In this document: positions 1 to 64,000 of the stretch, one piece after another
Numbering within the stretch: the first letter of the stretch is position 1
How the letters are laid out: every line of letters begins with the position of its first letter
DNA from: Candidatus Woesebacteria bacterium
GTDB taxonomy: Bacteria > Patescibacteriota > Microgenomatia > UBA8517
Direction: 5' to 3'
DNA: 64,000 nucleotides
NCBI GenBank assembly: GCA_016432525.1
Contig: CP066693.1
Span: forward strand, 614,175 to 678,174
Position numbers and translations under genes: made by a program
Notes under the pieces: generated by a model
What the model was told of the DNA's origin: nothing
Seen by the model: only the letters and a program-made list of their open reading frames with translations
Databases searched by the model: none

Positions 1-1635
1 AAGGTCAGCCCTTAAGGCTCTATAAATTCCTTTATTGTTAATTAATCCTAAATTATATGCATTGTCCAAATCTTCAATTATTGAATCTATGCTAACAATC
101 TGTATAGATTTTGGTGTATTTCCAGAAGTCATTAAAAATTGATCAACTTCTCCATCTGAAATAAGTCCATTGTAGGAATTTAAAGTAAGCTCTCCGTTCC
201 TATTATATAAATACGAATCCAATTGATAACTGCCATTGTTGCCTGAAAGCTTAACCTTATAATTACCATCTGTGGGTTTTGGATAAGCAAAAGTGTTAAG
301 AGAATTTGTATTTGCAGGAGAACTATCAAGATCATCAATCAGGAGGTCCTCTACAAAATTAAATCCAGTAATCTCGTTATCATTTGAATCAAAAACATGC
401 ATATTTATTGTTGGATCAACATAGAAAACCAAGTAAGAAAGATCTGTATTTGCTGGAGTATACTTATCAATTCTATCAAAACTTCCTCCATGTAGATTTT
501 CAACATCAGAAAGAAGTGTTTTGTCTGATGCGGGGTCGTTTACAATAAAATCTGAATTCTGAACCCCTTTTGTAGTCAAAAAATGTCCTGGTACGTGTAA
601 AATTGTCGGAATATTATTAGAAAGCGAATCGGTGACGATATTTTTGTCAGCTGAAAAATAGTTCCATTCAAGATGTGTCAAATCCTTATTTTGATCAATT
701 TTTGTTGTGTTAATTTTAGAAAATCTAGATATTGCTGGCCAATTTATCCATCCAATTCTATTATAACCATTATTATTTTTTAACCAATCATTTAAAGCAT
801 CAGGTAAAATATCATGATTATAATATCTTAAAACCATATCAGCTGAAGTTAGAGCACACCCCCATCTTGCAATTGAAATTTTATCAGGTAAGGCCCATTT
901 ACTAGCAGAATCATATTCCACTCCACCCCACGGGTCCGAGTATTGCTTCAGATCAGGAACAGGAAGTGAGTTATCTAAAATTTCTATTTTGAAATTATCA
1001 AACCAAACTTCTGATTGTGGAATACTTCCCGCGCTAGCTGCGAGTCCTGCAGTTAAATTACCAAAAAAAGGCATCTCATCAACTATTGTCTGAACAAGAG
1101 TTCCATCTATAAATATTTTAAATACACCTGAATTTAATTCAGTTTTGATATTATATTCCCCATTTTCCGAAAAGTTATAATTAAAATGTTTATTAGGTAA
1201 GAAATATTCAACTCCATTAACTACTTTATCTAGATAAACATCTGTCCCAACAAAATGCAATCCATACCAATTATGTAAGTCTTTAAATTTTACAATTAAA
1301 TTCCTATCCATATAAATTGATTGAGTAAAAGTTACGTCTGCTTCCACGGAATAGTTGGTAGTAGAATCAATCGTGACATAGTCTGGCATAATGAAAGTAG
1401 AACAAGAACCTCCGTTGATAATAATGCCAAACTTACCATTCACTTCCATCCATTCAGCCTTTGAGCCATTAAATTTACATAAATTTGAAATTTCCGTCCA
1501 TTTATCGACAACACCATTCTCAAAATCGTCATTGAAAATAATAGTATTGGCGCTTACTTGCTTAGGAGAAATTGAAAACAATAAAAACACTAACGAGAGT
1601 AAAAAAAATAATTTTAAACAAAAATCAAATCTCAC
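1..1635 (-). CDS. Secreted protein with an N-terminal LamG/concanavalin-like domain and a C-terminal peptidase-C39-like domain; the 3' end is truncated by the window edge.
   Basis: The minus-strand frame is open from nt 1 to a GTG at 1633-1635. The N-terminal signal peptide reads FCLKLFFLLSLVFLLFSISPKQVSA. A jelly-roll-like segment contains NDDFENGVVDKW...WMEVNGKFGIII. The Cys motif ARWGCALTSADMVLRYYN and the His/Asp motif HVPGHFLTTKG...IVNDP resemble the Peptidase_C39_2 catalytic residues. Confidence 0.5.
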   Translation of the reverse strand, partial: MRFDFCLKLFFLLSLVFLLFSISPKQVSANTIIFNDDFENGVVDKWTEISNLCKFNGSKAEWMEVNGKFGIIINGGSCSTFIMPDYVTIDSTTNYSVEADVTFTQSIYMDRNLIVKFKDLHNWYGLHFVGTDVYLDKVVNGVEYFLPNKHFNYNFSENGEYNIKTELNSGVFKIFIDGTLVQTIVDEMPFFGNLTAGLAASAGSIPQSEVWFDNFKIEILDNSLPVPDLKQYSDPWGGVEYDSASKWALPDKISIARWGCALTSADMVLRYYNHDILPDALNDWLKNNNGYNRIGWINWPAISRFSKINTTKIDQNKDLTHLEWNYFSADKNIVTDSLSNNIPTILHVPGHFLTTKGVQNSDFIVNDPASDKTLLSDVENLHGGSFDRIDKYTPANTDLSYLVFYVDPTINMHVFDSNDNEITGFNFVEDLLIDDLDSSPANTNSLNTFAYPKPTDGNYKVKLSGNNGSYQLDSYLYNRNGELTLNSYNGLISDGEVDQFLMTSGNTPKSIQIVSIDSIIEDLDNAYNLGLINNKGIYRALRADL

Positions 1636-1706
1636 ATTACTATTTAACTAAGTATTAAACCTAAACAATTACTAGTCAAGAGTTATAATTATTCTTAATT
1701 ATATTC

Positions 1707-2624
1707 ATGAAAGTTTCCATCGCCATTACTTTGTTAAATGAAGAAAAGGCAATCAAATCTCTTTTAAATTCTCTGTTATCTCAAACACAAAACCCATCAG
1801 AGATCGTTATAGTTGACGCTGGATCGACCGATGAAACTATCAAAATTATAAAAAATTCTCAAAAGAAAAATAAATCGATAAAATTATTTGTCAAAAAAGG
1901 ATTAAATATCGCTCAAGGTAGAAATTTAGCTATCAAAAAATCAAAAAATGAAATAATTGCGATTATTGATGGAGGTTGCATTGCCAAAAAAGACTGGCTA
2001 GAAAAAATCACACAGCCTTTTGAAGATCCAAAAATTGAACACGTTGCTGGATTTTACGAAATGACAGGTGAATCGAATCTTCAAAAAGCTGCAAAATTAT
2101 TTCTTGGAGTTTTACCTCAGAATTTTAAACAAGATAATTTTCTCCCATCCGCAAGATCAATGGCTTTCAAAAAATCTTTTTGGAAAAGACTTGGAGGATT
2201 TGAAGAAAAATTTAGTTTTGCAGGAGAAGACACTCATTTTAACTACAAAGCTCTCCTAAATTACTCGAATATTGCGAGGCAAAAAAAAGCAATAGTATAT
2301 TGGGAAGTCCCCAAGAGCTTCAAAAGTTTAATTAGAAAATTCTTCTTATATGCAGTAGGAGATGGGGAAATGCTAAAAATTACCAAAAAATTTAATCACC
2401 ATAGCATTAAAATTTTTTCAATATATTTAAGATATCTAATAATGTTTTTGCTTTTCCCGTTTACGGCTATTTTATTAATAATTTATTTATTTTGGTCAAT
2501 TAATAAATTCTCAAAAATAAAAAAAACTTGGCAAACTACTATTCTAATCCCTATAATTCAAATAGCATCTGACTTCGCAGTCATGGCTGGTTTTCTATAT
2601 GGGATATCAAAAAGAAACAATTAA
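1707..2624 (+). CDS. Family 2 glycosyltransferase
   Basis: N-terminus reads SIAITLLNEEKAIKSLLNSL...VIVDAGSTDET with a DGG motif. Two TM helices lie at the C-terminus. Confidence 0.8.
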   Translation: MKVSIAITLLNEEKAIKSLLNSLLSQTQNPSEIVIVDAGSTDETIKIIKNSQKKNKSIKLFVKKGLNIAQGRNLAIKKSKNEIIAIIDGGCIAKKDWLEKITQPFEDPKIEHVAGFYEMTGESNLQKAAKLFLGVLPQNFKQDNFLPSARSMAFKKSFWKRLGGFEEKFSFAGEDTHFNYKALLNYSNIARQKKAIVYWEVPKSFKSLIRKFFLYAVGDGEMLKITKKFNHHSIKIFSIYLRYLIMFLLFPFTAILLIIYLFWSINKFSKIKKTWQTTILIPIIQIASDFAVMAGFLYGISKRNN

Positions 2625-3840
2625 AGGCGCCTCCTGGATTGGAGCTCTCCGCGTTACCACAAGAGTCATCGCTCTAATAAAAACAACAGTTATCGCACGC
2701 TTGCTCAGTCCTTCAGCCTTCGGAGTATTTGGTATATCTATGGTGGTGATGGCTCTCCTTGAAATACTTACAGAAACTGGTATTAATGTTTTTTTACTTC
2801 AAGAAAAGGATGATGTAGATGAATTTGTAAACACCTCATGGGTTGTTTCAATATTTAGAGGAGTATTGATCGCTATAATACTAGTTTTATGTTCGTCTCT
2901 GGTGGCATCCTTTTTTAAATCTCCAGAAAGTCAACCATTAATTATATTGGTAAGCTTGGTACCTTTAATTAGAGGATTTATCAATCCTTCAGAAATCAAG
3001 TTGCAAAAAGATTTAAAGTTCAAAAAAGACTTTGTGTTTAGATTTACAATTTTCACTTTTGATGCCCTGGTTGCAATCGTTGCAACCTTAATTACTAAAA
3101 ACGCCGCAGGAGCAATCTTTGGTTTAATCGCAGGGGCAATATTAGAAGTAGTATTGTCGTTCTTGATAGTAAAACCAAGGCCAAAATTCATCCTTGAAAT
3201 AGAAAAAACCCGTAAAGTATTGGATAGAGGAAAATGGATAACCGGCGCTGGAATTTTCGATTACCTTTTCGAAAATATAGATGATATAACAGTAGGCCGA
3301 TTTCTCGGATCTGGCCCGCTAGGTCTATATCAAATGGCTTATAAGCTTGCCACGCTTCCAATCACTGAAGTTGCTGATGTATTCGGTAAGGTAACTCTTC
3401 CAATCTATGTAAAAATATCCGGCGACACAAAAAGAATTAAGAGAGCTTTTATCAAATCAACGATAGGAATAGCCTTTCTAACGATTCCTTTTGGAATAGT
3501 ACTAATTCTCTTTTCTAAACAAATTATATTAATAATTCTTGGAAAAAACTGGCTAGATGCAGCTCCGGCTGTTCAATTTATAACCGTTTACGCAATTCTT
3601 CGTGCAATAATTAATCCTGCCCTAACTTTATTTCTATCAGTGAAAAAACAAGAATATGTTACTTCTGTAATTTTGCTCGGTACGATAACACTTGGAATTA
3701 GTATAATTCCTCTTACTGTGAAATTGGGACTAGTAGGAGCAGGAATATCAACAATAATAGCTGTAAGTGTTATGATACCGATGACGATATTTTATACAAT
3801 AAAGCTATTTAACGGAAAATGGACTTCAACGAACGAGTAA
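2599..3840 (+). CDS. Polysaccharide biosynthesis (MOP/Wzx-like) flippase
   Basis: 413 aa with 10-12 predicted TM helices in a Wzx-like arrangement. It overlaps the upstream GT2 by 26 nt. Confidence 0.65.
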   Translation: MGYQKETIKGASWIGALRVTTRVIALIKTTVIARLLSPSAFGVFGISMVVMALLEILTETGINVFLLQEKDDVDEFVNTSWVVSIFRGVLIAIILVLCSSLVASFFKSPESQPLIILVSLVPLIRGFINPSEIKLQKDLKFKKDFVFRFTIFTFDALVAIVATLITKNAAGAIFGLIAGAILEVVLSFLIVKPRPKFILEIEKTRKVLDRGKWITGAGIFDYLFENIDDITVGRFLGSGPLGLYQMAYKLATLPITEVADVFGKVTLPIYVKISGDTKRIKRAFIKSTIGIAFLTIPFGIVLILFSKQIILIILGKNWLDAAPAVQFITVYAILRAIINPALTLFLSVKKQEYVTSVILLGTITLGISIIPLTVKLGLVGAGISTIIAVSVMIPMTIFYTIKLFNGKWTSTNE

Positions 3841-4595
3841 TACCAGATGTTTCTGCAAACTTTCTATATCAAGAAGCATTAGCCAGATATAAATTCGCCC
3901 AAAAATACCTTAAGCCAAAATTCAAAGTATTGGATTTAGGATGCGGAACTGGATATGGCACAAAATTACTAGGCGAAAAAGTGCCCGAAATTATTGGAAT
4001 CGATATCAACAAAGAGGCTATAAATTTTGCGAAAAAAAATTATCCCAAAAAGGCAAATTTCAGAATTGGTAACGTTGAACTATTAAAATTTAAAGATAAT
4101 TATTTTAATTTAATTTGCTCTTTCGAGGTAATAGAACACCTTAAGAATCCACAAAAGAAATATCTTAAGGAAATAAAAAGAGTTTTAAAAAAAGACGGAA
4201 AAGTTATATTTTCAACACCTAACAAAGAAACAAGGTCACCAGAATCTGAAGTTTCAAGCCCATATCATTTTAGAGAATACAAATATTCTGAATTTAAAAA
4301 ACTTTTAAAGAAAAATTTTTCAAAAGTAGAAATCAAAGGGCAATTTAGATCCAAACGAACTAAAAAGGCATTAAAATCCTTTATGAATTCACAAAAAGGA
4401 AGACAAAAAATTGTAGGTTTCGACAAATTGAATTTTAGAAAACTTATTCCTAAAAAATACAAAGAGTGGATTTGGAAATACGTTGGATTTTTTTTTGGAA
4501 GAAGTGATCAAGCTTCACTTAATTTCAAAAATTTCCCAATTCATTCACAAAATATAAAAAATTGTGAATACTTTATAGCTATATGCGAAAAATAA
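3819..4595 (+). CDS. Class I SAM-dependent methyltransferase
   Basis: Motif I reads VLDLGCGTGYGT, and motif post-II follows at LKKDGKVIFSTPN. Confidence 0.75.
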   Translation: MDFNERVIPDVSANFLYQEALARYKFAQKYLKPKFKVLDLGCGTGYGTKLLGEKVPEIIGIDINKEAINFAKKNYPKKANFRIGNVELLKFKDNYFNLICSFEVIEHLKNPQKKYLKEIKRVLKKDGKVIFSTPNKETRSPESEVSSPYHFREYKYSEFKKLLKKNFSKVEIKGQFRSKRTKKALKSFMNSQKGRQKIVGFDKLNFRKLIPKKYKEWIWKYVGFFFGRSDQASLNFKNFPIHSQNIKNCEYFIAICEK

Positions 4596-6739
4596 AACTT
4601 TCTATAGTAATTGTTCATTATGGGGATATAATCAATCTTTGTAATTGTTTAAATTCAATCTTGGAAAGCAAATCTAGAACAATCACCGAAATTATAGTAG
4701 TAGATAATGATGAAGAGGAAACAATTCAAAAAGAACTTCTTACAAAATTTCCAAAAATTAAATACATCAAAAGTAAAGGTAACATTGGCTACGGGGCAGC
4801 CATAAACCTTGGAGTTACAAACTCAAAGGGTGATTATATATTAGTACTAAATTCAGATACTAAAATTTTGGCCCAAACAATCAATATTTTAATACAAGAA
4901 CTTGAAAACAGTCATCAAGCAGGTATTTTAGCCCCAAAATTACTTAATAATAATAGGGAGGAATATGAACAACTCGGATCTTCAGAACTTACTCCTCTAA
5001 GAGCAATTTTTTCGCTTTCATTTTTAAATAAAATTCTACCAAGTAACCCAATATCACGCTCTTATTTCAAAAAGCCAATAAAAGACAAAAAACCATACGA
5101 AGTAGATGTCGTTCCAGGATCGGCTATGGCTATCAGAAGAAAAGCATTCGAAGAAATTAATGGTTTCGACAGCAATTTCTTTCTATATTTTGAGGAATCA
5201 GATTTTTGTAAGAGAATCAAAGAGAAAGGCTGGAAAATATTTATAGTTCCAAATTCAAAACTAATTCATATTTGGGAAGGTAACACTCCAAGAACAAAAA
5301 AAATTAAAAAAATATTTGAGGGAAGTAGATATTATTATTTCAAAAAGCATTATGGAGTTCTAAATGCCTTAATTGTCGAAATTTTCGCTAGATTTTCAAA
5401 ATGGCATGGTTTGTTAATCTTAACCCTCCTTCTTGCTCTTCTCCTAAGATTCTATAGAATTCCACAAAATCTCATCTTTCATGGAGAATTGGGACACAAC
5501 TACCTTGCTATTAAAAATTTAGTTGAATTAAGGCAAATTCCACTTCTTGGCCCTCCTACTTCTCATCCCTGGCTTTCATTCGGTCCACTTTTTTATTGGA
5601 TTTTTGCACCTTTTTTGGTTTTATTTCATTACCAACCAGTTGCCGGCGCATATTTTTTCGCTATCGAAAATCTAATTCTTATAGTAATCAATTTCTATAT
5701 AATAAAGAAAATATTCAACAGTGAAATCGCAGCAATCTCCTCTTATTTAGTTGCAATTTCACCTTTGTGGATGGATTTGACCCGTCAATCTCGTTTCTTT
5801 TCTCTTTCAATCATTTTTCTTTATCCTTTTTTTTATTTCTTAATAAAAATCATTCAAAAAAAATCTCAAAAATTTCTAATCTTAGGATTTTTTTTAGGTC
5901 TCTCTCTAAGTTTTCATCTAACACCTCTTTTTTTGATTCCTTTCACTTTGCTAATTTTCTACATCAATAAAATCCTAGAACTTCAAAAAACAATCAGATT
6001 TTTGGCTGGCTTATTAATTACACAAACCCCTTTTTTTGTATATAATCTAACTCACAAATTTGAAATGTTAACAAAATTTGTTGAATGGGTTCCTTATAGA
6101 ACCCTGACCTCTCAAAAATCATTTTCAGTGAGTCTTTTATATGACTTCATAACTAAAAGTTTTATTACCGATTCCACACTTTCAAAAATCCTATTTTTTC
6201 TCCTTTTAGCAATTATTCTTAATTTAACATTCAAATTCGTAAAAAAAACCAAAAATCCAATTTCAGTGACTCTAATTTGGTTTTATTTTGGAATTATCAC
6301 ACTTTTTATTCATGGAAACCCGCCAAGCCACTACTTAATGCCTCTTTATTTCGTCCCAATTATTTTGCTCTCTTTTGCTCTTTCTAAATCAAATAAATTT
6401 GTTATGTTAGGCTTCCTTGTGGTCATAACTTTCCTAAATTTAAAATTTTATTTTTCAAAAAATTGGTTTTATATTCCAACCAATACAATTCAAAAAAATC
6501 AGACAGTTCCATATCAGTTACAAAACCAAGTTGTTGATTTCATCGTAAGTGATGCAAAAGGCCAGAAATACAACCTTCAAAGGAAAGGTTTTTCAGATCA
6601 ATTTGAAGGAAATTACGCACAAAATTATGTATATTTAGCCTGGCTAAAAGGTAACAAGCCTAGTGAAAATCCTCAAAATCTTGTTTATACAATTGTAGAG
6701 TCGCCTCCAGATATTTCAATAATTAAGAATATAAAATGA
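4583..6739 (+). CDS. Fusion of an N-terminal GT2 domain to a C-terminal GT-C-type (PMT/ArnT-like) multi-TM domain
   Basis: The N-terminus reads SIVIVHYGD...VVDND...GYGAAINLG with an FEESDF motif, typical of GT2. The C-terminal ~400 aa are polytopic, with an RFYRIP...GHNYLA...PPTSHPW loop reminiscent of GT-C family 39/83. Confidence 0.65.
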   Translation: MRKIKLSIVIVHYGDIINLCNCLNSILESKSRTITEIIVVDNDEEETIQKELLTKFPKIKYIKSKGNIGYGAAINLGVTNSKGDYILVLNSDTKILAQTINILIQELENSHQAGILAPKLLNNNREEYEQLGSSELTPLRAIFSLSFLNKILPSNPISRSYFKKPIKDKKPYEVDVVPGSAMAIRRKAFEEINGFDSNFFLYFEESDFCKRIKEKGWKIFIVPNSKLIHIWEGNTPRTKKIKKIFEGSRYYYFKKHYGVLNALIVEIFARFSKWHGLLILTLLLALLLRFYRIPQNLIFHGELGHNYLAIKNLVELRQIPLLGPPTSHPWLSFGPLFYWIFAPFLVLFHYQPVAGAYFFAIENLILIVINFYIIKKIFNSEIAAISSYLVAISPLWMDLTRQSRFFSLSIIFLYPFFYFLIKIIQKKSQKFLILGFFLGLSLSFHLTPLFLIPFTLLIFYINKILELQKTIRFLAGLLITQTPFFVYNLTHKFEMLTKFVEWVPYRTLTSQKSFSVSLLYDFITKSFITDSTLSKILFFLLLAIILNLTFKFVKKTKNPISVTLIWFYFGIITLFIHGNPPSHYLMPLYFVPIILLSFALSKSNKFVMLGFLVVITFLNLKFYFSKNWFYIPTNTIQKNQTVPYQLQNQVVDFIVSDAKGQKYNLQRKGFSDQFEGNYAQNYVYLAWLKGNKPSENPQNLVYTIVESPPDISIIKNIK

Positions 6740-7509
6740 AAGATAAAATATCAGCAGTTATTCTTACAAAAAATGAAGAGAAAAATATAAAAAACTGCCT
6801 TAAATATCTAAGATTCTGCGATGAAATTATCTTAATTGATGATTTTTCAAAAGACAAAACAACTAAATTTGCAAAAAAGTTTCGAGCAAAAATTTTCAAA
6901 AGAGAACTCAAAAATAATTTCGCTCTACAAAGAAACTTCGGGCTTATTAAGGCCAAAAATCCGTGGGTTTTATTTGTAGACGCTGATGAAGTTGTCAGTT
7001 CAGATCTTAAAAAAGAAATTATTGATAAAATTAAAAAACCTGATATTCAAGGTTACTTTCTAGTACGAAAAGATTATATTTTTGGTAAGGAGATGAAACA
7101 TGGAGAGTTTTCAACATATGGTTGGTTTGGGAATGCAAAGTTATTGAGATTAGCAAGAAAAAATGCTGGAAAATGGAAAAGAAATGTGCATGAATTTTGG
7201 GAAATAAAAGGAGAAACAAACTCCCTAAAAAATCCAATCCTTCATTATTCTCATCCTGATTTGAAAAGTTTTATTGATAATATTGATTCCTTTTCTTATT
7301 TTCACTCAAAAGCTCTCGAAAAAGAAGGTAAACAGGTAAGTCTTTTAAAAATAATCATTTGGCCAGTAGGAAAATTTGCTTACAACTATATATTTAGATT
7401 AGGTTTCCTTGACGGTTTAGAAGGGTTTATAGTAGCTATTATAATGAGTTTTCATTCTTTTCTCGCTTGGACCAGATTATGGATTCATTCAAAAGAAAAT
7501 TACAATTAA
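6736..7509 (+). CDS. Family 2 glycosyltransferase (WaaE/KdtX-like)
   Basis: N-terminus reads ISAVILTKNEEKNIKNCL...IILIDDFSKDKT with a DADE motif. Confidence 0.75.
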   Translation: MKDKISAVILTKNEEKNIKNCLKYLRFCDEIILIDDFSKDKTTKFAKKFRAKIFKRELKNNFALQRNFGLIKAKNPWVLFVDADEVVSSDLKKEIIDKIKKPDIQGYFLVRKDYIFGKEMKHGEFSTYGWFGNAKLLRLARKNAGKWKRNVHEFWEIKGETNSLKNPILHYSHPDLKSFIDNIDSFSYFHSKALEKEGKQVSLLKIIIWPVGKFAYNYIFRLGFLDGLEGFIVAIIMSFHSFLAWTRLWIHSKENYN

Positions 7510-8645
7510 ATTTATTATTTTTATACTTTATTTTGTTTCCTTTAGGTCAATTCGCCAAATTTAAGCAATTTAACTTAACTGATTTGCTAGTTTTGCTTTC
7601 CTTATTAATTTTTGTTTTTACAAAAGAAAAAAATTACCCAAAATCCTCCAAAGAAATTTTTTTCACAATCACAGTATTTATATTTTCTACCATTTTTTCT
7701 GTCATTTTTTTTGATTCTCAATCCATAAAACTAGGAATACCCTACTTAATTAGATTTATAAATTATTTAATATTTTATTTAGCAATTTTCGATTTACTTA
7801 AAGTCTATCCAAAAATGAAAAATGTCCTAATAAACTGTTTAATTTTGGATGGAATCATTGTTTCAATCCTGGGAATACTCCAATACATTCTTTTACCTGA
7901 TTTAAGATATTTATATTATTTTGGTTGGGACGACCATTATTTTAGGCTTGTTTCAACTTTTCTAGACCCGGCATTTACTGGCATAATTTTAGTTCTAACT
8001 GACATTCTTCTTTTCTCTAAACTCAAAAACAATAAAAAAATAGCTATCCCACTTATTTTCATAGTCACGACTGCTCTTCTTCTAACTTATTCGAGAAGTA
8101 GCTTTATAGCTCTAATAGTAAGCTCAGTTTTTTATATTCTTCAAAAAAACAAAAAAGTTATTGCATTAGTATTTCCGATATTATTTTTGATAAGTCTACC
8201 TTTTCTTCCCCGACCTTCAAGTGAGGGAGTAAAACTTGAAAGAACAAACTCAATAGTTTTAAAAGTCGAAAACTACAAAGATTCCTTAAAGTTAGCAAAA
8301 TTATCTCCAATTTTTGGAATTGGATTTGATAATGTCTGCGAAGGCAAAGTTAAAATTCTAAACAAAAATGATAGTTTCAGCTCTCATTCCTGTCAAGGTC
8401 TTGATAACAGTTTTCTTTTTATCTTGGTAACAACAGGACTAGCTGGAATCTTAAGTTATCTAGTTCTAGGTCACTCTTTAATTAAAGGTTTAAAAAAAGA
8501 AAATCTACCTATTGTAGTAGCAGCAATTTCGGCAATTCTAATCCACTCACTTTTTACAAACACTCTCTTCTATTCTTGGATTATGGGTTATATGGCCATA
8601 CTTCTAGGGAGCTTTTCTAGTTACCAGAAGAATAATTCACTTTGA
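7479..8645 (+). CDS. O-antigen ligase / Wzy_C-like polymerase-ligase family membrane protein
   Basis: Polytopic membrane protein with an LLTYSRSSFIALIV motif and a large periplasmic-type loop. The track start at 7467 is a TTG; the first in-frame ATG is at 7479. Confidence 0.55.
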   Translation: MDSFKRKLQLNLLFLYFILFPLGQFAKFKQFNLTDLLVLLSLLIFVFTKEKNYPKSSKEIFFTITVFIFSTIFSVIFFDSQSIKLGIPYLIRFINYLIFYLAIFDLLKVYPKMKNVLINCLILDGIIVSILGILQYILLPDLRYLYYFGWDDHYFRLVSTFLDPAFTGIILVLTDILLFSKLKNNKKIAIPLIFIVTTALLLTYSRSSFIALIVSSVFYILQKNKKVIALVFPILFLISLPFLPRPSSEGVKLERTNSIVLKVENYKDSLKLAKLSPIFGIGFDNVCEGKVKILNKNDSFSSHSCQGLDNSFLFILVTTGLAGILSYLVLGHSLIKGLKKENLPIVVAAISAILIHSLFTNTLFYSWIMGYMAILLGSFSSYQKNNSL

Positions 8646-9339
8646 GAATTTGCTCGGTTTTGTTTCCTGCAGAATCAATTGCTTTAACACTAAAATTATT
8701 ATCTCCATCAGAGAGTGTTGTCTGGTATTTAAATGATCCATCATCAGAAACCGAAACAAACCTATCATTAATAGTAATTTGAGTAGAAGGATCAGTCATC
8801 CCCTGTATAGATATTTGCTTATTTTTATCTCCCAAAAACTTATCTCCATCATGGGGACTCGAAATAGTCAATTTTGGAGCCTTTTTGTCCAAAGTTACCT
8901 TATAATGCTGAGATTCATTGCTTTTGTTTCCACTTTTATCTTTTGCAATTCCATAAAAACTATTAGCTCCATCACTTAAGTTAAACTCACTTGAAAAATT
9001 GCCATTGTTATCCGAAACAACATCCGTTTGAGTATCATTAAAATAAATAGTAACAGTAGCCCCAGCCTCAGTGTTTCCGCTTACTACGATCTTATTTTGA
9101 TTTGTAAAATCAGGGATGTAATTAAAATTTGGAGGAGGCGGGGGAGTTGTGTCGTTTTTTTGAATTGGCTGATTACTTTGTTTTATATCAGTTACAATTC
9201 CAGCAAATTTTGTAACAAGTGGAATCCCAAAAAAGACCATTAAAATTAATATTCCAATAGTCAAAACTCCAAAAACAAAAGCAGATCTGATACTTCTTTT
9301 TTCCTCCAAACGTGAAAGTCTGGAATAATATTTGCGCAT
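8617..9339 (-). CDS. Membrane-anchored protein with two Ig-like (Big-type) repeats and a poly-Pro linker
   Basis: An N-terminal TM segment is followed by PPPPP and repeated ...SGN/AGN...FS... beta-sandwich-like modules. The track start at 9366 (GTG) would overlap tRNA-Thr by 24 nt, so the ATG at 9339 is preferred. Confidence 0.45.
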   Translation of the reverse strand: MRKYYSRLSRLEEKRSIRSAFVFGVLTIGILILMVFFGIPLVTKFAGIVTDIKQSNQPIQKNDTTPPPPPNFNYIPDFTNQNKIVVSGNTEAGATVTIYFNDTQTDVVSDNNGNFSSEFNLSDGANSFYGIAKDKSGNKSNESQHYKVTLDKKAPKLTISSPHDGDKFLGDKNKQISIQGMTDPSTQITINDRFVSVSDDGSFKYQTTLSDGDNNFSVKAIDSAGNKTEQILKVNYSSGN

Positions 9340-9342
9340 CTG

Positions 9343-9415
9343 AGCCGATGGGTGGCTTCGAACCACCGACCTCTGCTTTACGAAAGCATTGCTCTACCAG
9401 CTGAGCTACATCGGC
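9343..9415 (-). tRNA. tRNA-Thr (anticodon CGT)
   Basis: Folded by hand. Acceptor stem is gccgatg/catcggc, D-arm is gctc/gagc, anticodon stem-loop is tgct-TTCGTAA-agca, and T-arm is ggtgg-ttcgaag-ccacc. CCA is not encoded. Confidence 0.85.
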
Positions 9416-9434
9416 TTGACCCTAATCTTTGCTG

Positions 9435-9505
9435 AGCGGGATAGGAGAATCGAACTCCCTTCTCATCCTTGGGAAGGACGCATTCTACCGGTGAACTAAT
9501 CCCGC
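9435..9505 (-). tRNA. tRNA-Gly (anticodon CCC)
   Basis: Acceptor stem is gcgggat/atcccgc, anticodon stem-loop is cgtcc-TTCCCAA-ggatg, and T-arm is gggag-ttcgatt-ctcct. Confidence 0.85.
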
Positions 9506-9507
9506 GC

Positions 9508-9546
9508 ACTGTGGCTATATTATATCATTTAGCGCGGAAGTGTGAA
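9508..9546 (-). promoter_or_regulatory. Promoter for the tRNA-Gly/tRNA-Thr unit. It contains an extended -10 TGATATAAT and the conserved 20-bp element ACTGTGGCTATATTATATCA (on +).
   Basis: On the minus strand the -35 TTCACA (9541-9546) is followed by a 16-nt spacer and the -10 TGaTATAAT (9519-9527). The predicted start site lies about 6 nt before the tRNA-Gly 5' end. Confidence 0.55.
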
Positions 9547-10167
9547 GACATTTCCAGAGTGAATAATGTTTGGATTTTTAAGATTATTAGCCTTTGCTAT
9601 TTCTAACCATTTATAACCATCGCCATATGCCCTAACTGCAATTTTCCAAAGATTATCTCCATGGACAACTGTATATGTATTCTCAGTAATCTTTTGATCA
9701 ACATTACCCCCACTTACAACAATTTGACTTGGAGTAGGACTGGGCTCAGTCGTTGATTCAACACTAGGTTCAGGAGTAGGGCTTACCTCAGCAATAATTG
9801 AGGTGCTGGTTGCCTCTGGACTAGAAGACGGTTCTGCTGCTTTAGCGCTTGCTGGTATAGTCAATTTCTGACCAACCTCAATAGTTGATGGATTTTCAAT
9901 ATTATTAGCTTTGGCAATTTCTGACCATTTGAATCCATCATTATAAAACTTTTGTGATATTGACCAAAGAGTATCTCCTTTTTCAACAGTATATTCATTT
10001 GCAGATTCAGTAGTCTGTCCACTTTCAATTGAAGGAGTTGAATTCGATCTTCCTTTAAAAAAGTTTATAACTATAACTCCAATAGCCAGTATCACGAAAA
10101 TTCCTAGAGCCATACTAATTGTAGACTCGTTTAGTTTTAATGCTTTTAAAATAGACTTAAGATTCAT
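9529..10167 (-). CDS. Membrane-anchored protein with two LysM domains (peptidoglycan-binding)
   Basis: The two LysM copies read YTVEKGDTLWSISQKFY...IEVGQKLTIP and YTVVHGDNLWKIAVRAY...IHSGNVFTLP. An N-terminal TM helix and a Ser/Pro/Thr-rich linker are present. Confidence 0.85.
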   Translation of the reverse strand: MNLKSILKALKLNESTISMALGIFVILAIGVIVINFFKGRSNSTPSIESGQTTESANEYTVEKGDTLWSISQKFYNDGFKWSEIAKANNIENPSTIEVGQKLTIPASAKAAEPSSSPEATSTSIIAEVSPTPEPSVESTTEPSPTPSQIVVSGGNVDQKITENTYTVVHGDNLWKIAVRAYGDGYKWLEIAKANNLKNPNIIHSGNVFTLPR

Positions 10168-10265
10168 AAGTTTAATTAATAATCATAAGATTTAATTATG
10201 GGGCAAGATATTTATTAAGTCGCAATTTAAATCATGTGAGGTTTTGTGTCAAGAGGACTTTTATG

Positions 10266-10339
10266 CGGGGTTGACGGGGCTCGAACCCGCGACCTTTCGC
10301 GTGACAGGCGAACGCTCTAACCAACTGAGCTACAACCCC
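10266..10339 (-). tRNA. tRNA-Asp (anticodon GTC)
   Basis: Acceptor stem is ggggttg/caacccc, anticodon stem-loop is ttcgc-CTGTCAC-gcgaa, and T-arm is gcggg-ttcgagc-cccgt. The + ORF 10244-10531 is an antisense artefact of this gene. An upstream TGgTATAAT -10 lies at 10353-10361 (minus). Confidence 0.85.
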
Positions 10340-10365
10340 AAGTCTAGATTCGATTATACCATAGC

Positions 10366-10420
10366 CTCGAAAAATAAAAAACCGAAGGTCTCTGGAAATA
10401 ACAAAGAGTTATCCTTCGGT
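10366..10420 (-). terminator. Rho-independent terminator for the 10466-10786 gene
   Basis: The stem accgaagg...ccttcggt is followed on the minus strand by TTTTTTATTTTT. Confidence 0.65.
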
Positions 10421-10465
10421 GTTCAACTGCCTTGGCTAATTATGGTTCTCGTTCATTGTCTTGTT

Positions 10466-10786
10466 TTAAATCCATTTTTTGATTTTGATAATTTCATCTT
10501 CAAAGTAGTCCTCTATAGCCAATCGTATTAATGAAATTAACAAAAACAAACCGCATAAAGGTAACAAAACAATCAAAGGTTGAACGCCCAAGCTAACATC
10601 TTTGCTTGCCAGATAGAGCCAGAGTGAGAACATGTATGAGCAGGCTAAACAAAAAATTAGTATATCCATGGCATATAAAATTTTAAGCTTTCTGCCGTGA
10701 GGTTTTTTGACGCTACGTTCGAGATTGAAAGTTACTATTGCAACAATTACCAAAACCCAATTGAGAATGATATTTTCAAAGATCAC
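10466..10786 (-). CDS. Small membrane protein (3 TM), hypothetical
   Basis: GTG start preceded by GGGAGGAAG at a 5-nt spacing. Paralogous to the 10922-11221 gene. Confidence 0.45.
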   Translation of the reverse strand: MIFENIILNWVLVIVAIVTFNLERSVKKPHGRKLKILYAMDILIFCLACSYMFSLWLYLASKDVSLGVQPLIVLLPLCGLFLLISLIRLAIEDYFEDEIIKIKKWI

Positions 10787-10863
10787 GTCTTCCTCCCAAA
10801 GTCTATCCAGAGACCTTCTTATTCTATATTTTACAACTTTTTAAGAAATTGACAATCTTTCTA

Positions 10864-10899
10864 AATAAAAAACCGAAGTCTTTTTAAAAAACTTCGGTT
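10864..10899 (-). terminator. Rho-independent terminator for the 10922-11221 gene
   Basis: The stem aaccgaagt...acttcggtt is followed on the minus strand by TTTTTTATTT. The stem sequence is nearly identical to the terminator at 10366-10420. Confidence 0.65.
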
Positions 10900-10921
10900 A
10901 TGTTCTTATTATTTTCTTAAA

Positions 10922-11221
10922 TCATCTAGCACGAAATTTTCGAATTTGAATTGAAAGTTCTTTGACCAATTTAAGACTTACATAAAAAAGAACAGATACA
11001 TCCAGTAAAATCATCAGGTTGGACAGAAGATAAAAGTTAAATCCCACAATTATAATCAACTCTGACCACAAAACTCCACAAACAAGCATAAGGCTCATAA
11101 TCGCGGCAATTATTTGCCAGGATGCTCGACTACCCCTCTTCTCCAAACGACTAAAAATAATAAAGGCTAAGTAAAAAAATACGAACGCCACCCATCGCAA
11201 AGCTTGATTTTGAAAGAACAC
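10922..11221 (-). CDS. Small membrane protein (3 TM), hypothetical; paralog of the 10466-10786 gene
   Basis: GTG start with an AGGAGG Shine-Dalgarno at a 5-nt spacing. The N-terminus MFFQNQALRWVAF...RLEKRGSR aligns with MIFENIILNWVLV...NLERSVKK of the paralog. Confidence 0.45.
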   Translation of the reverse strand: MFFQNQALRWVAFVFFYLAFIIFSRLEKRGSRASWQIIAAIMSLMLVCGVLWSELIIIVGFNFYLLSNLMILLDVSVLFYVSLKLVKELSIQIRKFRAR

Positions 11222-11272
11222 TTTAGCCTCCTAGCTTCTATCTAGCAAACTTTATACCCTATATTGTGCTCC

Positions 11273-11291
11273 TTGTGAGAATTTTTTCCAA
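11273..11291 (+). promoter_or_regulatory. Candidate operator motif TTGTGAGAATTTTTTCCAA upstream of polX
   Basis: Matches 33894-33913 in the lexA divergent region at 19 of 20 positions when a 1-nt gap is allowed. Confidence 0.3.
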
Positions 11292-11337
11292 CTCACCCTA
11301 ATTTTTATTAGCAAAAATTTCAAGCTTCGCTTATAAT

Positions 11338-13119
11338 ATGGTAGTGAAGAAAAGTTTAACCAATGTTGAAATTGCAGAACTTCTAAGAGATATTGCCGCT
11401 TCTTACAAACTTAAAAACGAAGCTCAAAATCGTTTCAAAATAGTAGCTTATGAACGTGCTGCAGACTCGGTTGAGCATTTATCATCTGAACTCAAAGATA
11501 TTTGGGATGATAAAAAACTAGATGAAGTTCCTGGTATCGGTAAAAGTATTGCGGATTCTTTAGATGAACTTTTTAGAACTGGTAAATCTTCTCATTTTGA
11601 CTCTCTCTTAAAAGATTTACCCAAAGCCATGTTTGAGCTCATGAAGCTAAAAGGAGTTGGCCCTAAAAGTGCATACAGGCTTGTTACTGAGCTTAAAATT
11701 TCAAACACCAATCCATTTAAAGATTTAGAAGAAAAAATAGCTAAAAAACAAATTGAGAAACTAGAAGGCTTTGGGAAACAATCTCAAGAGGACATTAAAA
11801 AAGCTCTAGAAGAGTATAAAACAGCTAAACCTGCTCGACTGCTTCTTCCGTATGCCAGACAAATTGCAGATGAAATTATTGAATGGATGAATGAAGAAAA
11901 GTCTGTCAAGGAAATTGAAGCTTTAGGTAGTTTAAGGCGCAGTGCTTCAACTATTGGTGATATTGATCTAGCTTCCGCAACAGATAACCCTCAAAAAGTA
12001 ATTGAGAGGTTTGTAAACTACAAAAATAAAGTCAGAACTCTTGAAAAAGGGAATCATTCAGCCTCGATTTTGCTACCTGGAAATATAAGAGTTGACATTA
12101 TGGTCACACAAGTAAACAATTTTGGCTCTCTTCTTCAACATTTTACAGGCTCAAAACATCATAATATTGCCCTTCGTGAGTATGCAATCAAAAAAGGACT
12201 TAGCGTCTCAGATTACGGAATCAAAAGAAAAGAGAAACTATTAAATTTCAAAACAGAAAAAGAATTCTATAACTTTCTAGGACTTGATTATATTCCTCCT
12301 GAACTTCGCGAAGACCAAGGGGAAATTCAAAAAGCTCTTGATCATAAACTTCCTAACCTTGTTGAGATAAAAGATATTAAGGGGGATCTCCAAATTCACT
12401 CTGACTTTGATATTGAAACTAGCCATGATATAGGCCAGTCAAGCATGGAAGAAGTAATAGAAGTAGTAAATAATCTTCATTATGAATATGTAGCTTTCAC
12501 GGAACACAATCCAAGCAAAAGTAAACACAGCGAAAGCGAAATTTTGGACATATTAAAGAGGAAAAAAGAAAAAATAGAAAAAATTAATTACTCGTTAAAA
12601 GAATCTGTGAAAAAAAGAGTAAAGAAAGTTTTCAATAGCCTTGAGATTGATATACTATCAGAAGGAAACCTTCCAGTTTCAGAAAAAGCTCTCGATCTTT
12701 TAGATTTTGCCTTAGTTTCTATTCATTCATCTTTTGATCAAGAAAGAAACAAAATAACAAACCGTATTTTAAGATCCTTTGATAATCCAAAAATAAAAAT
12801 TTTCGCCCATCCAACTGCTCGTATCTTAAATAAAAGAGAAAGCATTAATGTTGATTGGGAAAAAATTTTTGAAAAAGCAAAACAAAAAAACATATACCTT
12901 GAAATTAATGCGGATCCTTCAAGGTTTGATCTCCCTGATATATTAATCCACGAAGCTCTAAAATATGGAGTTAAATTCAGCATGGGGACAGATGCTCACA
13001 ATAAAGAAGGTCTTTATAATATGAAATGGGGAATTTCCGTTGCCCGTCGTGGATGGGTAACAGAAAGTGATATAATAAACACGCTAAGTTTAGAAAAATT
13101 TGAGGAGGTGATTAAATAA
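11338..13119 (+). CDS. polX: DNA polymerase X family protein with a C-terminal PHP phosphoesterase domain (PolX)
   Basis: The N-terminal 8-kDa/HhH domain contains GIGKSIADSL and GVGPKSAYRL. A nucleotidyltransferase core follows. The C-terminal PHP domain has the DLQIHSDFD...GTDAHN motifs. Confidence 0.8.
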   Translation: MVVKKSLTNVEIAELLRDIAASYKLKNEAQNRFKIVAYERAADSVEHLSSELKDIWDDKKLDEVPGIGKSIADSLDELFRTGKSSHFDSLLKDLPKAMFELMKLKGVGPKSAYRLVTELKISNTNPFKDLEEKIAKKQIEKLEGFGKQSQEDIKKALEEYKTAKPARLLLPYARQIADEIIEWMNEEKSVKEIEALGSLRRSASTIGDIDLASATDNPQKVIERFVNYKNKVRTLEKGNHSASILLPGNIRVDIMVTQVNNFGSLLQHFTGSKHHNIALREYAIKKGLSVSDYGIKRKEKLLNFKTEKEFYNFLGLDYIPPELREDQGEIQKALDHKLPNLVEIKDIKGDLQIHSDFDIETSHDIGQSSMEEVIEVVNNLHYEYVAFTEHNPSKSKHSESEILDILKRKKEKIEKINYSLKESVKKRVKKVFNSLEIDILSEGNLPVSEKALDLLDFALVSIHSSFDQERNKITNRILRSFDNPKIKIFAHPTARILNKRESINVDWEKIFEKAKQKNIYLEINADPSRFDLPDILIHEALKYGVKFSMGTDAHNKEGLYNMKWGISVARRGWVTESDIINTLSLEKFEEVIK

Positions 13120-13700
13120 TGCCATTAATAATTTTGTTAATACTAGGTGTATTAGTTTTCTGGCTCATATCTGAATACAATTTCTTCGTTACCGCAAAAA
13201 CCAGAATTAAAGCAGCCGTCCAAGAAATTGGAAACCAATTAAAGCGTCAGGCTGACTTAATTCCTAATTTAGAAAGCTCAGTTAAAGGTTATCTAAAACA
13301 CGAAAAGGGAATTTTCAAAGATTTAACAGACGCCAGAAAGGCGATTGTTGCTGCCTCAAAATCTGGCAATCTTGAAAAAATGGCCAAAGCAGGAACTCAA
13401 TTTGCCAATGTCTTGCCACGCCTTACAATTGCGGTTGAAAGTAATCCAGAAATAAAAGGGTCAGTTGTAGTTACTGATCTTATGAACGAGTTAAGAGATA
13501 CAGCAGATAAAGTAATGTACGCTCGTCGACTCGTTATAGATTTAACAGCAGATTACAATGTCAAAAGAGTTACATTTCCAGGAAGCGTTATTGCAAATAT
13601 GTTCAAATTCGAAGAGCTTCCAGGTCTTATCACACCAGAAGAAGGTGAATTTGTAAAAGTTAGTCCCGAAGAGACAAAGACACCAAAAGTTAACATTTGA
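13119..13700 (+). CDS. lemA: LemA family protein
   Basis: An N-terminal TM helix is followed by the conserved LemA core (...KAAVQEIGNQLKRQADLIPNL...). A GAGGAGG Shine-Dalgarno lies 9 nt upstream. Confidence 0.8.
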   Translation: MPLIILLILGVLVFWLISEYNFFVTAKTRIKAAVQEIGNQLKRQADLIPNLESSVKGYLKHEKGIFKDLTDARKAIVAASKSGNLEKMAKAGTQFANVLPRLTIAVESNPEIKGSVVVTDLMNELRDTADKVMYARRLVIDLTADYNVKRVTFPGSVIANMFKFEELPGLITPEEGEFVKVSPEETKTPKVNI

Positions 13701-14632
13701 TGCAAAATTTCTACGAAGCTGTTGATTCCAACAAAAGGAAAAGCCTAATTATTGTAATAGGCTTTGCTTTGTTTATTTTTGTAGTAGTTTATGTAATATC
13801 TCAAGCCATGAGTTATTATTTTGGCTATCAGGCTGGAGGGTTAGGAATTTTTGGTGTTGCAATGATAGCCTCAGGCTTGATTAGTTTGGGAAGTTATTAT
13901 TATAGCGACAAAATAGTTTTAACTCTTTCAGGGGCGAGACCTGCAGATAGAAAAAGAGATTTTGAATACTATACAGTTGTAGAAAATCTCTGTATTGCAA
14001 CAGGTTTACCTAAGCCAAAGTTATATGTAATTAACGATAGTGCCCCAAATGCTTTTGCAACAGGTCGTGACCCCAAACACGCTGCAATTTGTACAACAAC
14101 CGGACTTTTGGACAAATTAAATAGAACTGAGTTGGAGGGAGTAATTGGCCACGAGCTCTCTCATATTAGAAATTACGATACCAGACTTATGGCAGTTGTT
14201 GCTGTAATGGTTGGAGTAGTAGCCCTTATTGGAGATTGGTTTTTAAGAATGAGTTTTTGGGGTGGGCGCAGAAGAAACGATAGGGAAGAAGGCCAACTTG
14301 GAGTAATTATAATAGTTGTAGGTTTTATCTTTGCCATACTCTCCCCGATCATTGGACAATTGATTCAACTCGCAATTTCCCGTCGTCGTGAATTTTTGGC
14401 AGATGCCTCATCTGTTGAAATAACTCATCAACCAAATGGTTTAATCTCTGCTCTTAAAAAAATTTCTTCTGACAATGAGCCACTTGAGGCAGCCAACAAA
14501 GCAACAGCTCATTTATATATAGTTAACCCTTTCAAAGAAAAAGGGCATGGAGCGGTGGGTTGGTTTGCGAATCTTTTTAATACCCATCCTCCAATTCCCG
14601 ATCGCATCAAAGCTTTGGAAAAAGTGGCCTAA
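13700..14632 (+). CDS. htpX: M48 family zinc metalloprotease HtpX
   Basis: The HELSHI (HExxH) motif sits between TM helices, and the C-terminus reads NTHPPIPDRIKAL. The track start at 13697 is a TTG; the ATG at 13700 is preferred. Confidence 0.85.
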   Translation: MQNFYEAVDSNKRKSLIIVIGFALFIFVVVYVISQAMSYYFGYQAGGLGIFGVAMIASGLISLGSYYYSDKIVLTLSGARPADRKRDFEYYTVVENLCIATGLPKPKLYVINDSAPNAFATGRDPKHAAICTTTGLLDKLNRTELEGVIGHELSHIRNYDTRLMAVVAVMVGVVALIGDWFLRMSFWGGRRRNDREEGQLGVIIIVVGFIFAILSPIIGQLIQLAISRRREFLADASSVEITHQPNGLISALKKISSDNEPLEAANKATAHLYIVNPFKEKGHGAVGWFANLFNTHPPIPDRIKALEKVA

Positions 14633-14682
14633 ATAGCTTATAATTCTCTTGTTCTTTAAATTCATATAAAAAAGAGGTAAAA

Positions 14683-15201
14683 ATGTCGATCGCCATCTTG
14701 TCCAAAGAGAAGTTTATCGAGAATTTGAATAATGCATTTTCCATTCTCACGATGGGAGATATCCTGGATAGGATATCAAAAATAAGAGATAAAGTTCCAA
14801 CAGGGCTAAATAATAGATTGTGGATACTCAAGCAAGACATCAAAGGAAATAACATAGAAACTAGTGTATCCGTCGTATTTCCATACATGGCAAAATTGCT
14901 TGCAGAGTTACTATTCGAAACAGTTTATCAAGTGGCCAGAAGCAATAAGAATGCAGCATCTGTGCTCTTTGCCATAGAAGTGAATACTCGTGCGATATAT
15001 GGCGCTGAAGATTATTACAAATTATTCGCTCCACGTTGTGGACTAGACTGCATGGATTCAGTTTACGCTGACGAAGTAATTGAAGCATTAACTGCACTAG
15101 CATTTGTTCTTGAGCCAAAAATGCTTCAAGCAATTGTAGCAAATCCAGAAGACGCAACCAAAATGATCGAAATAAGAGAACAGGAATTTAAAGGCCAATA
15201 A
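14683..15201 (+). CDS. Hypothetical protein (172 aa) with locally elevated GC
   Basis: An AGAGG Shine-Dalgarno precedes the start. No family was recognised. Its GC is visibly higher than the neighbours, and an antisense ORF (14861-15157) is also open across it. Confidence 0.4.
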   Translation: MSIAILSKEKFIENLNNAFSILTMGDILDRISKIRDKVPTGLNNRLWILKQDIKGNNIETSVSVVFPYMAKLLAELLFETVYQVARSNKNAASVLFAIEVNTRAIYGAEDYYKLFAPRCGLDCMDSVYADEVIEALTALAFVLEPKMLQAIVANPEDATKMIEIREQEFKGQ

Positions 15202-15268
15202 AATTATACTTGGGGTAACCAAAATTTAAAGTTGCCCCAAGTAGCTTCATAATGTATGATAATCATAA

Positions 15269-15547
15269 ATGTCAAAGCTAACTATTAATGAAGTTGACCA
15301 TGTTGCCAAACTTGCAAAACTTACCCTTACTCCAGAAGAAACCAAAAAATTCCAAAAACAACTCTCTGCTGTAGTTGATTACTTTAACGAACTTCAAAAG
15401 GTTGATACAACGGGTGTTGAGCCAACAAGTCAGACAACAGGTCTTTTAAATATCACACGAAATGATGAGATAGATGTTACAAATATTTTGCCTCCAAAAG
15501 ATGATTACTTTGTAGTTTCCTCTATATTAAACAAAAATGATAAATAA
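15269..15547 (+). CDS. gatC: Asp/Glu-tRNA amidotransferase subunit C
   Basis: A 92-aa protein reading ...LAKLTLTPEETKKFQKQLSAVVDYFNELQ..., lying immediately upstream of gatA. Confidence 0.8.
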   Translation: MSKLTINEVDHVAKLAKLTLTPEETKKFQKQLSAVVDYFNELQKVDTTGVEPTSQTTGLLNITRNDEIDVTNILPPKDDYFVVSSILNKNDK

Positions 15548-16949
15548 AATTCCTCAGTCAATAGAAGATTTTCAAAATGGACTAAAAAATAAATCATTTT
15601 CAGCAGTTGATCTCGTAGGTACATATCTTTCCAGAATTGAAAAATACGACAAAGATTTAAATAGTTTTATTACAATTTCTAAAGAAAAAGCATATGAAGA
15701 TGCCAAACGCACAGATAGAATTATAAATGAAAAAGGGCAAAAAGCTTTTGAAGAATATCCGCTACTCGGAGTTGTTATATCTTATAAAGATATCTACTTA
15801 ACAAAAGGGATTCGTACAACCGCCGCCTCAAAAGTTTTAGAAGGTTACATTCCTGAGTATTCGGGGACTGTTGTAAAACGCTTAGAAGAGGCTGGTTCAA
15901 TTATGATCGGAAAAACCAATTGTGATGCCTGGGCTCATGGATCCTCAGGCGAAAATTCAGATTTTGGACCAACTAAAAATCCTTGGAACAAAAATTATAT
16001 TCCAGGGGGCTCCTCGTCTGGATCTGGTGTTGCAGTTGCAGCAGATTTTTCGCTCGCCGCAATGGCTACAGACACCTGTGGCTCAATTCGCCTTCCTGCA
16101 AATTATTGTGGAGTTGTTGGCTTAAAACCTACTTATGGGTCAGTTTCTAGATATGGCGTTATTGCAATGGCCTCTTCACTTGATTCAATTGGCCATATAA
16201 CCCACACAGTTTCAGATAGCCAAAAGATTTTTGAGTGCACCAAAGGGGTAGATGGCAAAGATTCAACACTTAAAAATTCCCAAAATTTTATAGTAGGACA
16301 AAACTTAAAAATTGGTATTCCAAAAGAATTTTTCGAAGGAGGCTTAGACAACGAAGTAGAAAAATCAATTGAGGAAGCTAGAAAAGTTTTTGAAAAATTA
16401 AACATTGAGTTTGTAGAAATTACTCTCCCGTCAACAAAATATGCAATATCAACTTACTATATAATCCAACCAGCTGAAGTGTCCTCCAATTTAGGCAGAT
16501 TTGATGGAATAAGATATGGAAATGATAGAAATTTCTTTGGTGATGAAGCTAAAAGAAGAATAATGCTTGGAACATTTGTTCTTTCATCGGGCTACTATGA
16601 TGCATATTATTCAAAAGCCATGAAAATAAGAACGATCATCATAAAAGAAGTAGAAAAAGCTTTTGAAAAAGTTGATGCAATAATGGCTCCAGTTGCACCA
16701 ACTCCACCTTTTAAACTAGGCGAAAAGGTTTCAGATCCTCTTAAGATGTACTTAACCGACATTTTTGCAGCAACAGCAAATCTTTCAGGAATTCCGTCTC
16801 TTGCAATTCCATCAGGCTTAACCAAGAATAAACTCCCTTTAGGATTTCAGTTGATGGGAAAGAAATTTGAAGAAGATACCCTTTTCCATTTGGGAAAAAT
16901 GTATCAGAATAAAACTAACTTTCATGGGAATAAACCTCAAGGTTATTAA
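15537..16949 (+). CDS. gatA: Asp/Glu-tRNA amidotransferase subunit A (amidase)
   Basis: The amidase signature GGSSGGS-like stretch GGSSSGSGVAVAA is present, with Ser-cisSer-Lys triad context. Confidence 0.9.
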   Translation: MINKIPQSIEDFQNGLKNKSFSAVDLVGTYLSRIEKYDKDLNSFITISKEKAYEDAKRTDRIINEKGQKAFEEYPLLGVVISYKDIYLTKGIRTTAASKVLEGYIPEYSGTVVKRLEEAGSIMIGKTNCDAWAHGSSGENSDFGPTKNPWNKNYIPGGSSSGSGVAVAADFSLAAMATDTCGSIRLPANYCGVVGLKPTYGSVSRYGVIAMASSLDSIGHITHTVSDSQKIFECTKGVDGKDSTLKNSQNFIVGQNLKIGIPKEFFEGGLDNEVEKSIEEARKVFEKLNIEFVEITLPSTKYAISTYYIIQPAEVSSNLGRFDGIRYGNDRNFFGDEAKRRIMLGTFVLSSGYYDAYYSKAMKIRTIIIKEVEKAFEKVDAIMAPVAPTPPFKLGEKVSDPLKMYLTDIFAATANLSGIPSLAIPSGLTKNKLPLGFQLMGKKFEEDTLFHLGKMYQNKTNFHGNKPQGY

Positions 16950-18162
16950 AAATAGAAAATTTGTAAGTCTTTGGATCTCTCAGCTTTTATCCCAACTTAC
17001 AATAAATATGTTAAGTTTTTTGATCCTTGTTCGACTCTACGAACAAACAGGCTCAAGTATTGCAACATCGCTTTTATGGATTTCATATACGATCCCCGCG
17101 TTGATCGTTGGCCCATTTGCAGCAGCCTTGGTTGACTGGATTGATAGAAGAAAAACTTTGATGATCACCAATTTTCTTCAGGCAACAATTGTTTTAATTT
17201 ATGCATTTGTCTCGGGTAGACATATAATTTTTCTTCCTTATGCACTCGTTTTTACCTATTCCTTCCTAAATCAATTTTATGTCCCAGCTGAAGCAGCAAC
17301 CCTTCCAAGCGTTGTCGAAAAAAAAGATCTTCCTGAGGTAAATGGCTTATTTTTTTTGACACAACAAGCTTCCCTTATGTTAGGCTTTGGTCTTTCTGGA
17401 ATTTTAGTAAAACTGGTTGGTTTTAAAGTAAGTGCGATAATTGCAGCCGTAAATCTTTTTATTGCATTTATCAGTGTCAGTTTCCTTCCAAAACAAAAGT
17501 CCAGAAAAATTATTTTCTCTAAAGACATAGAGGATCAAATTACTAAATTCTTCAAAGAAATAGTTGAAGGCTATAGATTTATTAAAGACAATTCAAATAT
17601 TTTATCTCCCTTTTTACTACTTTTGGTTTTGCAGGTTCTTTTATCAGTAATTCTAGTTAGCCTTCCGGTAATAGCAACTCAAATAGTAAAAGTAAAAGCC
17701 AACGATTCAGGGCTTTTAATAGTAACACCGGCCTCAATCGGAGCTGTTGCGGCAACTTTAAGTATTACAAAAATGCTTAAAGGCCGTGTTCGAAAGAAAA
17801 ACGTAATTGAAGGGGCCCTCGCCCTACTTAGCCTTAATCTAATTGCAATTTTGTTTATTCAATTTATAGAAGGCCCCTTCAAAATTTTCGCTTCATTAAT
17901 TTTATTTGCAACGATCGGCTATCTTTTCGTCACAAGTTTAATTCCTTCTATCACTTTTCTTCAGGAACAAACTCCCGGGGGCCTTATGGGCCGAGTTTTT
18001 GGTAATTTCTGGTTTCTAGCATCTCTTGCAACACTTTTTCCAGTGATTCTTTCTGGAACTATTGCAGATATCTTAGGAGCAGATTCAATTATTCTTATTT
18101 TGAGTTTTATTCTTTTAACAATATTTGTTTTATCTAAGGTATATAATAAGATTTCGATATGA
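16924..18162 (+). CDS. MFS transporter
   Basis: Twelve predicted TM helices with MFS-like loops. The gene is inserted between gatA and gatB. The ATG at 16924 is preferred over the track start, which would overlap gatA by 83 nt. Confidence 0.7.
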   Translation: MGINLKVIKNRKFVSLWISQLLSQLTINMLSFLILVRLYEQTGSSIATSLLWISYTIPALIVGPFAAALVDWIDRRKTLMITNFLQATIVLIYAFVSGRHIIFLPYALVFTYSFLNQFYVPAEAATLPSVVEKKDLPEVNGLFFLTQQASLMLGFGLSGILVKLVGFKVSAIIAAVNLFIAFISVSFLPKQKSRKIIFSKDIEDQITKFFKEIVEGYRFIKDNSNILSPFLLLLVLQVLLSVILVSLPVIATQIVKVKANDSGLLIVTPASIGAVAATLSITKMLKGRVRKKNVIEGALALLSLNLIAILFIQFIEGPFKIFASLILFATIGYLFVTSLIPSITFLQEQTPGGLMGRVFGNFWFLASLATLFPVILSGTIADILGADSIILILSFILLTIFVLSKVYNKISI

Positions 18163-19448
18163 AATATACACCAATAATAGGACTAGAAGTTCACATTGAG
18201 CTATCTTCAAAAAGTAAAATATTTTGTGGCTGTCCAGCTGATCATTTTGGCAAAAGACCAAATACTCAGGTTTGTCCCACTTGCCTAGGTCTTCCGGGAG
18301 CTCTTCCTTATTTAAATCAGAAAGCTGTAGAAGATACCTTGAAATTCGGTTTGGCCTTAGGCTGCTCAATCTCTAAATTTAGCAAATTTGATAGAAAACA
18401 CTATTTTTATCCAGACCTTCCAAAGGCCTATCAAATAAGCCAATATGATTTACCATTTGCAACTAATGGAAAATTAGGAAAATTTAGAATAAGAAGAATT
18501 CATTTAGAAGAAGACACTGCAAAGCTTCAGCATCAGGCAGGCAAGTCTCTGATTGATTTTAATAGATCCTCAGTTCCGCTTGTAGAATTAGTAACAGAGC
18601 CAGATTTTAGATCGGTTTCGGAAGTCTTAGAATTCTTAAAAGAAATTCAAAAGATAGTCAGATTCTTAGAAATTTCCCCAGCTGATATGGAAAAAGGCTC
18701 AATGCGATTAGAGGCAAACATCTCATTGTCAAAAGACAGTTCTCTTCCAAACTACAAAGTTGAGCTTAAAAATATAAATTCCTTCAGATTTTTAAAAAAA
18801 GCAATCGAATCCGAGCTTAAACGCCAAGAGGATATTTTAGAGAAAGGAAAAATTGTCTTACAGGAAACCAGAGGTTTTTATGAAAAACTAGGAACCACTG
18901 TTAGTCAGAGGAGCAAAGAAGAAGCTCATGATTATAGATATTTTCCAGAACCTGATGTTCCGCCTCTAACTTTTACTGATAAATTTATTAATGATTTAAG
19001 TGCTTCTCTTCCAGAATTGCCACAAACTAAAAGACAAAGATTCATATCAGATTTTGCTCTTCCTCAAAATTATGCAGAAACACTAACAGAAGATCGTGCT
19101 CGTTCTGAATTCTTTGAAACGGCCGTTAATATTTCTAAAAAGCTCGACATCTCTCCCAAAATAATCGCAAGTGTAATGGTAAATCAAAATTTAGATCAAA
19201 AATATGATGACCCAGAAAGCTTAATTAAAAAACTTTATGAATTAGAAAAAAAGGAATTTGCATCATATGAAGAAACTAAAGAAGCAATTATTAAAGCTAT
19301 AAATGAAAACGAAAAAGCAGTTTCAGATTATCAAAATGGAAATGGAAATGTCCTAGGTTTTCTAATTGGACAAGTTCAAAAAAGACTCAAAGGAAAAGGA
19401 AACCCTAAAGTAATCAACGAATTACTATTAAAATCTTTACAAAAATAA
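18159..19448 (+). CDS. gatB: Asp/Glu-tRNA amidotransferase subunit B (short form)
   Basis: N-terminus reads PIIGLEVHIELSSKSKIFCGCPADHF...CPTCLGLPGALP. At 429 aa it is shorter than typical GatB. Confidence 0.85.
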   Translation: MKYTPIIGLEVHIELSSKSKIFCGCPADHFGKRPNTQVCPTCLGLPGALPYLNQKAVEDTLKFGLALGCSISKFSKFDRKHYFYPDLPKAYQISQYDLPFATNGKLGKFRIRRIHLEEDTAKLQHQAGKSLIDFNRSSVPLVELVTEPDFRSVSEVLEFLKEIQKIVRFLEISPADMEKGSMRLEANISLSKDSSLPNYKVELKNINSFRFLKKAIESELKRQEDILEKGKIVLQETRGFYEKLGTTVSQRSKEEAHDYRYFPEPDVPPLTFTDKFINDLSASLPELPQTKRQRFISDFALPQNYAETLTEDRARSEFFETAVNISKKLDISPKIIASVMVNQNLDQKYDDPESLIKKLYELEKKEFASYEETKEAIIKAINENEKAVSDYQNGNGNVLGFLIGQVQKRLKGKGNPKVINELLLKSLQK

Positions 19449-19460
19449 TAAAATAGCTTG

Positions 19461-22400
19461 ATGTCCAAAGACTTTGTCCATCTTCATCTACATACTGAAT
19501 ATTCTCTTTTGGATGGTTTAACCAAAACTCAAAAGCTTTTCAAACGTCTAAAAGAGCTTGATATGAAATCCTGTGCAATAACTGACCACGGAGCAATGTA
19601 TGGAGCTATTGAGTTTTATAAAAACGCCAAAAAGGAAGAAATTAAGCCAATTATCGGAATGGAGGCATATACAACTACAATAGATCACAAAAAAAGAGGC
19701 GAACGCTTGAAAAGCCAAAACCATCATCTAGTTTTACTAGCCAAAGACGAAGAAGGTTATAAAAATCTAATGAAATTAACTTCAATTGCCCATCTGGAAG
19801 GTTATTACTACCGCCCTCGTTTTACCCGAACTCTTTTAGAGAAATACCACAAAGGCCTAATTTGTACATCAGCTTGTCCTGCAGGAGAAATAGCTCAGCA
19901 TTTGATCGAAAATAATTTCGACAAAGCCAAAGAAACAGCCAAATGGTTTTCAGAAGTTTTTGGCAAAGATTATTATTTAGAGGTTCAAAGGCATAGCTAT
20001 GACAGTTTTATCGAAAACGCAACCGTTTCAGAAATAAAAGCTGAACTAACAAAAATGCGGGATAACGAGAAAACAATAAACGACGGGGTAGTAAAATTGT
20101 CCAGGGAATTGGGAATTCCTTTGGTTGCAACAAACGATGCTCATTATTTAAATAAAGAAGATGCAACAGCTCAAGACGTACTGGTTTGTGTAGCGACTGG
20201 AAAGCTCGTGACAGATGTTCAAAGAATTCGCTTTATAGATAACACAACATTTTACGTAACTTCAAAAGAGGAAATGAATACTCTTTTCCCAGATCTTCCC
20301 GATGCATTAGAAAACACACTAAAAGTAAGTAATAAATGTGAGCTTGAAATTTCAACTCTTGGAAAATGGTTCTTTCCAAAATTTGAAGTACCAAAAGGCC
20401 AAACAGATAATGAGTATCTTAAAAAATTAGCTTATGGTCATTTTGACAAAGCAATAGGTAAAGAAAATATTGAAGCCAAAAAACGACTAGATTACGAATT
20501 GGGAATTATCATTCAAAAAGGCTATGCTCCTTATTTTTTGATAGTCATGGATATGGTCAATTGGGCAAACAAAAAAGGCATTATTACAAACACCAGGGGG
20601 TCAGCTGCAGGTTCCCTAGTCTCTTTCTGTTTAGGAATTACAACAGTAAACCCTTTAACTTACTACCTTCCTTTCGAAAGGTTTTTAAATCCCTACAGAC
20701 CTTCTCCTCCAGATATTGATTTCGATGTTTCAGATAACAGAAGGGAAGAAGTAATTGCTTACATCACCAAAAAATATGACAAAGAAAAAGTAGCCCAAAT
20801 TTGCACTTTTGGAAGGATGCTTGCCCGAGCTGCGGTCAGAGATGTTGCGAGAGTCCTTGGTTACCCATATGCTATCGGAGATAGGATTTCAAAACTAGTA
20901 CCTCCCCCAAAGCAAGGTTTTCCGATAAATTTAGAATTAGCTCTTACTAAAAGCCCCGAACTTAAAAGGCTTTACGATACAGATGCTGATGCCAAAAAAA
21001 TACTAGATCTTGCTCGCAAAGTTGAAGGGAGCGCAAGGCACTTGTCAGTCCATGCAGCTGGGGTAGTAGTTGCCCCAACAGATTTGACTGATTTTAGCCC
21101 AGTTCAGAAAGAAAATAAGGAAGATAGAGTAATAACTCAATATGAAATGCATGCAGCAGAAGATGTTGGGTTAATTAAATTCGACATTTTAGGAATCAGA
21201 AATTTGTCGATCTTGGGTCTTGCTATTCAAATTGTCAAAAAAGACAAAAATATAAATGTTAACTTAAAGAAAATCCCTCTTGATGACAAAAAAACTTTTG
21301 AAATGTTATCAGAGGGTGAAACAATGGGTGTTTTCCAATTTGCTTCTTCAGGAATGACTCGTTATTTAAAAGAGCTAAAGCCTAATAAAATAGAGGATTT
21401 GATGGCAATGGTTGCTTTATATCGTCCAGGACCTATGGCAGTAATTCCTGAATATATTGCCCGCAAAAACGATCCTAAACTTATTAAATATTTAGATCCA
21501 AGAATGGAAAAATTCTTAAGCGCTTCATATGGACTTCTGGTATATCAAGATGATCTACTTTTCTGTGCTTTAGATTTGGCAGGTTACACATGGGAAGAGG
21601 CAGATAAATTTAGAAAAGCAGTAGGTAAAAAAATTCCAGAAGAAATGGCAGCCCAAAAAGAGAAATTCATCTCAGGTATTATTGCAAATGGTCAAACGAA
21701 AACATTCGCTGAAAATCTGTGGAAACTTTTTGAACCATTCCAAAGTTACGGATTCAACAAAGCTCATGCAGCTTCATATGGGATGGTTGCATATTACACT
21801 GCCTATATGAAGGCGAATTATCCAGTTGAGTATATGTGCGCTCTTTTAACTTCTGAATCAGGTGATACAGACAAAGTTTCTCTAGCTGTCAATGAATGCA
21901 GAAGAATGGAAATTAAAGTATTGCCTCCAGATATTAACGAAAGCAGTGTCGGTTTTACTATTGTAAAAAATAAAGACTCCTTAAATGGAGAAGCTATTCG
22001 TTTTGGACTTTCAGCAATCAAAAATGTAGGAGCAGCTGCAATTGAGGCCATTACAACCGAAAGAGCAAAAGGAAATTTTATCTCGTTTGCCGATTTTCTA
22101 TCTCGAGTAGATAATAGAAAAGTCAACAAAAAAGTACTTGAAAGCCTAATAAAAGTAGGAGCCTTAGAGACTTTTGGTAAAAGGTCGGCTCTATTGGAAT
22201 CAATGGAAGAGCTACGTTCAAAAGTAAAACCTAAAAATTCATCTGGCCAACAGGATCTTTTTGCAACAGAGGATCCTAAGGAAGTTCAAAGTCAAGTTTT
22301 TCAAATAATTTCTGATACTCCAGAATTCTCTGATGATGAAATTCAAGTTTTAGAGCGTCAACTTTTAGGATTTTCTCTTTCAGCAAAGCCAATTTCCGAT

Positions 22401-22940
22401 ATCCTAGGCAACCTTTCAAATTTTGCAACTCACAAAATTTCAGAAATCGCATCAGAGGAAGATTTTCCCGAGCTTATCAAAATTGCCGCGGTTGTCTCAG
22501 AAGTGCGCGTTGTAGTAACTAAAAGATCTAATCAACAAATGGCCTTTGTCAAAGTGCACGATGATACGGGTATTTTAAACTTGGTAATTTTCCCTAAGCT
22601 TTTTAACGAAACCAAAAATTTATGGGTTGATCTAAATCCACTACTTTTGACAGGAAAAATGGACAATTCAAAAGATGATGAACCGGCTCTTTTAGTAGAT
22701 GAAGTAGAAACCAAAGATTCTTTAAAAAACAAAGAAAGTACCCTTTTTATAAAAATCCCAAAAAACACAACTGTTGAAACTTTAAAAGACCTTAAGTCTT
22801 TACTTCTCAAAAACCAAGGTTCTCAAACAGTTACTCTTAGCTTTGAAGGCAAAAATAAAAGTTTGGTTTTGCCCTTCAAAGTTGCCTGGAGTGCTGATCT
22901 AAGTCATCAAATACTTGAATTACTCTTCAAAAAAATATAA
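19461..22940 (+). CDS. dnaE: DNA polymerase III alpha subunit
   Basis: The PHP domain reads FVHLHLHTEYSLLDG, followed by a polymerase core and an OB fold. The ATG at 19461 lies one codon after the track's TTG. Confidence 0.9.
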   Translation: MSKDFVHLHLHTEYSLLDGLTKTQKLFKRLKELDMKSCAITDHGAMYGAIEFYKNAKKEEIKPIIGMEAYTTTIDHKKRGERLKSQNHHLVLLAKDEEGYKNLMKLTSIAHLEGYYYRPRFTRTLLEKYHKGLICTSACPAGEIAQHLIENNFDKAKETAKWFSEVFGKDYYLEVQRHSYDSFIENATVSEIKAELTKMRDNEKTINDGVVKLSRELGIPLVATNDAHYLNKEDATAQDVLVCVATGKLVTDVQRIRFIDNTTFYVTSKEEMNTLFPDLPDALENTLKVSNKCELEISTLGKWFFPKFEVPKGQTDNEYLKKLAYGHFDKAIGKENIEAKKRLDYELGIIIQKGYAPYFLIVMDMVNWANKKGIITNTRGSAAGSLVSFCLGITTVNPLTYYLPFERFLNPYRPSPPDIDFDVSDNRREEVIAYITKKYDKEKVAQICTFGRMLARAAVRDVARVLGYPYAIGDRISKLVPPPKQGFPINLELALTKSPELKRLYDTDADAKKILDLARKVEGSARHLSVHAAGVVVAPTDLTDFSPVQKENKEDRVITQYEMHAAEDVGLIKFDILGIRNLSILGLAIQIVKKDKNINVNLKKIPLDDKKTFEMLSEGETMGVFQFASSGMTRYLKELKPNKIEDLMAMVALYRPGPMAVIPEYIARKNDPKLIKYLDPRMEKFLSASYGLLVYQDDLLFCALDLAGYTWEEADKFRKAVGKKIPEEMAAQKEKFISGIIANGQTKTFAENLWKLFEPFQSYGFNKAHAASYGMVAYYTAYMKANYPVEYMCALLTSESGDTDKVSLAVNECRRMEIKVLPPDINESSVGFTIVKNKDSLNGEAIRFGLSAIKNVGAAAIEAITTERAKGNFISFADFLSRVDNRKVNKKVLESLIKVGALETFGKRSALLESMEELRSKVKPKNSSGQQDLFATEDPKEVQSQVFQIISDTPEFSDDEIQVLERQLLGFSLSAKPISDILGNLSNFATHKISEIASEEDFPELIKIAAVVSEVRVVVTKRSNQQMAFVKVHDDTGILNLVIFPKLFNETKNLWVDLNPLLLTGKMDNSKDDEPALLVDEVETKDSLKNKESTLFIKIPKNTTVETLKDLKSLLLKNQGSQTVTLSFEGKNKSLVLPFKVAWSADLSHQILELLFKKI

Positions 22941-22952
22941 AATACCCTCACT

Positions 22953-23381
22953 ATGGCCCTAAATTTAAATCACAAAGAAAATAAATTCTCAATTGGAGAT
23001 ACAGTCAAAGTTCACCAAAAAATATCAGAGGGTGAAAAAACCAGATCTCAAATATTTGAGGGAATGGTTATTGCAATCAAAAATCGCGATACAGGAAAGT
23101 CTTTCACTGTAAGAAGAATAGGTAGCCAAAAAATAGGAATTGAGGCTATTTTCCCGATCCTTTCTCCAAACATAGAAAAAGTTGAAGTAGTGAGACATGG
23201 TGTTGAAGGGTCTCGTCATGCAAAACTTTACTACACAAGATATAAAAGTAATCGCGAAGTTGAAAAAATTTATTCGCGTTTTATTTCTAAGGAAAAAACA
23301 AAAGCTTTAAAACCTAAAAATAAAGTGACTAAAAAAATGACAAAAGCCAAAACTGCCAAAAAATCTTCGACAAAAAAATAA
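22953..23381 (+). CDS. rplS: 50S ribosomal protein L19 with a Lys-rich C-terminal extension
   Basis: L19 core reads ...FEGMVIAIKNRDTGKSFTVRRIGSQKIGIEAIFPILSPNIEKVEV... and is followed by a Lys-rich tail ending KTAKKSSTKK. Confidence 0.85.
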   Translation: MALNLNHKENKFSIGDTVKVHQKISEGEKTRSQIFEGMVIAIKNRDTGKSFTVRRIGSQKIGIEAIFPILSPNIEKVEVVRHGVEGSRHAKLYYTRYKSNREVEKIYSRFISKEKTKALKPKNKVTKKMTKAKTAKKSSTKK

Positions 23382-23386
23382 TTTTT

Positions 23387-23836
23387 TTATTGGCCTACAA
23401 TTCTGGCACGGCCTAGTTCAACTGCCTTTTTAAGTAGTTCTTTGCGACTCAAAAAAAATATTTCTTTATTACCTTCCTTTTTGGCAATTATTAACCCCAG
23501 GATCAATTGTTTAACTGTATTGGCTTCTTGTTTTCTCAAATAATGGAGTGTCAAAGGAGGCATACCAAATATCTTATGATCAATCTCTAGTGAAGCAAAG
23601 ACCATACTATGTTCAATTATCACATTGGAAATATCATCATACGAAAGGCTAGTTACTCTTTCAGATAAGATAAACGGGCGTTTTATTAAACTAACCTTAT
23701 GTCTATCAACAATCAATATAGAAGGTAACAGGTCAAAAGGAAAAATGGATTTAATTTTCCAAAGAACAGCTTCCCCTCTAGTTATTGCCTTGTCAGACTC
23801 ACGAGATTCAAAAATTATCTTTTTTCTGGTTCCCAC
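23387..23836 (-). CDS. Hypothetical protein (149 aa)
   Basis: GTG start preceded by AAGGA. An extended -10 TGATATAAT lies upstream on the minus strand at 23853-23861. No family was recognised. Confidence 0.4.
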   Translation of the reverse strand: MGTRKKIIFESRESDKAITRGEAVLWKIKSIFPFDLLPSILIVDRHKVSLIKRPFILSERVTSLSYDDISNVIIEHSMVFASLEIDHKIFGMPPLTLHYLRKQEANTVKQLILGLIIAKKEGNKEIFFLSRKELLKKAVELGRARIVGQ

Positions 23837-23925
23837 ATTCCTTGCTACTTACATTATATCATTTCTATTCGTTCCACTTGAAATTTTATTTTTTTGACCT
23901 TTTAATTCATTTACTGACAATTTAT

Positions 23926-23996
23926 TGCACCTGTAGCTCAAAGGCAGAGCATTCCGCTAGATCGGAAGGTTTAGAGGTTCGAATCCTCTCGGGTGC
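23926..23996 (+). tRNA. tRNA-like gene with a canonical acceptor, D-arm and T-arm but an apparent 6-nt anticodon loop (CUAGAU), so the anticodon is unassigned
   Basis: Acceptor stem is gcacctg/cgggtgc with one U-G pair, D-arm is gctc-aaaggca-gagc, anticodon stem ttccg/cggaa is perfect with loop ctagat, variable loop is ggttt, and T-arm is agagg-TTCGAAT-cctct. A candidate -35 TTGACC lies at 23893-23898. Confidence 0.5.
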
Positions 23997-24000
23997 TATG

Positions 24001-24079
24001 GCCAGATATTGGTGGTAATGTACGGGTTGTATCTGTTTCGTCTACCTCCTCCAACACCAATATCTGGTCCTTTTTTTTT
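24001..24079 (+). terminator. Long hairpin followed by a T-run downstream of the tRNA-like gene (putative terminator)
   Basis: The 13-bp stem ccagatattggtg / caccaatatctgg encloses a loop of about 40 nt and is followed by TCC(T)9-10. Confidence 0.4.
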
Positions 24080-24104
24080 ATTTAGTGCTAGAATTAATAT
24101 CTAA

Positions 24105-24593
24105 ATGATAATTCTAGGTATCGACCCAGGAACAGCTACAACTGGATTTGGATTAATTAGCTACAACTATCCCGTCTATGAGGTAATAGATTGGGGTCTT
24201 ATTGAAACCAAAAAAGATTCTTCCCCTGAAGTTCGTCTCGCCAAAATTTACCAAGAAATGCTTTCAATTATTGAACTATACAAGCCCGACGTTTTAGCTA
24301 TGGAAATGCTTTTTTTTGCCACAAACGCAAAAACAGCAATCAAGGTAGGTCAAGCTCAAGGAGTAATTATGCTTTCAGCATCAGCCTTTAATAAAGAAGT
24401 CGTTCAATATGCACCAGGCACCATTAAAAAAGTCATTTCAGGAGATGGGCGTGCTGATAAAATAAAAATGCAAAAAGCTGTCAGAAAGCATTTAGGGTCA
24501 TTTGTTAAAAGTGAAAAAAATAAAAAAACACACTTTGATAATGCAGCAGATGCACTAGCCATAGCTTTATGTCATATTTTTTCAATAAAGTGA
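24105..24593 (+). CDS. ruvC: Holliday junction resolvase RuvC
   Basis: N-terminus reads IILGIDPGTATTGFGLI, and the C-terminus carries the HFDNAADALAIAL catalytic acid context. Confidence 0.85.
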   Translation: MIILGIDPGTATTGFGLISYNYPVYEVIDWGLIETKKDSSPEVRLAKIYQEMLSIIELYKPDVLAMEMLFFATNAKTAIKVGQAQGVIMLSASAFNKEVVQYAPGTIKKVISGDGRADKIKMQKAVRKHLGSFVKSEKNKKTHFDNAADALAIALCHIFSIK

Positions 24594-24988
24594 AGAAAAA
24601 AAGAGGAAAGATTAATTGGGAAAATGCAGTTGATATTCAAAAAAGAATTAATTTCCTTGTCAAAAAGGTACCCATAGATTGGGTTTCACCCAAAAATATT
24701 TATGCATTTAGATCAGTTAATGCAAACACGAGAGCTTATGCTCGTATTTGGGGCTTAGGCAGGATCTGGCAGCAAGCTCTAGATCTAAAGCCTTCCTATC
24801 TAATCGAAGTGATTTCTGAAAAATTTGATCATCTTTCACAGGAACAAAAAGATGAAATACTTCTTCATGAAATAGCTCATATCCCTAAAAATTTTTCAGG
24901 GAGCTTGATGCCACATAAGAGGCGGGGAAAAGGAAATTTTCATGATAAATTGAAACAAATGATTATTCAATATAAAAAAAGTATATGA
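24569..24988 (+). CDS. HExxH-motif putative metal-dependent hydrolase (DUF45/SprT-like)
   Basis: ILLHEIAHIP is followed by ...GNFHDKLK. This is the only recognisable motif. Confidence 0.35.
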   Translation: MSYFFNKVKKKRGKINWENAVDIQKRINFLVKKVPIDWVSPKNIYAFRSVNANTRAYARIWGLGRIWQQALDLKPSYLIEVISEKFDHLSQEQKDEILLHEIAHIPKNFSGSLMPHKRRGKGNFHDKLKQMIIQYKKSI

Positions 24989-25659
24989 AAATTACTCTAA
25001 TTCACGGAGAAGATACCGAAAAATCTAGACAAAGATATATAAATATAATCAACTCTCTAAAAAAGAAAAACTGGGAAATAATTAAAATTAATCTCGAAGA
25101 TAAGCTAAAATTTTCTGATAAAGTTTCTACCTCAAGTAGCCTTTTTTCAGACAAAACTCTTTTTGTAGTTGATAAATTCAACAAGCTTTCAGTTTCAGAG
25201 CTTTCAAAATTAAAAAATCTTAAAACAGATTCAAATATCCTTTTCTGGCAATCGGGCAAAGCTTTACAAAAAAATCTTAAACTTCTCCCAAAAGAGACCA
25301 ATATAGAAAAATTCGAACTTCCCTTTTTAATTTTTAAATTTCTAGATTCTTTTCAACCCAAAAATTCAGTTATTTGTATTAAACTTTTTCATGATGTTTT
25401 AGAAGAGGAACCTGTAGAGCTAGTTTTTGCCATGTTGGCATCTCTAGTTAAAGATTTGTATTGGGCTTCTGTCTCTCCAGAAACTCTTCCTTATCAGCCC
25501 TGGCGCGTAAATAAATTAAAGTCTCTAGGACAAAAATTTGGAGGGTTAAAACTCAAAAAACTTATTCAAACCATGGCAGAATTAGATATAAAATCAAAAA
25601 CTTCTCAAATAAATTTAATAACTTCCCTTGACCTCCTTATTTTCAAAGAACTAAAATGA
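24985..25659 (+). CDS. DNA polymerase III delta subunit-like (HolA-like, short)
   Basis: N-terminus reads KITLIHGEDTEKSRQRYINII, and the C-terminal helical domain reads LIQTMAELDIKSKTSQINLITSLDLLI. Its position next to ruvC and dnaE is consistent. Confidence 0.45.
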   Translation: MKITLIHGEDTEKSRQRYINIINSLKKKNWEIIKINLEDKLKFSDKVSTSSSLFSDKTLFVVDKFNKLSVSELSKLKNLKTDSNILFWQSGKALQKNLKLLPKETNIEKFELPFLIFKFLDSFQPKNSVICIKLFHDVLEEEPVELVFAMLASLVKDLYWASVSPETLPYQPWRVNKLKSLGQKFGGLKLKKLIQTMAELDIKSKTSQINLITSLDLLIFKELK

Positions 25660-26996
25660 AGCTCATGCAAACCCTTTTTGCAACCAGTGGAATTAGAGGA
25701 GACGCCGAAAGTTTATTAACCAATCAATTCTGCTTTGATGTTGGACGTGCTTTTGCTATTTTTCTCAAAAACAATAATCAAAAAAATAAAGCTGCAATAG
25801 GTATGGATCCAAGACCTTCCAGTAGTCGTATTCAAAAAGCAGTAATGTCTGGCTTAATTAAAGAGGGGATTGAAGTTACAAATGAAGGTATCACTCCAAT
25901 TCCTTCAATGAACTATATTTTATTGGCAGACAAAACCTTCGGAGGGTCAATAATGATTACAGGGAGCCATATTAAATCTCACTTAAACGGGATTAAATTT
26001 TTTATTTTCGAAGAGGAGTTGCTTAAAAAAGACGAACTAGAAATTGATAAAATTTATTTTGATCTCAAAGAAAAAGTTAGTTTTGAAGAAAAAGAAATTC
26101 CCCAACCCCAACAAAATGCCCTCAATTTTTACAAAAAACATTTAATGAAGTTAGCATCTGTTCCATATCCTAATTGGAAAGTTGTTGTCGACACTGGAAA
26201 TGGCGCACAAACAATGGTTATTCCTTCACTTTTTCGAGAGCTGGGAATTGAAATCATACCTGTAAACAATTCACTTGATCAACAAATTCTCTCAAGAGAT
26301 ACAGAGGATGCTAAAGAATTTCAAAGCTTGATGGACAAAGTAAAGGAAGTTAGTGCCGATTTTGGTGTCGCTTATGATTCAGATGGAGATAGAACTGTTT
26401 TTGTAAACGAAAATGGTGAATATATTCCCGGCGATTATTCTGCTAGCTTGATTGCTAAAGAGGCTCAAGGTGACACAATTGTAACACCCATAAGTACTTC
26501 TCAAGTCATCGATAATATAAGAAAAAATGTAGTACGTACAAAAGTAGGCTCTCCTCAGGTTAGTGCAAAAATGAAGGAGATTAACGCTCATTTTGGCTTT
26601 GAAGCAAATGGCGGTGGAATATTTAAAGATATGTTAAGCCGCGATGGCGGGCGCACATCAATTGAAGTTTTGAATATATTAAAGGCTCACAACAAAAAAT
26701 TATCAGAATTAATAGCTGAATTACCTAAATTTTACAATTACAAAGACAAAGTAGATTACAAATGGGAACTAAAAGATAAAATAATTAATGATGCGCGTGA
26801 AAACTTTAAAGGAATCAAAGTTGAAGAGCTTGATGGTCTAAAAATTTGGATTGATGAAAAAACCTGGATACTTTTTAGATCTTCAGGTAATGCACCTGAA
26901 TTCAGAGTCTTTGCAGAAAGCAATGAGGATCAAAAAGCAAAAGATCTTCTTAAAAAAGGAATTGATTTTGTAAATCAAATCATAAGTTCAAACTAA
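25656..26996 (+). CDS. Phosphoglucomutase/phosphomannomutase (alpha-D-phosphohexomutase) family protein
   Basis: N-terminus reads ATSGIRGD. The active-site Ser region reads ITGSHIKSHLNGIKF, which is atypical against TASHNP. Metal-binding DSDGDR is present. Confidence 0.7.
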   Translation: MKLMQTLFATSGIRGDAESLLTNQFCFDVGRAFAIFLKNNNQKNKAAIGMDPRPSSSRIQKAVMSGLIKEGIEVTNEGITPIPSMNYILLADKTFGGSIMITGSHIKSHLNGIKFFIFEEELLKKDELEIDKIYFDLKEKVSFEEKEIPQPQQNALNFYKKHLMKLASVPYPNWKVVVDTGNGAQTMVIPSLFRELGIEIIPVNNSLDQQILSRDTEDAKEFQSLMDKVKEVSADFGVAYDSDGDRTVFVNENGEYIPGDYSASLIAKEAQGDTIVTPISTSQVIDNIRKNVVRTKVGSPQVSAKMKEINAHFGFEANGGGIFKDMLSRDGGRTSIEVLNILKAHNKKLSELIAELPKFYNYKDKVDYKWELKDKIINDARENFKGIKVEELDGLKIWIDEKTWILFRSSGNAPEFRVFAESNEDQKAKDLLKKGIDFVNQIISSN

Positions 26997-28066
26997 TGAT
27001 TAATTTAAATTTAAGTGAAGAAATAGAAACCGCCGACAAAGGCAAAATTCTTGAGTCAATAAGATCTCTTGATGGACAAATTTCCCAAGTTTTAGAAGAA
27101 ACCAAAGCTTTTTACCTTCCAGACAGTTACAAAGATATCTTAAATGTCGTAGTTTGCGGAATGGGTGGATCAGCTCTAGGTGGACGCATAGTTAAAGCTC
27201 TGACAACTCCCGCTTCTCGAATTCCTATAGAAATAATAACTGACTACACTCTACCATATTACGTTGGAGAAAAAACTTTAGTAATTCTCTCTTCGTATTC
27301 AGGAAATACTGAAGAAACAATATCAACTCTTTCAAATGCACAAAATAAAGGTGCAAAAATTTTTGGAGTCACAACAGGAGGAAAACTCAAAGATTTGTTA
27401 ATCGAAGCAAAACTTCCAGCATATTTATTTAACCCAAAAAATAATCCTTCAGGCCAGCCCAGAATGGCGCTTGGTTATTCAATTGCCATAAATCTAGTAG
27501 TCTTGGCTAAGTTGGGAGCATTTAATGTCTCAGAAAATGATCTTAAAAAAGCAGTTAAAACTTCGTCGAAATTTATTAAATTATTTGACTCCACAGTTAC
27601 TGAAAACGAAAATATAGCCAAAAAGCTTGCTCAAAAACTATATTTAAAAGCTCCAATTTTGTTTGCAAGCGGCCATCTTCTCGGAATTGCTCATGCTTTC
27701 AAAAACCAAGTTAACGAAAATTCAAAAACTTTTAGTACTCTTTTTGATTTGCCAGAAGCAAACCATCATCTTTTAGAAGGTTTTGGTTTCCCCAAATCTT
27801 CAAAACATGTGTTTCACTTTTTATTTTTTGAATCTAAAAACTACACTCTAAACGCTCAAAAAAGATATCCCATTACAGAAGATGTTGTAAAAAAAGAAGG
27901 CTACGAGTTTAGTGTTTATAAAACTCTCTCGAAAGAAAAACTTGAAGAAATATTTGAAATTCTTGTTCTAGGATCCTATTTAAGTTTTTATTTAGCTCTA
28001 TTAAATGAAATAGATCCCTCACAAATCCCTTGGGTAGATTATTTCAAAAAAGAACTAGCAAAATAA
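26996..28066 (+). CDS. Bifunctional phosphoglucose/phosphomannose isomerase (SIS domain)
   Basis: Two SIS motifs are present: VVCGMGGSALGGRIV and VILSSYSGNTEET. Confidence 0.7.
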   Translation: MINLNLSEEIETADKGKILESIRSLDGQISQVLEETKAFYLPDSYKDILNVVVCGMGGSALGGRIVKALTTPASRIPIEIITDYTLPYYVGEKTLVILSSYSGNTEETISTLSNAQNKGAKIFGVTTGGKLKDLLIEAKLPAYLFNPKNNPSGQPRMALGYSIAINLVVLAKLGAFNVSENDLKKAVKTSSKFIKLFDSTVTENENIAKKLAQKLYLKAPILFASGHLLGIAHAFKNQVNENSKTFSTLFDLPEANHHLLEGFGFPKSSKHVFHFLFFESKNYTLNAQKRYPITEDVVKKEGYEFSVYKTLSKEKLEEIFEILVLGSYLSFYLALLNEIDPSQIPWVDYFKKELAK

Positions 28067-28091
28067 ATTCTTATTCTGTATAGTATTTATA

Positions 28092-30380
28092 ATGTCCGAT
28101 TTAACATTATTCTTCAAAGATATAAGTAAAACTGACATCCCTAAGGTTGGAGGAAAAGGAGCTAATTTGGGTGAAATGTACAACGCCGGATTTCCTGTTC
28201 CTCCAGGCTTTGCAGTTACAGTTGCCTCTTACGATCTCTTTTTAACTGAAAATAAACTACTTGAAAAAATTACTGAAATTCTAAAAGACACTGATGTCAA
28301 TAACACTGAAAGTCTGGCTAAAGCTTCAGAAAAAATTCAAAAATTAATAATCAAAAGTGATATTCCTGAGGATGTTGCTAATGATACTATCCGTTCTTAC
28401 AAAAAGATTTCAGGTTTTTTCAAACAGGCTTTAGTTGCAGTACGTAGTTCAGCAACGGCAGAAGATCTTCCCGATGCCTCGTTTGCGGGCCAACAGGCAA
28501 CTTTTCTCAATGTAAAAGGCGAAGCAAATTTGCTTATAAAAATTCGTGAATGCTGGGCTTCTCTCTTTACAGAGCGAGCAATTTTTTATAGAGTTCAAAA
28601 TAAAATTCCACACGAAAAAGTAAAAATCTCTGTAATAATTCAAAAAATGATTCAATCTTATGTCTCTGGTGTCATGTTTACTATAGATCCAGTTACAAAC
28701 GAAAAAGACAGAATTATAATCGAGTCAGTCTGGGGTTTAGGTGAAATGATAGTCCAAGGCTCAGTGGTTCCAGATCATTACGTTGTTCAAAAAGGGACGA
28801 ATGCAATTCTTTCTAAAGAAGTTTCAGATCAGCACATACAACTTGTAAAAGAAGGAGTAGTTACAAAAGAAAGAGATGTTCCTAAATCACAAATTCCACT
28901 CCAAAAAATTTCCAATGAAGAAATAATTAAACTTGCCAAAATTGGCCAAAAACTTCAAGATCATTATTACCATCCTCAAGATGTTGAATGGGCAAAAGAA
29001 GGTGACAACCTTTATATTGTTCAAACTCGCCCTGTTACAACTATTAAAGAAACTACAAAAACAATTAGAAGAGAGGCAAGGACCAAAAAACTTGGCGATG
29101 AAGATATCACCCTTCCTGAAAAACCAATTTTAATTGGATCTCCAGCTTCTGTTGGGATTGGAACAGGTCGCGTCAAAATTATAAAAACTCCCAAGGAAAT
29201 AGGAAAAATGCAAACTGGTGATGTTTTGGTTTCCAAAATGACCTCGCCTGATTTTGTTCCAGCAATGAAAAAGGCTTCAGCCATAATTACTGACGAAGGA
29301 GGTCCAACTTCTCACGCAGCTATCGTTTCTAGAGAACTAGGAGTTCCTTGTGTAGTTGGAACAAAAGTAGCAACTACTCTATTAAAGGAAGGTTACGCTG
29401 TTACTGTTGATGGCGCAAAAGGAACTGTTTATTTAGGAAGTAAGGTCAAAATTCAAGAAAGTGAACAAAAAGTTGATTTGAATAAAAAATATGCTCATAC
29501 CAAAACAGCGACTAAAATTTATGTAAATCTAGCCGAACCCGAAAGAGCAAAGGAGGTTTCTAAGCTTAACGTTCAAGGAGTAGGGCTTTTAAGGGCAGAA
29601 TTTATGATTGCAGAAATAGGGATTCATCCCAAAGAAGCAATCAAACAAAAAAAACAAGCAAGCTTTATTGACAAATTAGCCAAGGATATTACAATTTTCT
29701 GTAAAAACTTTTATCCTCGTCCAGTAGTCTATCGTGCAACTGATTTTAAAACAAACGAATATCGCGCTCTTCCAGGAGGAAAAGCTTGGGAACCAGTTGA
29801 ACCAAATCCTTTAATGGGATTTCGCGGAGCCTTCCGTTATGTAACCTCTCCAGAAGTTTTTAATTTAGAACTTCAGGCAATTAAAAAGGTTCGAGAAAAA
29901 TATAATAATCTTTGGCTCATGACTCCTTATGTTAGGTCAGTAGATGAATTAGCTCGTGTTCGACGTCTTGTTGCAACGGAAGGCCTTTTCGAAAGTAACA
30001 CTTTTAAATTTTTGATGATGGTAGAAATTCCAGTCAATGTTATCCTTATAGAGGAGTTTATCAAAGTTGGAATTGATGGAGTTTCAATTGGATCAAACGA
30101 TCTTACAATGTTGACACTAGGCACAGATAGAGATAACGCAGAAGTTCGTGGAGCTTACAACGAGCGCTCAGAGGCAATTCTCTGGTCTCTGAAAAGAGTT
30201 ATAAAAACTTGTAATAAATATAAAATTACTAGCTCTATTTGCGGCCAAGCTCCGTCAACTTACGATGATCTTGTGAAGAAGTTGGTTAAATATGGTATAA
30301 CTAGTATCTCAGTTAATCCGGACGCAGTAGGTCGGGTTCGAGGAGTAGTTGCACAAATAGAAGAAGAATTAATAAAATAA
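28092..30380 (+). CDS. ppsA: Phosphoenolpyruvate synthase (PEP-utilising enzyme family)
   Basis: The ATP-grasp N-terminus reads KVGGKGANLGEM, the phospho-His domain reads GGPTSHAAIVSRELGVPCVVG, and a C-terminal PEP-binding TIM barrel follows. Confidence 0.8.
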   Translation: MSDLTLFFKDISKTDIPKVGGKGANLGEMYNAGFPVPPGFAVTVASYDLFLTENKLLEKITEILKDTDVNNTESLAKASEKIQKLIIKSDIPEDVANDTIRSYKKISGFFKQALVAVRSSATAEDLPDASFAGQQATFLNVKGEANLLIKIRECWASLFTERAIFYRVQNKIPHEKVKISVIIQKMIQSYVSGVMFTIDPVTNEKDRIIIESVWGLGEMIVQGSVVPDHYVVQKGTNAILSKEVSDQHIQLVKEGVVTKERDVPKSQIPLQKISNEEIIKLAKIGQKLQDHYYHPQDVEWAKEGDNLYIVQTRPVTTIKETTKTIRREARTKKLGDEDITLPEKPILIGSPASVGIGTGRVKIIKTPKEIGKMQTGDVLVSKMTSPDFVPAMKKASAIITDEGGPTSHAAIVSRELGVPCVVGTKVATTLLKEGYAVTVDGAKGTVYLGSKVKIQESEQKVDLNKKYAHTKTATKIYVNLAEPERAKEVSKLNVQGVGLLRAEFMIAEIGIHPKEAIKQKKQASFIDKLAKDITIFCKNFYPRPVVYRATDFKTNEYRALPGGKAWEPVEPNPLMGFRGAFRYVTSPEVFNLELQAIKKVREKYNNLWLMTPYVRSVDELARVRRLVATEGLFESNTFKFLMMVEIPVNVILIEEFIKVGIDGVSIGSNDLTMLTLGTDRDNAEVRGAYNERSEAILWSLKRVIKTCNKYKITSSICGQAPSTYDDLVKKLVKYGITSISVNPDAVGRVRGVVAQIEEELIK

Positions 30381-30385
30381 ATAAA

Positions 30386-31666
30386 ATGGCAAAAATTCAA
30401 AAGGTTTGGGCAGTTGAAATATTAGACTCAAGAGCAAACCCCACTGTTGAGTGTGCAATACAGCTCGATTCAGGAGCAGTAGCTGTTGCTTCAGTTCCAT
30501 CAGGAGCTTCGACAGGTACTCACGAAGCATTGGAGTTAAGAGATAATGACCCTGAACGTTTCAAAGGTAAAGGTGTGGTTAAAGCCGTGACTAACGTAAA
30601 TCAAGTTTTAGGCCCAGCCATTGTTGGGATGGATCCAACAGACCAAGATGGAGTTGATAATCGATTAAAAGGTTTAGATTCAACACCAAATAAATCAAAG
30701 CTTGGAGCAAATGCAATTCTTTCTGTTTCCTTAGCAAATGCAAAAGCAGCTAGTATAGCCAATAATTTTGCGCCTTATAAATGGGTTAACCAGCTTGCGC
30801 AAAGAAAAGGAATAGTAGTTCAAACCTTAAAAGTTCCAACACCAGTTTTTAATATGATTAACGGAGGTCTTCATGGAGCAGGAAACCTTGATTTCCAAGA
30901 ATTTTTTGTGATTCCGGCTTCCTCTAAAAAATTCTCAGATGGACTTCGTGAAGGCGCAGAAATTTATTTAAGTATCGGTGAAAATCTAAAACGTCGTGGA
31001 GCTATCCACTCAGTCGGCGATGAAGGAGGTTACGCTCCTAATCTTTTTACAAATGCAGATGCATTAGAAATCCTTGTCGAAACAATCAAACAAACTCCTT
31101 ATGCTATCGGTCGTGATGTATTTTTAGGTCTTGATGTCGCAGCTTCTCATTTCTTTAACGGCAACGCTTACTCAATAAGAGACAAATCAGCTCCAGTAGA
31201 AGAAAATGGAATGCTTGATTACTACAGAGAACTTAATGGGACCTATCACCTAGCAATTCTTGAAGATCCTTTAAACGAAGATTCCTGGAGTGGATGGAAA
31301 AATATAACTCAAACATTGGGTGCGGAAGTCTTAATAGTAGGTGATGATCTTTTGGCAACTAACCCTCAAAGAGTCCAAAAGGCAACTGCAGAGCACGCAT
31401 GTAATGCAATTTTGGTTAAACCTAACCAAATAGGAACAGTCACAGAAACCTTAGAAGTTATTAAAATGGCAAGAGATGCCAATTGGAAAATTATTATTTC
31501 TCATAGATCAGGTGAAACAAATGATTGGTTTATAGCAGATTTTGGAGTTGGAGTAGGAGCTGACTATGCAAAATTTGGAGCCCCCGCAAGAGGCGAACGT
31601 GTAGCCAAATACAATAGACTAAGCTCAATTGAAGTAGAGTTGTCCCTCGCAAATCAAAATGCCTGA
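30386..31666 (+). CDS. eno: Enolase
   Basis: N-terminus reads AVEILDSRANPTVE, and the signature LVKPNQIGTVTE / SHRSGETND is present. Confidence 0.9.
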   Translation: MAKIQKVWAVEILDSRANPTVECAIQLDSGAVAVASVPSGASTGTHEALELRDNDPERFKGKGVVKAVTNVNQVLGPAIVGMDPTDQDGVDNRLKGLDSTPNKSKLGANAILSVSLANAKAASIANNFAPYKWVNQLAQRKGIVVQTLKVPTPVFNMINGGLHGAGNLDFQEFFVIPASSKKFSDGLREGAEIYLSIGENLKRRGAIHSVGDEGGYAPNLFTNADALEILVETIKQTPYAIGRDVFLGLDVAASHFFNGNAYSIRDKSAPVEENGMLDYYRELNGTYHLAILEDPLNEDSWSGWKNITQTLGAEVLIVGDDLLATNPQRVQKATAEHACNAILVKPNQIGTVTETLEVIKMARDANWKIIISHRSGETNDWFIADFGVGVGADYAKFGAPARGERVAKYNRLSSIEVELSLANQNA

Positions 31667-33206
31667 AACTAAATTCGCCCTCCTCGTCATTCTCGATGGA
31701 TTTGGAATAGCACCTGCATCAGTTGGTAACGCCATAACTTCAGCTAACTTAATTAATATTACAAGAGTGACTGCATCTTACCCACACACCCAACTAAGAG
31801 CATCTGGAAAAGCAGTTGGTTTACCAGAAGGTGAGCCAGGTAACACTGAAACAGGCCATTTAAATTTAGGCGCGGGAAGAATTGTTTATCAGGACTTAGA
31901 GCGAATTAATATGTCTATTGCAGACGGCTCTTTTTTTGAAAATAAGACCTTAATTCAAGCAATCAATCACTGCAAAGAAAAAAATTCCAATCTACATGTA
32001 ATGGGGCTTATTGGAGGCGGAGGTGTTCATTCTAATAAAAATCATCTTTTCGCACTTATTCACTTAGCAAGGCTTCAAAATTTTAATCGACTTTTTATTC
32101 ACCTCTTCACGGATGGTCGCGACTCAAATCCCACTTCTTCCAAAATTTATATAAAAGAAGTAGAAGATGTAACAAAAAAAGAACAAACAGGGAAAATAGC
32201 TTCAATAATGGGGCGTTATTGGGCAATGGATAGAGATAATCGCTGGGAAAGAACATCTAAAGCCTACAATGCTTTAACAAAAGGGGAAGGAAATAAAGCC
32301 AAAACACCTTTTGAAATTATAGATAATTCTTATAGTCTTAAAAAAACAGATGAGTTCATTGAGCCAGCTCTTATTGTAGATAATCAAAATAATCCTATCG
32401 GTTTAATTAAAGATAATGATTCAGTTATATTTTTTAACTTTAGAATTGATAGACCAAGGCAACTAACTAGAAATTTTGTACAAAAAGAGCCTCTAAAAAA
32501 TTTATGTTTCGTAACCATGACAGAATATGACAAAGAATTTGAATCCTACGCTGTAAAAGTTGCTTATCCTCGTGAGCTTGTGAACATGCCACTTTCAAGA
32601 GTTATTTCTGAAGCAGGACTAAAACAACTTCGTGTTGCCGAATCAGAAAAAGAACGTTTTGTCACTTTTTTCTTTAATGGACAAAGGGAATTTGCATTCA
32701 CAGGAGAAAAAAGAATAATTGTTCCTTCACCTAATGTAGTAACTTACGATTTAAAACCAGAAATGTCAGCATATGAAACTACCGACAAACTTCTAAAAGA
32801 GCTTAGAAACGCTGAAATTCCTTACTCCTTTGCGTTAATAAATTACGCAAATCCCGATATGGTAGGTCACACAGGGGATCTGAATGCCGCTATAAAGGCA
32901 GTTAAGATAGTAGATGAATGCTTGGGTCGACTTATTAGTTTCATAATAGCCTATGGTGGAGTCCTGTTAGTTACAGCAGATCACGGAAACTGCGAGGAAA
33001 TGATCGATTTAAAAACAGGAGAAATTAACACCGAACACACGTCAAATCCAGTACCATTTATAGCTGTTTCAAAAGATTTTGCAGGAACACAAGTTAACAT
33101 TCAAAGTGGAATTCTTGCTGATATTGCCCCAACTATTCTCAAGATTCTAGAACTTAATCAGCCCACAGAAATGACTGGCCGCAATTTATTAGAAGGATTA
33201 CTTTAA
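31659..33206 (+). CDS. gpmI: 2,3-bisphosphoglycerate-independent phosphoglycerate mutase
   Basis: N-terminus reads LVILDGFG. Alkaline-phosphatase-superfamily motifs are present, including the catalytic Ser region and ADHGNCE. Confidence 0.9.
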   Translation: MPETKFALLVILDGFGIAPASVGNAITSANLINITRVTASYPHTQLRASGKAVGLPEGEPGNTETGHLNLGAGRIVYQDLERINMSIADGSFFENKTLIQAINHCKEKNSNLHVMGLIGGGGVHSNKNHLFALIHLARLQNFNRLFIHLFTDGRDSNPTSSKIYIKEVEDVTKKEQTGKIASIMGRYWAMDRDNRWERTSKAYNALTKGEGNKAKTPFEIIDNSYSLKKTDEFIEPALIVDNQNNPIGLIKDNDSVIFFNFRIDRPRQLTRNFVQKEPLKNLCFVTMTEYDKEFESYAVKVAYPRELVNMPLSRVISEAGLKQLRVAESEKERFVTFFFNGQREFAFTGEKRIIVPSPNVVTYDLKPEMSAYETTDKLLKELRNAEIPYSFALINYANPDMVGHTGDLNAAIKAVKIVDECLGRLISFIIAYGGVLLVTADHGNCEEMIDLKTGEINTEHTSNPVPFIAVSKDFAGTQVNIQSGILADIAPTILKILELNQPTEMTGRNLLEGLL

Positions 33207-33826
33207 TTCAAATATTTACGTATAAGCCCAACCATTTTCCCTTGTATTCGGACATTCTTTACAAATATCGGGCTCATTGCTGAATTTGCTGGTTCAAGTC
33301 TGATTCTTGTTGCTTCTTTATAAAACCTTTTCAAGGTTGCCATTCCATTATCCAAAAGTGCTACAACAATATCCCCATTTCTTGCAATTTCAGTTTCCTC
33401 AACAATCACAAAATCACCATCTCTTATTTGCTCTTCTATCATTGACTCTCCTCGAACTTGAAGTACATAAACTCTTTTTGATCCATTCACAAAAGCAGGT
33501 GGAATATCCATAGAAGCATTAGGGTCCTGCATTGGCTCAATTGGAGCACCGGCTGCAATAAACCCAAGTATTGGGACATTGACTACCCTCTCCCCTGATT
33601 CAGCAACAATATCGTTTGTTAAAGTGATCCCTCGATTCTTCCCATGCCTTCTTTTAATTACTCCTTTTGCCTCCAAAGATTCCAAATGTTCATGAACAGT
33701 TGCAAGAGAAGAAACACCAATGCATTCAGCTATCTGTTTTAAGGTTGGAGCATATCCAAAAGCCTGAATATGTTGGTATATAAAATCAACTATCTGTTTT
33801 TGTCTTTTGTAAATTACAGGGGCCAT
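33203..33826 (-). CDS. lexA: LexA repressor
   Basis: A winged-helix N-terminus is followed by the cleavage site at ...AAGAP..., the S24 peptidase Ser (GESM) and Lys (ATLKRF). The track start at 33925 lies upstream of the promoter; the ATG at 33826 gives a 207-aa protein. Its stop overlaps the gpmI stop (shared TTAA). Confidence 0.85.
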   Translation of the reverse strand: MAPVIYKRQKQIVDFIYQHIQAFGYAPTLKQIAECIGVSSLATVHEHLESLEAKGVIKRRHGKNRGITLTNDIVAESGERVVNVPILGFIAAGAPIEPMQDPNASMDIPPAFVNGSKRVYVLQVRGESMIEEQIRDGDFVIVEETEIARNGDIVVALLDNGMATLKRFYKEATRIRLEPANSAMSPIFVKNVRIQGKMVGLIRKYLN

Positions 33827-33839
33827 AACTTTCACTAAC

Positions 33840-33868
33840 AATTTACAAACTTTACCCGAACTTGTCAA
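33840..33868 (-). promoter_or_regulatory. lexA promoter: TTGACA, 17-nt spacer, TAAATT
   Basis: On the minus strand the -35 TTGACA (33863-33868) and the -10 TAAATT (33840-33845) sit about 14 nt upstream of the lexA ATG. Confidence 0.5.
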
Positions 33869-33893
33869 GGGGATATAATATATATAACGCACA

Positions 33894-33913
33894 TTGTGAG
33901 ATTTCTTTTCCAA
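33894..33913 (+). promoter_or_regulatory. Candidate operator motif TTGTGAGATTTCTTTTCCAA. It is shared with the polX upstream region and lies just downstream of a divergent gGATATAAT -10 (33871-33879).
   Basis: The 8-mers TTGTGAGA and TTTTCCAA occur at nearly the same spacing here and at 11273-11291. Confidence 0.3.
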
Positions 33914-34008
33914 TGGGAGATTCAATACCTACAACATATAGAATCGACGTTTCCAACGACCTAGATAAAGCAATGGTTACGGTCAAAAGAGAATTCGCAA
34001 AAGCATAG
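33913..34008 (+). other. Candidate small ORF (31 codons, MGDSIPTTYRIDVSNDLDKAMVTVKREFAKA) or small RNA, transcribed divergently from lexA
   Basis: A + strand -10 TATAAT at 33874-33879 is followed by the operator-like motif and then the ATG at 33913. No Shine-Dalgarno is present, and the ORF ends at a TAG at 34006-34008. Confidence 0.2.
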
Positions 34009-34051
34009 AAAACAAAAAAAGCCTGTTATGACTTATCATCACAACAGGCTT
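34008..34051 (-). terminator. Rho-independent terminator for the 34074-35189 gene
   Basis: The stem aagcctgtt...aacaggctt is followed on the minus strand by TTTTTTTGTTTT. Confidence 0.6.
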
Positions 34052-34073
34052 ACTATTAACAATCAAATTGGGT

Positions 34074-35189
34074 TTACCAAGCTACAAGTAACCTTGAATA
34101 CCAAGCCTGGGCAATCGAATGCAACTTCCAAAAACTAAATCCATCAGACATGGTTATACACAAAGTATACATATCCAAACCTCCAGACTGATAATTTTCT
34201 GGGCATTCGTAAACTATCATCAAATCGTCAGGTGACCAAGAAAGAGGAACACGGGTACTTTCTGTGTGTATCTTCATAACATATGTGCCATCTAGGCTCG
34301 AAACCAACAAAACCCGACCAGCACTATTATTACTAGCCCAACATGCAATTCTCTTTGAGGTATGAGCAAGTATTACATCACCACCCGAACAAGAGTAACC
34401 TTGAATATTAGAGGTTTCTAGTTCTGTCTTTGTTTTTCGACTCACCGAAAAAAGATAGTTAGATGAGCTACTGACTAAAAGCGTATCTGAATCAGACAGC
34501 CATCGTAAATCAGGATTTAAGTCTGGCCCATCCAAAACAACATAGTCCTTTGGAACATGTTCATTGTGAAAATCCAGGTAATCATATGGATATTTACTTG
34601 AATCAAGTTTTACAACAACAACCCAATTGTTAGACCCAAATTCTTGATGTACAAAGGCTAAAAATCTCCCATCTGGTGATACCACTGGAGAAATATTCCA
34701 TGTATCAAAATGCGAGCCACTAACAACCTTATACTCTGAATCTTTAGTTAAATCCTGAACAAAAAGACCAACTCCATCTCCCCTGATCACATCCATCTTG
34801 GAAGTAAGAACCTCATTATTATTTCCAAACCATGTAAAGCCAAGGAAATAATAAACCGGTTTGTAAGTCTTGATCAGGATTCCTTTTTCATCATAAAAAT
34901 CAACGAAGCTGTATTCGCAACATGCAGGAATTACCGCAAGCTTCGTATGGTCAGGTGACCACAAAAGTCGCTCGACATCATGATTTAGAGGTATTCTTAC
35001 TTTGTTTTGTCCACCAGGATCAACGATTTCCAAATAATAGGAATATTTGTTTGAAACAGAATCTTGTAAAACTATCACATATGCAATCCTGTACACTTTT
35101 TCTTGTGCCCAAACTTTGTTAGTTGGTACTTCCACCAAACTTCCCCATACCGTCAGAACCAAGATCAATAGAATAGTTAACCTTTTCAT
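34074..35189 (-). CDS. Secreted PD40/TolB-like beta-propeller repeat protein
   Basis: Signal peptide reads MKRLTILLILVLTVWGSLVEV. Repeated WSPD and SPDGRFLAFV motifs are present. The ATG at 35189 carries a perfect GGAGG Shine-Dalgarno at 5 nt; the track start at 35201 is a TTG. Confidence 0.6.
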   Translation of the reverse strand: MKRLTILLILVLTVWGSLVEVPTNKVWAQEKVYRIAYVIVLQDSVSNKYSYYLEIVDPGGQNKVRIPLNHDVERLLWSPDHTKLAVIPACCEYSFVDFYDEKGILIKTYKPVYYFLGFTWFGNNNEVLTSKMDVIRGDGVGLFVQDLTKDSEYKVVSGSHFDTWNISPVVSPDGRFLAFVHQEFGSNNWVVVVKLDSSKYPYDYLDFHNEHVPKDYVVLDGPDLNPDLRWLSDSDTLLVSSSSNYLFSVSRKTKTELETSNIQGYSCSGGDVILAHTSKRIACWASNNSAGRVLLVSSLDGTYVMKIHTESTRVPLSWSPDDLMIVYECPENYQSGGLDMYTLCITMSDGFSFWKLHSIAQAWYSRLLVAW

Positions 35190-35217
35190 CTCTTCCTCCA
35201 ATTTGATTTGTTAAAGA

Positions 35218-35237
35218 ACTGTGGCTATATTATATCA
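35218..35237 (-). promoter_or_regulatory. Second copy of the 20-bp element ACTGTGGCTATATTATATCA. On the minus strand it reads TGATATAATATAGCCACAGT and provides an extended -10 for the 34074-35189 gene. It lies in the divergent region shared with uvrB.
   Basis: A 20/20 identity with 9508-9527. The -10 TATAAT occupies 35229-35234 on the minus strand. Confidence 0.5.
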
Positions 35238-35282
35238 CTTCTGTCTATTCACTTTCGCTTAAATTTCGGATATTATCAAAGT

Positions 35283-37292
35283 ATGGATCTAAAACTTGTC
35301 ACTAACTACAAATTAACAGGGGACCAGCCCCAGGCTGTCGAAAAACTCGTATCTAATTTAAAGAAAAACCAAAGATATCAAACTCTTTTGGGAGTTACTG
35401 GTTCCGGTAAAACTTTTTCAGTGGCCAATGTAATTGAAAAAACTCAAAAGCCAACCTTAGTTATTTCTCACAATAAAACTCTGGCAGCTCAGCTTTATCA
35501 GGAATTCCGCGACTTTTTCCCACAAAACGCAGTTTCTTACTTTGTTTCTTACTATGATTATTACCAACCTGAAGCATATATTCCTTCAACTGACACCTAT
35601 ATTGAAAAAGATTCAGATGTAAATGAACTCATCGACAAACTTCGCCTTGCTGCAACTACAAATATTCTGACGCGCAAAGATGTCATCGTGGTGGCCTCAG
35701 TTTCTTGTATTTACAATTTAGGCTCTCCCAAGGAATATGGCAATTTTGTGCTTGAATTAACTCCGGGAATGAAAATTCAAAGAGTTCAAATTCTTGACCG
35801 TCTTGCCTCTCTTCAATATGAACGCTCAGATTTTGGTTTCCATAGAGGTACTTTTAGGGTCAGGGGAGATATCATAGATGTTTATCCAGCCTATGATGAT
35901 GTTGGTGTAAAAATCCAACTCTCCGGGGATTACCTCGCTCGTATCGACAAATTCGATCCAGTTTCAGGGCAAACCTTGGAAGAAAATTTAAATTTCTTTA
36001 TTCTTTATCCTTCAAAACACTATGTTACTGATCCAAACAAAAACAAATCTGTGTTTAAACAAATTCAAGATGATTTAAAATTTCAAGTTGAAAAATTTAA
36101 AGACGAAGGAAAGCTTCTTGAGGCAAATAGAATCTCACAAAAGGTAACTTACGATCTTGAGATGATTCAAGAGTTGGGTTACACCAAAGGAATTGAAAAT
36201 TATTCTCGTTATTTTGACGGGAGAGCAGAAGGGGAGCCTCCTTTTACTCTTGTAGATTATTTTAATGAAGCTTATGGCAAAGATTGGCTTTTGGTAGTTG
36301 ATGAAAGCCATATCACTTTTCCACAGGTTAGGGGAATGTACGCAGGCGATAGAAGTAGAAAAGAAACTCTAATTAATTATGGCTTTCGCCTTCCTTCAGC
36401 ACTCGACAATCGTCCCCTTAAGTTTGAAGAATTTATGAGATTGGTTCCAAATTTTGTCGCGGTTTCAGCTACTCCCAGTGAATGGGAAATTTCTATGTCC
36501 GAAGGAAATATTGTAGAGCAACTTGTTCGTCCCACAGGCATTGTAGATCCGCTAGTGGATATTCGTCCGACCCAGACTCAGGTTAAAGATGTAATTGAAG
36601 AAGTAAAACTTCGTGCTAATAAAAAAGAAAGAGTTTTGATAACTACCCTAACCAAAAAAACAGCTGAAGATGTAAGTAACTTTCTCGCAGAGCAAGGCTT
36701 AAACGTTCAATATCTCCACTCAGATGTTAAAACATTAGAACGCACTGATATTTTAGATAAACTTCGTCTTGGTAAATATGATTGTCTGGTTGGAGTAAAT
36801 TTATTGCGTGAAGGTTTGGATCTTCCAGAAGTCTCACTAGTTGCAATCCTAGATGCAGATAAGGAAGGTTTTTTAAGATCTGATGTTTCTTTAATTCAAA
36901 CAATGGGCCGCGCGGCTCGCCACATAGAAGGAAAGGTTATTTTATATGCAGACCAAGTTACAGGATCAATGGATAGGGCATTAAAAGAAGTTAAAAGAAG
37001 ACGTGAATATCAAGTTAGTTGGAATAAAAAGTACAGAATTACTCCCAAAAGTATTCAAAAACCAGTTCGCCAAAAACTTATTGATTTTGAGGCAATTTAT
37101 GAAGAAAAAGCCAAATCCAAATCACGAGTTACATTTTCATCGCTTAATGATATCGATATAGATTCGTTTACTCCAATGCAAAAGAAAAAGCTTGTTATAA
37201 ATCTAAAACGCGAAATGCGCCTTGCAGCAAACGATCTTGATTTTGAGCTAGCAGCAGGAATTAGAGACAAAATCAGAGAAATAGAAATTTAG
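35283..37292 (+). CDS. uvrB: Excinuclease ABC subunit B
   Basis: Helicase motif I reads GVTGSGKT. The beta-hairpin, helicase C domain and C-terminal UvrB/UvrC interaction domain are present. The track start at 35208 is an upstream TTG. Confidence 0.9.
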   Translation: MDLKLVTNYKLTGDQPQAVEKLVSNLKKNQRYQTLLGVTGSGKTFSVANVIEKTQKPTLVISHNKTLAAQLYQEFRDFFPQNAVSYFVSYYDYYQPEAYIPSTDTYIEKDSDVNELIDKLRLAATTNILTRKDVIVVASVSCIYNLGSPKEYGNFVLELTPGMKIQRVQILDRLASLQYERSDFGFHRGTFRVRGDIIDVYPAYDDVGVKIQLSGDYLARIDKFDPVSGQTLEENLNFFILYPSKHYVTDPNKNKSVFKQIQDDLKFQVEKFKDEGKLLEANRISQKVTYDLEMIQELGYTKGIENYSRYFDGRAEGEPPFTLVDYFNEAYGKDWLLVVDESHITFPQVRGMYAGDRSRKETLINYGFRLPSALDNRPLKFEEFMRLVPNFVAVSATPSEWEISMSEGNIVEQLVRPTGIVDPLVDIRPTQTQVKDVIEEVKLRANKKERVLITTLTKKTAEDVSNFLAEQGLNVQYLHSDVKTLERTDILDKLRLGKYDCLVGVNLLREGLDLPEVSLVAILDADKEGFLRSDVSLIQTMGRAARHIEGKVILYADQVTGSMDRALKEVKRRREYQVSWNKKYRITPKSIQKPVRQKLIDFEAIYEEKAKSKSRVTFSSLNDIDIDSFTPMQKKKLVINLKREMRLAANDLDFELAAGIRDKIREIEI

Positions 37293-37334
37293 TGTTATAA
37301 TTGACAACCACTGGTAATCCAGCGGAAATTTTAT

Positions 37335-40238
37335 ATGGAAAACTACATTAAAGTTAGAGGAGCCAGAGAACACAACCTCAAAAATATAGATCTTGATATT
37401 CCCAAAAATAAACTTGTGGTATTTACAGGAGTATCAGGTTCAGGCAAAAGCTCTCTTGCATTTGACACGATTTACGCAGAGGGCCAAAGGCGTTATGTCG
37501 AAAGTTTAAGCTCCTATGCTCGTCAATTTTTGGGAGTAATGCAAAAGCCAGACGTTGACTCAATCGAAGGTCTTTCTCCTGCAATTTCAATTGACCAAAA
37601 AACAACTTCCAAAAACCCTAGATCAACAGTCGGAACTGTCACAGAAATCTATGATTATTTGCGTCTTTTATTTGCCCGTGTAGGCCACCCTCATTGTCCT
37701 GTTTGTGGCAGGGAAATCTCAAATCAATCAGTTGAACAAATAGTTGAAAAAGTTACCGAAATCCTAAAAGGTAGATTTATGATCCTCTCTCCTATTGTTA
37801 AAGATAGAAAAGGTGAGTTTAGTGCTCTTTTTGAAAACATCAAGGCCCAAGGTTTCAAAAAGGTAAGAGTTGATGGGCAAGTTAAAGATTTAGATGAAGA
37901 TTTTGTTTTAATCAAAACAAATAAACACAATGTTGATGTCGTAATAGATAGGATTGTAGTTACTCCAAAAGATCTAAAAAATAAAATTTTCAAAGATAAT
38001 CTAAAAACCAGGCTTACTGATTCAATTGAACAATCCCTTAAACTCTCAGATGGTCTTGTTGTTGTCTCCCAAGTTTTGGATAAATCCTATGATTTTCCCG
38101 AGTTTCCTAAAACTTTTAATGATCATTTATTCTCTGAAAAGTTTGCTTGTCCAGTTGATAACATAGAGCTCCCTGAAATCGAGCCACGCCTTTTTTCTTT
38201 TAATACTCCACATGGAGCATGTCCTAGATGCACAGGAATTGGAAAGGTTATGGAGGTCAATCCAAAAGCTGTTTTTTCAGACGAAATTTCTATTCTAGAA
38301 GGTGGGATTTTACCCTTCTCAACCATCTTTGAACACGACACATGGTATGCAAAATTAATTAAAACAGTTTGTAGTGAAAATGGGATAGATTCCAAAAAAC
38401 CTCTAGGGCAAATTGACGAAAGCAAAAAAAACCTTCTTATTAATGGAACTGGTGATCGCATCTATCAGGTTTACGGTGAAAATAGGCATGGAAGATTAAC
38501 TTCCATTAATGAAAAATTTGATGGAATCAAGAAAAATTTAGAAAAAAGATATCACGAAACTGATTCTGACTACACAAAAATGGCCATTGAAAGATATATG
38601 TATCAAGCTGTTTGTCCAGCCTGTCTTGGAGCCCGTCTCAAAAAAGAAAGTCTAGGTATAACAATTGATTCAAAATCCATAAGTGATGTTACAAGTCTTA
38701 CAATTGACGAGTCAGCAAACTGGATTAAAAAAATCAAAAACACTTTATCAGAAAAAGAAAAAAATATTGGGGATTTAATTTTGAAAGAAATCGAATCTCG
38801 TCTTAATTTCCTTAAGGATGTAGGCCTTGAGTATTTAACTCTGGGAAGAGAAGCAGCATCTCTAGCTGGAGGCGAAGCCCAAAGAATTCGTCTTGCATCT
38901 CAAATCGGATCAGGTTTGACAGGAGTTTTGTATGTTTTAGACGAGCCAACAATTGGTCTTCATCCAAGGGATAATGGTAGGCTAATTAAAACTCTCAAAA
39001 AATTAAGAGATTTAGGAAACACTGTTTTGGTTGTAGAACACGACAAAGAAATGATGGAAGTTTGCGATTATCTTGTTGATTTTGGACCTGGGGCTGGCAA
39101 GTGGGGAGGAGTAGTTGTTAGTCAAGGAACTATTGAAAAAGTAAAAAAAGACAAAAACTCCCAAACTGGAAAATTTTTGTCAGGCAAAAAAGATATAAAT
39201 ATTCCAAATCCTCCTTCCGAATTTTTTAAAGAAGGTCAATTTTTGCATTTAATAGGTGCTTCTCAGTTTAATCTTAAAAATATAACTGTTGATTTCCCTC
39301 TCGGAAAATTAATTGCAATAACAGGAGTTTCAGGCTCAGGTAAATCAACTTTAATAGTCGATACTCTTTATCATGCTGTTGCCCAAAAGATAAACCGCGA
39401 ACACAAAGAAATTTCAGGTGCTTTTCAAAGAGTTGAGGGAATTGAAAATCTCAACAAAGTTATTTTGATGGATCAATCTCCAATTGGGAGAACTCCACGA
39501 AGTAATCCAGCAACCTATACCAAAATTTTTGATCTTATTAGAAAAATTTATGAAGGAACAAAAGAAAGTAGAATGCGTGGTTATAATGTTGGAAGATTTA
39601 GTTTTAATGTTAAAGGCGGCCGCTGTGAAGCTTGTGAAGGTCAAGGTCAAATCAAAATTGAGATGCAATTCATGCCGGATATTTGGGTAACTTGCGATGT
39701 TTGTCATGGAGCCCGCTATAATTCTCAAACTCTTGATATCGTCTACAAAGGCAAAAATATTTCTGAGGTACTCTCCTTTACAGTCTCAGAAGCAAAAGAA
39801 TTCTTCCATGCCCATATCCCAATTGTAACAAAGCTTGAAACTCTGGAAGAGGTAGGCCTTAATTACATGGAATTAGGACAGAGTGCTACCACACTTTCAG
39901 GTGGAGAGGCACAAAGAGTAAAGTTGGCATCAGAACTTGGTAAGCGCTCAACTGGTCGCACATTGTATATTCTTGATGAACCAACAACTGGTCTTCATTT
40001 TCTAGATCTAGAAAAGCTTCTTAAGATTTTAAAACTTTTAGTCTCCAAAGGCAATACTGTTATTGTAATCGAACATAATCTTGATATTGTCAAAAATGCT
40101 GATTGGGTAATAGATTTAGGGCCTGAAGGAGGAAACAAAGGCGGAGAAATAATTGCAGAAGGTTCACCAAGAGAACTTGCCAAAGTAAGCAATTCCTTTA
40201 CTGGTAAATACTTAAAGCAATATATTAAACTTCATTAA
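37335..40238 (+). CDS. uvrA: Excinuclease ABC subunit A
   Basis: Two ABC ATPase modules carry Walker A motifs GVSGSGKSSL and GVSGSGKSTL. Zinc-finger cysteines CPVCGRE and CPRCTG are present. Confidence 0.9.
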   Translation: MENYIKVRGAREHNLKNIDLDIPKNKLVVFTGVSGSGKSSLAFDTIYAEGQRRYVESLSSYARQFLGVMQKPDVDSIEGLSPAISIDQKTTSKNPRSTVGTVTEIYDYLRLLFARVGHPHCPVCGREISNQSVEQIVEKVTEILKGRFMILSPIVKDRKGEFSALFENIKAQGFKKVRVDGQVKDLDEDFVLIKTNKHNVDVVIDRIVVTPKDLKNKIFKDNLKTRLTDSIEQSLKLSDGLVVVSQVLDKSYDFPEFPKTFNDHLFSEKFACPVDNIELPEIEPRLFSFNTPHGACPRCTGIGKVMEVNPKAVFSDEISILEGGILPFSTIFEHDTWYAKLIKTVCSENGIDSKKPLGQIDESKKNLLINGTGDRIYQVYGENRHGRLTSINEKFDGIKKNLEKRYHETDSDYTKMAIERYMYQAVCPACLGARLKKESLGITIDSKSISDVTSLTIDESANWIKKIKNTLSEKEKNIGDLILKEIESRLNFLKDVGLEYLTLGREAASLAGGEAQRIRLASQIGSGLTGVLYVLDEPTIGLHPRDNGRLIKTLKKLRDLGNTVLVVEHDKEMMEVCDYLVDFGPGAGKWGGVVVSQGTIEKVKKDKNSQTGKFLSGKKDINIPNPPSEFFKEGQFLHLIGASQFNLKNITVDFPLGKLIAITGVSGSGKSTLIVDTLYHAVAQKINREHKEISGAFQRVEGIENLNKVILMDQSPIGRTPRSNPATYTKIFDLIRKIYEGTKESRMRGYNVGRFSFNVKGGRCEACEGQGQIKIEMQFMPDIWVTCDVCHGARYNSQTLDIVYKGKNISEVLSFTVSEAKEFFHAHIPIVTKLETLEEVGLNYMELGQSATTLSGGEAQRVKLASELGKRSTGRTLYILDEPTTGLHFLDLEKLLKILKLLVSKGNTVIVIEHNLDIVKNADWVIDLGPEGGNKGGEIIAEGSPRELAKVSNSFTGKYLKQYIKLH

Positions 40239-40243
40239 AGGTA

Positions 40244-42052
40244 ATGAAAAAAATTATTGTATTATTTTTGCTGACTCTTTTTTTTATTTTTCCCAAAAAA
40301 GCATTTGCTGACGAAAACTTCTTGTCTACAATCGACAGTACTTACCAAGTGGATGTGACAGGAGCAACTCGTGTTTCAAATACAATTTATCTTGAAAACA
40401 AAAAAACCAACATTTATGCCGTAAGCTACAGTCTAATTCTTACAGGTATAAAACCCGAGGATGTAACAGCAACTCAAGACAATGGCTCAAAACTTGATTT
40501 AACTACTCAAGAAAACAATGGATCTATAAAAGTAAATGTTAAGTTTCCTGATGCTATTGTTGGAATAGGTAACAAAAGAACATTTACATTAAACTATGTC
40601 AACAAAAACTTAGCAGTCAAAACAGGGGAAATCTGGGAAATTTCGATTCCGCGTCTTGAGTCACAAAATTCATTTGAATCATTTATTGTTCGCTTAAAAA
40701 TTCCCAAATCTTTAGGTAATCTTGCTTATATTTCTCCAAATGAAGATGAAGTTATAAATTCTCAAGATAGTACCAGCTACATTTTTAAAAACAATTCAAA
40801 TTCTCAAAATGGGATATCCGCAGCTTTTGGTAATTTTCAGGTTTTCGGTTTCGAACTAACATATCATTTGGAAAATCCAATCCCCATAAGCTCGCAAATA
40901 CAAATAGCTCTTCCTCCAGATACTGCTTACCAAAAAATGTATTATACAGATATTGCTCCAGACCCATCAAATGTCAGCATTGATCAAGACGGTAATTGGC
41001 AAGCACTGTATTACCTTAAGCCTGGAGATAGATTTGACGTAAAGACCAAAGGTTCAGTACAGATTTTCCCAAACCCTAGAAAAAATTATCAATCCCCGAC
41101 AACTGATTTAGGAGAGTATCTAAAACCAACTGAATTTTGGCAAACCCAGGACCCTCAAATTCAAAAGCTATCAAAAACTCTTAAAACTCCAAAGGCTATT
41201 TATGATTATGTAACTCAAAATCTAAAATATGACATTACAAGAGTAAAGCCAAACATTGAAAGGTTTGGAGCAATTAAAGCACTGGAAAATCCCAAAAACG
41301 CTATTTGTATGGAGTACACAGATCTTTTCATAGCTTTAGCCAGAGCTGCAGGGATTCCAGCCCGAGAAATTAACGGCTACGCTTACACCGAAAATCCAGA
41401 CATAGAGCCAATTTCTTTGGTCTCAGATGTTCTACATGCCTGGCCAGAATATTACGACTCAAAACTACAGTCATGGGTACCTGTTGATCCAACTTGGGGA
41501 TCAACATCAGGAATAGATTTTTTCTCAAAACTCGATCTTCGTCACTTTGTATTCGTAGTACACGGGCTTAATCCTAATTTACCTTACCCAGCCGGTTCCT
41601 ATAAATTAGGCACAAATCCCCAAAAAGACGTTTTTGTAAGTTTTGGAAAATTACCAATTTTAAGTAACCAAAATCCAGATCTTTCGATAAGTTTTTCTAA
41701 AGTTACTCTTAAAAATACAACTATAAATGCAATTTACAGTCCCAAAATAAATATTTTCTTTGACCAAAATCTCGCCCTTACCAGAACCATACCAGTTTTG
41801 CCACCTTTTGGATACTCAGAAGTAAATTTTGAAATTCCATCAGGATTTTTAGGGTTTGGTCTTCCTCAAACAGTCGATGCAAGGCTAGGTTCTCTTTCAG
41901 CAGTCTATTCTATCCCCAAAAACTTAGTTATTGTCAAAAATATTTCCTTAATTTTGCTGTGTATTCTTGTTCTAATCTTGGTAATCTTGCGCAAAAAAAT
42001 AGTAAAAATAGTAAAATTGACACATGCAAAAATTACCCAAAGATTTACCTGA
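40244..42052 (+). CDS. Transglutaminase-like (Cys-protease-fold) membrane-anchored exported protein
   Basis: Signal peptide is present. The transglutaminase core Cys context reads AICMEYTDLFIALARAAGIPAREINGYAY, with downstream His/Asp residues (HAWPEYYD...VPVDP). A C-terminal TM anchor is present. Confidence 0.65.
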   Translation: MKKIIVLFLLTLFFIFPKKAFADENFLSTIDSTYQVDVTGATRVSNTIYLENKKTNIYAVSYSLILTGIKPEDVTATQDNGSKLDLTTQENNGSIKVNVKFPDAIVGIGNKRTFTLNYVNKNLAVKTGEIWEISIPRLESQNSFESFIVRLKIPKSLGNLAYISPNEDEVINSQDSTSYIFKNNSNSQNGISAAFGNFQVFGFELTYHLENPIPISSQIQIALPPDTAYQKMYYTDIAPDPSNVSIDQDGNWQALYYLKPGDRFDVKTKGSVQIFPNPRKNYQSPTTDLGEYLKPTEFWQTQDPQIQKLSKTLKTPKAIYDYVTQNLKYDITRVKPNIERFGAIKALENPKNAICMEYTDLFIALARAAGIPAREINGYAYTENPDIEPISLVSDVLHAWPEYYDSKLQSWVPVDPTWGSTSGIDFFSKLDLRHFVFVVHGLNPNLPYPAGSYKLGTNPQKDVFVSFGKLPILSNQNPDLSISFSKVTLKNTTINAIYSPKINIFFDQNLALTRTIPVLPPFGYSEVNFEIPSGFLGFGLPQTVDARLGSLSAVYSIPKNLVIVKNISLILLCILVLILVILRKKIVKIVKLTHAKITQRFT

Positions 42053-43304
42053 AACTCCGGGAGTTTATATTTTCAAAAATTCAGATAATGTTCCTACATA
42101 TATTGGCAAAGCCAAAAATTTAAAAAGGAGAGTTTCTTCATATTTCAAAAGCAATCTTATAGGAAAAACAAAATTAATGGTAACCGAATCTGAAACTCTG
42201 TCCTACATCAAAGTAGATTCAGAATTTGAAAGCCTTCTTTTAGAAGCCAGACTGGTAAGGAAGTATATGCCTAAATACAATATCGAGTTAAAAGACGATA
42301 AATCTCCACTATATATTGCAATCACTAAGGACAATTATCCAATTATCAAAACTTTCAGAAGAACTGATTTTGGAAAAATTAAAACAAAGGCTTATTTTGG
42401 CCCATTTCCTCAAAGTTCTATCCCTAAAAAGGTCTTAAGAAACTTAAGATCAATTTTTCCTTATAGCGAACATTTACCCTCAAAAAGAGTTTGTATTTAC
42501 CGTGAACTCGGTTTATGTAACCCTTGCCCTTCAGAAATAGAATTAGAGACCAACCTCAAAACAAAAGAAATTTTAAGAAAAAAATATTTAAAAAACGTGA
42601 ATCAAATCAAAAAAATTTTAGACGGAAGGCTTACTCAGGTTAAAAAATTTCTAATTAAGCAAATGCAAGAGCTTTCAAATCAAGAAATGTTTGAACAAGC
42701 CCAAGAAGCCAAACAAAAACTCCAAGGTATAGAATATCTCCAAACTCGTGCCTCTCCCGAGGAATACCTTAAAAATCCCAATTTTTTGGTAGACATTAGA
42801 AATAGCGAATTAGAAAATCTGAAAAACATAATTTCAGGATACAAAAACATTAAGAAACTTGAAAGAATTGAGTGTTTTGATGTAGCTCACACTGCAGGAT
42901 CTTTTCCAACAGCTTCTATGGTAACTTTTATCAATGGTGAGCCAGAAAAATCTCTTTATAGACATTTCAGAGTCAAAAAAGGCAAAAAATCAGACGATCT
43001 TTCCCAAATGAGGGGAGTTTTAGAAAGGAGAAAAAAGCAGTTTAAAAACTGGAGCTATCCTGATTTAATTATAATTGATGGAGGAAAAACTCAGCTAAAA
43101 ACAGCAGAGGAAGTGATAACCGAAGTTCCAGTTGTGTCACTGGCTAAACGCTTTGAAACTATAATTGTAAAGGTGGATAATAAATATATAGAAAAAAGAT
43201 TGCCAATAGGGCCTGCCAAAAATCTGGTTCAGAGAATACGAAATGAAGCACATCGCTTTGCGCGAAGATATCACCACTATCTCATAAATAAAAATCTAAC
43301 ATGA
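42024..43304 (+). CDS. uvrC: Excinuclease ABC subunit C, short form (GIY-YIG plus RNase-H-like endonuclease domains)
   Basis: The GIY-YIG N-terminus reads GVYIFKNSDNVPTYIGKAKNLKRRVSSY. The C-terminal endonuclease region reads IECFDVAHTAGS. At 426 aa it lacks the canonical UvrBC-interaction and HhH regions. Confidence 0.7.
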   Translation: MQKLPKDLPETPGVYIFKNSDNVPTYIGKAKNLKRRVSSYFKSNLIGKTKLMVTESETLSYIKVDSEFESLLLEARLVRKYMPKYNIELKDDKSPLYIAITKDNYPIIKTFRRTDFGKIKTKAYFGPFPQSSIPKKVLRNLRSIFPYSEHLPSKRVCIYRELGLCNPCPSEIELETNLKTKEILRKKYLKNVNQIKKILDGRLTQVKKFLIKQMQELSNQEMFEQAQEAKQKLQGIEYLQTRASPEEYLKNPNFLVDIRNSELENLKNIISGYKNIKKLERIECFDVAHTAGSFPTASMVTFINGEPEKSLYRHFRVKKGKKSDDLSQMRGVLERRKKQFKNWSYPDLIIIDGGKTQLKTAEEVITEVPVVSLAKRFETIIVKVDNKYIEKRLPIGPAKNLVQRIRNEAHRFARRYHHYLINKNLT

Positions 43305-43702
43305 AAAGAGTATTGAGAACATTTATAATCCAAAGCATCTCTTTGTATATTGTTTCTCAAATTGCCCAGGGAATGGAATTTGAAAAAGGATTTCAAAGTT
43401 TGGTTTTTACAGGCCTTGCCCTGACAGTAGCATCATTTTTAGTTAAACCAATAGTCAATCTTCTTCTGATTCCAATTAACTTATTAACTTTTAATCTCTT
43501 CAGATTCGTAGGTAATGCAATTACTCTTTATCTAGTAGATCTTATTCTGCCTGAATTTAGAATAACTGTGTTTCATTTCACAGGCCTAAATTCAAGTCTT
43601 ATTTTTCTTCCAGAAATAGTTATAATCTTTCCCATTAGCTATCTAGCTTTCTCACTTCTAATTTCTATTATAAGTGGGGTGCTTCATTGGCTTGTGCGCT
43701 AA
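43301..43702 (+). CDS. Phage-holin-family-4 / YvlD-like (DUF360) small membrane protein
   Basis: Four TM helices with an LIPINLLTFNLFRFVGNAITLYLVD pattern. Confidence 0.45.
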   Translation: MKRVLRTFIIQSISLYIVSQIAQGMEFEKGFQSLVFTGLALTVASFLVKPIVNLLLIPINLLTFNLFRFVGNAITLYLVDLILPEFRITVFHFTGLNSSLIFLPEIVIIFPISYLAFSLLISIISGVLHWLVR

Positions 43703-43722
43703 GATAGAGTATAATTGATCTC

Positions 43723-43935
43723 ATGCAAAGCACACTTACTATCGCACAAATCATAGTTTCAGCCCTTCTTCTGGGAACTATTATTGTTCAGGTCAAAGGA
43801 ACAGGTTTTGGCCGTGTCTGGGGAAGCATCAACGCATCAACCACCCGCCGTGGTTTAGAAAGGCTAATTTTCCGCTCAACATTTGTCCTTGCTTTTGCTT
43901 TTATTCTCATATCAGTCCTTTCGCTTATAATCTAA
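43723..43935 (+). CDS. secG: Preprotein translocase subunit SecG
   Basis: A 70-aa protein with two TM helices and a central ...QVKGTGFG...RRGLERL... loop. Confidence 0.55.
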   Translation: MQSTLTIAQIIVSALLLGTIIVQVKGTGFGRVWGSINASTTRRGLERLIFRSTFVLAFAFILISVLSLII

Positions 43936-45252
43936 ATGCTACGAAACTTACGCTATCTGTTGCGTCTGACAAAGGCATTCATTTCGAAATTCAAAATAAT
44001 AATTCTCTTAAGTGTTATTTTTGGTTTTCTTTTCTTCCTGGCTATTTTCTTTGTTATACCTAGATTTTTTAATAAAACAAACGAAAGAATCGGCATAACC
44101 GGACGTTTCACAACTAACGATATTCCACAATCTATCCTTCTAAATATTAGCTCAGGCCTAACTTCTATAAACGATTCAGGTAAACCTATTGGAGCTCTAG
44201 CCAAAAGCTTTGAAACAACCGATAACGGTAAAACTTGGGTTTTCGAGCTTAAAGATAATATTTACTGGCAAGATGGAGAAAAAATTACTAGTAAAAGTAT
44301 TGATTATAATTTTGAAGATTTAACTCTAGACAATTCAGACCCCAAAAAGATAATTTTTAAACTCAAATCTCCTTTTTCACCTTTTCCAGTAATTGTATCT
44401 AAACCAATCTTCAAAAAAGGTCTTTTGGGCAATGGTCTTTGGCAAGTATCAAATATTTCTCTATCTTCAAATTATGTTGAAAGTCTTCTTTTGAAAGATA
44501 AAAAAGGTAATACCAAAACATTCAAATTTTATCCAAGCGAAGATAGTACTAAAACTGCTTTTAAGTTGGGCCAAATTGATAAAATTAGTGACTTAATTGA
44601 CCCTTCACCGTTTACAAATTGGAAAACAGCCAAGTTTCAAAAAAATATAGACGAGCATCAAGTAGTTGCAGTTTTTTTTAACACAAAAGAAGGAGGTCCA
44701 TTGTCAGATAAAAATATTCGCCAAGGCCTTTATTATGCAATAGACAAATCAAGTCTAGGAGAAAGAGCAGTAAGCTCAATTGCTCCAACTTCATGGGCTT
44801 ATAATTCTCAAACTAAGCCTTATGATTACGATCCTAAAAAAGCTAAAGATTTACTATCAGATTTTGTAAAAAAAACAGCCCCAATTACTCTTCTAACAAC
44901 TCCAAGTTTATTAGATAATGCTCAAAAAATCGTAAATGATTGGCAAAAAATAGGAGTAAAAGCCCAAGTTCAAGTTACCCTTACAATTCCAACTGATTAC
45001 CAAGCTCTTTTAGCAATCTATGATATTCCACAAGATCCCGATCAATACACAACTTGGCATTCTACTCAAATAGAAACCAACATAACTCGCTATTCAAACC
45101 CTAGAATTGACAAGCTCTTAGAAGACGGAAGAACTGAAGTTGATCAAGAAAAAAGAAAGAAAATTTATCTTGATTTTCAAAGATTCCTCTCTGAAGATGC
45201 ACCAGCAGCCTTTCTTTATCACCCCGCTTATTACACTGTTACCAAAAAATAA
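43936..45252 (+). CDS. Membrane-anchored solute-binding protein, family 5 (peptide/nickel-binding-like)
   Basis: An N-terminal TM helix is followed by the SBP_bac_5-like segments ...NIRQGLYYAIDK... and ...FLYHPAYYTVTKK. Confidence 0.5.
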   Translation: MLRNLRYLLRLTKAFISKFKIIILLSVIFGFLFFLAIFFVIPRFFNKTNERIGITGRFTTNDIPQSILLNISSGLTSINDSGKPIGALAKSFETTDNGKTWVFELKDNIYWQDGEKITSKSIDYNFEDLTLDNSDPKKIIFKLKSPFSPFPVIVSKPIFKKGLLGNGLWQVSNISLSSNYVESLLLKDKKGNTKTFKFYPSEDSTKTAFKLGQIDKISDLIDPSPFTNWKTAKFQKNIDEHQVVAVFFNTKEGGPLSDKNIRQGLYYAIDKSSLGERAVSSIAPTSWAYNSQTKPYDYDPKKAKDLLSDFVKKTAPITLLTTPSLLDNAQKIVNDWQKIGVKAQVQVTLTIPTDYQALLAIYDIPQDPDQYTTWHSTQIETNITRYSNPRIDKLLEDGRTEVDQEKRKKIYLDFQRFLSEDAPAAFLYHPAYYTVTKK

Positions 45253-45253
45253 A

Positions 45254-45475
45254 TCACTTCTTAACTTCAATTATTCCACTTACCTCAGCGTTTTTATTTT
45301 GAAGATCGGCTAAAGGTCTGGTAGTTGGTGCTGTAGAATGTGTAGCTCTCTCAACTCTTTGTTTTCTTGCCAATCTTTCCTCTTGAGCTCTATATGGATC
45401 ATATTTAAGTTTAATATCATCTGGAACAAGTTTAAAACCTATTCTAGGTTCTGGTTTTGTCGTCTCTTCTGCCAT
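45254..45475 (-). CDS. Hypothetical small protein (73 aa)
   Basis: A -10 TAAAAT lies 6 nt from the ATG, suggesting a leaderless transcript. No family was recognised. Confidence 0.3.
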   Translation of the reverse strand: MAEETTKPEPRIGFKLVPDDIKLKYDPYRAQEERLARKQRVERATHSTAPTTRPLADLQNKNAEVSGIIEVKK

Positions 45476-45545
45476 AGTAAAATTTTAACATAAAAAATTC
45501 TCTTCTTGAAGTCACCACTCTTATTTCTGTACAATCTACTCTGTA

Positions 45546-46205
45546 GTGGTAAGTAAAAAACTATTATTTGCAATTGTCATAATTTTAATCGTAGGAGTAT
45601 TTGGATTTGTTATTATTTCCAAAAACAAGCCAACCAAAACAACAGTAATAAATTTAGAAACTAACCAAACATCAATGCCACAAAATTCAAAAACATGGGA
45701 CAAATCTCCCGCAATGTCCATAGATACTAATAAAAAATACGCTGCGTTAATTAAAACAACAGAAGGTAATATTGTAATTGATTTAGATATAAAAGAAACT
45801 CCAATTACAGTCAATAATTTTGTTTTCCTAGCTAAAAATAATTTCTACGACAACACAATTTTCCACAGAGTAGTTAAAAATTTCATGATTCAAGGAGGAG
45901 ACCCGGCAGGTGATGGAACTGGAGGTCCCGGCTACACTTTCGATGATGAACCAATCACAAAAGATTACAAAAGAGGAACTATTGCAATGGCTAATAGGGG
46001 TCCAAACACCAATGGTAGCCAGTTTTTTATAATGCACCAGGATTATCCTCTTCCAAAAAATTACGTTATTTTTGGATCAGTATCAAACGGCCTCGAAGTT
46101 TTAGATAAAATTGCAAAGGCCGATGTCGTAACAGCTCAATCAGGCGAGCTCTCCAAACCAGTTAACCCAGTCAAAATTCTTACAATCGAAATAAATGAGT
46201 ACTAA
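45546..46205 (+). CDS. Membrane-anchored cyclophilin-type peptidyl-prolyl cis-trans isomerase
   Basis: The cyclophilin core reads HRVVKNFMIQGGDPAGDGTGGPGYTFDDE. An N-terminal TM helix is present. The start is a GTG, with upstream TTGAAG, 18-nt spacer, TACAAT. Confidence 0.85.
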   Translation: MVSKKLLFAIVIILIVGVFGFVIISKNKPTKTTVINLETNQTSMPQNSKTWDKSPAMSIDTNKKYAALIKTTEGNIVIDLDIKETPITVNNFVFLAKNNFYDNTIFHRVVKNFMIQGGDPAGDGTGGPGYTFDDEPITKDYKRGTIAMANRGPNTNGSQFFIMHQDYPLPKNYVIFGSVSNGLEVLDKIAKADVVTAQSGELSKPVNPVKILTIEINEY

Positions 46206-46689
46206 CTTATTTTTGCTTCGCCACGCTGAGACATTTGCAACCATAAATTCAGAGCCAGGAAAAGAGAAGTATCACGACAAAGTCTTAACTGCAGACATTT
46301 TAAAATCCACAGTTACTCCAATAATAGAAATTTCAAAATATTTAAAAAAAATAGATACAGAAAAGAATTTAACCTCTCCAGTAAAAAGATGCCGTCAAAC
46401 TGTAGAAATTATTACCAAGCATTCAGCTAAAAAGTTTGAAATAGACGAAGATCTAAGAGAATACTATATGGAAAATTTTGAGAGCTTAAAAAATCGTGTG
46501 GAAAATTTAGTTAAAAAAACAAATAAATACAAAAATGTTCTAATTTGCACCCATGGTGCAGTGATAGCAGGCATAAAACACTTAATTTTAGAAAATGATT
46601 TCAAGTTCGAAGATATTCATGATTACCCTAAACCAGGAGTATTAATAATTATTAAAGACAAAAAAATAGAAGAAAAAGATTTTAACTAA
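46195..46689 (+). CDS. Histidine phosphatase (phosphoglycerate-mutase-like) family protein
   Basis: N-terminus reads LFLLRHAETF (RHG-type motif), with the catalytic His context CTHGAVIAG further along. Confidence 0.7.
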   Translation: MSTNLFLLRHAETFATINSEPGKEKYHDKVLTADILKSTVTPIIEISKYLKKIDTEKNLTSPVKRCRQTVEIITKHSAKKFEIDEDLREYYMENFESLKNRVENLVKKTNKYKNVLICTHGAVIAGIKHLILENDFKFEDIHDYPKPGVLIIIKDKKIEEKDFN

Positions 46690-46700
46690 AATCTGGTATA

Positions 46701-47078
46701 ATGAATAATAGTATGCCAAAGACTATTTTGCTTGTAGAAGATGATGTAGCTCTCGCTAAAATGTATTCAACCAAGTTTGCACTCGAGGGCTTTAATGTAA
46801 AAATTGCCAGATCTGGTGATGAGGGCCTAAACATGGCCTTAACCGAAAAGCCTGATCTTATCTTGCTTGACATGATGCTTCCAAAGGTAAGCGGAGATGT
46901 CATCCTTCAAAAAATCAAAAATGATTCCAGTGCAAAAAATATACCAGTTATTGTGTTAAGTAACTTAACAGTAACCAAAGAAGCTCAGGAAGCAGTTAGG
47001 CTCGGAGCAAAAGAATATTTAGCCAAAGCAATGCATACTCCAGAACAGATAGTTGAAAAAGTTAAAAAATACATATAG
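46701..47078 (+). CDS. Single-domain response regulator (CheY-like receiver only)
   Basis: Receiver motifs are present: ILLVEDD, the phospho-acceptor Asp in LILLDMMLP, then VIVLSN and the Lys of EYLAK. No output domain is present. Confidence 0.8.
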   Translation: MNNSMPKTILLVEDDVALAKMYSTKFALEGFNVKIARSGDEGLNMALTEKPDLILLDMMLPKVSGDVILQKIKNDSSAKNIPVIVLSNLTVTKEAQEAVRLGAKEYLAKAMHTPEQIVEKVKKYI

Positions 47079-47114
47079 TATATAATCTCCGTCTAAAAAT
47101 AACCTGTATATAGT

Positions 47115-47143
47115 TTGCAAACAACAAGCTCATTTGATATAAT
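47115..47143 (+). promoter_or_regulatory. Strong promoter TTGCAA, 17-nt spacer, TGaTATAAT driving the 47194-63324 glycan operon
   Basis: The -35 sits at 47115-47120 and the extended -10 at 47135-47143. The leader is about 50 nt with no clear Shine-Dalgarno. Confidence 0.55.
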
Positions 47144-47193
47144 CCTGTAGTAGTTAATTATAAGCATTCAGCTTCTGATTCCTATTACACATT

Positions 47194-50100
47194 ATGAATA
47201 AAATAGACATAATAATTCCTGTCAAAAATGAAGAAAAGAATGTACTACCTCTAGCCCAAAGGATTCATGCTGCTTTAAAGAAACTAAAAATAGATTACTC
47301 AATGATTTTTGTCGATGATCGATCAACCGACAAAACAGTACAGACAATAGAAAGCCTTTATGATGAATACCCTGTAAGGCTTCACAAAAAACAAGGGTCA
47401 GGAGGCAAGGCTTATAGCATAGTCGAAGCAGTTCAAATATCAAATGCTCCTTTTATCGCAATGATAGATGGTGACCTTCAATATCCACCCGAAAGTATTC
47501 CAGAAATGCTTAAAAAACTAGAGACTGAAGGAGTAGGTGTTGTGGTCGCCAATAGAAAAAAAGAGAAAATAGGTCGTCTCCGGCGAATTGTTTCCAAAGC
47601 CAACGCCCTCCTACTTGGAAAGCTACTATTAAACTTCAATTGCGATGCCCAATCAGGTTTGAAACTCTTCAAAAGGGAAATTTTTGAACACTTAGATCTT
47701 AAAGACATAAAACCCTGGTCTTTTGATATGCCTCTTTTGTATACAGCTCAAGAACTGGGACTAAAAATTGAAACAGTTGAAATAGATTTTAGTGAAAGGC
47801 AAAATGGAAAATCCAAAGTTTCGCTTTTTAAAACTACAACTCAGATCGCAACAACCGCATTAAAACTAAAACTCAAAAGAAAGAAAATCTATCACATCAA
47901 GCCTCAGAAACCAAATTCAATGCTCGGAGCCGGAGTTTCCTTCAAAAGAAAGCGCTTTATTACACACACAACTCTTCACCATGACAAATCTGCTTTAGTA
48001 ACTTTCAAAAGATGGCAAAAAATTTTCATTTTATTAATTCTTTCAATTTTAGCTTTTGGTCTGGTTAAATCTCCTCTTTTAACCGCCAAAATTTTTATTG
48101 GAGTTCTATCTTTTGTTTATTTTGTGGATGTTCTTTTCAACTTTTTCTTAATTTTGAAAAGCCTTCATTTTCCACCAGAGCTGTCTTTCTCTGATGAAGA
48201 ACTTGCACAAATCAAAGATCAGTCTTTGCCAATTTACTCAATTCTTTGCCCCCTTTACAGAGAAGCCCACGTTTTACCTAATTTCCTGCAGTCAATAAAT
48301 AATCTTGATTATCCAAAAGAAAAGCTAGATGTCCTTCTTTTGCTCGAAGAGGACGATGGAGAAACAATTGATGCAGCCAAGAAAATGAAATTGCCTGATT
48401 ATGTAAGAATTTTGATTGTTCCTCACTCATATCCCAAAACCAAACCAAAGGCCTGTAATTACGGGTTATCTCACGCAATAGGCGAGTATGTAGTAATTTA
48501 CGATGCGGAAGATGCTCCAGAATCCTCACAACTTAAAAAGGCCTATCTTGGATTTCAAAAAGTAAAAAGTAGCGTTTTTTGTCTTCAAGCAAAACTTAAT
48601 TACTATAACCCAAACCACAATCTTTTAACTAGACTTTTTACTGCAGAATATTCTCTTTGGTTTGATGTAATTTTGCCAGGTCTTCAATCAATTGAAGCAA
48701 CTATTCCTCTTGGTGGAACTAGCAACCACTTTAGAACCGCTGATTTATTAAAGTTAGAAGGTTGGGATCCTTTTAATGTCACAGAAGATTGTGATTTAGG
48801 AGTTCGTCTTTTTAAAGCAGGCTACAAAACTGCAATTATTGATTCAACAACACTAGAAGAGGCCAACAGTAATCTCAAAAATTGGATTCGTCAGAGATCT
48901 CGTTGGATTAAAGGCTACATTCAATCCTATTTAGTTCATATGCGAAATCCACTTGAGTTTATAAAAAATCATGGAATTCAAGCTTTGATTTTCCAACTAA
49001 TAGTTGGTGGAAAAATCGCTTTCATGTTAATTAATCCAATTCTTTGGCTTGCAACTTTCTCCTATTTTGCTCTTTACAAATTTGTAGGCCCAACAATTGA
49101 AGCTCTTTATCCTCCAGTAATTTTCTATATGGCAGCAACATCGCTAGTAGTTGGAAACTTCATGTTTCTTTATTACTACATGATTGGTTGCGCCAAAAAA
49201 GAGCACTGGACTGTCATTAAATTTGTATTTTTAGTTCCAATTTATTGGCTCATGGTAAGCTACGCCGCCTTAGTTGCTCTAATTCAATTAATTACAAAAC
49301 CTCACTATTGGGAAAAAACCAATCACGGTCTTCACCTTAAAAAACAAGAAATAAAAGAAAAAGAACAACTAATTGTAGATATAAATAACCAAATTCCAGT
49401 TAAATCAGAAAAATTAAGCAAATCTTTAATCGGGGGAATCGCACTAATTGTAGCTTCAATGATTGCAAATGTATTAAATCTTCTTTTTAATATCTATCTT
49501 GGAAAATCAATAGGTTTGGAAAGTTTCGGCCTTATAAGCCTTTTTGGAGGAATAATCGCTCTTATTCAAATCCCTCTTTCCTCATACAGCCGCACAATTA
49601 CCCATAAAACAGCATATCTGTTAGGAAAGTATAGTACGCCAGTCAAAACATATTGGAAAGAATTGAGAAACGCCTCATACCTTCCTTCTTTTCTTTTCGC
49701 CCTTGCCTGGATTGCAATCACTCCTTTTCTAGCTCGCTACTTTCAATCTAGCCCTCTTCCATTCTTTCTTTTGACCCCTCTCTGGCTTATCGGAATTCCA
49801 TCCTCTATTGATTCAGGAATAACAAATGGAAATCTAAAATTTGTTTCAGTAGCCATAACAACAATAGTTGAAGTTGTTGCCAAGTTTGCATCAACCATCT
49901 TCTTAGTGACTTTCGGATTTAAAGATTTTGTTTATCTTTCATTTTCATTTTCAGCTGTAATTTCATTCTTGGTCGGTTGGATTCTTGTCTTGTTTATCAA
50001 TAGAAAGGGAATTGAGATTAAAAAAGAAAATCTTCCTGTCTTCCCAAAAAAGTTTTACATAAGCACATTCTTTACAAAAATCTCTACAATTGCCTTTCTC

Positions 50101-51801
50101 TCAGTAGATGTAATTATCGCCAAACATTTTTTAAATCCCAGGGAAGCAGGTGAATACGCCCTTCTGTCATTAGCTGGAAAACTAGTCTTCTACTTAGGAA
50201 CTCTCTTTACTCAATTTGTTAATCCTCTAGTTTCAAAAAATGAAGGATTAGGCAAAAGCTCAAGAAAAACATTTGGATTTATTTTAGGTCTAACCACAGC
50301 CTCTGTTTCTTTCGGATTTCTACTGTTCGGAGTATTCGGAAAGTTTACAGTTCCTTTAATCTTTGGAGTAGCCAAAACTCAAAGCATAATTACATTCTTG
50401 CCTTTATATAACTATGCAATGGCATGTATTTGTATAGCCTCAGCAATAGTTTCATATCATCAATCAAAAGACAAACACGCATTTGCTTACCTAAGTCTTT
50501 TCTTCTCAATCCTTTTAGTTCTAGGCCTTTTCGTTTGGCACTCCGCCATAAGAGATTTCAGTTTTGTCTTAAGTGTTGTTGGAATCACATATCTTTGTGC
50601 AGTTTTTCTATTACATGAATTTTCTTCTAAAGTAAAAGTACAAAAAAGTACAAAAAAACTACTAAAAATTCTCATTCTTAATTGGAGAGACACTAAACAT
50701 AAATGGGCAGGTGGAGCAGAGGTCTATGTTCACGAGCTAGCCCAAAATTGGGTAAAAGAAGGTCATTTAGTAACTCTCTTTTGTGGAAATGACCAAAAAT
50801 GCCCAAGAAATGAAGTTGTAGACGGAGTCCAGGTAGTTCGTCGAGGCGGTTTTTACACAGTTTACATTTGGGCATTTATTTATTATCTTTTTGCTTTTAG
50901 AAGAAAATACGATGTAATTGTCGAAAGTGTTAACGGAGTTCCATTCTTTACGCCTTTCTATTCAAGAATCAAAAAAATCATAATAAGCTACCATGTCCAT
51001 CAGAACGTTTTTAGAAGTCATTTAAGATTTCCTCTCTCAACTCTGGCTAGCGTCATGGAAAAAAATTTAATGCCACTTGTTTACAGAAACACTCAATTTG
51101 TAACTATTTCTGCATCATCCAAAAACGATCTTTTAAATGCAAATCTTACTAAAAATGAAAATATAAGTATCGTAAATCCAGGAATCACATCAAAGCTTTA
51201 CAAAAAGGTTCCAAAAACAAAATATCCATCATTTTCATATGTTGGCCGCCTTCAGCATTACAAAAATATTGATATAGCACTAAAAGCATTCGCAAAGGTA
51301 GTCAAAATTCACAAAGATGCAGAGTTTGCAATTGTCGGAGAAGGCGAACAAGGTCAGTATCTCAAAAACATAACACACAATCTAGGTCTTTCGGAAAATG
51401 TTTTCTTTTTAGGTAAAGTCTCAGAAGAAGAAAAAGCCCGTGTATTTGGGCGTACTTGGGCCAGCATTCAACCTTCATCGTTCGAAGGATGGGGAATTAC
51501 AGTCATCGAGGCAAATGCAGCAGGAACTCCTGTTATAGCATCAAAGGTAAATGGTCTTAAAGATTCTGTGGTTGACGGAATTACTGGCCTATTAGTTCCA
51601 GAAAAGGATATCAAAGCTCTTGCTTATGCCATGAATTCAATAATTGAAGATAAATCTCTTAGAAATTATTTAAGCAAAGAGGCTCTAAAGTGGTCAAAAC
51701 AGTTTAGTTGGGAAAAAACATCAAAACAGTTTCTCAAAATCATTAACGAAAACTACTCTGACGATACCACAAAAATAGAAGGAGATTTTCAATATGTATA
51801 A
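47194..51801 (+). CDS. Giant (1535 aa) multi-module protein: DPM1-like GT2, then processive GT2 (D, DxD, TED, QRSRW), then Wzx/MOP-flippase-like 10-12 TM block, then GT4
   Basis: aa 1-230 read IIIPVKNEEKN...VDDRSTDKT...IDGDLQYPPE. aa ~330-600 read LCPLYREAH...IYDAEDAPE...TEDCDLGVR...QRSRWIKGY. aa ~740-1150 are polytopic. aa ~1160-1535 read ILNWRDTKHKWAGGAEVYVHELA...EGWGITVIEANAAGTPVIASKVNGL...GLLV. Confidence 0.8.
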   Translation: MNKIDIIIPVKNEEKNVLPLAQRIHAALKKLKIDYSMIFVDDRSTDKTVQTIESLYDEYPVRLHKKQGSGGKAYSIVEAVQISNAPFIAMIDGDLQYPPESIPEMLKKLETEGVGVVVANRKKEKIGRLRRIVSKANALLLGKLLLNFNCDAQSGLKLFKREIFEHLDLKDIKPWSFDMPLLYTAQELGLKIETVEIDFSERQNGKSKVSLFKTTTQIATTALKLKLKRKKIYHIKPQKPNSMLGAGVSFKRKRFITHTTLHHDKSALVTFKRWQKIFILLILSILAFGLVKSPLLTAKIFIGVLSFVYFVDVLFNFFLILKSLHFPPELSFSDEELAQIKDQSLPIYSILCPLYREAHVLPNFLQSINNLDYPKEKLDVLLLLEEDDGETIDAAKKMKLPDYVRILIVPHSYPKTKPKACNYGLSHAIGEYVVIYDAEDAPESSQLKKAYLGFQKVKSSVFCLQAKLNYYNPNHNLLTRLFTAEYSLWFDVILPGLQSIEATIPLGGTSNHFRTADLLKLEGWDPFNVTEDCDLGVRLFKAGYKTAIIDSTTLEEANSNLKNWIRQRSRWIKGYIQSYLVHMRNPLEFIKNHGIQALIFQLIVGGKIAFMLINPILWLATFSYFALYKFVGPTIEALYPPVIFYMAATSLVVGNFMFLYYYMIGCAKKEHWTVIKFVFLVPIYWLMVSYAALVALIQLITKPHYWEKTNHGLHLKKQEIKEKEQLIVDINNQIPVKSEKLSKSLIGGIALIVASMIANVLNLLFNIYLGKSIGLESFGLISLFGGIIALIQIPLSSYSRTITHKTAYLLGKYSTPVKTYWKELRNASYLPSFLFALAWIAITPFLARYFQSSPLPFFLLTPLWLIGIPSSIDSGITNGNLKFVSVAITTIVEVVAKFASTIFLVTFGFKDFVYLSFSFSAVISFLVGWILVLFINRKGIEIKKENLPVFPKKFYISTFFTKISTIAFLSVDVIIAKHFLNPREAGEYALLSLAGKLVFYLGTLFTQFVNPLVSKNEGLGKSSRKTFGFILGLTTASVSFGFLLFGVFGKFTVPLIFGVAKTQSIITFLPLYNYAMACICIASAIVSYHQSKDKHAFAYLSLFFSILLVLGLFVWHSAIRDFSFVLSVVGITYLCAVFLLHEFSSKVKVQKSTKKLLKILILNWRDTKHKWAGGAEVYVHELAQNWVKEGHLVTLFCGNDQKCPRNEVVDGVQVVRRGGFYTVYIWAFIYYLFAFRRKYDVIVESVNGVPFFTPFYSRIKKIIISYHVHQNVFRSHLRFPLSTLASVMEKNLMPLVYRNTQFVTISASSKNDLLNANLTKNENISIVNPGITSKLYKKVPKTKYPSFSYVGRLQHYKNIDIALKAFAKVVKIHKDAEFAIVGEGEQGQYLKNITHNLGLSENVFFLGKVSEEEKARVFGRTWASIQPSSFEGWGITVIEANAAGTPVIASKVNGLKDSVVDGITGLLVPEKDIKALAYAMNSIIEDKSLRNYLSKEALKWSKQFSWEKTSKQFLKIINENYSDDTTKIEGDFQYV

Positions 51802-52630
51802 GTTTCCACAAAAAATAAAAGGTTTTGATTTCCAAAAAGAGCTAATTGATAAAAAATCAAAACACAATTTCTATTTTGCTATCTACAAAAATGGAAATAA
51901 ACAAGCCATTGCGAAAATGTTTGTAGGAAATAAAAGTGATAAATCATACAAATCCTTACTTCATGAAGCATTTGTCACAAAGATATTAGAAAGTCTCACT
52001 CCCAAAGTTTATTGTGTGATTCAAAAAGATGAATTCTTCTTAATTTTATTTGAATTTATTAATGGTAATAAGCTCAATAAGTTTTCAGATTCTCAAAAAA
52101 TAAAAAATTACTTAAACTCAGTCAACAATCTTAGAAACACTGGTTCAAAATTAAACAAAGAAAACAAAAGGCTAATTGGCCAAAGAAGCTCTTTATTCCA
52201 CATAATTTCATATCCATATTTTGTAATAATGGCAATCTTTTCTTATCCAAAATATTTCTTAAATATCGTTTCCTTTATTCCAATCTTTTTAGGTTCAATC
52301 ATTGATCTATTAAAACAAAACAGCCTCGTTTTAACTCACGGAGATTTACATGACGACAACATTTTAATTACCAAAAGAAAAACTTATTTATTAGATTTTG
52401 GCTTTTCCAAATTCCAACACCCCTCTTATGAATTTATAGTTACACTATCTTGCTTATGGGATGACAAACCTTTTATAAATGGAATACTAAATCATCTCAA
52501 AAACCAAAAGGTTGGTTTAAACAAAGCTCTCTCGATAAAAATAGTTACACAGTTTTTGTCTGACAAAAATCTAAGCGATAAAAAGGTTGATAATTATATT
52601 AGTTTTCTAAATTTTATTAAAAAGATATGA
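51794..52630 (+). CDS. Protein-kinase-fold phosphotransferase (WaaP/Kdo-kinase/APH-like)
   Basis: The beta3 Lys lies in QAIAKMF, the catalytic loop reads LTHGDLHDDNILI, and the DFG motif reads YLLDFGFSK. Confidence 0.6.
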   Translation: MYKFPQKIKGFDFQKELIDKKSKHNFYFAIYKNGNKQAIAKMFVGNKSDKSYKSLLHEAFVTKILESLTPKVYCVIQKDEFFLILFEFINGNKLNKFSDSQKIKNYLNSVNNLRNTGSKLNKENKRLIGQRSSLFHIISYPYFVIMAIFSYPKYFLNIVSFIPIFLGSIIDLLKQNSLVLTHGDLHDDNILITKRKTYLLDFGFSKFQHPSYEFIVTLSCLWDDKPFINGILNHLKNQKVGLNKALSIKIVTQFLSDKNLSDKKVDNYISFLNFIKKI

Positions 52631-53571
52631 AAGCATTAACCATTATTCCAGCATATATTCTAGGCAATACCAAAAAAGTAATTCTTCCCAAAAAAGTAGG
52701 TTCTTATGTTTTAATTAAAGACCTGCAACAGAAAAAAATTCATCCATACGCTGTTGGACTTTATAAAAAAGATGGAAATAAATTTGTTATTAAGATTTGG
52801 TCTGGTAATTTAAAGGATGAATTTTATTATTGCCTTAAAAATGAAATAGCTGCACTCGCAATTTTAAACAAAACTCGAAAATTTAAAATCAAGAGCTTAC
52901 CTACTCATTTAAGACAAGTCTCAACACCAGGCTTTATAGAATCAATAGATAAAAATAATCAATTAATATTAATAGCTGAATACATAGAGGGAAAAAAGGT
53001 TTCGGAGTTGAAATCAACAGAAAAACAACTTCTATATTTGAATATCTGCCAAGAATATATAAAGTGGATTGGAGACAATATTCCCCCAAAAGAAAGAAAA
53101 TTAATTAGAGACAAATCCAAACTTAAATTCTTATATTATTATCCTTTAATTTTTGCTGCAGCTTTTATAAAACGTCCAGATTTAAGATCAATTCTTTTAA
53201 AAAGCGTACATACATTTATTTCAGGAGTTCCTATGTTTCTTAAATTTGAAAGTAGATTAGTTCATGGCGATTTACATGTACAAAACATAATTACAAAAGG
53301 TAAAAAAATCTACATTTTAGATACTGAAATCATGATGTATACATTTCCTGTTTATGAACAAATAGTTTCATTTGCAAGCTTCAGAAATAGCTATTCCTTG
53401 CAGAAAAAAATATTAGATAGTTTAATTAGAAAAGCAAAAAAAAATAAAGAATTCAAGATACTGTTGAAGAGTCTCTTAATCCATAACTCAACATACGATT
53501 TAACTGGAAATGTGCCTAATAAAGTTGTTGAAAAAAGTAGAGAAAATATAAAATTAGCAATATCACTATGA
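52627..53571 (+). CDS. Protein-kinase-fold phosphotransferase (paralogous, WaaP/APH-like)
   Basis: The beta3 Lys lies in KFVIKIWSG, the catalytic loop reads LVHGDLHVQNIIT, and the metal-binding Asp lies in YILDTEI. Confidence 0.55.
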   Translation: MKALTIIPAYILGNTKKVILPKKVGSYVLIKDLQQKKIHPYAVGLYKKDGNKFVIKIWSGNLKDEFYYCLKNEIAALAILNKTRKFKIKSLPTHLRQVSTPGFIESIDKNNQLILIAEYIEGKKVSELKSTEKQLLYLNICQEYIKWIGDNIPPKERKLIRDKSKLKFLYYYPLIFAAAFIKRPDLRSILLKSVHTFISGVPMFLKFESRLVHGDLHVQNIITKGKKIYILDTEIMMYTFPVYEQIVSFASFRNSYSLQKKILDSLIRKAKKNKEFKILLKSLLIHNSTYDLTGNVPNKVVEKSRENIKLAISL

Positions 53572-54260
53572 AAAAACAAATTTACAAAATAAGATCATCA
53601 ATAACCAAAAAAATAAAATCTAAATCACGCTATTTTTTGGCTACAAAAAGTCTTAAACCTTTAAGTAGAAAGTTCGGCTTTGACAGGGGAACTCCTATCG
53701 ATAGATTCTGGATTGAATCATTTTTAAAAGAAAACAGAAGGCAAATTAAAGGAAAATGTTTAGAGATTACAGACAACTTCTACATCAAAAAATTTGGTCT
53801 TTCTAAAGTCAAAACAAGAGATGTTTTGGATATTGATATTAAAAACAAAAAAGCAAATATTCACGGAGATTTAAGAAATCTCAAAAACAAAATTAAAGAC
53901 AACTCTTATGATTGTGTAATCTTAACCCATGTTTTGGGCGCAATAGATGAATATGAAAAAGCGCTTTTAGAAATAAAAAGAATTCTAAAGCCCGGTGGAG
54001 TTTTACTTTTGACATCCTCTTGCTTTAGTCCGATATACATCCAAGGTCCTAAAAATTACTGGAGATTCACACCGGATGGAGCAAAACATGTTTTTGGAAA
54101 TATTTTTGGTGAGAGAAAAGTCAAAGTTAAATCTTATGGAAATGTACTTACTGGCCAATGTTTTTGGGTAGGTATGTCTCAAGAAGAATTAAGCAAATAT
54201 GAACTTGAATATAACGACCCCGAATTTCCATGTATAGTGGGAGTTTTAGCAAGAAAATAA
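53568..54260 (+). CDS. Class I SAM-dependent methyltransferase
   Basis: CLEITDNF...DCVILTHVLGAI...LKPGGVLLLT resembles the Methyltransf_11/23 family. Confidence 0.7.
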   Translation: MKKQIYKIRSSITKKIKSKSRYFLATKSLKPLSRKFGFDRGTPIDRFWIESFLKENRRQIKGKCLEITDNFYIKKFGLSKVKTRDVLDIDIKNKKANIHGDLRNLKNKIKDNSYDCVILTHVLGAIDEYEKALLEIKRILKPGGVLLLTSSCFSPIYIQGPKNYWRFTPDGAKHVFGNIFGERKVKVKSYGNVLTGQCFWVGMSQEELSKYELEYNDPEFPCIVGVLARK

Positions 54261-54261
54261 T

Positions 54262-55167
54262 ATGAAGAAATTAAAACAATTAACAGTCGGAATTCCTGCT
54301 TTAAACGAAGAAAAAAGTATAGGAGTTTTACTAAGCTCCTTGATTTCTCAAAAAGAGAAAGGTTTTAGGATAGTAAAAATAATAGTAATTTCCGACGGAA
54401 GTACTGATTCAACAGTATCAACTGCTAAAAGAATTAAAGACAGAAGAATAGAAGTAATTCAAAAAAAGAAACGTCTAGGAAAAGCCAGTCGATTAAATCA
54501 AATAATCAATAAAACCGATTCCGATCTTCTTGTTTTAGTAGATGCTGACATTTCAATCGCAAGTCAGGATTTCATTTCAGAATTGGTGACTCCAATAATA
54601 AACCAAAAAGCTGATATGACTTCACCTGCAATACAAGAATTGTCATCTAAAACATTTTTCGAAGAAGTTTTAGATCTTTCAATGAAATTGAAGATAATTC
54701 TATTCTCAAAATTCAAAAACGGAAATAACGTATACAACTGTCACGGCCCAGCAAGAGCTTTCAATAAAAGCTTATATAAAAAAATAAACTTCCAAAATAG
54801 CGAAGGGGACGACATGTTCTCTTATCTTTTTTGCATCAAAAACAATTATAAATTCAGATTTATTCCTAATATTTACGTCTCATACAGACTTCCATCCGTC
54901 ATAAAAGATCATTACAAACAAAGCTCACGTTATTTAAACGCAATTGAATTTTGTAATAGCTTCTTTGGCAAAAATTTAGTAAATTCAGAGTTTGCAATTC
55001 CCAGAAGTGTATTCTTATGTTCATTTCTCTCATCAATTCCGCTTTTATTTAGAATGCCAATTCATTCTATTTTTTATCTTTCAACTTTTTCTCTTGTTAG
55101 AATTGCACGTAAATTGAACATCAAACCTAATGAATATTGGCAAGTTAAATCATCAAAAAATATATGA
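54262..55167 (+). CDS. Family 2 glycosyltransferase (paralog group A)
   Basis: VGIPALNEEKSIGVLL...IVISDGSTDSTV...LVDADI, with a C-terminal tail reading NEYWQVKSSKNI. Confidence 0.75.
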   Translation: MKKLKQLTVGIPALNEEKSIGVLLSSLISQKEKGFRIVKIIVISDGSTDSTVSTAKRIKDRRIEVIQKKKRLGKASRLNQIINKTDSDLLVLVDADISIASQDFISELVTPIINQKADMTSPAIQELSSKTFFEEVLDLSMKLKIILFSKFKNGNNVYNCHGPARAFNKSLYKKINFQNSEGDDMFSYLFCIKNNYKFRFIPNIYVSYRLPSVIKDHYKQSSRYLNAIEFCNSFFGKNLVNSEFAIPRSVFLCSFLSSIPLLFRMPIHSIFYLSTFSLVRIARKLNIKPNEYWQVKSSKNI

Positions 55168-55961
55168 AGAAAAGAAACTACATAAGGAAAGCGATATATC
55201 TGACACTTTTAAGAGTTGATCATCTCTTAAAGCGTTCTAACAAAATAGTCATTTTCTGCTATCACAGTATTGCAAAGGATAATTGGGCCTTTAGCGTAAA
55301 ACCAAAAAATTTAGAAAAACAAATGGATTACATGCTTGATAATTACGAATCTTGGAGTTTATCTGATCTAGAAAAATATCTAAAAGGAAGAAAAAAACTT
55401 ACAAAGAATGTGTTTATTGTAACCTTTGATGATGGTTATAGAAACCTACTCAAATCCATTGATCTTTTCAAAAGTAAGTCAATCTATCCAACAGTTTTCC
55501 TTCTTTCTGACAAAGAAAAAATAAAAAGAAAAGAGATTTCATCTAAAAAATTAATTTTAAAAGAAAGTGACATATTAATCTTGAAGTCAGCCGGTTGGGA
55601 AATAGGAAGTCACTCAAAAACCCATCCCAACTTTTGGAAATTAGACGAAAATAAGCTAGAAGAAGAAATTAAAGGTTCTAAGCTAAATTTAGAAAAAAAT
55701 CTCAACTTAAAAGTAAATTATTTTGCTTATCCAAAAGGAAAATACACAAAAAATGCTCTAAATATAGTCAAAAAATCAGGTTATAAATTGGCGCTTACGG
55801 TAGATGACAATTTCATATGTAGATCCTCAAATAAATTCTTACTTCCAAGAATAGGTATTGATGGAACCCATACTTTCGAAGAATTTAAAGCAAGTTTTAC
55901 ACCATCAGTAGTTACATTCAGAAATATCGTAAAACACACATTTTTTTACAAATTTATATGA
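55164..55961 (+). CDS. Polysaccharide deacetylase (NodB homology domain)
   Basis: The core reads VTFDDGYRNLL...GSHSKTHP. Confidence 0.75.
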   Translation: MKKRNYIRKAIYLTLLRVDHLLKRSNKIVIFCYHSIAKDNWAFSVKPKNLEKQMDYMLDNYESWSLSDLEKYLKGRKKLTKNVFIVTFDDGYRNLLKSIDLFKSKSIYPTVFLLSDKEKIKRKEISSKKLILKESDILILKSAGWEIGSHSKTHPNFWKLDENKLEEEIKGSKLNLEKNLNLKVNYFAYPKGKYTKNALNIVKKSGYKLALTVDDNFICRSSNKFLLPRIGIDGTHTFEEFKASFTPSVVTFRNIVKHTFFYKFI

Positions 55962-57121
55962 AAAACAAAAAAATCGATTTAATAGTTAAATATTTTTATC
56001 CAGTTGCAGCCGGTATTGAAACAAATACCTTAGAAACTTATTCCATTCTTGCAAAAGAAGGTTTTAATGTAATAATTCACACATCTATAAATTCTCTTGT
56101 TGAAAAAAATATTTACAAAAATTACGAAGAATATAGAGGGCTCAAAATAAAACGTTTTGAATTTAATAAATATCTTTTAAATCCCAAAATAGATTACAAA
56201 AACTCAGATATCATTGCCCTACACAATTTTGATGTTCTACCTCATCTAACAATCATGTTAAAGTCACTATTTTTTAAAATCCTTGGCAAAAAAAATTATA
56301 AATTAATCCTAACTCCTCATGGAGGCTTTAATCCAGAATGGAGCATCTTTAAGCCTCAAATAGCTCTGGCTAAAAGCATTTATCACTTTACACTTGGAAC
56401 TTTCCTTATAAATCTTACTGTTGATTCAGTTCGCGCAGTATCGGAATGGGAAAGGCAGGAAATTATTAAAAAAGGTGTTAATCCCTCAAAAGTAGTGGTA
56501 ATTTCAAATGGATTAGAAGATGAAGCTTTCAAGGATGTTGAAAATCTTGCCTCAAACGATATAAAACAAAAAGTTAAAAGTTTTGGAAAATATATTATCC
56601 AAATCGGCCGCGTCTACCCAATCAAAAATTATGAAACTACAATTAAAGCTTTAGCTAAGTGTCCAAAAGACCTCAAATATATAATCGCAGGTCCAATTGC
56701 AAATGAAAATTATAAAACAAAATTAGATAACTTAATTAAAAAATTGAATCTTAAAAATAGAGTAATCTTCGTAGGAGTAATAAGAGGAATTGACAAATAT
56801 TATCTAATAAAACACGCACAAATCATGGTTCATATGGCTATTTGGGAAAGCTTTTGTAATGTTGTCCATGAAGGTTTATCTCAAGGCCTTCCAATAATTG
56901 TAGCCAACAATACCGCCCTTCCATACATTATTAAAAATAATGTTAACGGCTACTGCGTTGAAACCAAAAATTATCAAAAATTAGCCTCAAAAATCGATTT
57001 TATTTTGAAAAATATGAATGGAAAAGAAATTAAAGATATGAAAAAAAGAAATAAAAACGTAGGGACAGATGAATCCTGGACCTCAACAGCATTAAAAATG
57101 AAGGAGCTTTATGAAAAATAA
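55958..57121 (+). CDS. Family 4 glycosyltransferase (GT-B)
   Basis: The Glycos_transf_1 C-domain reads ...VHMAIWESFCNVVHEGLSQGLPIIVANNTALPYII...GYCV. Confidence 0.8.
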   Translation: MKNKKIDLIVKYFYPVAAGIETNTLETYSILAKEGFNVIIHTSINSLVEKNIYKNYEEYRGLKIKRFEFNKYLLNPKIDYKNSDIIALHNFDVLPHLTIMLKSLFFKILGKKNYKLILTPHGGFNPEWSIFKPQIALAKSIYHFTLGTFLINLTVDSVRAVSEWERQEIIKKGVNPSKVVVISNGLEDEAFKDVENLASNDIKQKVKSFGKYIIQIGRVYPIKNYETTIKALAKCPKDLKYIIAGPIANENYKTKLDNLIKKLNLKNRVIFVGVIRGIDKYYLIKHAQIMVHMAIWESFCNVVHEGLSQGLPIIVANNTALPYIIKNNVNGYCVETKNYQKLASKIDFILKNMNGKEIKDMKKRNKNVGTDESWTSTALKMKELYEK

Positions 57122-58034
57122 AAAAACAACAGTTTCAATCGGAATCCCAGCTTATAACGAAGAAGCAAATATTCAAAATGCTATTCGTTCTGTCTTAAAT
57201 CAAAAAAGTGATAATTTCGTTTTAGAAAAAATAATAGTAATTTCTGACGGAAGTAGCGACAATACAGTTGAAAAAGCATCATCATTTAAAGATAAAAAAA
57301 TTCAAATTATTTCAGGAAGAACAAGAATAGGAAAAGCAGAAAGGCTTAATCAAATTTTTAATATTACAAACTCAGAAATATTAATACTTTTAGATGCAGA
57401 TTGTATTCTAGAAAAAGATGCAATTTTTGAAATGATAAAGATTTTTAATAAAGACTCACGGATCACTTTAGTTGGATCAAATGCAACCCCGTTTGAAATC
57501 TCTGGATTCATAACAAAAATTGTTAACATTGGAGTAACAATAAATAAACGAGTAGGTTCTCAATACCACAAAGGCAACAATGTTTATTCTTACAGAGGAT
57601 CACTCATTGGTCTAACAAAAAAAATTTACAGATCAACAAAAGTACCAAAAGATATACTAGCAGACGATGCATATCTGTATATGTACACTATCAGTAAAAA
57701 TTTGAAAAAAGCTTGGTCCAAAAAAATTATCGTCTACTACAGAATACCTTCAACTATTTCAGAACATATTAAGCAAAGTTTGAGGTTTGTTAAATCCCAA
57801 AAAGCAATAAATAAATATTTCGGTGACTGGACAATAAAAGAATTTATCTTGCCCAGAAAAATATTAATTAAAGAGATTATATCATTAATCTTCGAACAAC
57901 CAATATTTGCAATTTTATTTTTAGTTACCAACTCGTACGTTTCATTTTTAAATTTAGTAGACGTTAAAAAAATGAATTACAAATGGGAAATGATTTCTTC
58001 TACCAAAAAAATTTTATATATAAATGAACAATAA
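57111..58034 (+). CDS. Family 2 glycosyltransferase (paralog group A)
   Basis: IGIPAYNEEANIQNAI...IVISDGSSDNTV...LLDADC, with a C-terminal tail reading NYKWEMISSTKKI. Confidence 0.75.
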   Translation: MKNKKTTVSIGIPAYNEEANIQNAIRSVLNQKSDNFVLEKIIVISDGSSDNTVEKASSFKDKKIQIISGRTRIGKAERLNQIFNITNSEILILLDADCILEKDAIFEMIKIFNKDSRITLVGSNATPFEISGFITKIVNIGVTINKRVGSQYHKGNNVYSYRGSLIGLTKKIYRSTKVPKDILADDAYLYMYTISKNLKKAWSKKIIVYYRIPSTISEHIKQSLRFVKSQKAINKYFGDWTIKEFILPRKILIKEIISLIFEQPIFAILFLVTNSYVSFLNLVDVKKMNYKWEMISSTKKILYINEQ

Positions 58035-58953
58035 AAACCAAAAAACATCAGTTTCAATTGGAATTCCAACATATAAATCGCCAGACACAATACCTCAAGT
58101 TTTGAAATCTTTATTTAAACAAAAAACCAAAAATGTCAAGATTTTAGAAATTATTATTTATTCAGACGGAAACAATGACGATACCGTCAAAAACTGCAAA
58201 AAAGTAGCTAGAAATAACAAAAAAATAAAGATTATCGACGCTAAAGTAAGACATGGAATGGCTTATGGCTTTAAGTATATGGCATCCCTTTTTAAGGGTG
58301 ACATCTTTGTTTTGTTTTGTGACGATATCAAAATCGCTGACAATTATCTCATTGAAAAATTAACAAAACCTTTGATTTCTGATAAAAAAGTTGGATTAGT
58401 AGGTGGTAACACAATTCCATTATCCCCAAAGAATTTTTTTCAAAAAGCTTACTTTTCAAGTTTCAACGCTTATCATAGAACAGCTTATAAACTAAAAGAT
58501 GGTGATAACAAACATACGTGCGATGGGGCAATATTAGCCTTTTCAAAAAACTTAATTAAAAAAGTAAAATTTCCAAAAGAAGACAAAAGACTTGGCAATG
58601 TCGATGCTTATATGTATTTCGCAACATTAACAAATGGTTTTAAATATCGTTTTGCTAAAAACGCCAGAGTTTATTTTGAGTTAGCATCTTCTCATTCAGA
58701 AATCTTATCAAGATTCTCAAGGAATAATTCAAACAAGTATTTATTAATAAGTCAATTTGGTGATATTGTTAAAAAAGAATACAAATTACCTAATGCTGAA
58801 CACAGTAAATCTCTAGTTATTGAATTTCTCAAAAACCCTTTAGGTTCAATCTATATCTATTCAATGGGAAGATATTCAGAATATAAAGGCAAACAAATAG
58901 CAAAAAATTTCAATCCAACCTGGCAAGTTATTGAGTCAACCAAAAACATATGA
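58024..58953 (+). CDS. Family 2 glycosyltransferase (paralog group A, more divergent)
   Basis: IGIPTYKSPDTIPQVL...IIYSDGNNDDTV, with a C-terminal tail reading NPTWQVIESTKNI. Confidence 0.7.
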   Translation: MNNKNQKTSVSIGIPTYKSPDTIPQVLKSLFKQKTKNVKILEIIIYSDGNNDDTVKNCKKVARNNKKIKIIDAKVRHGMAYGFKYMASLFKGDIFVLFCDDIKIADNYLIEKLTKPLISDKKVGLVGGNTIPLSPKNFFQKAYFSSFNAYHRTAYKLKDGDNKHTCDGAILAFSKNLIKKVKFPKEDKRLGNVDAYMYFATLTNGFKYRFAKNARVYFELASSHSEILSRFSRNNSNKYLLISQFGDIVKKEYKLPNAEHSKSLVIEFLKNPLGSIYIYSMGRYSEYKGKQIAKNFNPTWQVIESTKNI

Positions 58954-60497
58954 AACTATCAAAAATAATATTCACAATTTTAATATTTATTTTCTCTTCT
59001 TTATTAATGCTTTTTGCCATCAAAGGAAGAGTAGACAAGTTAGACAATTTTTATTACCAACAACAAAAAGATACTAGCGTCGGTAGTCCATTTGAATCCT
59101 CAAATTCAAATGCCCGTTATGCTTTAACTGAGGCAATCGTTAAGGACAAATCCTTTCTTTTATCTCCGGATTTAGCCAAATTCGCTTCCCCTGATGTTGT
59201 CCAATACAAAGGCAAATTTATATCAATATTCACCCCTGGAATATCTTTAATAGGTGTTCCTTTTTATTTACTAGGAGAAAAAATCGGCATTCCACAAATT
59301 ACAACTTATTTATCAGTCACAATTTTTGGTATTCTAAATATTTTTCTAGTTGCTCATCTTGCTCGAAAACTTGGTGCAGGTTTTTATGAAAGCTTAATTG
59401 GAGGACTGCTGTTTTTGTTTGCCTCAAATTCACTTTCATATTCTCTTTCTTTCACTCAGCACGAGCTTTCATCTACAGTTCTTTTGCTTGCTCTTACAAA
59501 TGCAATAGGAGAAAGAAACTTAGTCAAAAACATTATTTTTGGAGTTCTTGTCGGAATCGGAATTTTGGCAGATATTCCAAATGTAATCTTAATGGCTCCA
59601 ATTGGAATTTACATTTTCTTTAAGCACCTAAGGTTAAAAAAGACTCAAACAAAAGTCAAAAAAACACTTACAATTTTAAGCCTTCTTGGAATAGTTTTGG
59701 GTCTAATCCCTTTTGCAGGAATTTTTGCTTACTATAATTTCAAAACAACTGGTTCCTACGCAAAAATCGCTCAAAACATAGGTCGATCAAATGCTTTTAG
59801 CGTTGATAGTATTCAAAACTCAGACGATTATCTTAAAAAAGCAGAAGACGTTGGAGGAAAAAGCTCATCCTCTCTTCCTTTCAATTCCAGAAAAGAGCTC
59901 AGCGGTTTCTACACGCTCTTAATAAGCGATGAGCGCTCTTGGCTTTACTATAGTCCAATAATTTTAGTCGGAATTTTAGGTATTTGGATAGGTTTTAAAA
60001 GCAAAAAAGTTAAAGACATTCTAGTCATTGCCGTTGCAATCATAGGAACAAATATCCTTTTGTATTCCATGTTTGGTGATCCTTGGGGAGGTTGGGCGTT
60101 TGGACCAAGATATTTAATTCCAGCTGCTGCAATTCTTAGTGCAATGATCCCTATAGCTATTACCAAATATAAGAAAAAAATTATCTTTATAATACCAATG
60201 ACCCTTCTTGTAGGGTATAGCGTTTATATAAACTCTCTTGGAGCAATAACCACAAATGCAATTCCACCAAAAGTCGAAGCACAGTCATTATCTACTGGAA
60301 TTCCATACACCTATAAATACAACGAGAATCTTGCAAGCCAAAACCAATCAAGCTCGCTTGTCTATAACGCATTCATTACAAACAATCTAAGTCTTGATAT
60401 TTACATAAAAGAGTTTTCTTTATTCTCATTTGCTCTAATTGCATTCTCTTTCATATTTGCCTTTTTTGACAAAGAAAGGAAAAACAAAAATGTTTAA
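58950..60497 (+). CDS. Polytopic membrane protein, GT-C-like glycosyltransferase candidate
   Basis: About 12 TM helices. The first extracytoplasmic loop reads ...NARYALTEAIVKDKSF...PGISLIGVPFY. The assignment is tentative. Confidence 0.4.
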   Translation: MKLSKIIFTILIFIFSSLLMLFAIKGRVDKLDNFYYQQQKDTSVGSPFESSNSNARYALTEAIVKDKSFLLSPDLAKFASPDVVQYKGKFISIFTPGISLIGVPFYLLGEKIGIPQITTYLSVTIFGILNIFLVAHLARKLGAGFYESLIGGLLFLFASNSLSYSLSFTQHELSSTVLLLALTNAIGERNLVKNIIFGVLVGIGILADIPNVILMAPIGIYIFFKHLRLKKTQTKVKKTLTILSLLGIVLGLIPFAGIFAYYNFKTTGSYAKIAQNIGRSNAFSVDSIQNSDDYLKKAEDVGGKSSSSLPFNSRKELSGFYTLLISDERSWLYYSPIILVGILGIWIGFKSKKVKDILVIAVAIIGTNILLYSMFGDPWGGWAFGPRYLIPAAAILSAMIPIAITKYKKKIIFIIPMTLLVGYSVYINSLGAITTNAIPPKVEAQSLSTGIPYTYKYNENLASQNQSSSLVYNAFITNNLSLDIYIKEFSLFSFALIAFSFIFAFFDKERKNKNV

Positions 60498-62049
60498 AAA
60501 ATATGCTCTTTTTTTTGTAGTTTTAGTTCTCACAGTAATCTCTATCTATAACTTCATTTTTTATTACAAAAATGGCTTGGGGCTTTCATATAATGACGCC
60601 AGATCTCACTTAGATATCGGTAGGCGCGTAGTAGAGGGTCTAAAGCCTGGTATAGCCCAGATCGGATCTGTTTGGCTACCGCTTCCACATCTTTTGATGG
60701 TTCCAACCATCGGCAATGACTTTATGTGGCATTCAGGCCTCTCAGGGGCACTAGAATCAATGATTTCATTTGTAATAACTGGAGCACTAATTTACAAAAT
60801 TTTAGAAAAGTTAGGAGCTAAAATGTTGGCTCGTTTAATAGGAGTAGCTGTTTTTGTTTTAAATTTAAATATTTTATATCTTCAGTCAACAGCCATGACC
60901 GAGCTTTTGCTTTTGGCAACTCTAACAGCCGGAGTTTACTATTTTATTTGTTTCTATCAGCATGAAAAAATCCTCGATCTAATTAAATCAGCCTTTTACA
61001 TTATGCTTTCTTCTCTTATCAGATACGAAGGTTGGTTTTTGATTGGGTTTGCAGGCATTGTGCTTGCCCTAACTATCTTGAAGAAAAAAGGCTACAAAGT
61101 TGCAGAAGGAACTCTTGTTCTGTTTACAACTCTAGCAGGAGTAGGAATAGTTCTTTGGATTTTGTGGAATCAACTTATTTTTAAGGACGCCTTATATTTT
61201 GCAATTGGTCCTTTCTCTGCTCACGCTCAACAAGCCGATCTTGCAAAAGCAGGTAACCTGCCTACAAAAGGGAATATTTTATTATCCATAAAAATCTATT
61301 TATATTCATTAATTTATTCAACAGGTGCATTCACCTCATTTTTGGGATTAATTGGAGCAATAGTTTTATGGTTTGACAAAAAAATAAAACCAGTTGTTCG
61401 TGTGGCTTCACTCACATTGATGGCTCCATTTATTTTTAATGTTTTAGCTTTATATTTCGGTTTTTCAGTTTTATCTATTCAAGGAATATCTGGAAACACT
61501 TGGTTTAATGTTCGATATGGAGTAATGATGATGCCTTCAATTGCAGTTTTTGTAGGTTACTTAGTGCATCGTGCCAAAAGCCTAAGATGGGTAATCATAG
61601 GCCTATTTTTATTTACAACTTTCTTTATGTTCGTAAATTACGATGCAGTTACAGTTGATGATGCAAGAGTAGGATCTAGTCAGAAAAATGTTTCAGAAGT
61701 TTCAGGTTGGCTAAAAGATAATGCTTCCAATAAATCTGGCTTTATTTTAATTTCAGCAGCTTCCCATGATGCTATTATCTTCTCATCTGGCCTTCCAATG
61801 GCTAGATTCATTCATGAGGGAACTGGAGCTTATTGGGAATCAGCAACAACTGCTCCTGACAGGTGGGCTCGCTGGATTGTTATGAGAACTTACGATGAAT
61901 CAGATTTAACTTACAAGGCATTAAGTAAAACCAAAGCGCTCGATAAATACAACCTTGTTGCTAAATATCCTTTTGCGGATGTGTATGAAATCAAACCAGA
62001 ATATCTAAAATTTTTAAATCGCGATCCCATCTTCGGAAAACAAAAATAA
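60490..62049 (+). CDS. GT-C fold membrane glycosyltransferase (ArnT/PMT-like)
   Basis: The first loop NDARSHLDIGRRVVEG...GSVWLPLPHLL resembles the ArnT/PMT DE...R...G.W.P...PPL loop. About 11 TM helices precede a C-terminal soluble domain. The ATG at 60490 overlaps the upstream stop (ATGTTTAA). Confidence 0.5.
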   Translation: MFKKYALFFVVLVLTVISIYNFIFYYKNGLGLSYNDARSHLDIGRRVVEGLKPGIAQIGSVWLPLPHLLMVPTIGNDFMWHSGLSGALESMISFVITGALIYKILEKLGAKMLARLIGVAVFVLNLNILYLQSTAMTELLLLATLTAGVYYFICFYQHEKILDLIKSAFYIMLSSLIRYEGWFLIGFAGIVLALTILKKKGYKVAEGTLVLFTTLAGVGIVLWILWNQLIFKDALYFAIGPFSAHAQQADLAKAGNLPTKGNILLSIKIYLYSLIYSTGAFTSFLGLIGAIVLWFDKKIKPVVRVASLTLMAPFIFNVLALYFGFSVLSIQGISGNTWFNVRYGVMMMPSIAVFVGYLVHRAKSLRWVIIGLFLFTTFFMFVNYDAVTVDDARVGSSQKNVSEVSGWLKDNASNKSGFILISAASHDAIIFSSGLPMARFIHEGTGAYWESATTAPDRWARWIVMRTYDESDLTYKALSKTKALDKYNLVAKYPFADVYEIKPEYLKFLNRDPIFGKQK

Positions 62050-62064
62050 TGTATAATCCCCTAA

Positions 62065-63324
62065 ATGTATATCAAAGATATGAAATTAGCTAAAAAATTC
62101 TTAATAGCAGGCGTATTGATCTTTTTGATTGCGCTTTTAAATAAACCCGTAATTAGCCACAATGGTGAAAGCGAGCCAACTCTTTGGTTGATTCAATCAA
62201 TCGACACAATGAAATACTCTCGTGATCCTGCTCGAGAAAAAATAAAGGACCCCAACTTTAAAAAAGTAATCGATGATCAAGTCAAAAAAATAGCTTCCAC
62301 TGGTGCAAATTATGTGGCAATAGCAACTCCATATGATCAGGAATTCGTTCCATTTTTAAAGGAATGGGTGAGCTCTGCGAGAAAAAACAACCTTCATGTT
62401 TGGTTTCGCGGAAACCTCTCGGGTTGGGAAGGCTGGTTCAACTATCCCAAGATTTCAAAATCAGTTCATAACCAAAAAATAAAAGAGTTTATATTAGCAA
62501 ATGAAGATTTATTTCAGGATGGCGATATCTTCAGTTCATGCCCTGAATGTGAAAATGGGGGAACAGGCGACCCAAGGCAAACAGGGGATATCATCTCTTA
62601 CAGAAATTTTCTAATTAGCGAATACAGGGCCACACAGGACGCCTTCACCCAAATACATAAAAATGTTTATTCCAACTTTTTCTCGATGAATGCAGATGTT
62701 GCCAATTTAGTCATGGATCAACAGACAACAAAGGCTCTTGGTGGAATCGTCGTCATTGATCATTATGTTTCAACTCCTCAAAAACTAGTTACAGATATCG
62801 TAACTCTTAGCCAAAAAACAGGAGGAAAGATAGTTTTAGGAGAATGGGGAGCTCCTATTCCAGATATAAATGGACAAATGAATGAAAGGGAGCAGGCAAA
62901 TTGGATTCACGAAGTTTTAGATAAACTCTCAGAAACAAAAGAGCTTATTGGTTTGAATTATTGGGTCAATCTTGGAGGATCAACAAGTATATGGAATGAT
63001 GACGGAACTCAAAGGCAAGCAGTTCAAGAAATCACAAATTTCTACACTTCAAACTTAGCTAAAGGATCAATTGATGACGAGATTGATAAACCTATAGAAG
63101 CGGTAAAAGTAAATATCGGAATTCGGACGGTTTTAACTGATAAAAATGGCTATTTTGAAATTCCAAATGTAAATAAAAACATGAGAGTTGATATACAAAT
63201 GCCCAATTACGAGTCACAAACTTTAGATATAGCAAATCTTTCTCACAAAATCGTTCTAATAAGACAAAATAATGGAATCATCTTCAAAATCAAAAAATTT
63301 CTCCATTTACTTCACATCATATAA
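62065..63324 (+). CDS. Exported TIM-barrel glycoside-hydrolase-like protein with a C-terminal CarboxypepD_reg-like beta-sandwich
   Basis: Signal/anchor reads KKFLIAGVLIFLIALL. ...ANEDLF... and ...IVLGEWGAP... are reminiscent of GH-A clan acid/base and nucleophile regions. The C-terminus NGYFEIPNV is CarboxypepD_reg-like. Confidence 0.35.
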   Translation: MYIKDMKLAKKFLIAGVLIFLIALLNKPVISHNGESEPTLWLIQSIDTMKYSRDPAREKIKDPNFKKVIDDQVKKIASTGANYVAIATPYDQEFVPFLKEWVSSARKNNLHVWFRGNLSGWEGWFNYPKISKSVHNQKIKEFILANEDLFQDGDIFSSCPECENGGTGDPRQTGDIISYRNFLISEYRATQDAFTQIHKNVYSNFFSMNADVANLVMDQQTTKALGGIVVIDHYVSTPQKLVTDIVTLSQKTGGKIVLGEWGAPIPDINGQMNEREQANWIHEVLDKLSETKELIGLNYWVNLGGSTSIWNDDGTQRQAVQEITNFYTSNLAKGSIDDEIDKPIEAVKVNIGIRTVLTDKNGYFEIPNVNKNMRVDIQMPNYESQTLDIANLSHKIVLIRQNNGIIFKIKKFLHLLHII

Positions 63325-63327
63325 AAA

Positions 63328-63356
63328 TTGACTACAGGATTTATCGATGATATAAT
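63328..63356 (+). promoter_or_regulatory. Promoter TTGACT, 17-nt spacer, TGaTATAAT for the 63373 gene
   Basis: The -35 sits at 63328-63333 and the -10 at 63351-63356. The ATG follows about 17 nt later. Confidence 0.55.
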
Positions 63357-63372
63357 CCCATAAATTATTACT

Positions 63373-63882
63373 ATGGTAAATATACCAACCTTTCCTTCTT
63401 GTCCAAACCCAAATGCCACTTTGCGTGTTAAATACGACACAGGCATTCACGGAATAGTAGGTGACACCTCAAACCACACTGGTTCGGATACCGTCTACAC
63501 ATTAGATCAAGGTAATATAGTTCAATGTTATTGCGACTCAGAAAATTCAGGTATTCAAACCAATTGGATTAAGGCAAACAACTTCTCTCAAGAAGATATT
63601 CAAATTCTTAAAAATCAAGGCTGGTTTTACATTCCCAATGGCTCTCTTTGGGGTTTAGATGAAGCTCCCTATATGGCTCAAAACATTAACTTTAACTGTC
63701 AACAAAACTCAAACACAGGAGGTGGGCAAGTTCTATCATCTGCTGCCTCAACTCAAAATATCGGAGGTCAAATCTTAGGCCTTTCCAATACATCCGGAAA
63801 CTATATTACAACAATATTTACTTCCTTATTTTTTTTACTATTAGGCGTAACTTTTCTCCAAATCCTGAAGAAACTAAAATAA
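63373..63882 (+). CDS. Hypothetical Cys-containing protein with a C-terminal TM anchor
   Basis: It has its own strong promoter. The C-terminus reads ...LSNTSGNYITTIFTSLFFLLLGVTFLQILKKLK. The last ~21 codons overlap the convergent PAP2 gene, so the exact C-terminus is uncertain. Confidence 0.4.
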   Translation: MVNIPTFPSCPNPNATLRVKYDTGIHGIVGDTSNHTGSDTVYTLDQGNIVQCYCDSENSGIQTNWIKANNFSQEDIQILKNQGWFYIPNGSLWGLDEAPYMAQNINFNCQQNSNTGGGQVLSSAASTQNIGGQILGLSNTSGNYITTIFTSLFFLLLGVTFLQILKKLK

Positions 63883-64000
63883 ACCCAACAAAGGCATAAA
63901 TCGCTCCAATTATTGCGTCCACAAAAAAATGCTCCCCAAGATAGACTATTGAAAACCAAACACCAATTGTATAAATCCCAAAAATTATAGAAAGTTTTTT
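63818..64000 (-). CDS. PAP2-family phosphatase (BcrC/PgpB-like), C-terminal fragment; the 5' end lies beyond the window
   Basis: The minus-strand frame is open from the window edge to a TAA at 63818-63820. ...SIVYLGEHFFVDAIIGAIYAFVGF matches PAP2 motif 3 (YLGVHYPSDV..G). Confidence 0.5.
   Translation of the reverse strand, partial: KKLSIIFGIYTIGVWFSIVYLGEHFFVDAIIGAIYAFVGFILVSSGFGEKLRLIVKKIRK

Follow-up and report, generated by a model that had tools for sequence, protein, structure and literature searches.

A tightly packed, probable surface-sugar assembly cluster with a conserved frame and a swappable middle cassette in an uncultured groundwater bacterium (Woesebacteria)

The window, a 64,000-nt stretch of contig CP066693.1 from Candidatus Woesebacteria, contains a tightly packed surface-sugar assembly cluster of this uncultured groundwater bacterium. 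The block comprises 12 genes, all on the + strand, between 47194 and 63324, and is listed here with its promoters and neighbours and the basis of each assignment.
46713–47078, + strand: stand-alone CheY-like receiver, a neighbour (Response_reg 77.6 bits; own TGGTATAAT)
47115–47143, + strand: promoter heading the block, sigma-70-type with extended −10 (TTGCAA, 17 nt, TGaTATAAT; motif scan)
47194–47883, + strand: giant protein, module 1 (aa 1–230), GT2 of the polyprenyl-phosphate glycosyltransferase class, DPMS/GtrB/ArnC/PgfS-like (phmmer, NCBIfam)
48001–49323, + strand: module 2 (aa ~270–710), membrane-embedded processive-type GT2 synthase flanked by TM helices (Pfam, motifs, TM prediction)
49411–50643, + strand: module 3 (aa ~740–1150), MOP/Wzx-type flippase domain with about 10–12 TM helices (Pfam)
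50671–51801, + strand: module 4 (aa ~1160–1535), GT4 (GT-B fold) glycosyltransferase (Pfam, PDB)
51794–52630, + strand: kinase-fold phosphotransferase 1, catalytic loop HGDLHDDN (APH 36.6 bits)
52627–53571, + strand: kinase-fold phosphotransferase 2, paralogue of kinase 1 (APH 20.7 bits, below cut-off)
53568–54260, + strand: SAM-dependent methyltransferase (Methyltransf_11 41.9 bits)
54262–55167, + strand: GT2 paralogue a (Glycos_transf_2 84 bits)
55164–55961, + strand: NodB-fold polysaccharide deacetylase (Polysacc_deac_1 77 bits)
55958–57121, + strand: stand-alone GT4 (Glycos_transf_1 106 bits)
57111–58034, + strand: GT2 paralogue b with a C-terminal hydrophobic helix (domain search, TM prediction, paralogue comparison)
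58024–58953, + strand: GT2 paralogue c (domain search, paralogue comparison)
58950–60497, + strand: polytopic membrane protein, probable GT-C glycosyltransferase 1 (TM prediction, weak profiles)
60490–62049, + strand: GT-C fold glycosyltransferase 2, no Pfam family; alternative start TTG 60439 (fold)
62065–63324, + strand: membrane-anchored extracytoplasmic clan GH-A (beta/alpha)8 glycosidase-like hydrolase with C-terminal beta-sandwich (fold)
63328–63356, + strand: strong promoter of the next gene (TTGACT, 17 nt, TGaTATAAT; motif scan)
63373–63882, + strand: member of a small surface-protein family linked to the locus (synteny, motifs in relatives)

A sequence-only reading had described thirteen tightly packed co-directional genes; the ORF layout is as it described, but the count is 12, to which its own list also sums. 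Its domain content agrees with our profile and PDB searches, with kinase 2 and GT-C 1 falling under the Pfam thresholds. In gene order the 11 junctions measure −8, −4, −4, +1, −4, −4, −11, −11, −4, −8 and +15 nt, figures that presuppose ATG 60490 as the start of the eleventh gene, the alternative TTG 60439 giving a 59-nt overlap.

The same reading placed the sole promoter at 47115–47143 and the next strong one at 63328. Both are indeed the top two promoter scores within 45–64 kb, and the extended −10 TGNTATAAT is absent from the + strand between 47144 and 63347. Ten copies of this element are present in the window where 3.7 would be expected, a count that none of 100 shuffles attained; eight of them lie just upstream of gene starts, and the element recurs 59–100 nt upstream of the giant gene in four relatives and ~110–135 nt upstream of homologues of the 63373 gene in three. 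Promoter-like matches overall are not enriched (57 versus 74 expected), so it is consensus quality alone that argues for a single promoter. Of the internal promoters or terminators that would count against co-transcription, we found one 10/12 promoter match at 53680, TGTATAAT 7 nt ahead of the hydrolase start codon, and terminator-like sites at the expected frequency (9 versus 9.4), all those on the + strand within coding sequence. As judged from these motifs and the gene overlaps, the block is most likely transcribed as one unit from the 47115 promoter. That this unit begins at the giant gene is indicated in relatives by a 100–1000-nt gap upstream of that gene in 20 of 22 loci, a divergent upstream neighbour in 10 of 22, and the extended −10 in the four relatives above; the scored middle genes all share one strand in 27 loci.

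The giant gene encodes 1535 aa that join four modules: a GT2 of DPMS/GtrB type, a second GT2 of processive synthase type that brings its own TM helices, a flippase of Wzx type and a GT4. Module 1 matches DPMS (PDB 5mlz, E=8e-17), GtrB (3.5e-11) and ArnC (2.4e-10) by phmmer, also resembles Ppm1/DPMS in the PDB search, and scores 72 bits against PgfS, 67 against ArnC and 53 against AglJ in NCBIfam, every one under its curated cut-off. In module 2 the motifs EEDDG, DAED, TED and QRSRW can be read; its Pfam matches are Glyco_tranf_2_3 (103 bits) and Glyco_trans_2_3 (74 bits), and its NCBIfam matches PgaC/IcaA (95 bits) and CelA (74 bits) stay under their cut-offs. When aa 720–1160 were scanned alone, PF01943 Polysacc_synt scored 30.1 bits (cut-off 28.2; E=4e-7); five of nine relatives likewise match PF01943 at E≤1e-3, two above cut-off, and PF01943 or PF13440 is found on 19 of the best 120 giant-protein homologues. 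Module 4 matches Glycos_transf_1 (149 bits) and Glyco_transf_4 (52 bits), with MshA, PimA and TarM as PDB sequence matches. More than 100 full-length homologues of the giant protein share 49–56% identity with it and, where the source is named, are labelled Woese-, Gottesman-, Ames- or Roizmanbacteria or Microgenomates, many MAG records bearing unreliable taxon labels such as 'uncultured Gammaproteobacteria'. Further variants lack module 1 or the flippase.

The middle genes that follow are poorer in GC (0.265–0.309, versus 0.349–0.356 for the frame genes defined below). Kinase 1 exceeds the APH cut-off of 23.2, but the match is limited to the catalytic segment; kinase 2 is 25% identical to it (E=1.6e-17). 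At the tblastn level, six relatives have a kinase directly after the giant gene, and in P0112/L042 one is fused to the giant protein. The methyltransferase and the next three genes form a sub-cassette in three relatives and are reordered in a fourth. GT2 a shares 30–36% identity with paralogues b and c, the deacetylase matches PgaB (61 bits) and IcaB (49 bits) under both cut-offs, and the best NCBIfam match of the stand-alone GT4 is archaeal Agl16, over its full length, at 177 bits (E=4e-52; cut-off 575). Topology prediction gave no clear result for the deacetylase and the kinases.

Comparison of related loci separates these middle genes from the outer ones. In 27 loci the giant gene has GT-C 1 downstream of it on its own strand; GT-C 2 follows in 25 of these, and the remaining two break off at the edge of the locus. 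After GT-C 2 the hydrolase is present in 16 loci and missing in about six assessable ones. The span from the giant gene to GT-C 1 ranges from 107 to 8530 nt, and the relatives' cassettes include Rml genes, FdtA, PIG-L, GNAT/FemAB-like proteins, a C-methyltransferase, a DRL oxidoreductase, extra GT4 and PMT_2 genes and APH kinases. Locus L036 is a minimal split version, with synthase, GT-C 1, GT-C 2, DPMS-like GT2 and hydrolase. Among the related genomes sampled, the outer genes thus form a conserved frame and the middle a swappable low-GC cassette.

GT-C 2 is the most conserved gene of the locus (61–68% identity in most relatives), and in its model it demonstrably carries a GT-C fold, the first external loop, expected seat of the catalytic Asp, being modelled with low confidence. 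GT-C 1 is variable (27–53% identity), with about 10 TM helices, an invariant P81-D82 in its first loop and matches to PMT_2 (21 bits) and the LA_3751/2 family (42 bits) under both cut-offs; a weak, colinear alignment to GT-C 2 by hhalign (E=5e-4) suggests that it too is probably a GT-C protein. The hydrolase has a GH-A fold resembling clan GH-A beta-glycanases and by sequence falls into no recognised CAZy family. Relatives of the 63373 protein combine a signal peptide, a Cys-containing domain, a Ser/Gly linker, an LAxTG/LPKTG motif, a TM helix and a basic tail.

On balance we favour the view that this locus assembles a cell-envelope glycan or glycoconjugate, working across the membrane on polyprenyl-phosphate carriers, and that it is built of a conserved frame and a swappable cassette, with the receiver outside the system. 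Module 1 would load a sugar onto polyprenyl phosphate; the soluble GT2 and GT4 enzymes, kinases, methyltransferase and deacetylase would build out or alter the lipid-linked unit in the cytoplasm, and the flippase module would carry it to the outside. There, the variable GT-C 1 would polymerise or add the unit, and the highly conserved GT-C 2 would hand it to a conserved acceptor, possibly a beta-glycan that the synthase module makes and exports and the GH-A enzyme trims or releases. The presence of flippase and synthase within one protein may instead mean two separate products rather than a decorated backbone.

The closest parallel in logic is the lactococcal polysaccharide-pellicle (PSP, Wps) pathway and streptococcal GacIJKL, which work on C55-monophosphate: a GT2 makes sugar-P-C55, cytoplasmic glycosyltransferases extend on the monophosphate lipid, a Wzx-type flippase exports, and GT-C enzymes polymerise and attach to a conserved backbone (PMC10821137). 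In Wps, strains have conserved initiating, flippase and GT-C components but differ in the pellicle repeat unit (PMC10821137). The logic proposed for our locus is the same. Here, in contrast, a single protein of 1535 aa combines GT2, flippase, processive synthase and GT4, no GacJ/WpsB-type activator is seen, the presumed backbone would come from the synthase rather than an ABC-transporter rhamnan pathway, and the GT-C proteins belong to families without a Pfam model, with no sequence-level orthology. Compared with three-component periplasmic systems (GtrA/B/V; CsbB-GtcA-YfhO; ArnC-ArnE/F-ArnT), the flippase is of Wzx/MOP rather than GtrA type, and two GT-C genes stand with up to nine further enzymes.

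The synthase module could alternatively be the heart of a system for a synthase-dependent exopolysaccharide like PNAG, cellulose or beta-mannan, which we consider unlikely; the synthase would make and export the polymer, the NodB-type enzyme deacetylate it and the GH-A enzyme trim it, the rest being accessory. The DDG, DxD, TED and QRSRW motifs with flanking TM helices, the PgaC/IcaA score, the PgaB/IcaB-like deacetylase, the GH-A likeness and the retention of synthase and hydrolase in minimal L036 all point this way. PslG, too, is an anchored enzyme of clan GH-A, and pgaABCD, icaADBC, bcs and psl have in common with our block a membrane GT2 with QxxRW, a NodB-type deacetylase and a dedicated glycoside hydrolase. 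However, the conserved GT-C pair, the DPMS-like GT2 and the flippase would be left unexplained, and the deacetylase is restricted to some relatives. No PilZ/c-di-GMP module, outer-membrane porin, or PgaD/IcaD or other co-polymerase partner is seen here, the hydrolase lies, by sequence, outside recognised CAZy families, and the synthase is one of four fused modules.

Protein glycosylation of the Pgf, PMT or archaeal Agl type, in which a GT-C enzyme would move a flipped lipid-monophosphate-linked sugar or oligosaccharide to the Ser/Gly linker of the sortase-anchored surface protein, appears quite unlikely. Its parts list matches the block: archaeal Agl (AglJ/D, AglG/I/E, AglP, AglR, AglB, AglS) and S. 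mutans Pgf (PgfS, PgfM1, PgfM2) share with it a DPMS-like GT2, several soluble GT2/GT4 enzymes, a methyltransferase, a MOP flippase and two GT-C proteins, and AglJ, Agl16 and PgfS are among its best NCBIfam matches, all far under family cut-offs. That no priming phosphoglycosyltransferase was found is in keeping with it, and the surface protein adjoins the locus in nine relatives, with a sortase gene adjacent in three of these. Yet the WWDxG oligosaccharyltransferase motif is absent from GT-C 2 and from the block, fold likeness cannot tell protein-modifying from glycan-modifying GT-C enzymes, and the synthase module and hydrolase go unexplained. In the window the surface protein itself has no signal peptide and a degenerate sorting motif, although the locus is intact.

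The sequence-only reading saw a complete decorated-polysaccharide pathway in one receiver-controlled operon, with an unseen histidine kinase signalling through the receiver, a model we regard as very improbable. The receiver shares the strand of the giant gene and lies 115 nt ahead of it, without a terminator or stable hairpin between them, so read-through into the block is possible, and it bears a weak likeness to the EpsW exopolysaccharide response regulator (53.5 bits, cut-off 200). As that reading stated, no histidine kinase lies in the window: HisKA and HATPase domains are absent from every ORF of at least 110 aa. Against signal-dependent control, Pfam and NCBIfam profile searches confirmed a receiver-only gene with no output domain, and this gene, which begins 23 nt past the phosphatase gene of the upstream gene string, carries a −10 element of its own. 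Its start is most likely ATG 46713 (121 aa) rather than 46701, as the gene callers used the former and the −10 element of TGGTATAAT (46694–46702) overlaps ATG 46701. Synteny, proposed earlier as a check, fails to link the two: of the 22 loci that extend upstream of the giant gene, one has a receiver near it (L017, at 45% identity and with a CAP-domain gene between), the other neighbours being unrelated genes (RmlD, sortase, TsaD/E, a zinc-ribbon protein, DUF5660), and no locus genes lie within 6 kb of the receiver's 80 metagenomic relatives (≤49% identity). We therefore treat it as a neighbour with no visible link to the cluster. Nor is the pathway complete, since domain searches found no priming phosphoglycosyltransferase, nucleotide-sugar genes, LCP-type ligase to peptidoglycan or Wzy-family polymerase in the 12-gene block, a priming enzyme being needed if the carrier is diphosphate-linked. 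Any phosphorylation, methylation or deacetylation would be confined to this genome's cassette, as the kinases, methyltransferase and deacetylase vary in relatives. What stands of the earlier interpretation is a co-directional, translationally coupled glycan-assembly unit starting at the giant gene; its observations are borne out in part, with corrections to gene count, receiver start and promoter evidence. Separately, a classical Wzx plus Wzy_C cluster lies at window 1707–8645.

Least probable is a lipoglycan pathway (LM/LAM or glycolipid-anchored), with a PimA-like GT4 priming a membrane lipid before flipping and GT-C extension with polyprenyl-phosphate sugars from module 1: with E values of about 1e-14 to 1e-10 the GT4 module resembles PimA and PimB', and Ppm1/DPMS is similar to module 1, but MshA, glycogen synthase and TarM score equally with the GT4, nothing points to a lipid acceptor, and the synthase module and hydrolase are unexplained.

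The favoured reading, a polyprenyl-phosphate-based assembly locus with frame and cassette, has a counterpart in O-antigen and capsule (Wzx/Wzy) clusters, which likewise have a Wzx-type flippase and conserved flanks around a hypervariable low-GC centre of glycosyltransferases and sugar-modifying enzymes; unlike them, the block has no detected initiating phosphoglycosyltransferase, Wzy_C polymerase or Wzz. In these bacteria the swappable middle cassette would set the structure of the glycan, much like a serotype determinant.

From 47194 to 63324 the window carries 12 plus-strand open reading frames (ORFs), preceded by a 121/125-aa ORF (46701 or 46713 to 47078):

46713–47078, +, single-domain receiver
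47194–51801, +, giant four-module protein of 1535 aa
51794–58953, +, eight middle genes: two paralogous kinase-fold proteins, a SAM-dependent methyltransferase after them, three full-length GT2 paralogues, a NodB-fold deacetylase and a stand-alone GT4
58950–60497, +, GT-C 1, a candidate GT-C glycosyltransferase
60490–62049, +, GT-C 2, a polytopic protein with a predicted GT-C fold
62065–63324, +, a GH-A-like hydrolase

Neighbouring genes of the block share 4, 8 or 11 nt or have gaps of 1 and 15 nt between them, a range of −11 to +15 nt that takes ATG 60490 as the start of the eleventh gene (GT-C 2); the alternative start TTG 60439 would produce a 59-nt overlap and fits the ~20-aa N-terminal extensions of homologues equally well. 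The physical arrangement described by an earlier, sequence-only reading, co-directional and tightly packed, is confirmed apart from its count of 13 genes; that reading's own list also sums to 12.

In a consensus scan, the top two promoters between 45 and 64 kb were TTGACT-17-TATAAT at 63328 and TTGCAA-17-TATAAT at 47115, both with TG. We counted 10 copies of the extended −10 motif TGNTATAAT in the window, where 3.7 were expected; 0 of 100 shuffles reached this number, and because 8 of the 10 sites lie directly 5′ of gene or tRNA starts, the motif is a reasonable promoter predictor in this genome. Its plus-strand sites in the operon region are at 46694, 47135 and 63348, with none in between. 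Neither promoter-like matches (57 versus 74 expected) nor terminator-like ones (9 versus 9.4 expected) were enriched, and every plus-strand terminator-like site falls inside coding sequence. As to the proposal that one strong promoter drives the block, the 47115 site has the best consensus at its 5′ end and no further plus-strand TGNTATAAT occurs until 63348, but there are also two internal candidates, both weak: a 10/12 match at 53680 and TGTATAAT ending 7 nt before the hydrolase ATG at 62065. Judged from consensus matches, the block is most likely one transcription unit.

We mapped all window proteins onto 38 loci taken from species-representative genomes. The sequence-only reading had pointed to synteny as a check on the block, and the arrangement of giant gene and GT-C genes proved to be kept: in 27 loci GT-C 1 is found on the strand of the giant gene and downstream of it, and GT-C 2 comes after GT-C 1 in 25 of them, the remaining two ending at the edge of the fetched sequence. 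The GT-C pair is thereby encoded and co-inherited with the giant gene in 25–27 loci, as expected of the GT-C transferase in three- and four-component transmembrane glycosylation systems. The hydrolase follows GT-C 2 in 16 loci and is missing from ~6 assessable ones. Identity to the window proteins is 61–68% for GT-C 2 in most loci (~40% in three), 41–59% for the giant protein, 30–61% for the hydrolase and 27–53% for GT-C 1. Many related MAG records (L003, L007–L009, L011–L013 and others) are titled 'uncultured Gammaproteobacteria' or 'Pseudomonadales' yet carry a locus whose other occurrences are in genomes labelled Microgenomates; such titles look like placeholders or errors.

The giant gene and GT-C 1 are separated by an interval of 107 nt to 8.5 kb whose contents differ from genome to genome. 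We refer to these variable genes as the cassette and to the giant gene, the GT-C pair and the hydrolase as the frame. In relatives the interval holds GT2 paralogues in varying number and order, 0–2 kinases and a deacetylase, and a methyltransferase–GT2–deacetylase–GT4 sub-cassette recurs in 4 loci. Cassette genes of relatives that the window lacks encode RmlA/B/C/D, FdtA, PIG-L, FemAB-like GNATs and a C-methyltransferase, as well as a DRL oxidoreductase, an inositol monophosphatase, extra GT4 proteins and a third PMT_2 protein. The middle genes lie on one strand wherever this was scored (27 related loci), with the exception of a 95-aa minus-strand ORF in one locus (L027). In the window, the GC content of the eight middle genes is 0.265–0.309 versus 0.349–0.356 for the giant gene, GT-C 2 and the hydrolase, in a window of 0.337 and a low-GC genome (33.7%) of the Microgenomates/CPR group; such a dip is consistent with cassette exchange.

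The two kinase-fold proteins of the window cassette have HGDLHxxN loops and share 25% identity (E = 1.6e-17). The first matches APH at 36.6 bits and the second at a sub-threshold 20.7 bits, so that the second kinase assignment is weakly supported; in sequence comparisons the kinase fold of neither extended past the catalytic loop. The three GT2 paralogues are 29–36% identical to one another, the deacetylase resembles PgaB and IcaB, and the best match of the GT4 is archaeal Agl16 (177 bits, under the cut-off).

The giant protein, of which an identical copy is found on contig JACOTY010000007.1 of GCA_016178105.1 (Candidatus Woesebacteria bacterium) and in the Logan assembly of run SRR12113414, comprises four modules:

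aa 1–230, module 1, a GT2 whose nearest solved relatives are the archaeal dolichol-phosphate mannose synthase 5mlz (E = 8e-17), GtrB (3.5e-11) and ArnC (2.4e-10)
aa ~270–710, module 2, a GT2 with flanking TM helices at aa 277–320 and 595–697 and the motifs EEDDG, DAED, TED and QRSRW
aa ~740–1150, module 3, ~10–12 TM helices matching PF01943 Polysacc_synt (Wzx/MOP flippase family; 30.1 bits, cut-off 28.2, E = 4e-7) in a Pfam scan of the TM block alone, the whole-protein scan having missed it
aa ~1160–1535, module 4, a GT4 (149 bits)

The best NCBIfam names for module 1 are PgfS, ArnC and AglJ, at scores under the curated (equivalog) cut-offs; with the solved relatives, these names place it, as judged by similarity, in the polyprenyl-phosphate glycosyltransferase class. 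Motifs of the kind seen in module 2 mark processive β-glycan synthases, and the module combines the D, DxD, TED and QxxRW motifs of processive GT2 enzymes with flanking TM helices; its NCBIfam matches to PgaC/IcaA (95 bits) and CelA (74 bits) are both under the cut-offs. Through its PF01943 match, module 3 supplies the dedicated flippase of three- and four-component glycosylation systems, and PF01943 or PF13440 is carried by 19 of the 120 best giant-protein homologues. Aligned by hhalign with the Wzx protein encoded elsewhere in the window, the TM block gave no significant match (E = 0.07). The window also contains a second, classical-looking glycan cluster (1707–8645, +), which encodes a GT2, a Wzx flippase (Polysacc_synt_3, 232 bits), a methyltransferase, a 718-aa GT2–PMT_2 (GT-C) fusion, another GT2 and a Wzy_C/O-antigen-ligase protein, at a GC content of 0.28–0.30 except for the flippase gene.

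The full-length four-module protein occurs in >100 clusters at 49–56% identity, labelled Woese-, Gottesman-, Ames-, Roizmanbacteria or Microgenomates where the source names them. Its modules are shuffled among relatives. In one locus (L036, 9992–16414) a synthase and a DPMS-like GT2 are each stand-alone and flank the GT-C pair, with the hydrolase also present; module 1 is missing in L014 and L021 and the flippase block in L028, and in the record P0112 a kinase is fused to the giant protein's C-terminus. We therefore regard the synthase and the two GT-C proteins as the constant core, to which the hydrolase usually belongs as well.

For GT-C 2, the predicted structure shows a GT-C fold in the polytopic N-terminal module, which establishes the fold, at the level of a model, for one of the two GT-C families. 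GT-C enzymes carry a conserved acidic residue in the first extracytoplasmic loop; in GT-C 2, residues N35-D36, right after TM1, are invariant and D42 nearly so (21 and 48 homologues), in a putative loop of this kind that has pLDDT <50 in the model. GT-C 2 had no Pfam match and reached 19 bits against the NCBIfam model LA_3751/2 (cut-off 200). In its ORF from L021, which is 901 aa long, an extra domain is possible. GT-C 1, the tenth gene, is likewise polytopic; its scores of 21 bits for PMT_2 (cut-off 26.1) and 42 bits for LA_3751/2 (cut-off 200), together with an hhalign match to GT-C 2 with E = 5e-4 at only 30% probability, make it a weakly supported GT-C glycosyltransferase. The hydrolase is recognisable as GH-A-like by structure only, which makes it a candidate for clan GH-A, whose enzymes are (β/α)8 barrels with two catalytic Glu close to the ends of strands 4 and 7. 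PDB sequence and profile searches with both GT-C candidates and the hydrolase returned nothing usable, the best hit (E = 0.065) being to the nucleophile region of a GH2 enzyme. Overall, the domain list drawn up in the sequence-only reading was essentially right, its first GT-C candidate and second kinase scoring below threshold.

Lactococci and group A streptococci use a GT2 to form sugar-P-C55, and cytoplasmic glycosyltransferases lengthen the chain on this monophosphate lipid; after export by a Wzx-type flippase, the chain is polymerised and joined to a conserved backbone by GT-C enzymes (PMC10821137). Strains have the initiating, flippase and attaching GT-C components in common but differ in the pellicle repeat unit, a diversity that modulates phage susceptibility (PMC10821137). 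The parts of the present locus fit the multi-component transmembrane glycosylation logic of these Gram-positive wall polysaccharides, and by analogy we infer the following steps as the most likely mechanism. Module 1 would charge polyprenyl phosphate, on which the soluble GT2 and GT4 enzymes, the kinases, the methyltransferase and the deacetylase would build a genome-specific unit. Module 3 would flip this unit outward, the variable GT-C 1 would handle it, and the conserved GT-C 2 would attach it to a conserved acceptor, plausibly the β-glycan of module 2, whose polymer the GH-A enzyme would trim, as BcsZ and PslG do in synthase systems. Wzx/Wzy-dependent O-antigen or capsule clusters include an initiating phosphoglycosyltransferase and a Wzy polymerase, but neither turned up among the 12 genes or among 20 cassette genes sampled from relatives. 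The claim that the block encodes a complete pathway does not hold, and, for these genes, the lack of a priming phosphoglycosyltransferase is consistent with a monophosphate-linked route.

We tentatively propose that the Microgenomates sampled may share an undescribed envelope-glycan machine, in which an invariant frame (the four-module megasynthase, two Pfam-unknown GT-C families and a new GH-A-like hydrolase) brackets a swappable cassette, as a CPR counterpart of the O-antigen/pellicle serotype locus. As in archaeal glycosylation, a monophosphate lipid would carry the glycan during assembly, and the wall or a sortase-anchored protein would display it. A hydrolase beside a processive synthase would also suit a pure synthase-dependent exopolysaccharide system; for a block that also holds a flippase-like module and a co-inherited GT-C pair, we consider this rather unlikely.

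A second alternative, protein glycosylation aimed at a sortase-type surface protein, draws on a small protein encoded just after the hydrolase (63373–63882, +). Its gene adjoins the locus in nine relatives (L013, L014, L016, L018, L024, L028, L034, L037 and L042), downstream of the hydrolase in some and upstream of the giant gene in others, and in L013, L016 and L042 a sortase gene adjoins it. A sortase substrate has a signal peptide at its N-terminus and, at its C-terminus, an LPXTG-like motif with a hydrophobic helix and a basic tail. The relatives' proteins have all of these, their sorting signal being LAxTG/LPKTG, and also contain a four-Cys domain and a Ser/Gly-rich linker; the window copy lacks the full set. 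Because of an in-frame stop at 63361 it is without a signal peptide and begins exactly after the expected cleavage site, and its motif is degenerate (LSNTSG), while the strong promoter is kept. With these features on either side, we hold this alternative to be quite improbable. A lipoglycan pathway seems very improbable indeed. A chance array of unrelated glycosyltransferase genes was rejected on the conserved synteny, and a phage or mobile-element origin on the genome-typical GC content of the frame genes and their conservation across related loci.

At the end of the window, a convergent PAP2_3 phosphatase-family gene (63754–64000, −) closes the plus-strand block; its counterpart in L043 (11754–12632) is followed by RnfD/NQR-like, ApbE and FMN_bind genes. 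Elsewhere in the window, a tRNA gene (23927–23997, +; Rfam 54 bits) has an anticodon loop of 6 nt (CUAGAU), not 7, and is assigned no anticodon by ARAGORN, and a PhageMetallopep ORF (24569–24988, +; 68.6 bits) lies between RuvC and DNA polymerase III delta-like genes.

The receiver upstream of the giant gene is a canonical single-domain protein (77.6 bits; 121–125 aa), in which domain scans found no output (DNA-binding) domain. Because the extended −10 element TGGTATAAT at 46694–46702 overlaps the first ATG (46701), ATG 46713, also used by gene callers, is the likely start, and the receiver gene therefore has its own −10 element; lying ~10 nt past it, this start implies a leader that would be very short or absent. 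The receiver begins 23 nt after a cyclophilin gene and a histidine-phosphatase-superfamily gene, the latter directly upstream (46195–46689, +, 164 aa). This phosphatase matches SixA weakly over its full length (25.8 bits versus a cut-off of 74.5) and ribazole phosphatase better, in part; a SixA–receiver pair was accordingly dropped, and a signalling link between phosphatase and receiver is possible but unsupported. Between receiver and giant gene we found no terminator and, on folding, no significant structure (z = −1.1), so read-through into the giant gene is possible. No HisKA or HATPase_c domain was detected in window ORFs of ≥110 aa, in agreement with the earlier statement that the window holds no histidine kinase.

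The accompanying suggestion that the receiver controls the block did not hold up, given the missing output domain and the linkage data. Of 22 loci with upstream sequence, a single one has a receiver close to the giant gene (L017; 45% identity, with a CAP-domain gene between). The upstream neighbour is otherwise RmlD (3 loci), sortase (2), TsaD, TsaE, a zinc-ribbon protein or DUF5660, and in 10 of the 22 it is on the opposite strand. None of 80 receiver-relative loci from a metagenome scan had a locus gene within 6 kb, a scan that returned generic receivers only (≤49% identity) and says little on true orthologues. We thus find no evidence of regulatory coupling of the receiver to the locus, and in genome annotation the adjacent receiver should not be read as the cluster's regulator.

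Conserved flanks around a variable centre are a well-known design of glycan clusters, and the GT2–flippase–GT-C logic is well known too. In the literature searched we found no description of the fusion of four modules, of the two GT-C families that lack Pfam models or of the frame-plus-cassette organisation across Microgenomates. Three large families, the 1535-aa four-function fusion, a GT-C family without a Pfam model and the GH-A-like hydrolase, are without useful annotation, and each has well over 100 database homologues, up to >2000. CPR bacteria, uncultured organisms with small genomes, are believed to live attached to other cells; to our knowledge, their cell surfaces are almost unknown. 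Because the frame recurs in the sampled relatives and the centre differs in each genome, the locus is a concrete candidate for the structure behind host attachment, phage adsorption or immune-like diversity in Microgenomates. If the proposed reading is true, the glycan could be among the main factors that determine host or phage recognition in these ultrasmall bacteria.

Follow-up and report, generated by a model that had tools for sequence, protein, structure and literature searches.

K1 and K2, two adjacent genes of a glycan operon, encode what by sequence are intact kinases with a protein-kinase-like fold of the APH/CAK branch, and both are predicted to be catalytically competent. The proposed role, held with moderate confidence, is that of ATP-dependent O-phosphotransferases which phosphorylate the glycan before it is flipped. 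As part of this explanation taken as a whole, the kinase family, which is large and uncharacterised, is probably a fixed part of one conserved surface-glycan assembly cluster in low-GC, CPR-type bacteria, the "CPR-type" label of the relatives resting on low GC and on groundwater or metagenome origin. The parts of this cluster are the giant GT2-GT2-Wzx-GT4 protein, the kinase or kinases, a methyltransferase, a CE4 deacetylase, further GT4 and GT2 enzymes and a pair of GT-C proteins.

The window analysed is a stretch of 64,000 nucleotides. The host of the glycan operon that carries both kinases is Candidatus Woesebacteria. The features of the operon are:

47115..47143, + strand: candidate operon promoter (TTGCAA, 17 nt spacer, TGnTATAAT with an extended -10), read off the sequence as a consensus match only
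47194..51801, + strand: giant four-module protein, 1535 aa (Pfam and NCBIfam)
51794..52630, + strand: K1, APH-fold kinase, 278 aa (Pfam APH; homology to K2)
52627..53571, + strand: K2, APH-fold kinase, 314 aa (family profile; structure model)
53568..54260, + strand: class I SAM methyltransferase, 230 aa (Pfam Methyltransf_11, E = 1.7e-10)
54262..55167, + strand: GT2 glycosyltransferase, 301 aa (Pfam Glycos_transf_2, E = 1.2e-23)
55164..55961, + strand: CE4 polysaccharide deacetylase, 265 aa (Pfam Polysacc_deac_1, E = 1.6e-21)
55958..57121, + strand: GT4 (Pfam; orthologues in loci L001 and L005)
57111..58034, + strand: GT2 (Pfam; orthologues in L001 and L005)
58024..58953, + strand: GT2 (Pfam; orthologues in L001 and L005)
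58950..62049, + strand: two GT-C-like (PMT_2/ArnT-like) polytopic membrane proteins, 515 aa and 536 aa (weak Pfam PMT_2, E = 4e-4, below cut-off)
62065..63324, + strand: 419 aa protein with an N-terminal hydrophobic segment and a CarboxypepD_reg-like beta-sandwich (Pfam match below cut-off)

Both kinase open reading frames lie on the + strand exactly where an earlier note on this DNA had placed them, and the methyltransferase follows directly, as it had also reported. The K1 start overlaps the upstream 1535 aa glycosyltransferase by 8 nt, and the K1/K2 and K2/methyltransferase junctions each show a 4 nt overlap (ATGA), which points to translational coupling. In the GT4-GT2-GT2 stretch (55958..58953) each gene overlaps its neighbours; the overlaps at operon junctions are 4–11 nt. 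A promoter-like element is predicted, from reading the sequence, 50 nt 5′ of the start codon of the giant glycosyltransferase. The giant protein consists of a polyprenyl-phosphate-glycosyltransferase-like GT2 (residues 1–230), a synthase-like GT2 with TM helices (residues ~348–700), a Wzx-like flippase domain (residues ~740–1165) and a GT4 (residues ~1173–1500). Residues 740–1165 give 30.1 bits with Polysacc_synt (PF01943, cut-off 28.2), and the NCBIfam matches, of ArnC/PgfS/AglJ-like and CelA/PgaC-like type, are all below cut-off. The CE4 deacetylase has PgaB/IcaB-like NCBIfam similarity, also below cut-offs, and no TM or signal-like segment was found in its 265 aa. The GT-C-like proteins have 9–10 hydrophobic segments apiece, and the L001 orthologue of the second likewise matches PMT_2. 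The 419 aa protein is kept at the cluster end, its L001 orthologue giving an E-value of 3e-129.

K1 and K2 are paralogues, with 25% identity across 249 residues (BLASTP, E = 1e-18), in agreement with the approximate figure given earlier. The AIAK motif of K1 (nt 51905–51922) carries K41 (codon nt 51914–51916), the catalytic loop HGDLHDDN spans H182–N189 (nt 52337–52360) and the metal-binding D201 (codon nt 52394–52396) is found in LLDFG (nt 52388–52402). In K2 the FVIKIW motif (nt 52783–52800) carries K56 (codon nt 52792–52794), the loop HGDLHVQN spans H213–N220 (nt 53263–53286) and D232 (codon nt 53320–53322) is found in ILDTE (nt 53314–53328). The beta3 lysine, the HGDLHxxN loop and the metal-binding aspartate are thus kept in both proteins, at the positions first noted. 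These residues are also properly aligned. HMMER places the K1 HGD..N..DFG onto the HRD..N..DWG of casein kinase 2, and the HRDLhxxN..D of the family profile onto S. aureus Stk1. An alignment of 75 family members shows no variation at K56 and D232 and at least 90% conservation at H213, D215 and N220. The family has HRD/HGD as its consensus and keeps a W two positions past the Lys, and HxDxxxxN is present in 141 of 152 members, including both halves of every tandem fusion.

Profile searches, which the earlier note had called for, gave a divided result. K1 matches Pfam APH (PF01636) with 36.6 bits, above the cut-off of 23.2, but K2 falls slightly under this gathering cut-off with 20.7 bits; its relatives P0005 (31.7 bits) and P0006 (60.9 bits) are above it. 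Neither kinase matches the Kdo profile (PF06293; WaaP/WaaY/KdkA). With Choline_kinase (PF01633) K1 gives an E-value of 0.0045 and 16.8 bits against a cut-off of 29, and K2 shows no match.

In the K2 structure model (pLDDT 90.3) the chain forms a compact kinase fold from residue 22 to its C-terminal end, bilobal, with a helical C-lobe and insertion of the APH type. The AF2 model of K1 is poor (pLDDT 50), so the K1 fold is assigned solely by homology. In the K2 model the APH-type features are a predicted ~95-residue helical insertion between the hinge and the catalytic loop and an all-helical tail past the metal-binding Asp; its secondary structure shows neither an APE motif nor an activation segment. 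These features bear on whether K1 and K2 may instead be protein kinases or regulators whose targets are Ser/Thr/Tyr residues in the glycosyltransferase/flippase machinery or in a surface (S-layer) protein, and so control the glycan and do not decorate it. The family consensus HRDLHxxN is that of true protein kinases, and the family profile finds its best PDB sequence matches among Ser/Thr kinases of bacteria and eukaryotes (E = 3e-6). However, these matches span only the catalytic loop (~45 residues), and with the APH-type insertion and tail we consider a protein-kinase role improbable.

The best structural matches are kinases of hygromycin, spectinomycin, gentamicin, corramycin and amicoumacin, and NCBI labels both proteins "phosphotransferase". 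This would fit resistance kinases (for aminoglycosides or other antibiotics) which stand in the operon by chance. The identity to those antibiotic kinases is, however, only 9–17%, the NCBIfam APH(3′) model gives 21 bits against a cut-off of 205, and translational coupling, conserved synteny and multiple fusions bind the family to glycan enzymes; a resistance role is hardly credible. By fold, APH(4)-Ia (PDB 3TYK) and other aminoglycoside/antibiotic O-phosphotransferases are close known relatives. The K1/K2 family differs from them in the low identity, the lack of a resistance context, a hydrophobic hairpin, the HRD/HGD consensus with W two past the Lys, the invariable setting in a glycan cluster and the frequent fusion to membrane glycan enzymes. 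The spore kinases CotI/YtaA, CotS, YutH and YsxE (PDB 2Q83) differ as well: there is no sporulation context here, the phylum is different, and the spore-kinase family models do not match (TIGR02904, YsxE, 12.5 bits against a cut-off of 263).

The evidence for a role in glycan synthesis comes largely from relatives. An exhaustive HMMER search yielded 887 family representatives, and in other genomes the kinase domain is found fused to homologues of operon partners. Six representatives carry it joined to a flippase domain (E-values down to 3e-84). P0069 is a fusion with a homologue of the first GT-C-like protein (E = 1e-126), P0071 and P0146 are fusions with homologues of the 301 aa GT2, and P0136, P0138 and P0144 with the deacetylase (E ~1e-43), where the P0136 sequence shows no TM segment between the domains. 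P0151, in locus L006, is a kinase-methyltransferase fusion (E = 1e-68), and there is one kinase-PIG-L fusion and 8–9 kinase-kinase fusions. The fused di-kinases have a K1-like N half and a K2-like C half, and K1 scores best with their N-terminal halves. The tandem arrangement is no local duplication: K1 and K2 come from two ancient subclades, which are also found joined within a single polypeptide.

The same order of genes is seen at 12 further loci. A giant glycosyltransferase or Wzx-GT4 gene directly precedes the kinase in all nine loci with an identifiable upstream gene; orthologues of the giant gene stand immediately 5′ of the kinase in L001, L007–L010, L013 and L015, and in L005 and L006 the orthologue is divided into two parts. 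The methyltransferase is present in 8 of 13 loci, all with the stronger family matches (P0003–P0026 and the P0151 fusion). It is directly 3′ of the kinase or fused to it in L001, L005, L006, L008, L014 and L015, and follows the deacetylase in L007. It was not seen in the other five loci; for two of these, L009 and L010, three or more downstream genes are visible. The deacetylase is found in 7 of 8 loci with sufficient downstream sequence; in L001, L005 and L007–L010 it is beside the kinase or close to it. Its constancy as a partner equals that of the methyltransferase, a point that had been overlooked. K1 is absent in L015 and L001, and in L014 a K1-like C-terminus lies 5′ of an 80% identical K2 orthologue. 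The earlier assignment to a glycan operon is upheld by the overlapping junctions, the fusions and the recurring order, and the last two make the functional tie to glycan synthesis stronger than could be known at that time. Since the family is in all cases wired into the same glycan-building cluster, K1 and K2 most likely phosphorylate the glycan before export.

A hydrophobic helical hairpin is found at residues 131–175 of K1 (nt 52184–52318) and residues 163–207 of K2 (nt 53113–53247), with a mean hydropathy across the family of +0.73 against −0.14 for whole proteins. The hairpin, the fusions to flippase and GT-C membrane proteins and the resemblance of the N-terminal GT2 of the giant protein to polyprenyl-phosphate glycosyltransferases would also suit a lipid-carrier kinase, making polyprenyl phosphate from polyprenol (or phosphorylating another membrane alcohol) for the ArnC/DPM1-like GT2 module. 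Such an enzyme, if real, would be useful to lipid-scavenging CPR cells. But two divergent tandem paralogues, and fusion or adjacency to a methyltransferase and deacetylase, are not expected of it, and known polyprenol kinases belong to other families (DgkA-type, dolichol kinase), which counts against a reading that we regard as very unlikely.

A further alternative is that of precursor kinases like LicA or NahK. These cytoplasmic enzymes would phosphorylate a free small molecule such as choline, ethanolamine, a hexosamine or a different sugar (at C1), for nucleotide activation and transfer onto the glycan, and the methyltransferase could then convert phosphoethanolamine to phosphocholine. The weak Choline_kinase match of K1, the match of the family profile to choline kinases (E = 3e-4), the weak similarity of the methyltransferase core to phosphoethanolamine and PE N-methyltransferases (E = 4e-4 to 0.04) and an NTP_transferase and epimerase upstream of the kinase in L008 are in its favour. 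However, the Choline_kinase score is far under its cut-off, and the methyltransferase similarities are limited to the generic SAM-binding core. LicA and NahK act on free metabolites and need a LicC nucleotidyltransferase or a downstream transferase. Neither NTP_transferase nor LicD is present in the window, nor is a nucleotidyltransferase or LicD-type transferase found in the other syntenic loci (compare the NTP_transferase upstream in L008). The lack of a LicC-type nucleotidyltransferase, already reported, holds for the tested window open reading frames of at least 120 aa, a set that leaves out four small or doubtful ones. Fusions with flippase, GT-C, GT2 and deacetylase poorly fit an enzyme of a free soluble metabolite, and this alternative is unlikely. 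Of the sugar or head-group phosphorylation first suggested, the kinase fold and the glycan-operon tie stand, and the LicA-type head-group route, lacking LicC and LicD, does not.

In the methyltransferase, the partner of K2, motif I is atypical (CLEITDN) and an N-terminal FGFDRGTPIDRFWIE segment is conserved; the protein is 53–61% identical to orthologues adjoining or fused to the kinase. In WbdD and Klebsiella O7 ORF6 the terminal sugar is phosphorylated and the phosphate then methylated (PMC3482155, PMC11231755). Kinase-methyltransferase pairs that make methyl-phosphate caps have at least two origins, one with an APH/AmiN-like kinase, that of Klebsiella O7 (PMC3482155; PMC11231755). By analogy WbdD (E. 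coli O9a/Klebsiella O3) and O7 ORF6, which were missed in the earlier note, are the best functional precedent: here as well a kinase and a class I methyltransferase are encoded together in a glycan locus, by overlap at the K2 stop, by fusion in P0151 and by adjacency in five loci. The likeness does not extend to homology, as neither the kinase nor the methyltransferase domain is homologous to WbdD in our searches, the methyltransferase finding no WbdD chain at E up to 10. WbdD-type terminators also depend on a C-terminal coiled coil as molecular ruler and on a Wzm/Wzt ABC transporter that recognises the cap through its carbohydrate-binding module, and this operon has neither. From the domain extent and the K2 model, K1 (278 aa) and K2 (314 aa) appear filled by the kinase domain; no Wzm/Wzt-type transporter is present in the window, where the sole ABC_tran match is UvrA and the Wzx-like Polysacc_synt domain is found instead. 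A methyl-phosphate product of K2 and the methyltransferase is possible but unproven, and it cannot be general to the kinase family, as 5 of the 13 loci show no methyltransferase.

For glycan phosphorylation before flipping, the following course is proposed. The kinases would act at the cytoplasmic face of the membrane, a placement suggested by the cytoplasmic location of ATP, the fusion of relatives to the flippase C-terminus and the hydrophobic substrate-side hairpin. There they may place phosphate on a hydroxyl of the presumed acceptor, a polyprenyl-linked sugar or oligosaccharide. This task is likened to that of the WaaP/WaaY heptose kinases and the KdkA Kdo kinase, which phosphorylate sugars on a membrane-bound glycolipid at the cytoplasmic face. 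K2, in every locus, would be the core enzyme and K1 an accessory paralogue for a second phosphate or a second acceptor position. For the methyltransferase that stands beside the kinase or is fused to it in the K2 clade, the target may be this phosphate, as in WbdD and O7 ORF6, or alternatively another site on the same residue. It is probably also this (N-acetylhexosamine) residue that the cytoplasmic deacetylase prepares or modifies.

A wider and only tentative proposal is that these proteins belong to a widespread family of APH-fold glycan kinases, not described before, whose members dock to the membrane and in many cases are fused to a Wzx flippase or to one another. Together with a dedicated methyltransferase they would decorate polyprenyl-linked glycans with phosphate or methyl-phosphate, in a CPR-bacterial pathway that depends on a flippase. 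If true, glycan capping by a kinase and a methyltransferase would have arisen independently a third time, and for the first time outside the Gram-negative ABC-transporter O-antigen systems, and the cap may act as a signal for flipping or length.

The tandem described in the earlier note, two protein-kinase-fold paralogs of roughly 25% identity inside a glycan operon, corresponds exactly to two open reading frames in the window, here called K1 and K2. The two share 25% identity across 249 residues (E = 1e-18), and both are annotated by NCBI as "phosphotransferase" only. The segment around them is arranged as follows.

47115-47143 (+): near-consensus promoter, TTGCAA-17-TGnTATAAT, before the giant glycosyltransferase (GT) gene
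47194-51801 (+): giant GT, 1535 aa
51794-52630 (+): K1, open reading frame of 278 aa
52627-53571 (+): K2, open reading frame of 314 aa
53568-54260 (+): methyltransferase (Methyltransf_11), next after K2

The beta3 lysine, catalytic loop and metal-binding aspartate that had been read from the sequence are present in both proteins: AIAK (K41), HGDLHDDN and LLDFG (D201) in K1, and FVIKIW (K56), HGDLHVQN and ILDTE (D232) in K2. In HMMER alignments the family motifs fall on the catalytic loop and DFG of CK2 and S. aureus Stk1, and since these are genuine kinases the K1/K2 motifs are correctly aligned. Both proteins match Pfam APH (PF01636) best; K1 at 36.6 bits passes the cut-off of 23.2, and K2 at 20.7 bits falls slightly short of it. 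A phmmer search of PDB sequences gave a marginal CK2 match for K1 (E = 0.02) and no match for K2.

Although built from a shallow alignment, the AlphaFold2 model of K2 is a confident one (pLDDT 90.3, pTM 0.87). Its structural matches place K2, as modeled, in the APH/choline-kinase branch of the protein-kinase-like fold. The K1 model, built on a 5-sequence alignment, has a pLDDT of 49.9 and was left out of the fold comparison; the predicted fold of K1 rests on its Pfam APH match and on homology to K2.

Structural matches of the K2 model (match, score)
APH(4)-Ia, 258 residues aligned: 19.9
Spore kinase YtaA/CotI: 17.1
Corramycin kinase: 17.0
APH(2''): 16.6
APH(9): 16.5
Type II homoserine kinase: 16.3
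Maltokinase: 15.6
LicA: 15.4
CcrZ, YihE: 15.1
Fructosamine-3-kinase: 14.7
NahK: 14.3
Glucosamine kinase: 14.2
MTR kinase: 14.0

These matches rule out K2 as a WaaP/Kdo-type or Src-like kinase. The alignments with CK2 and Stk1 could bring to mind protein kinases or regulators, a role that is improbable for K1/K2, with the fold matches lying in the APH/choline-kinase branch. WaaP/Kdo (KdkA) kinases show no profile match and only distant structural similarity. For the LicA route the score is below threshold and neither LicC nor LicD is present; no nucleotidyltransferase domain was found in the scanned window open reading frames, as the note had remarked for the LicC type. K1/K2 as free-metabolite kinases of the LicA/NahK type, both of which are among the structural matches, is thus rather unlikely, the pathway partners LicC and LicD being absent. 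Spore kinases are structurally close to K2 but give no model match and belong to a different biology.

HMMER, run exhaustively over 1.84 billion representatives, found 887 family members (counted at 50% identity clustering) with E <= 1e-3, of which 191 reach E <= 1e-30; word-indexed searches with K1, K2 and a 5-sequence profile returned 5 proteins only. In smaller alignments the pattern L[VT]HGDLH.. / HGDLH..NI is generic to APH enzymes, and a scan with it gave nothing informative, namely one distant locus of Actinomycetota (L002) and two short fragments of metagenome (L003, L004). Across 75 aligned members K56 and D232 never vary, and H213, D215, L216 and N220 are at least 90% conserved. Of the 152 family proteins retrieved, 141 have HxDxxxxN. 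This conservation is the predicted signature of active enzymes, not of pseudokinases. The 11 members that lack a strict HxDxxxxN (P0028, P0055, P0061, P0063, P0069, P0114, P0126, P0128, P0131, P0144, P0146) may be variant or inactive (pseudokinase) forms; among them are P0069 (fused to GT-C), P0146 (fused to GT2) and P0144 (fused to the deacetylase). K1/K2 is a distinct, uncharacterised subfamily within the APH/CAK superfamily.

Eight to nine representatives of 620-685 aa carry two kinase domains in one protein. Their N-terminal halves score better with K1 and their C-terminal halves with K2, e.g. in P0008 K1 gives 98 bits for the N half and 50 for the C half, and K2 gives 54 and 142 bits. The catalytic motif is kept in both halves of every di-kinase. 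By this comparison the K1-K2 tandem is apparently an old two-module unit. K1-like domains are few (18/162). The 80%-identical K2 ortholog at L014 has a K1-like C-terminus upstream, and at L015 (47% ortholog) and L001 (32% ortholog) the order is giant GT, K2, methyltransferase, without K1. Thus K2 appears to be the core enzyme and K1 an accessory paralog gained or lost between loci.

The ATG of K1 lies 8 nt inside the 3′ end of the 1535 aa glycosyltransferase gene, K1 and K2 share 4 nt (ATGA), as do K2 and the methyltransferase, and tight gene packing extends to 60497. K1, K2 and their neighbors are therefore predicted to form a single translationally coupled operon, so that the placement of the kinases within a glycan operon, and of a methyltransferase after them, stands as first described. 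The methyltransferase has CLEITDN at motif I, without the usual GxGxG SAM motif. Its N-terminal segment SxKFGFDRGTPIDRFWIE is strongly conserved and common to orthologs at 53-61% identity, and no close solved structure was found for it.

The giant GT consists of a polyprenyl-phosphate-GT-like GT2, a synthase-like GT2 with TM helices, a Wzx-like flippase and a GT4. It is whole in L007 (1575 aa, 1856-6583) and L008 (1557 aa, 4331-9004); in L005 and L006 two separate genes encode it. The membrane domain (residues about 745-1160) matches Wzx-type Polysacc_synt at 30.1 bits vs a threshold of 28.2. In NCBIfam, at scores below equivalog cut-offs, GT2 module 1 is nearest ArnC, PgfS, AglJ and dolichyl-phosphate GTs, module 2 is nearest the CelA and PgaC synthases, and the cluster's CE4 deacetylase comes closest to PgaB and IcaB. 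This deacetylase lacks a hydrophobic leader, and in kinase-deacetylase fusions the domains are joined without a membrane segment between them; the enzyme is thus probably cytoplasmic, like NodB or ArnD.

Window operon proteins and Pfam were compared with the long family members. The natural gene fusions seen in this comparison are the strongest evidence tying the kinase to glycan machinery.

Fusion partners of K1/K2 family kinases (partner, representatives, best E-value)
Membrane domain of the giant GT (residues about 745-1160): 6 representatives, 3e-84
First GT-C protein (58950-60497): P0069, 1e-126
GT2: P0071, P0146, 4e-43
CE4 deacetylase: P0136, P0138, P0144, about 1e-43
Methyltransferase: P0151, 1e-68
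PIG-L deacetylase: P0118, Pfam hit

Gene order was compared in 12 related loci, several of them on short contigs. Wherever the upstream gene could be identified (9 loci), the kinase lies 3′ of the giant GT or of its Wzx-GT4 portion, and a deacetylase is downstream of the kinase in 7 of the 8 with enough downstream sequence. Counting the window as the 13th locus, the methyltransferase is found in 8 (window, L001, L005, L006, L007, L008, L014, L015), all carrying stronger family matches. It was not seen in the other 5, which hold lower-ranking members; L009 and L010 of these show at least 3 downstream genes. This synteny shows the K1/K2 family as an apparently obligatory part of a conserved glycan-assembly cluster. 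With the genes in this setting, an antibiotic-resistance APH, the class suggested by the best structural match, is very improbable. L007 also carries a hexapeptide-repeat acetyltransferase (7507-8088) and a second flippase domain fused to a kinase (9001-11259), and L005 a second methyltransferase and a polysaccharide pyruvyl transferase (13629-14381, 17314-18660). These additions make the cluster look like a scaffold on which the decoration of the glycan varies. At L015 an in-frame TAA (198-200) splits the GT4 domain of the giant-GT ortholog on a groundwater metagenome contig and could be a sequencing error or a pseudogene.

We favor, with some reserve, K1/K2 as glycan O-kinases of the cytoplasmic face. 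The kinases would use ATP from the cytoplasm on the inner side of the membrane, docked beside the flippase/GT machinery, possibly via an unusually hydrophobic helical hairpin. Their acceptor would be a hydroxyl group on a sugar or oligosaccharide that is carried on polyprenyl and still awaits export. The deacetylase would probably act on the same residue, as would the methyltransferase in the K2 clade. The helical hairpin has a mean hydropathy of +0.73 in the family vs −0.14 overall, and +1.05 in K1 (residues 131-175); the corresponding hairpin of APH enzymes makes up the acceptor pocket. K1/K2 as polyprenol or lipid kinases is quite unlikely, and a lipid carrier or a protein as substrate would be new for this branch of the fold too.

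If K1/K2 are glycan O-kinases, a methyl-phosphate product of kinase and methyltransferase is a reasonable guess by analogy, albeit a tentative one, because there is precedent. On the O9a O antigen of E. coli, WbdD first adds a phosphate to the terminal mannose and then methylates that phosphate (PMC3482155). The same reaction is carried out by an unrelated pair in Klebsiella O7 ORF6, the kinase of which is most similar to the APH-fold AmiN (PMC11231755). The pairing of kinase and methyltransferase is the same in the window as in WbdD-type terminators, but their coiled-coil ruler and their ABC transporter with a carbohydrate-binding module were not seen in the window. Homology to WbdD was looked for and not found, and WbdD is kept as a functional analogy only.

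Several other features of the window may be recorded. Directly upstream of the operon promoter, 46195-47078 (+) encodes a protein of the histidine phosphatase family (His_Phos_1) and a stand-alone response-regulator receiver domain. GC is 27-30% at 52000-58000 (the kinase to GT4 part) vs 33-36% in the flanks; low GC is typical of variable or exchanged surface-polysaccharide genes. The extended −10 TGnTATAATCC recurs at 47115-47143, 62052-62057 and 63328-63356 (+). Combined with TTGCAA or TTGACT across a 17-nt spacer, it makes up a near-consensus promoter ahead of both the giant GT gene and the open reading frame at 63373. The 62052 copy is just 7 nt from the ATG at 62065, which suggests a leaderless transcript. 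A second glycan cluster at 1707-8645 (+), without a kinase, contains a GT2, a Wzx-like Polysacc_synt_3, a canonical Methyltransf_11/31, a 718 aa GT2-PMT_2 (GT-C) fusion, a second GT2 and a Wzy_C polymerase/ligase-like protein. A tRNA gene at 23927-23997 (+) scores 54 bits in Rfam and is left unnamed by ARAGORN ("anticodon (ag)"). The loop closed by its anticodon stem (TTCCG/CGGAA) is CTAGAT, 6 nt long against the usual 7; the gene could be an unusual tRNA or a pseudogene, or the sequence could contain an assembly indel.

Literature searches found no relevant published description of the K1/K2 family or of this Candidate Phyla Radiation (CPR) cluster. A kinase-fold enzyme decorating a surface glycan is of a known kind; the K1/K2 subfamily is not known, and the di-kinase and flippase-kinase architectures and the fixed place in a CPR glycan cluster were not previously known. 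Methyl-phosphate chemistry in a Wzx-type pathway would possibly be new as well. To our knowledge there is almost no experimental knowledge of CPR cell envelopes. The analysis defines a conserved glycan-assembly cluster with an uncharacterised kinase family, and the fusions (flippase-kinase, kinase-deacetylase, kinase-methyltransferase, kinase-kinase) provide a concrete map, open to testing, of the enzymes that would share one intermediate. The finding is not surprising in principle and is testable for the CPR envelope and glycan-capping fields. If the product is phosphorylated or methyl-phosphorylated, a capping chemistry that, as far as we know, was confined to the O antigens of enterobacteria would also operate in an envelope and an export route that differ greatly from theirs, and would provide a chemical signature to seek on CPR cell surfaces.
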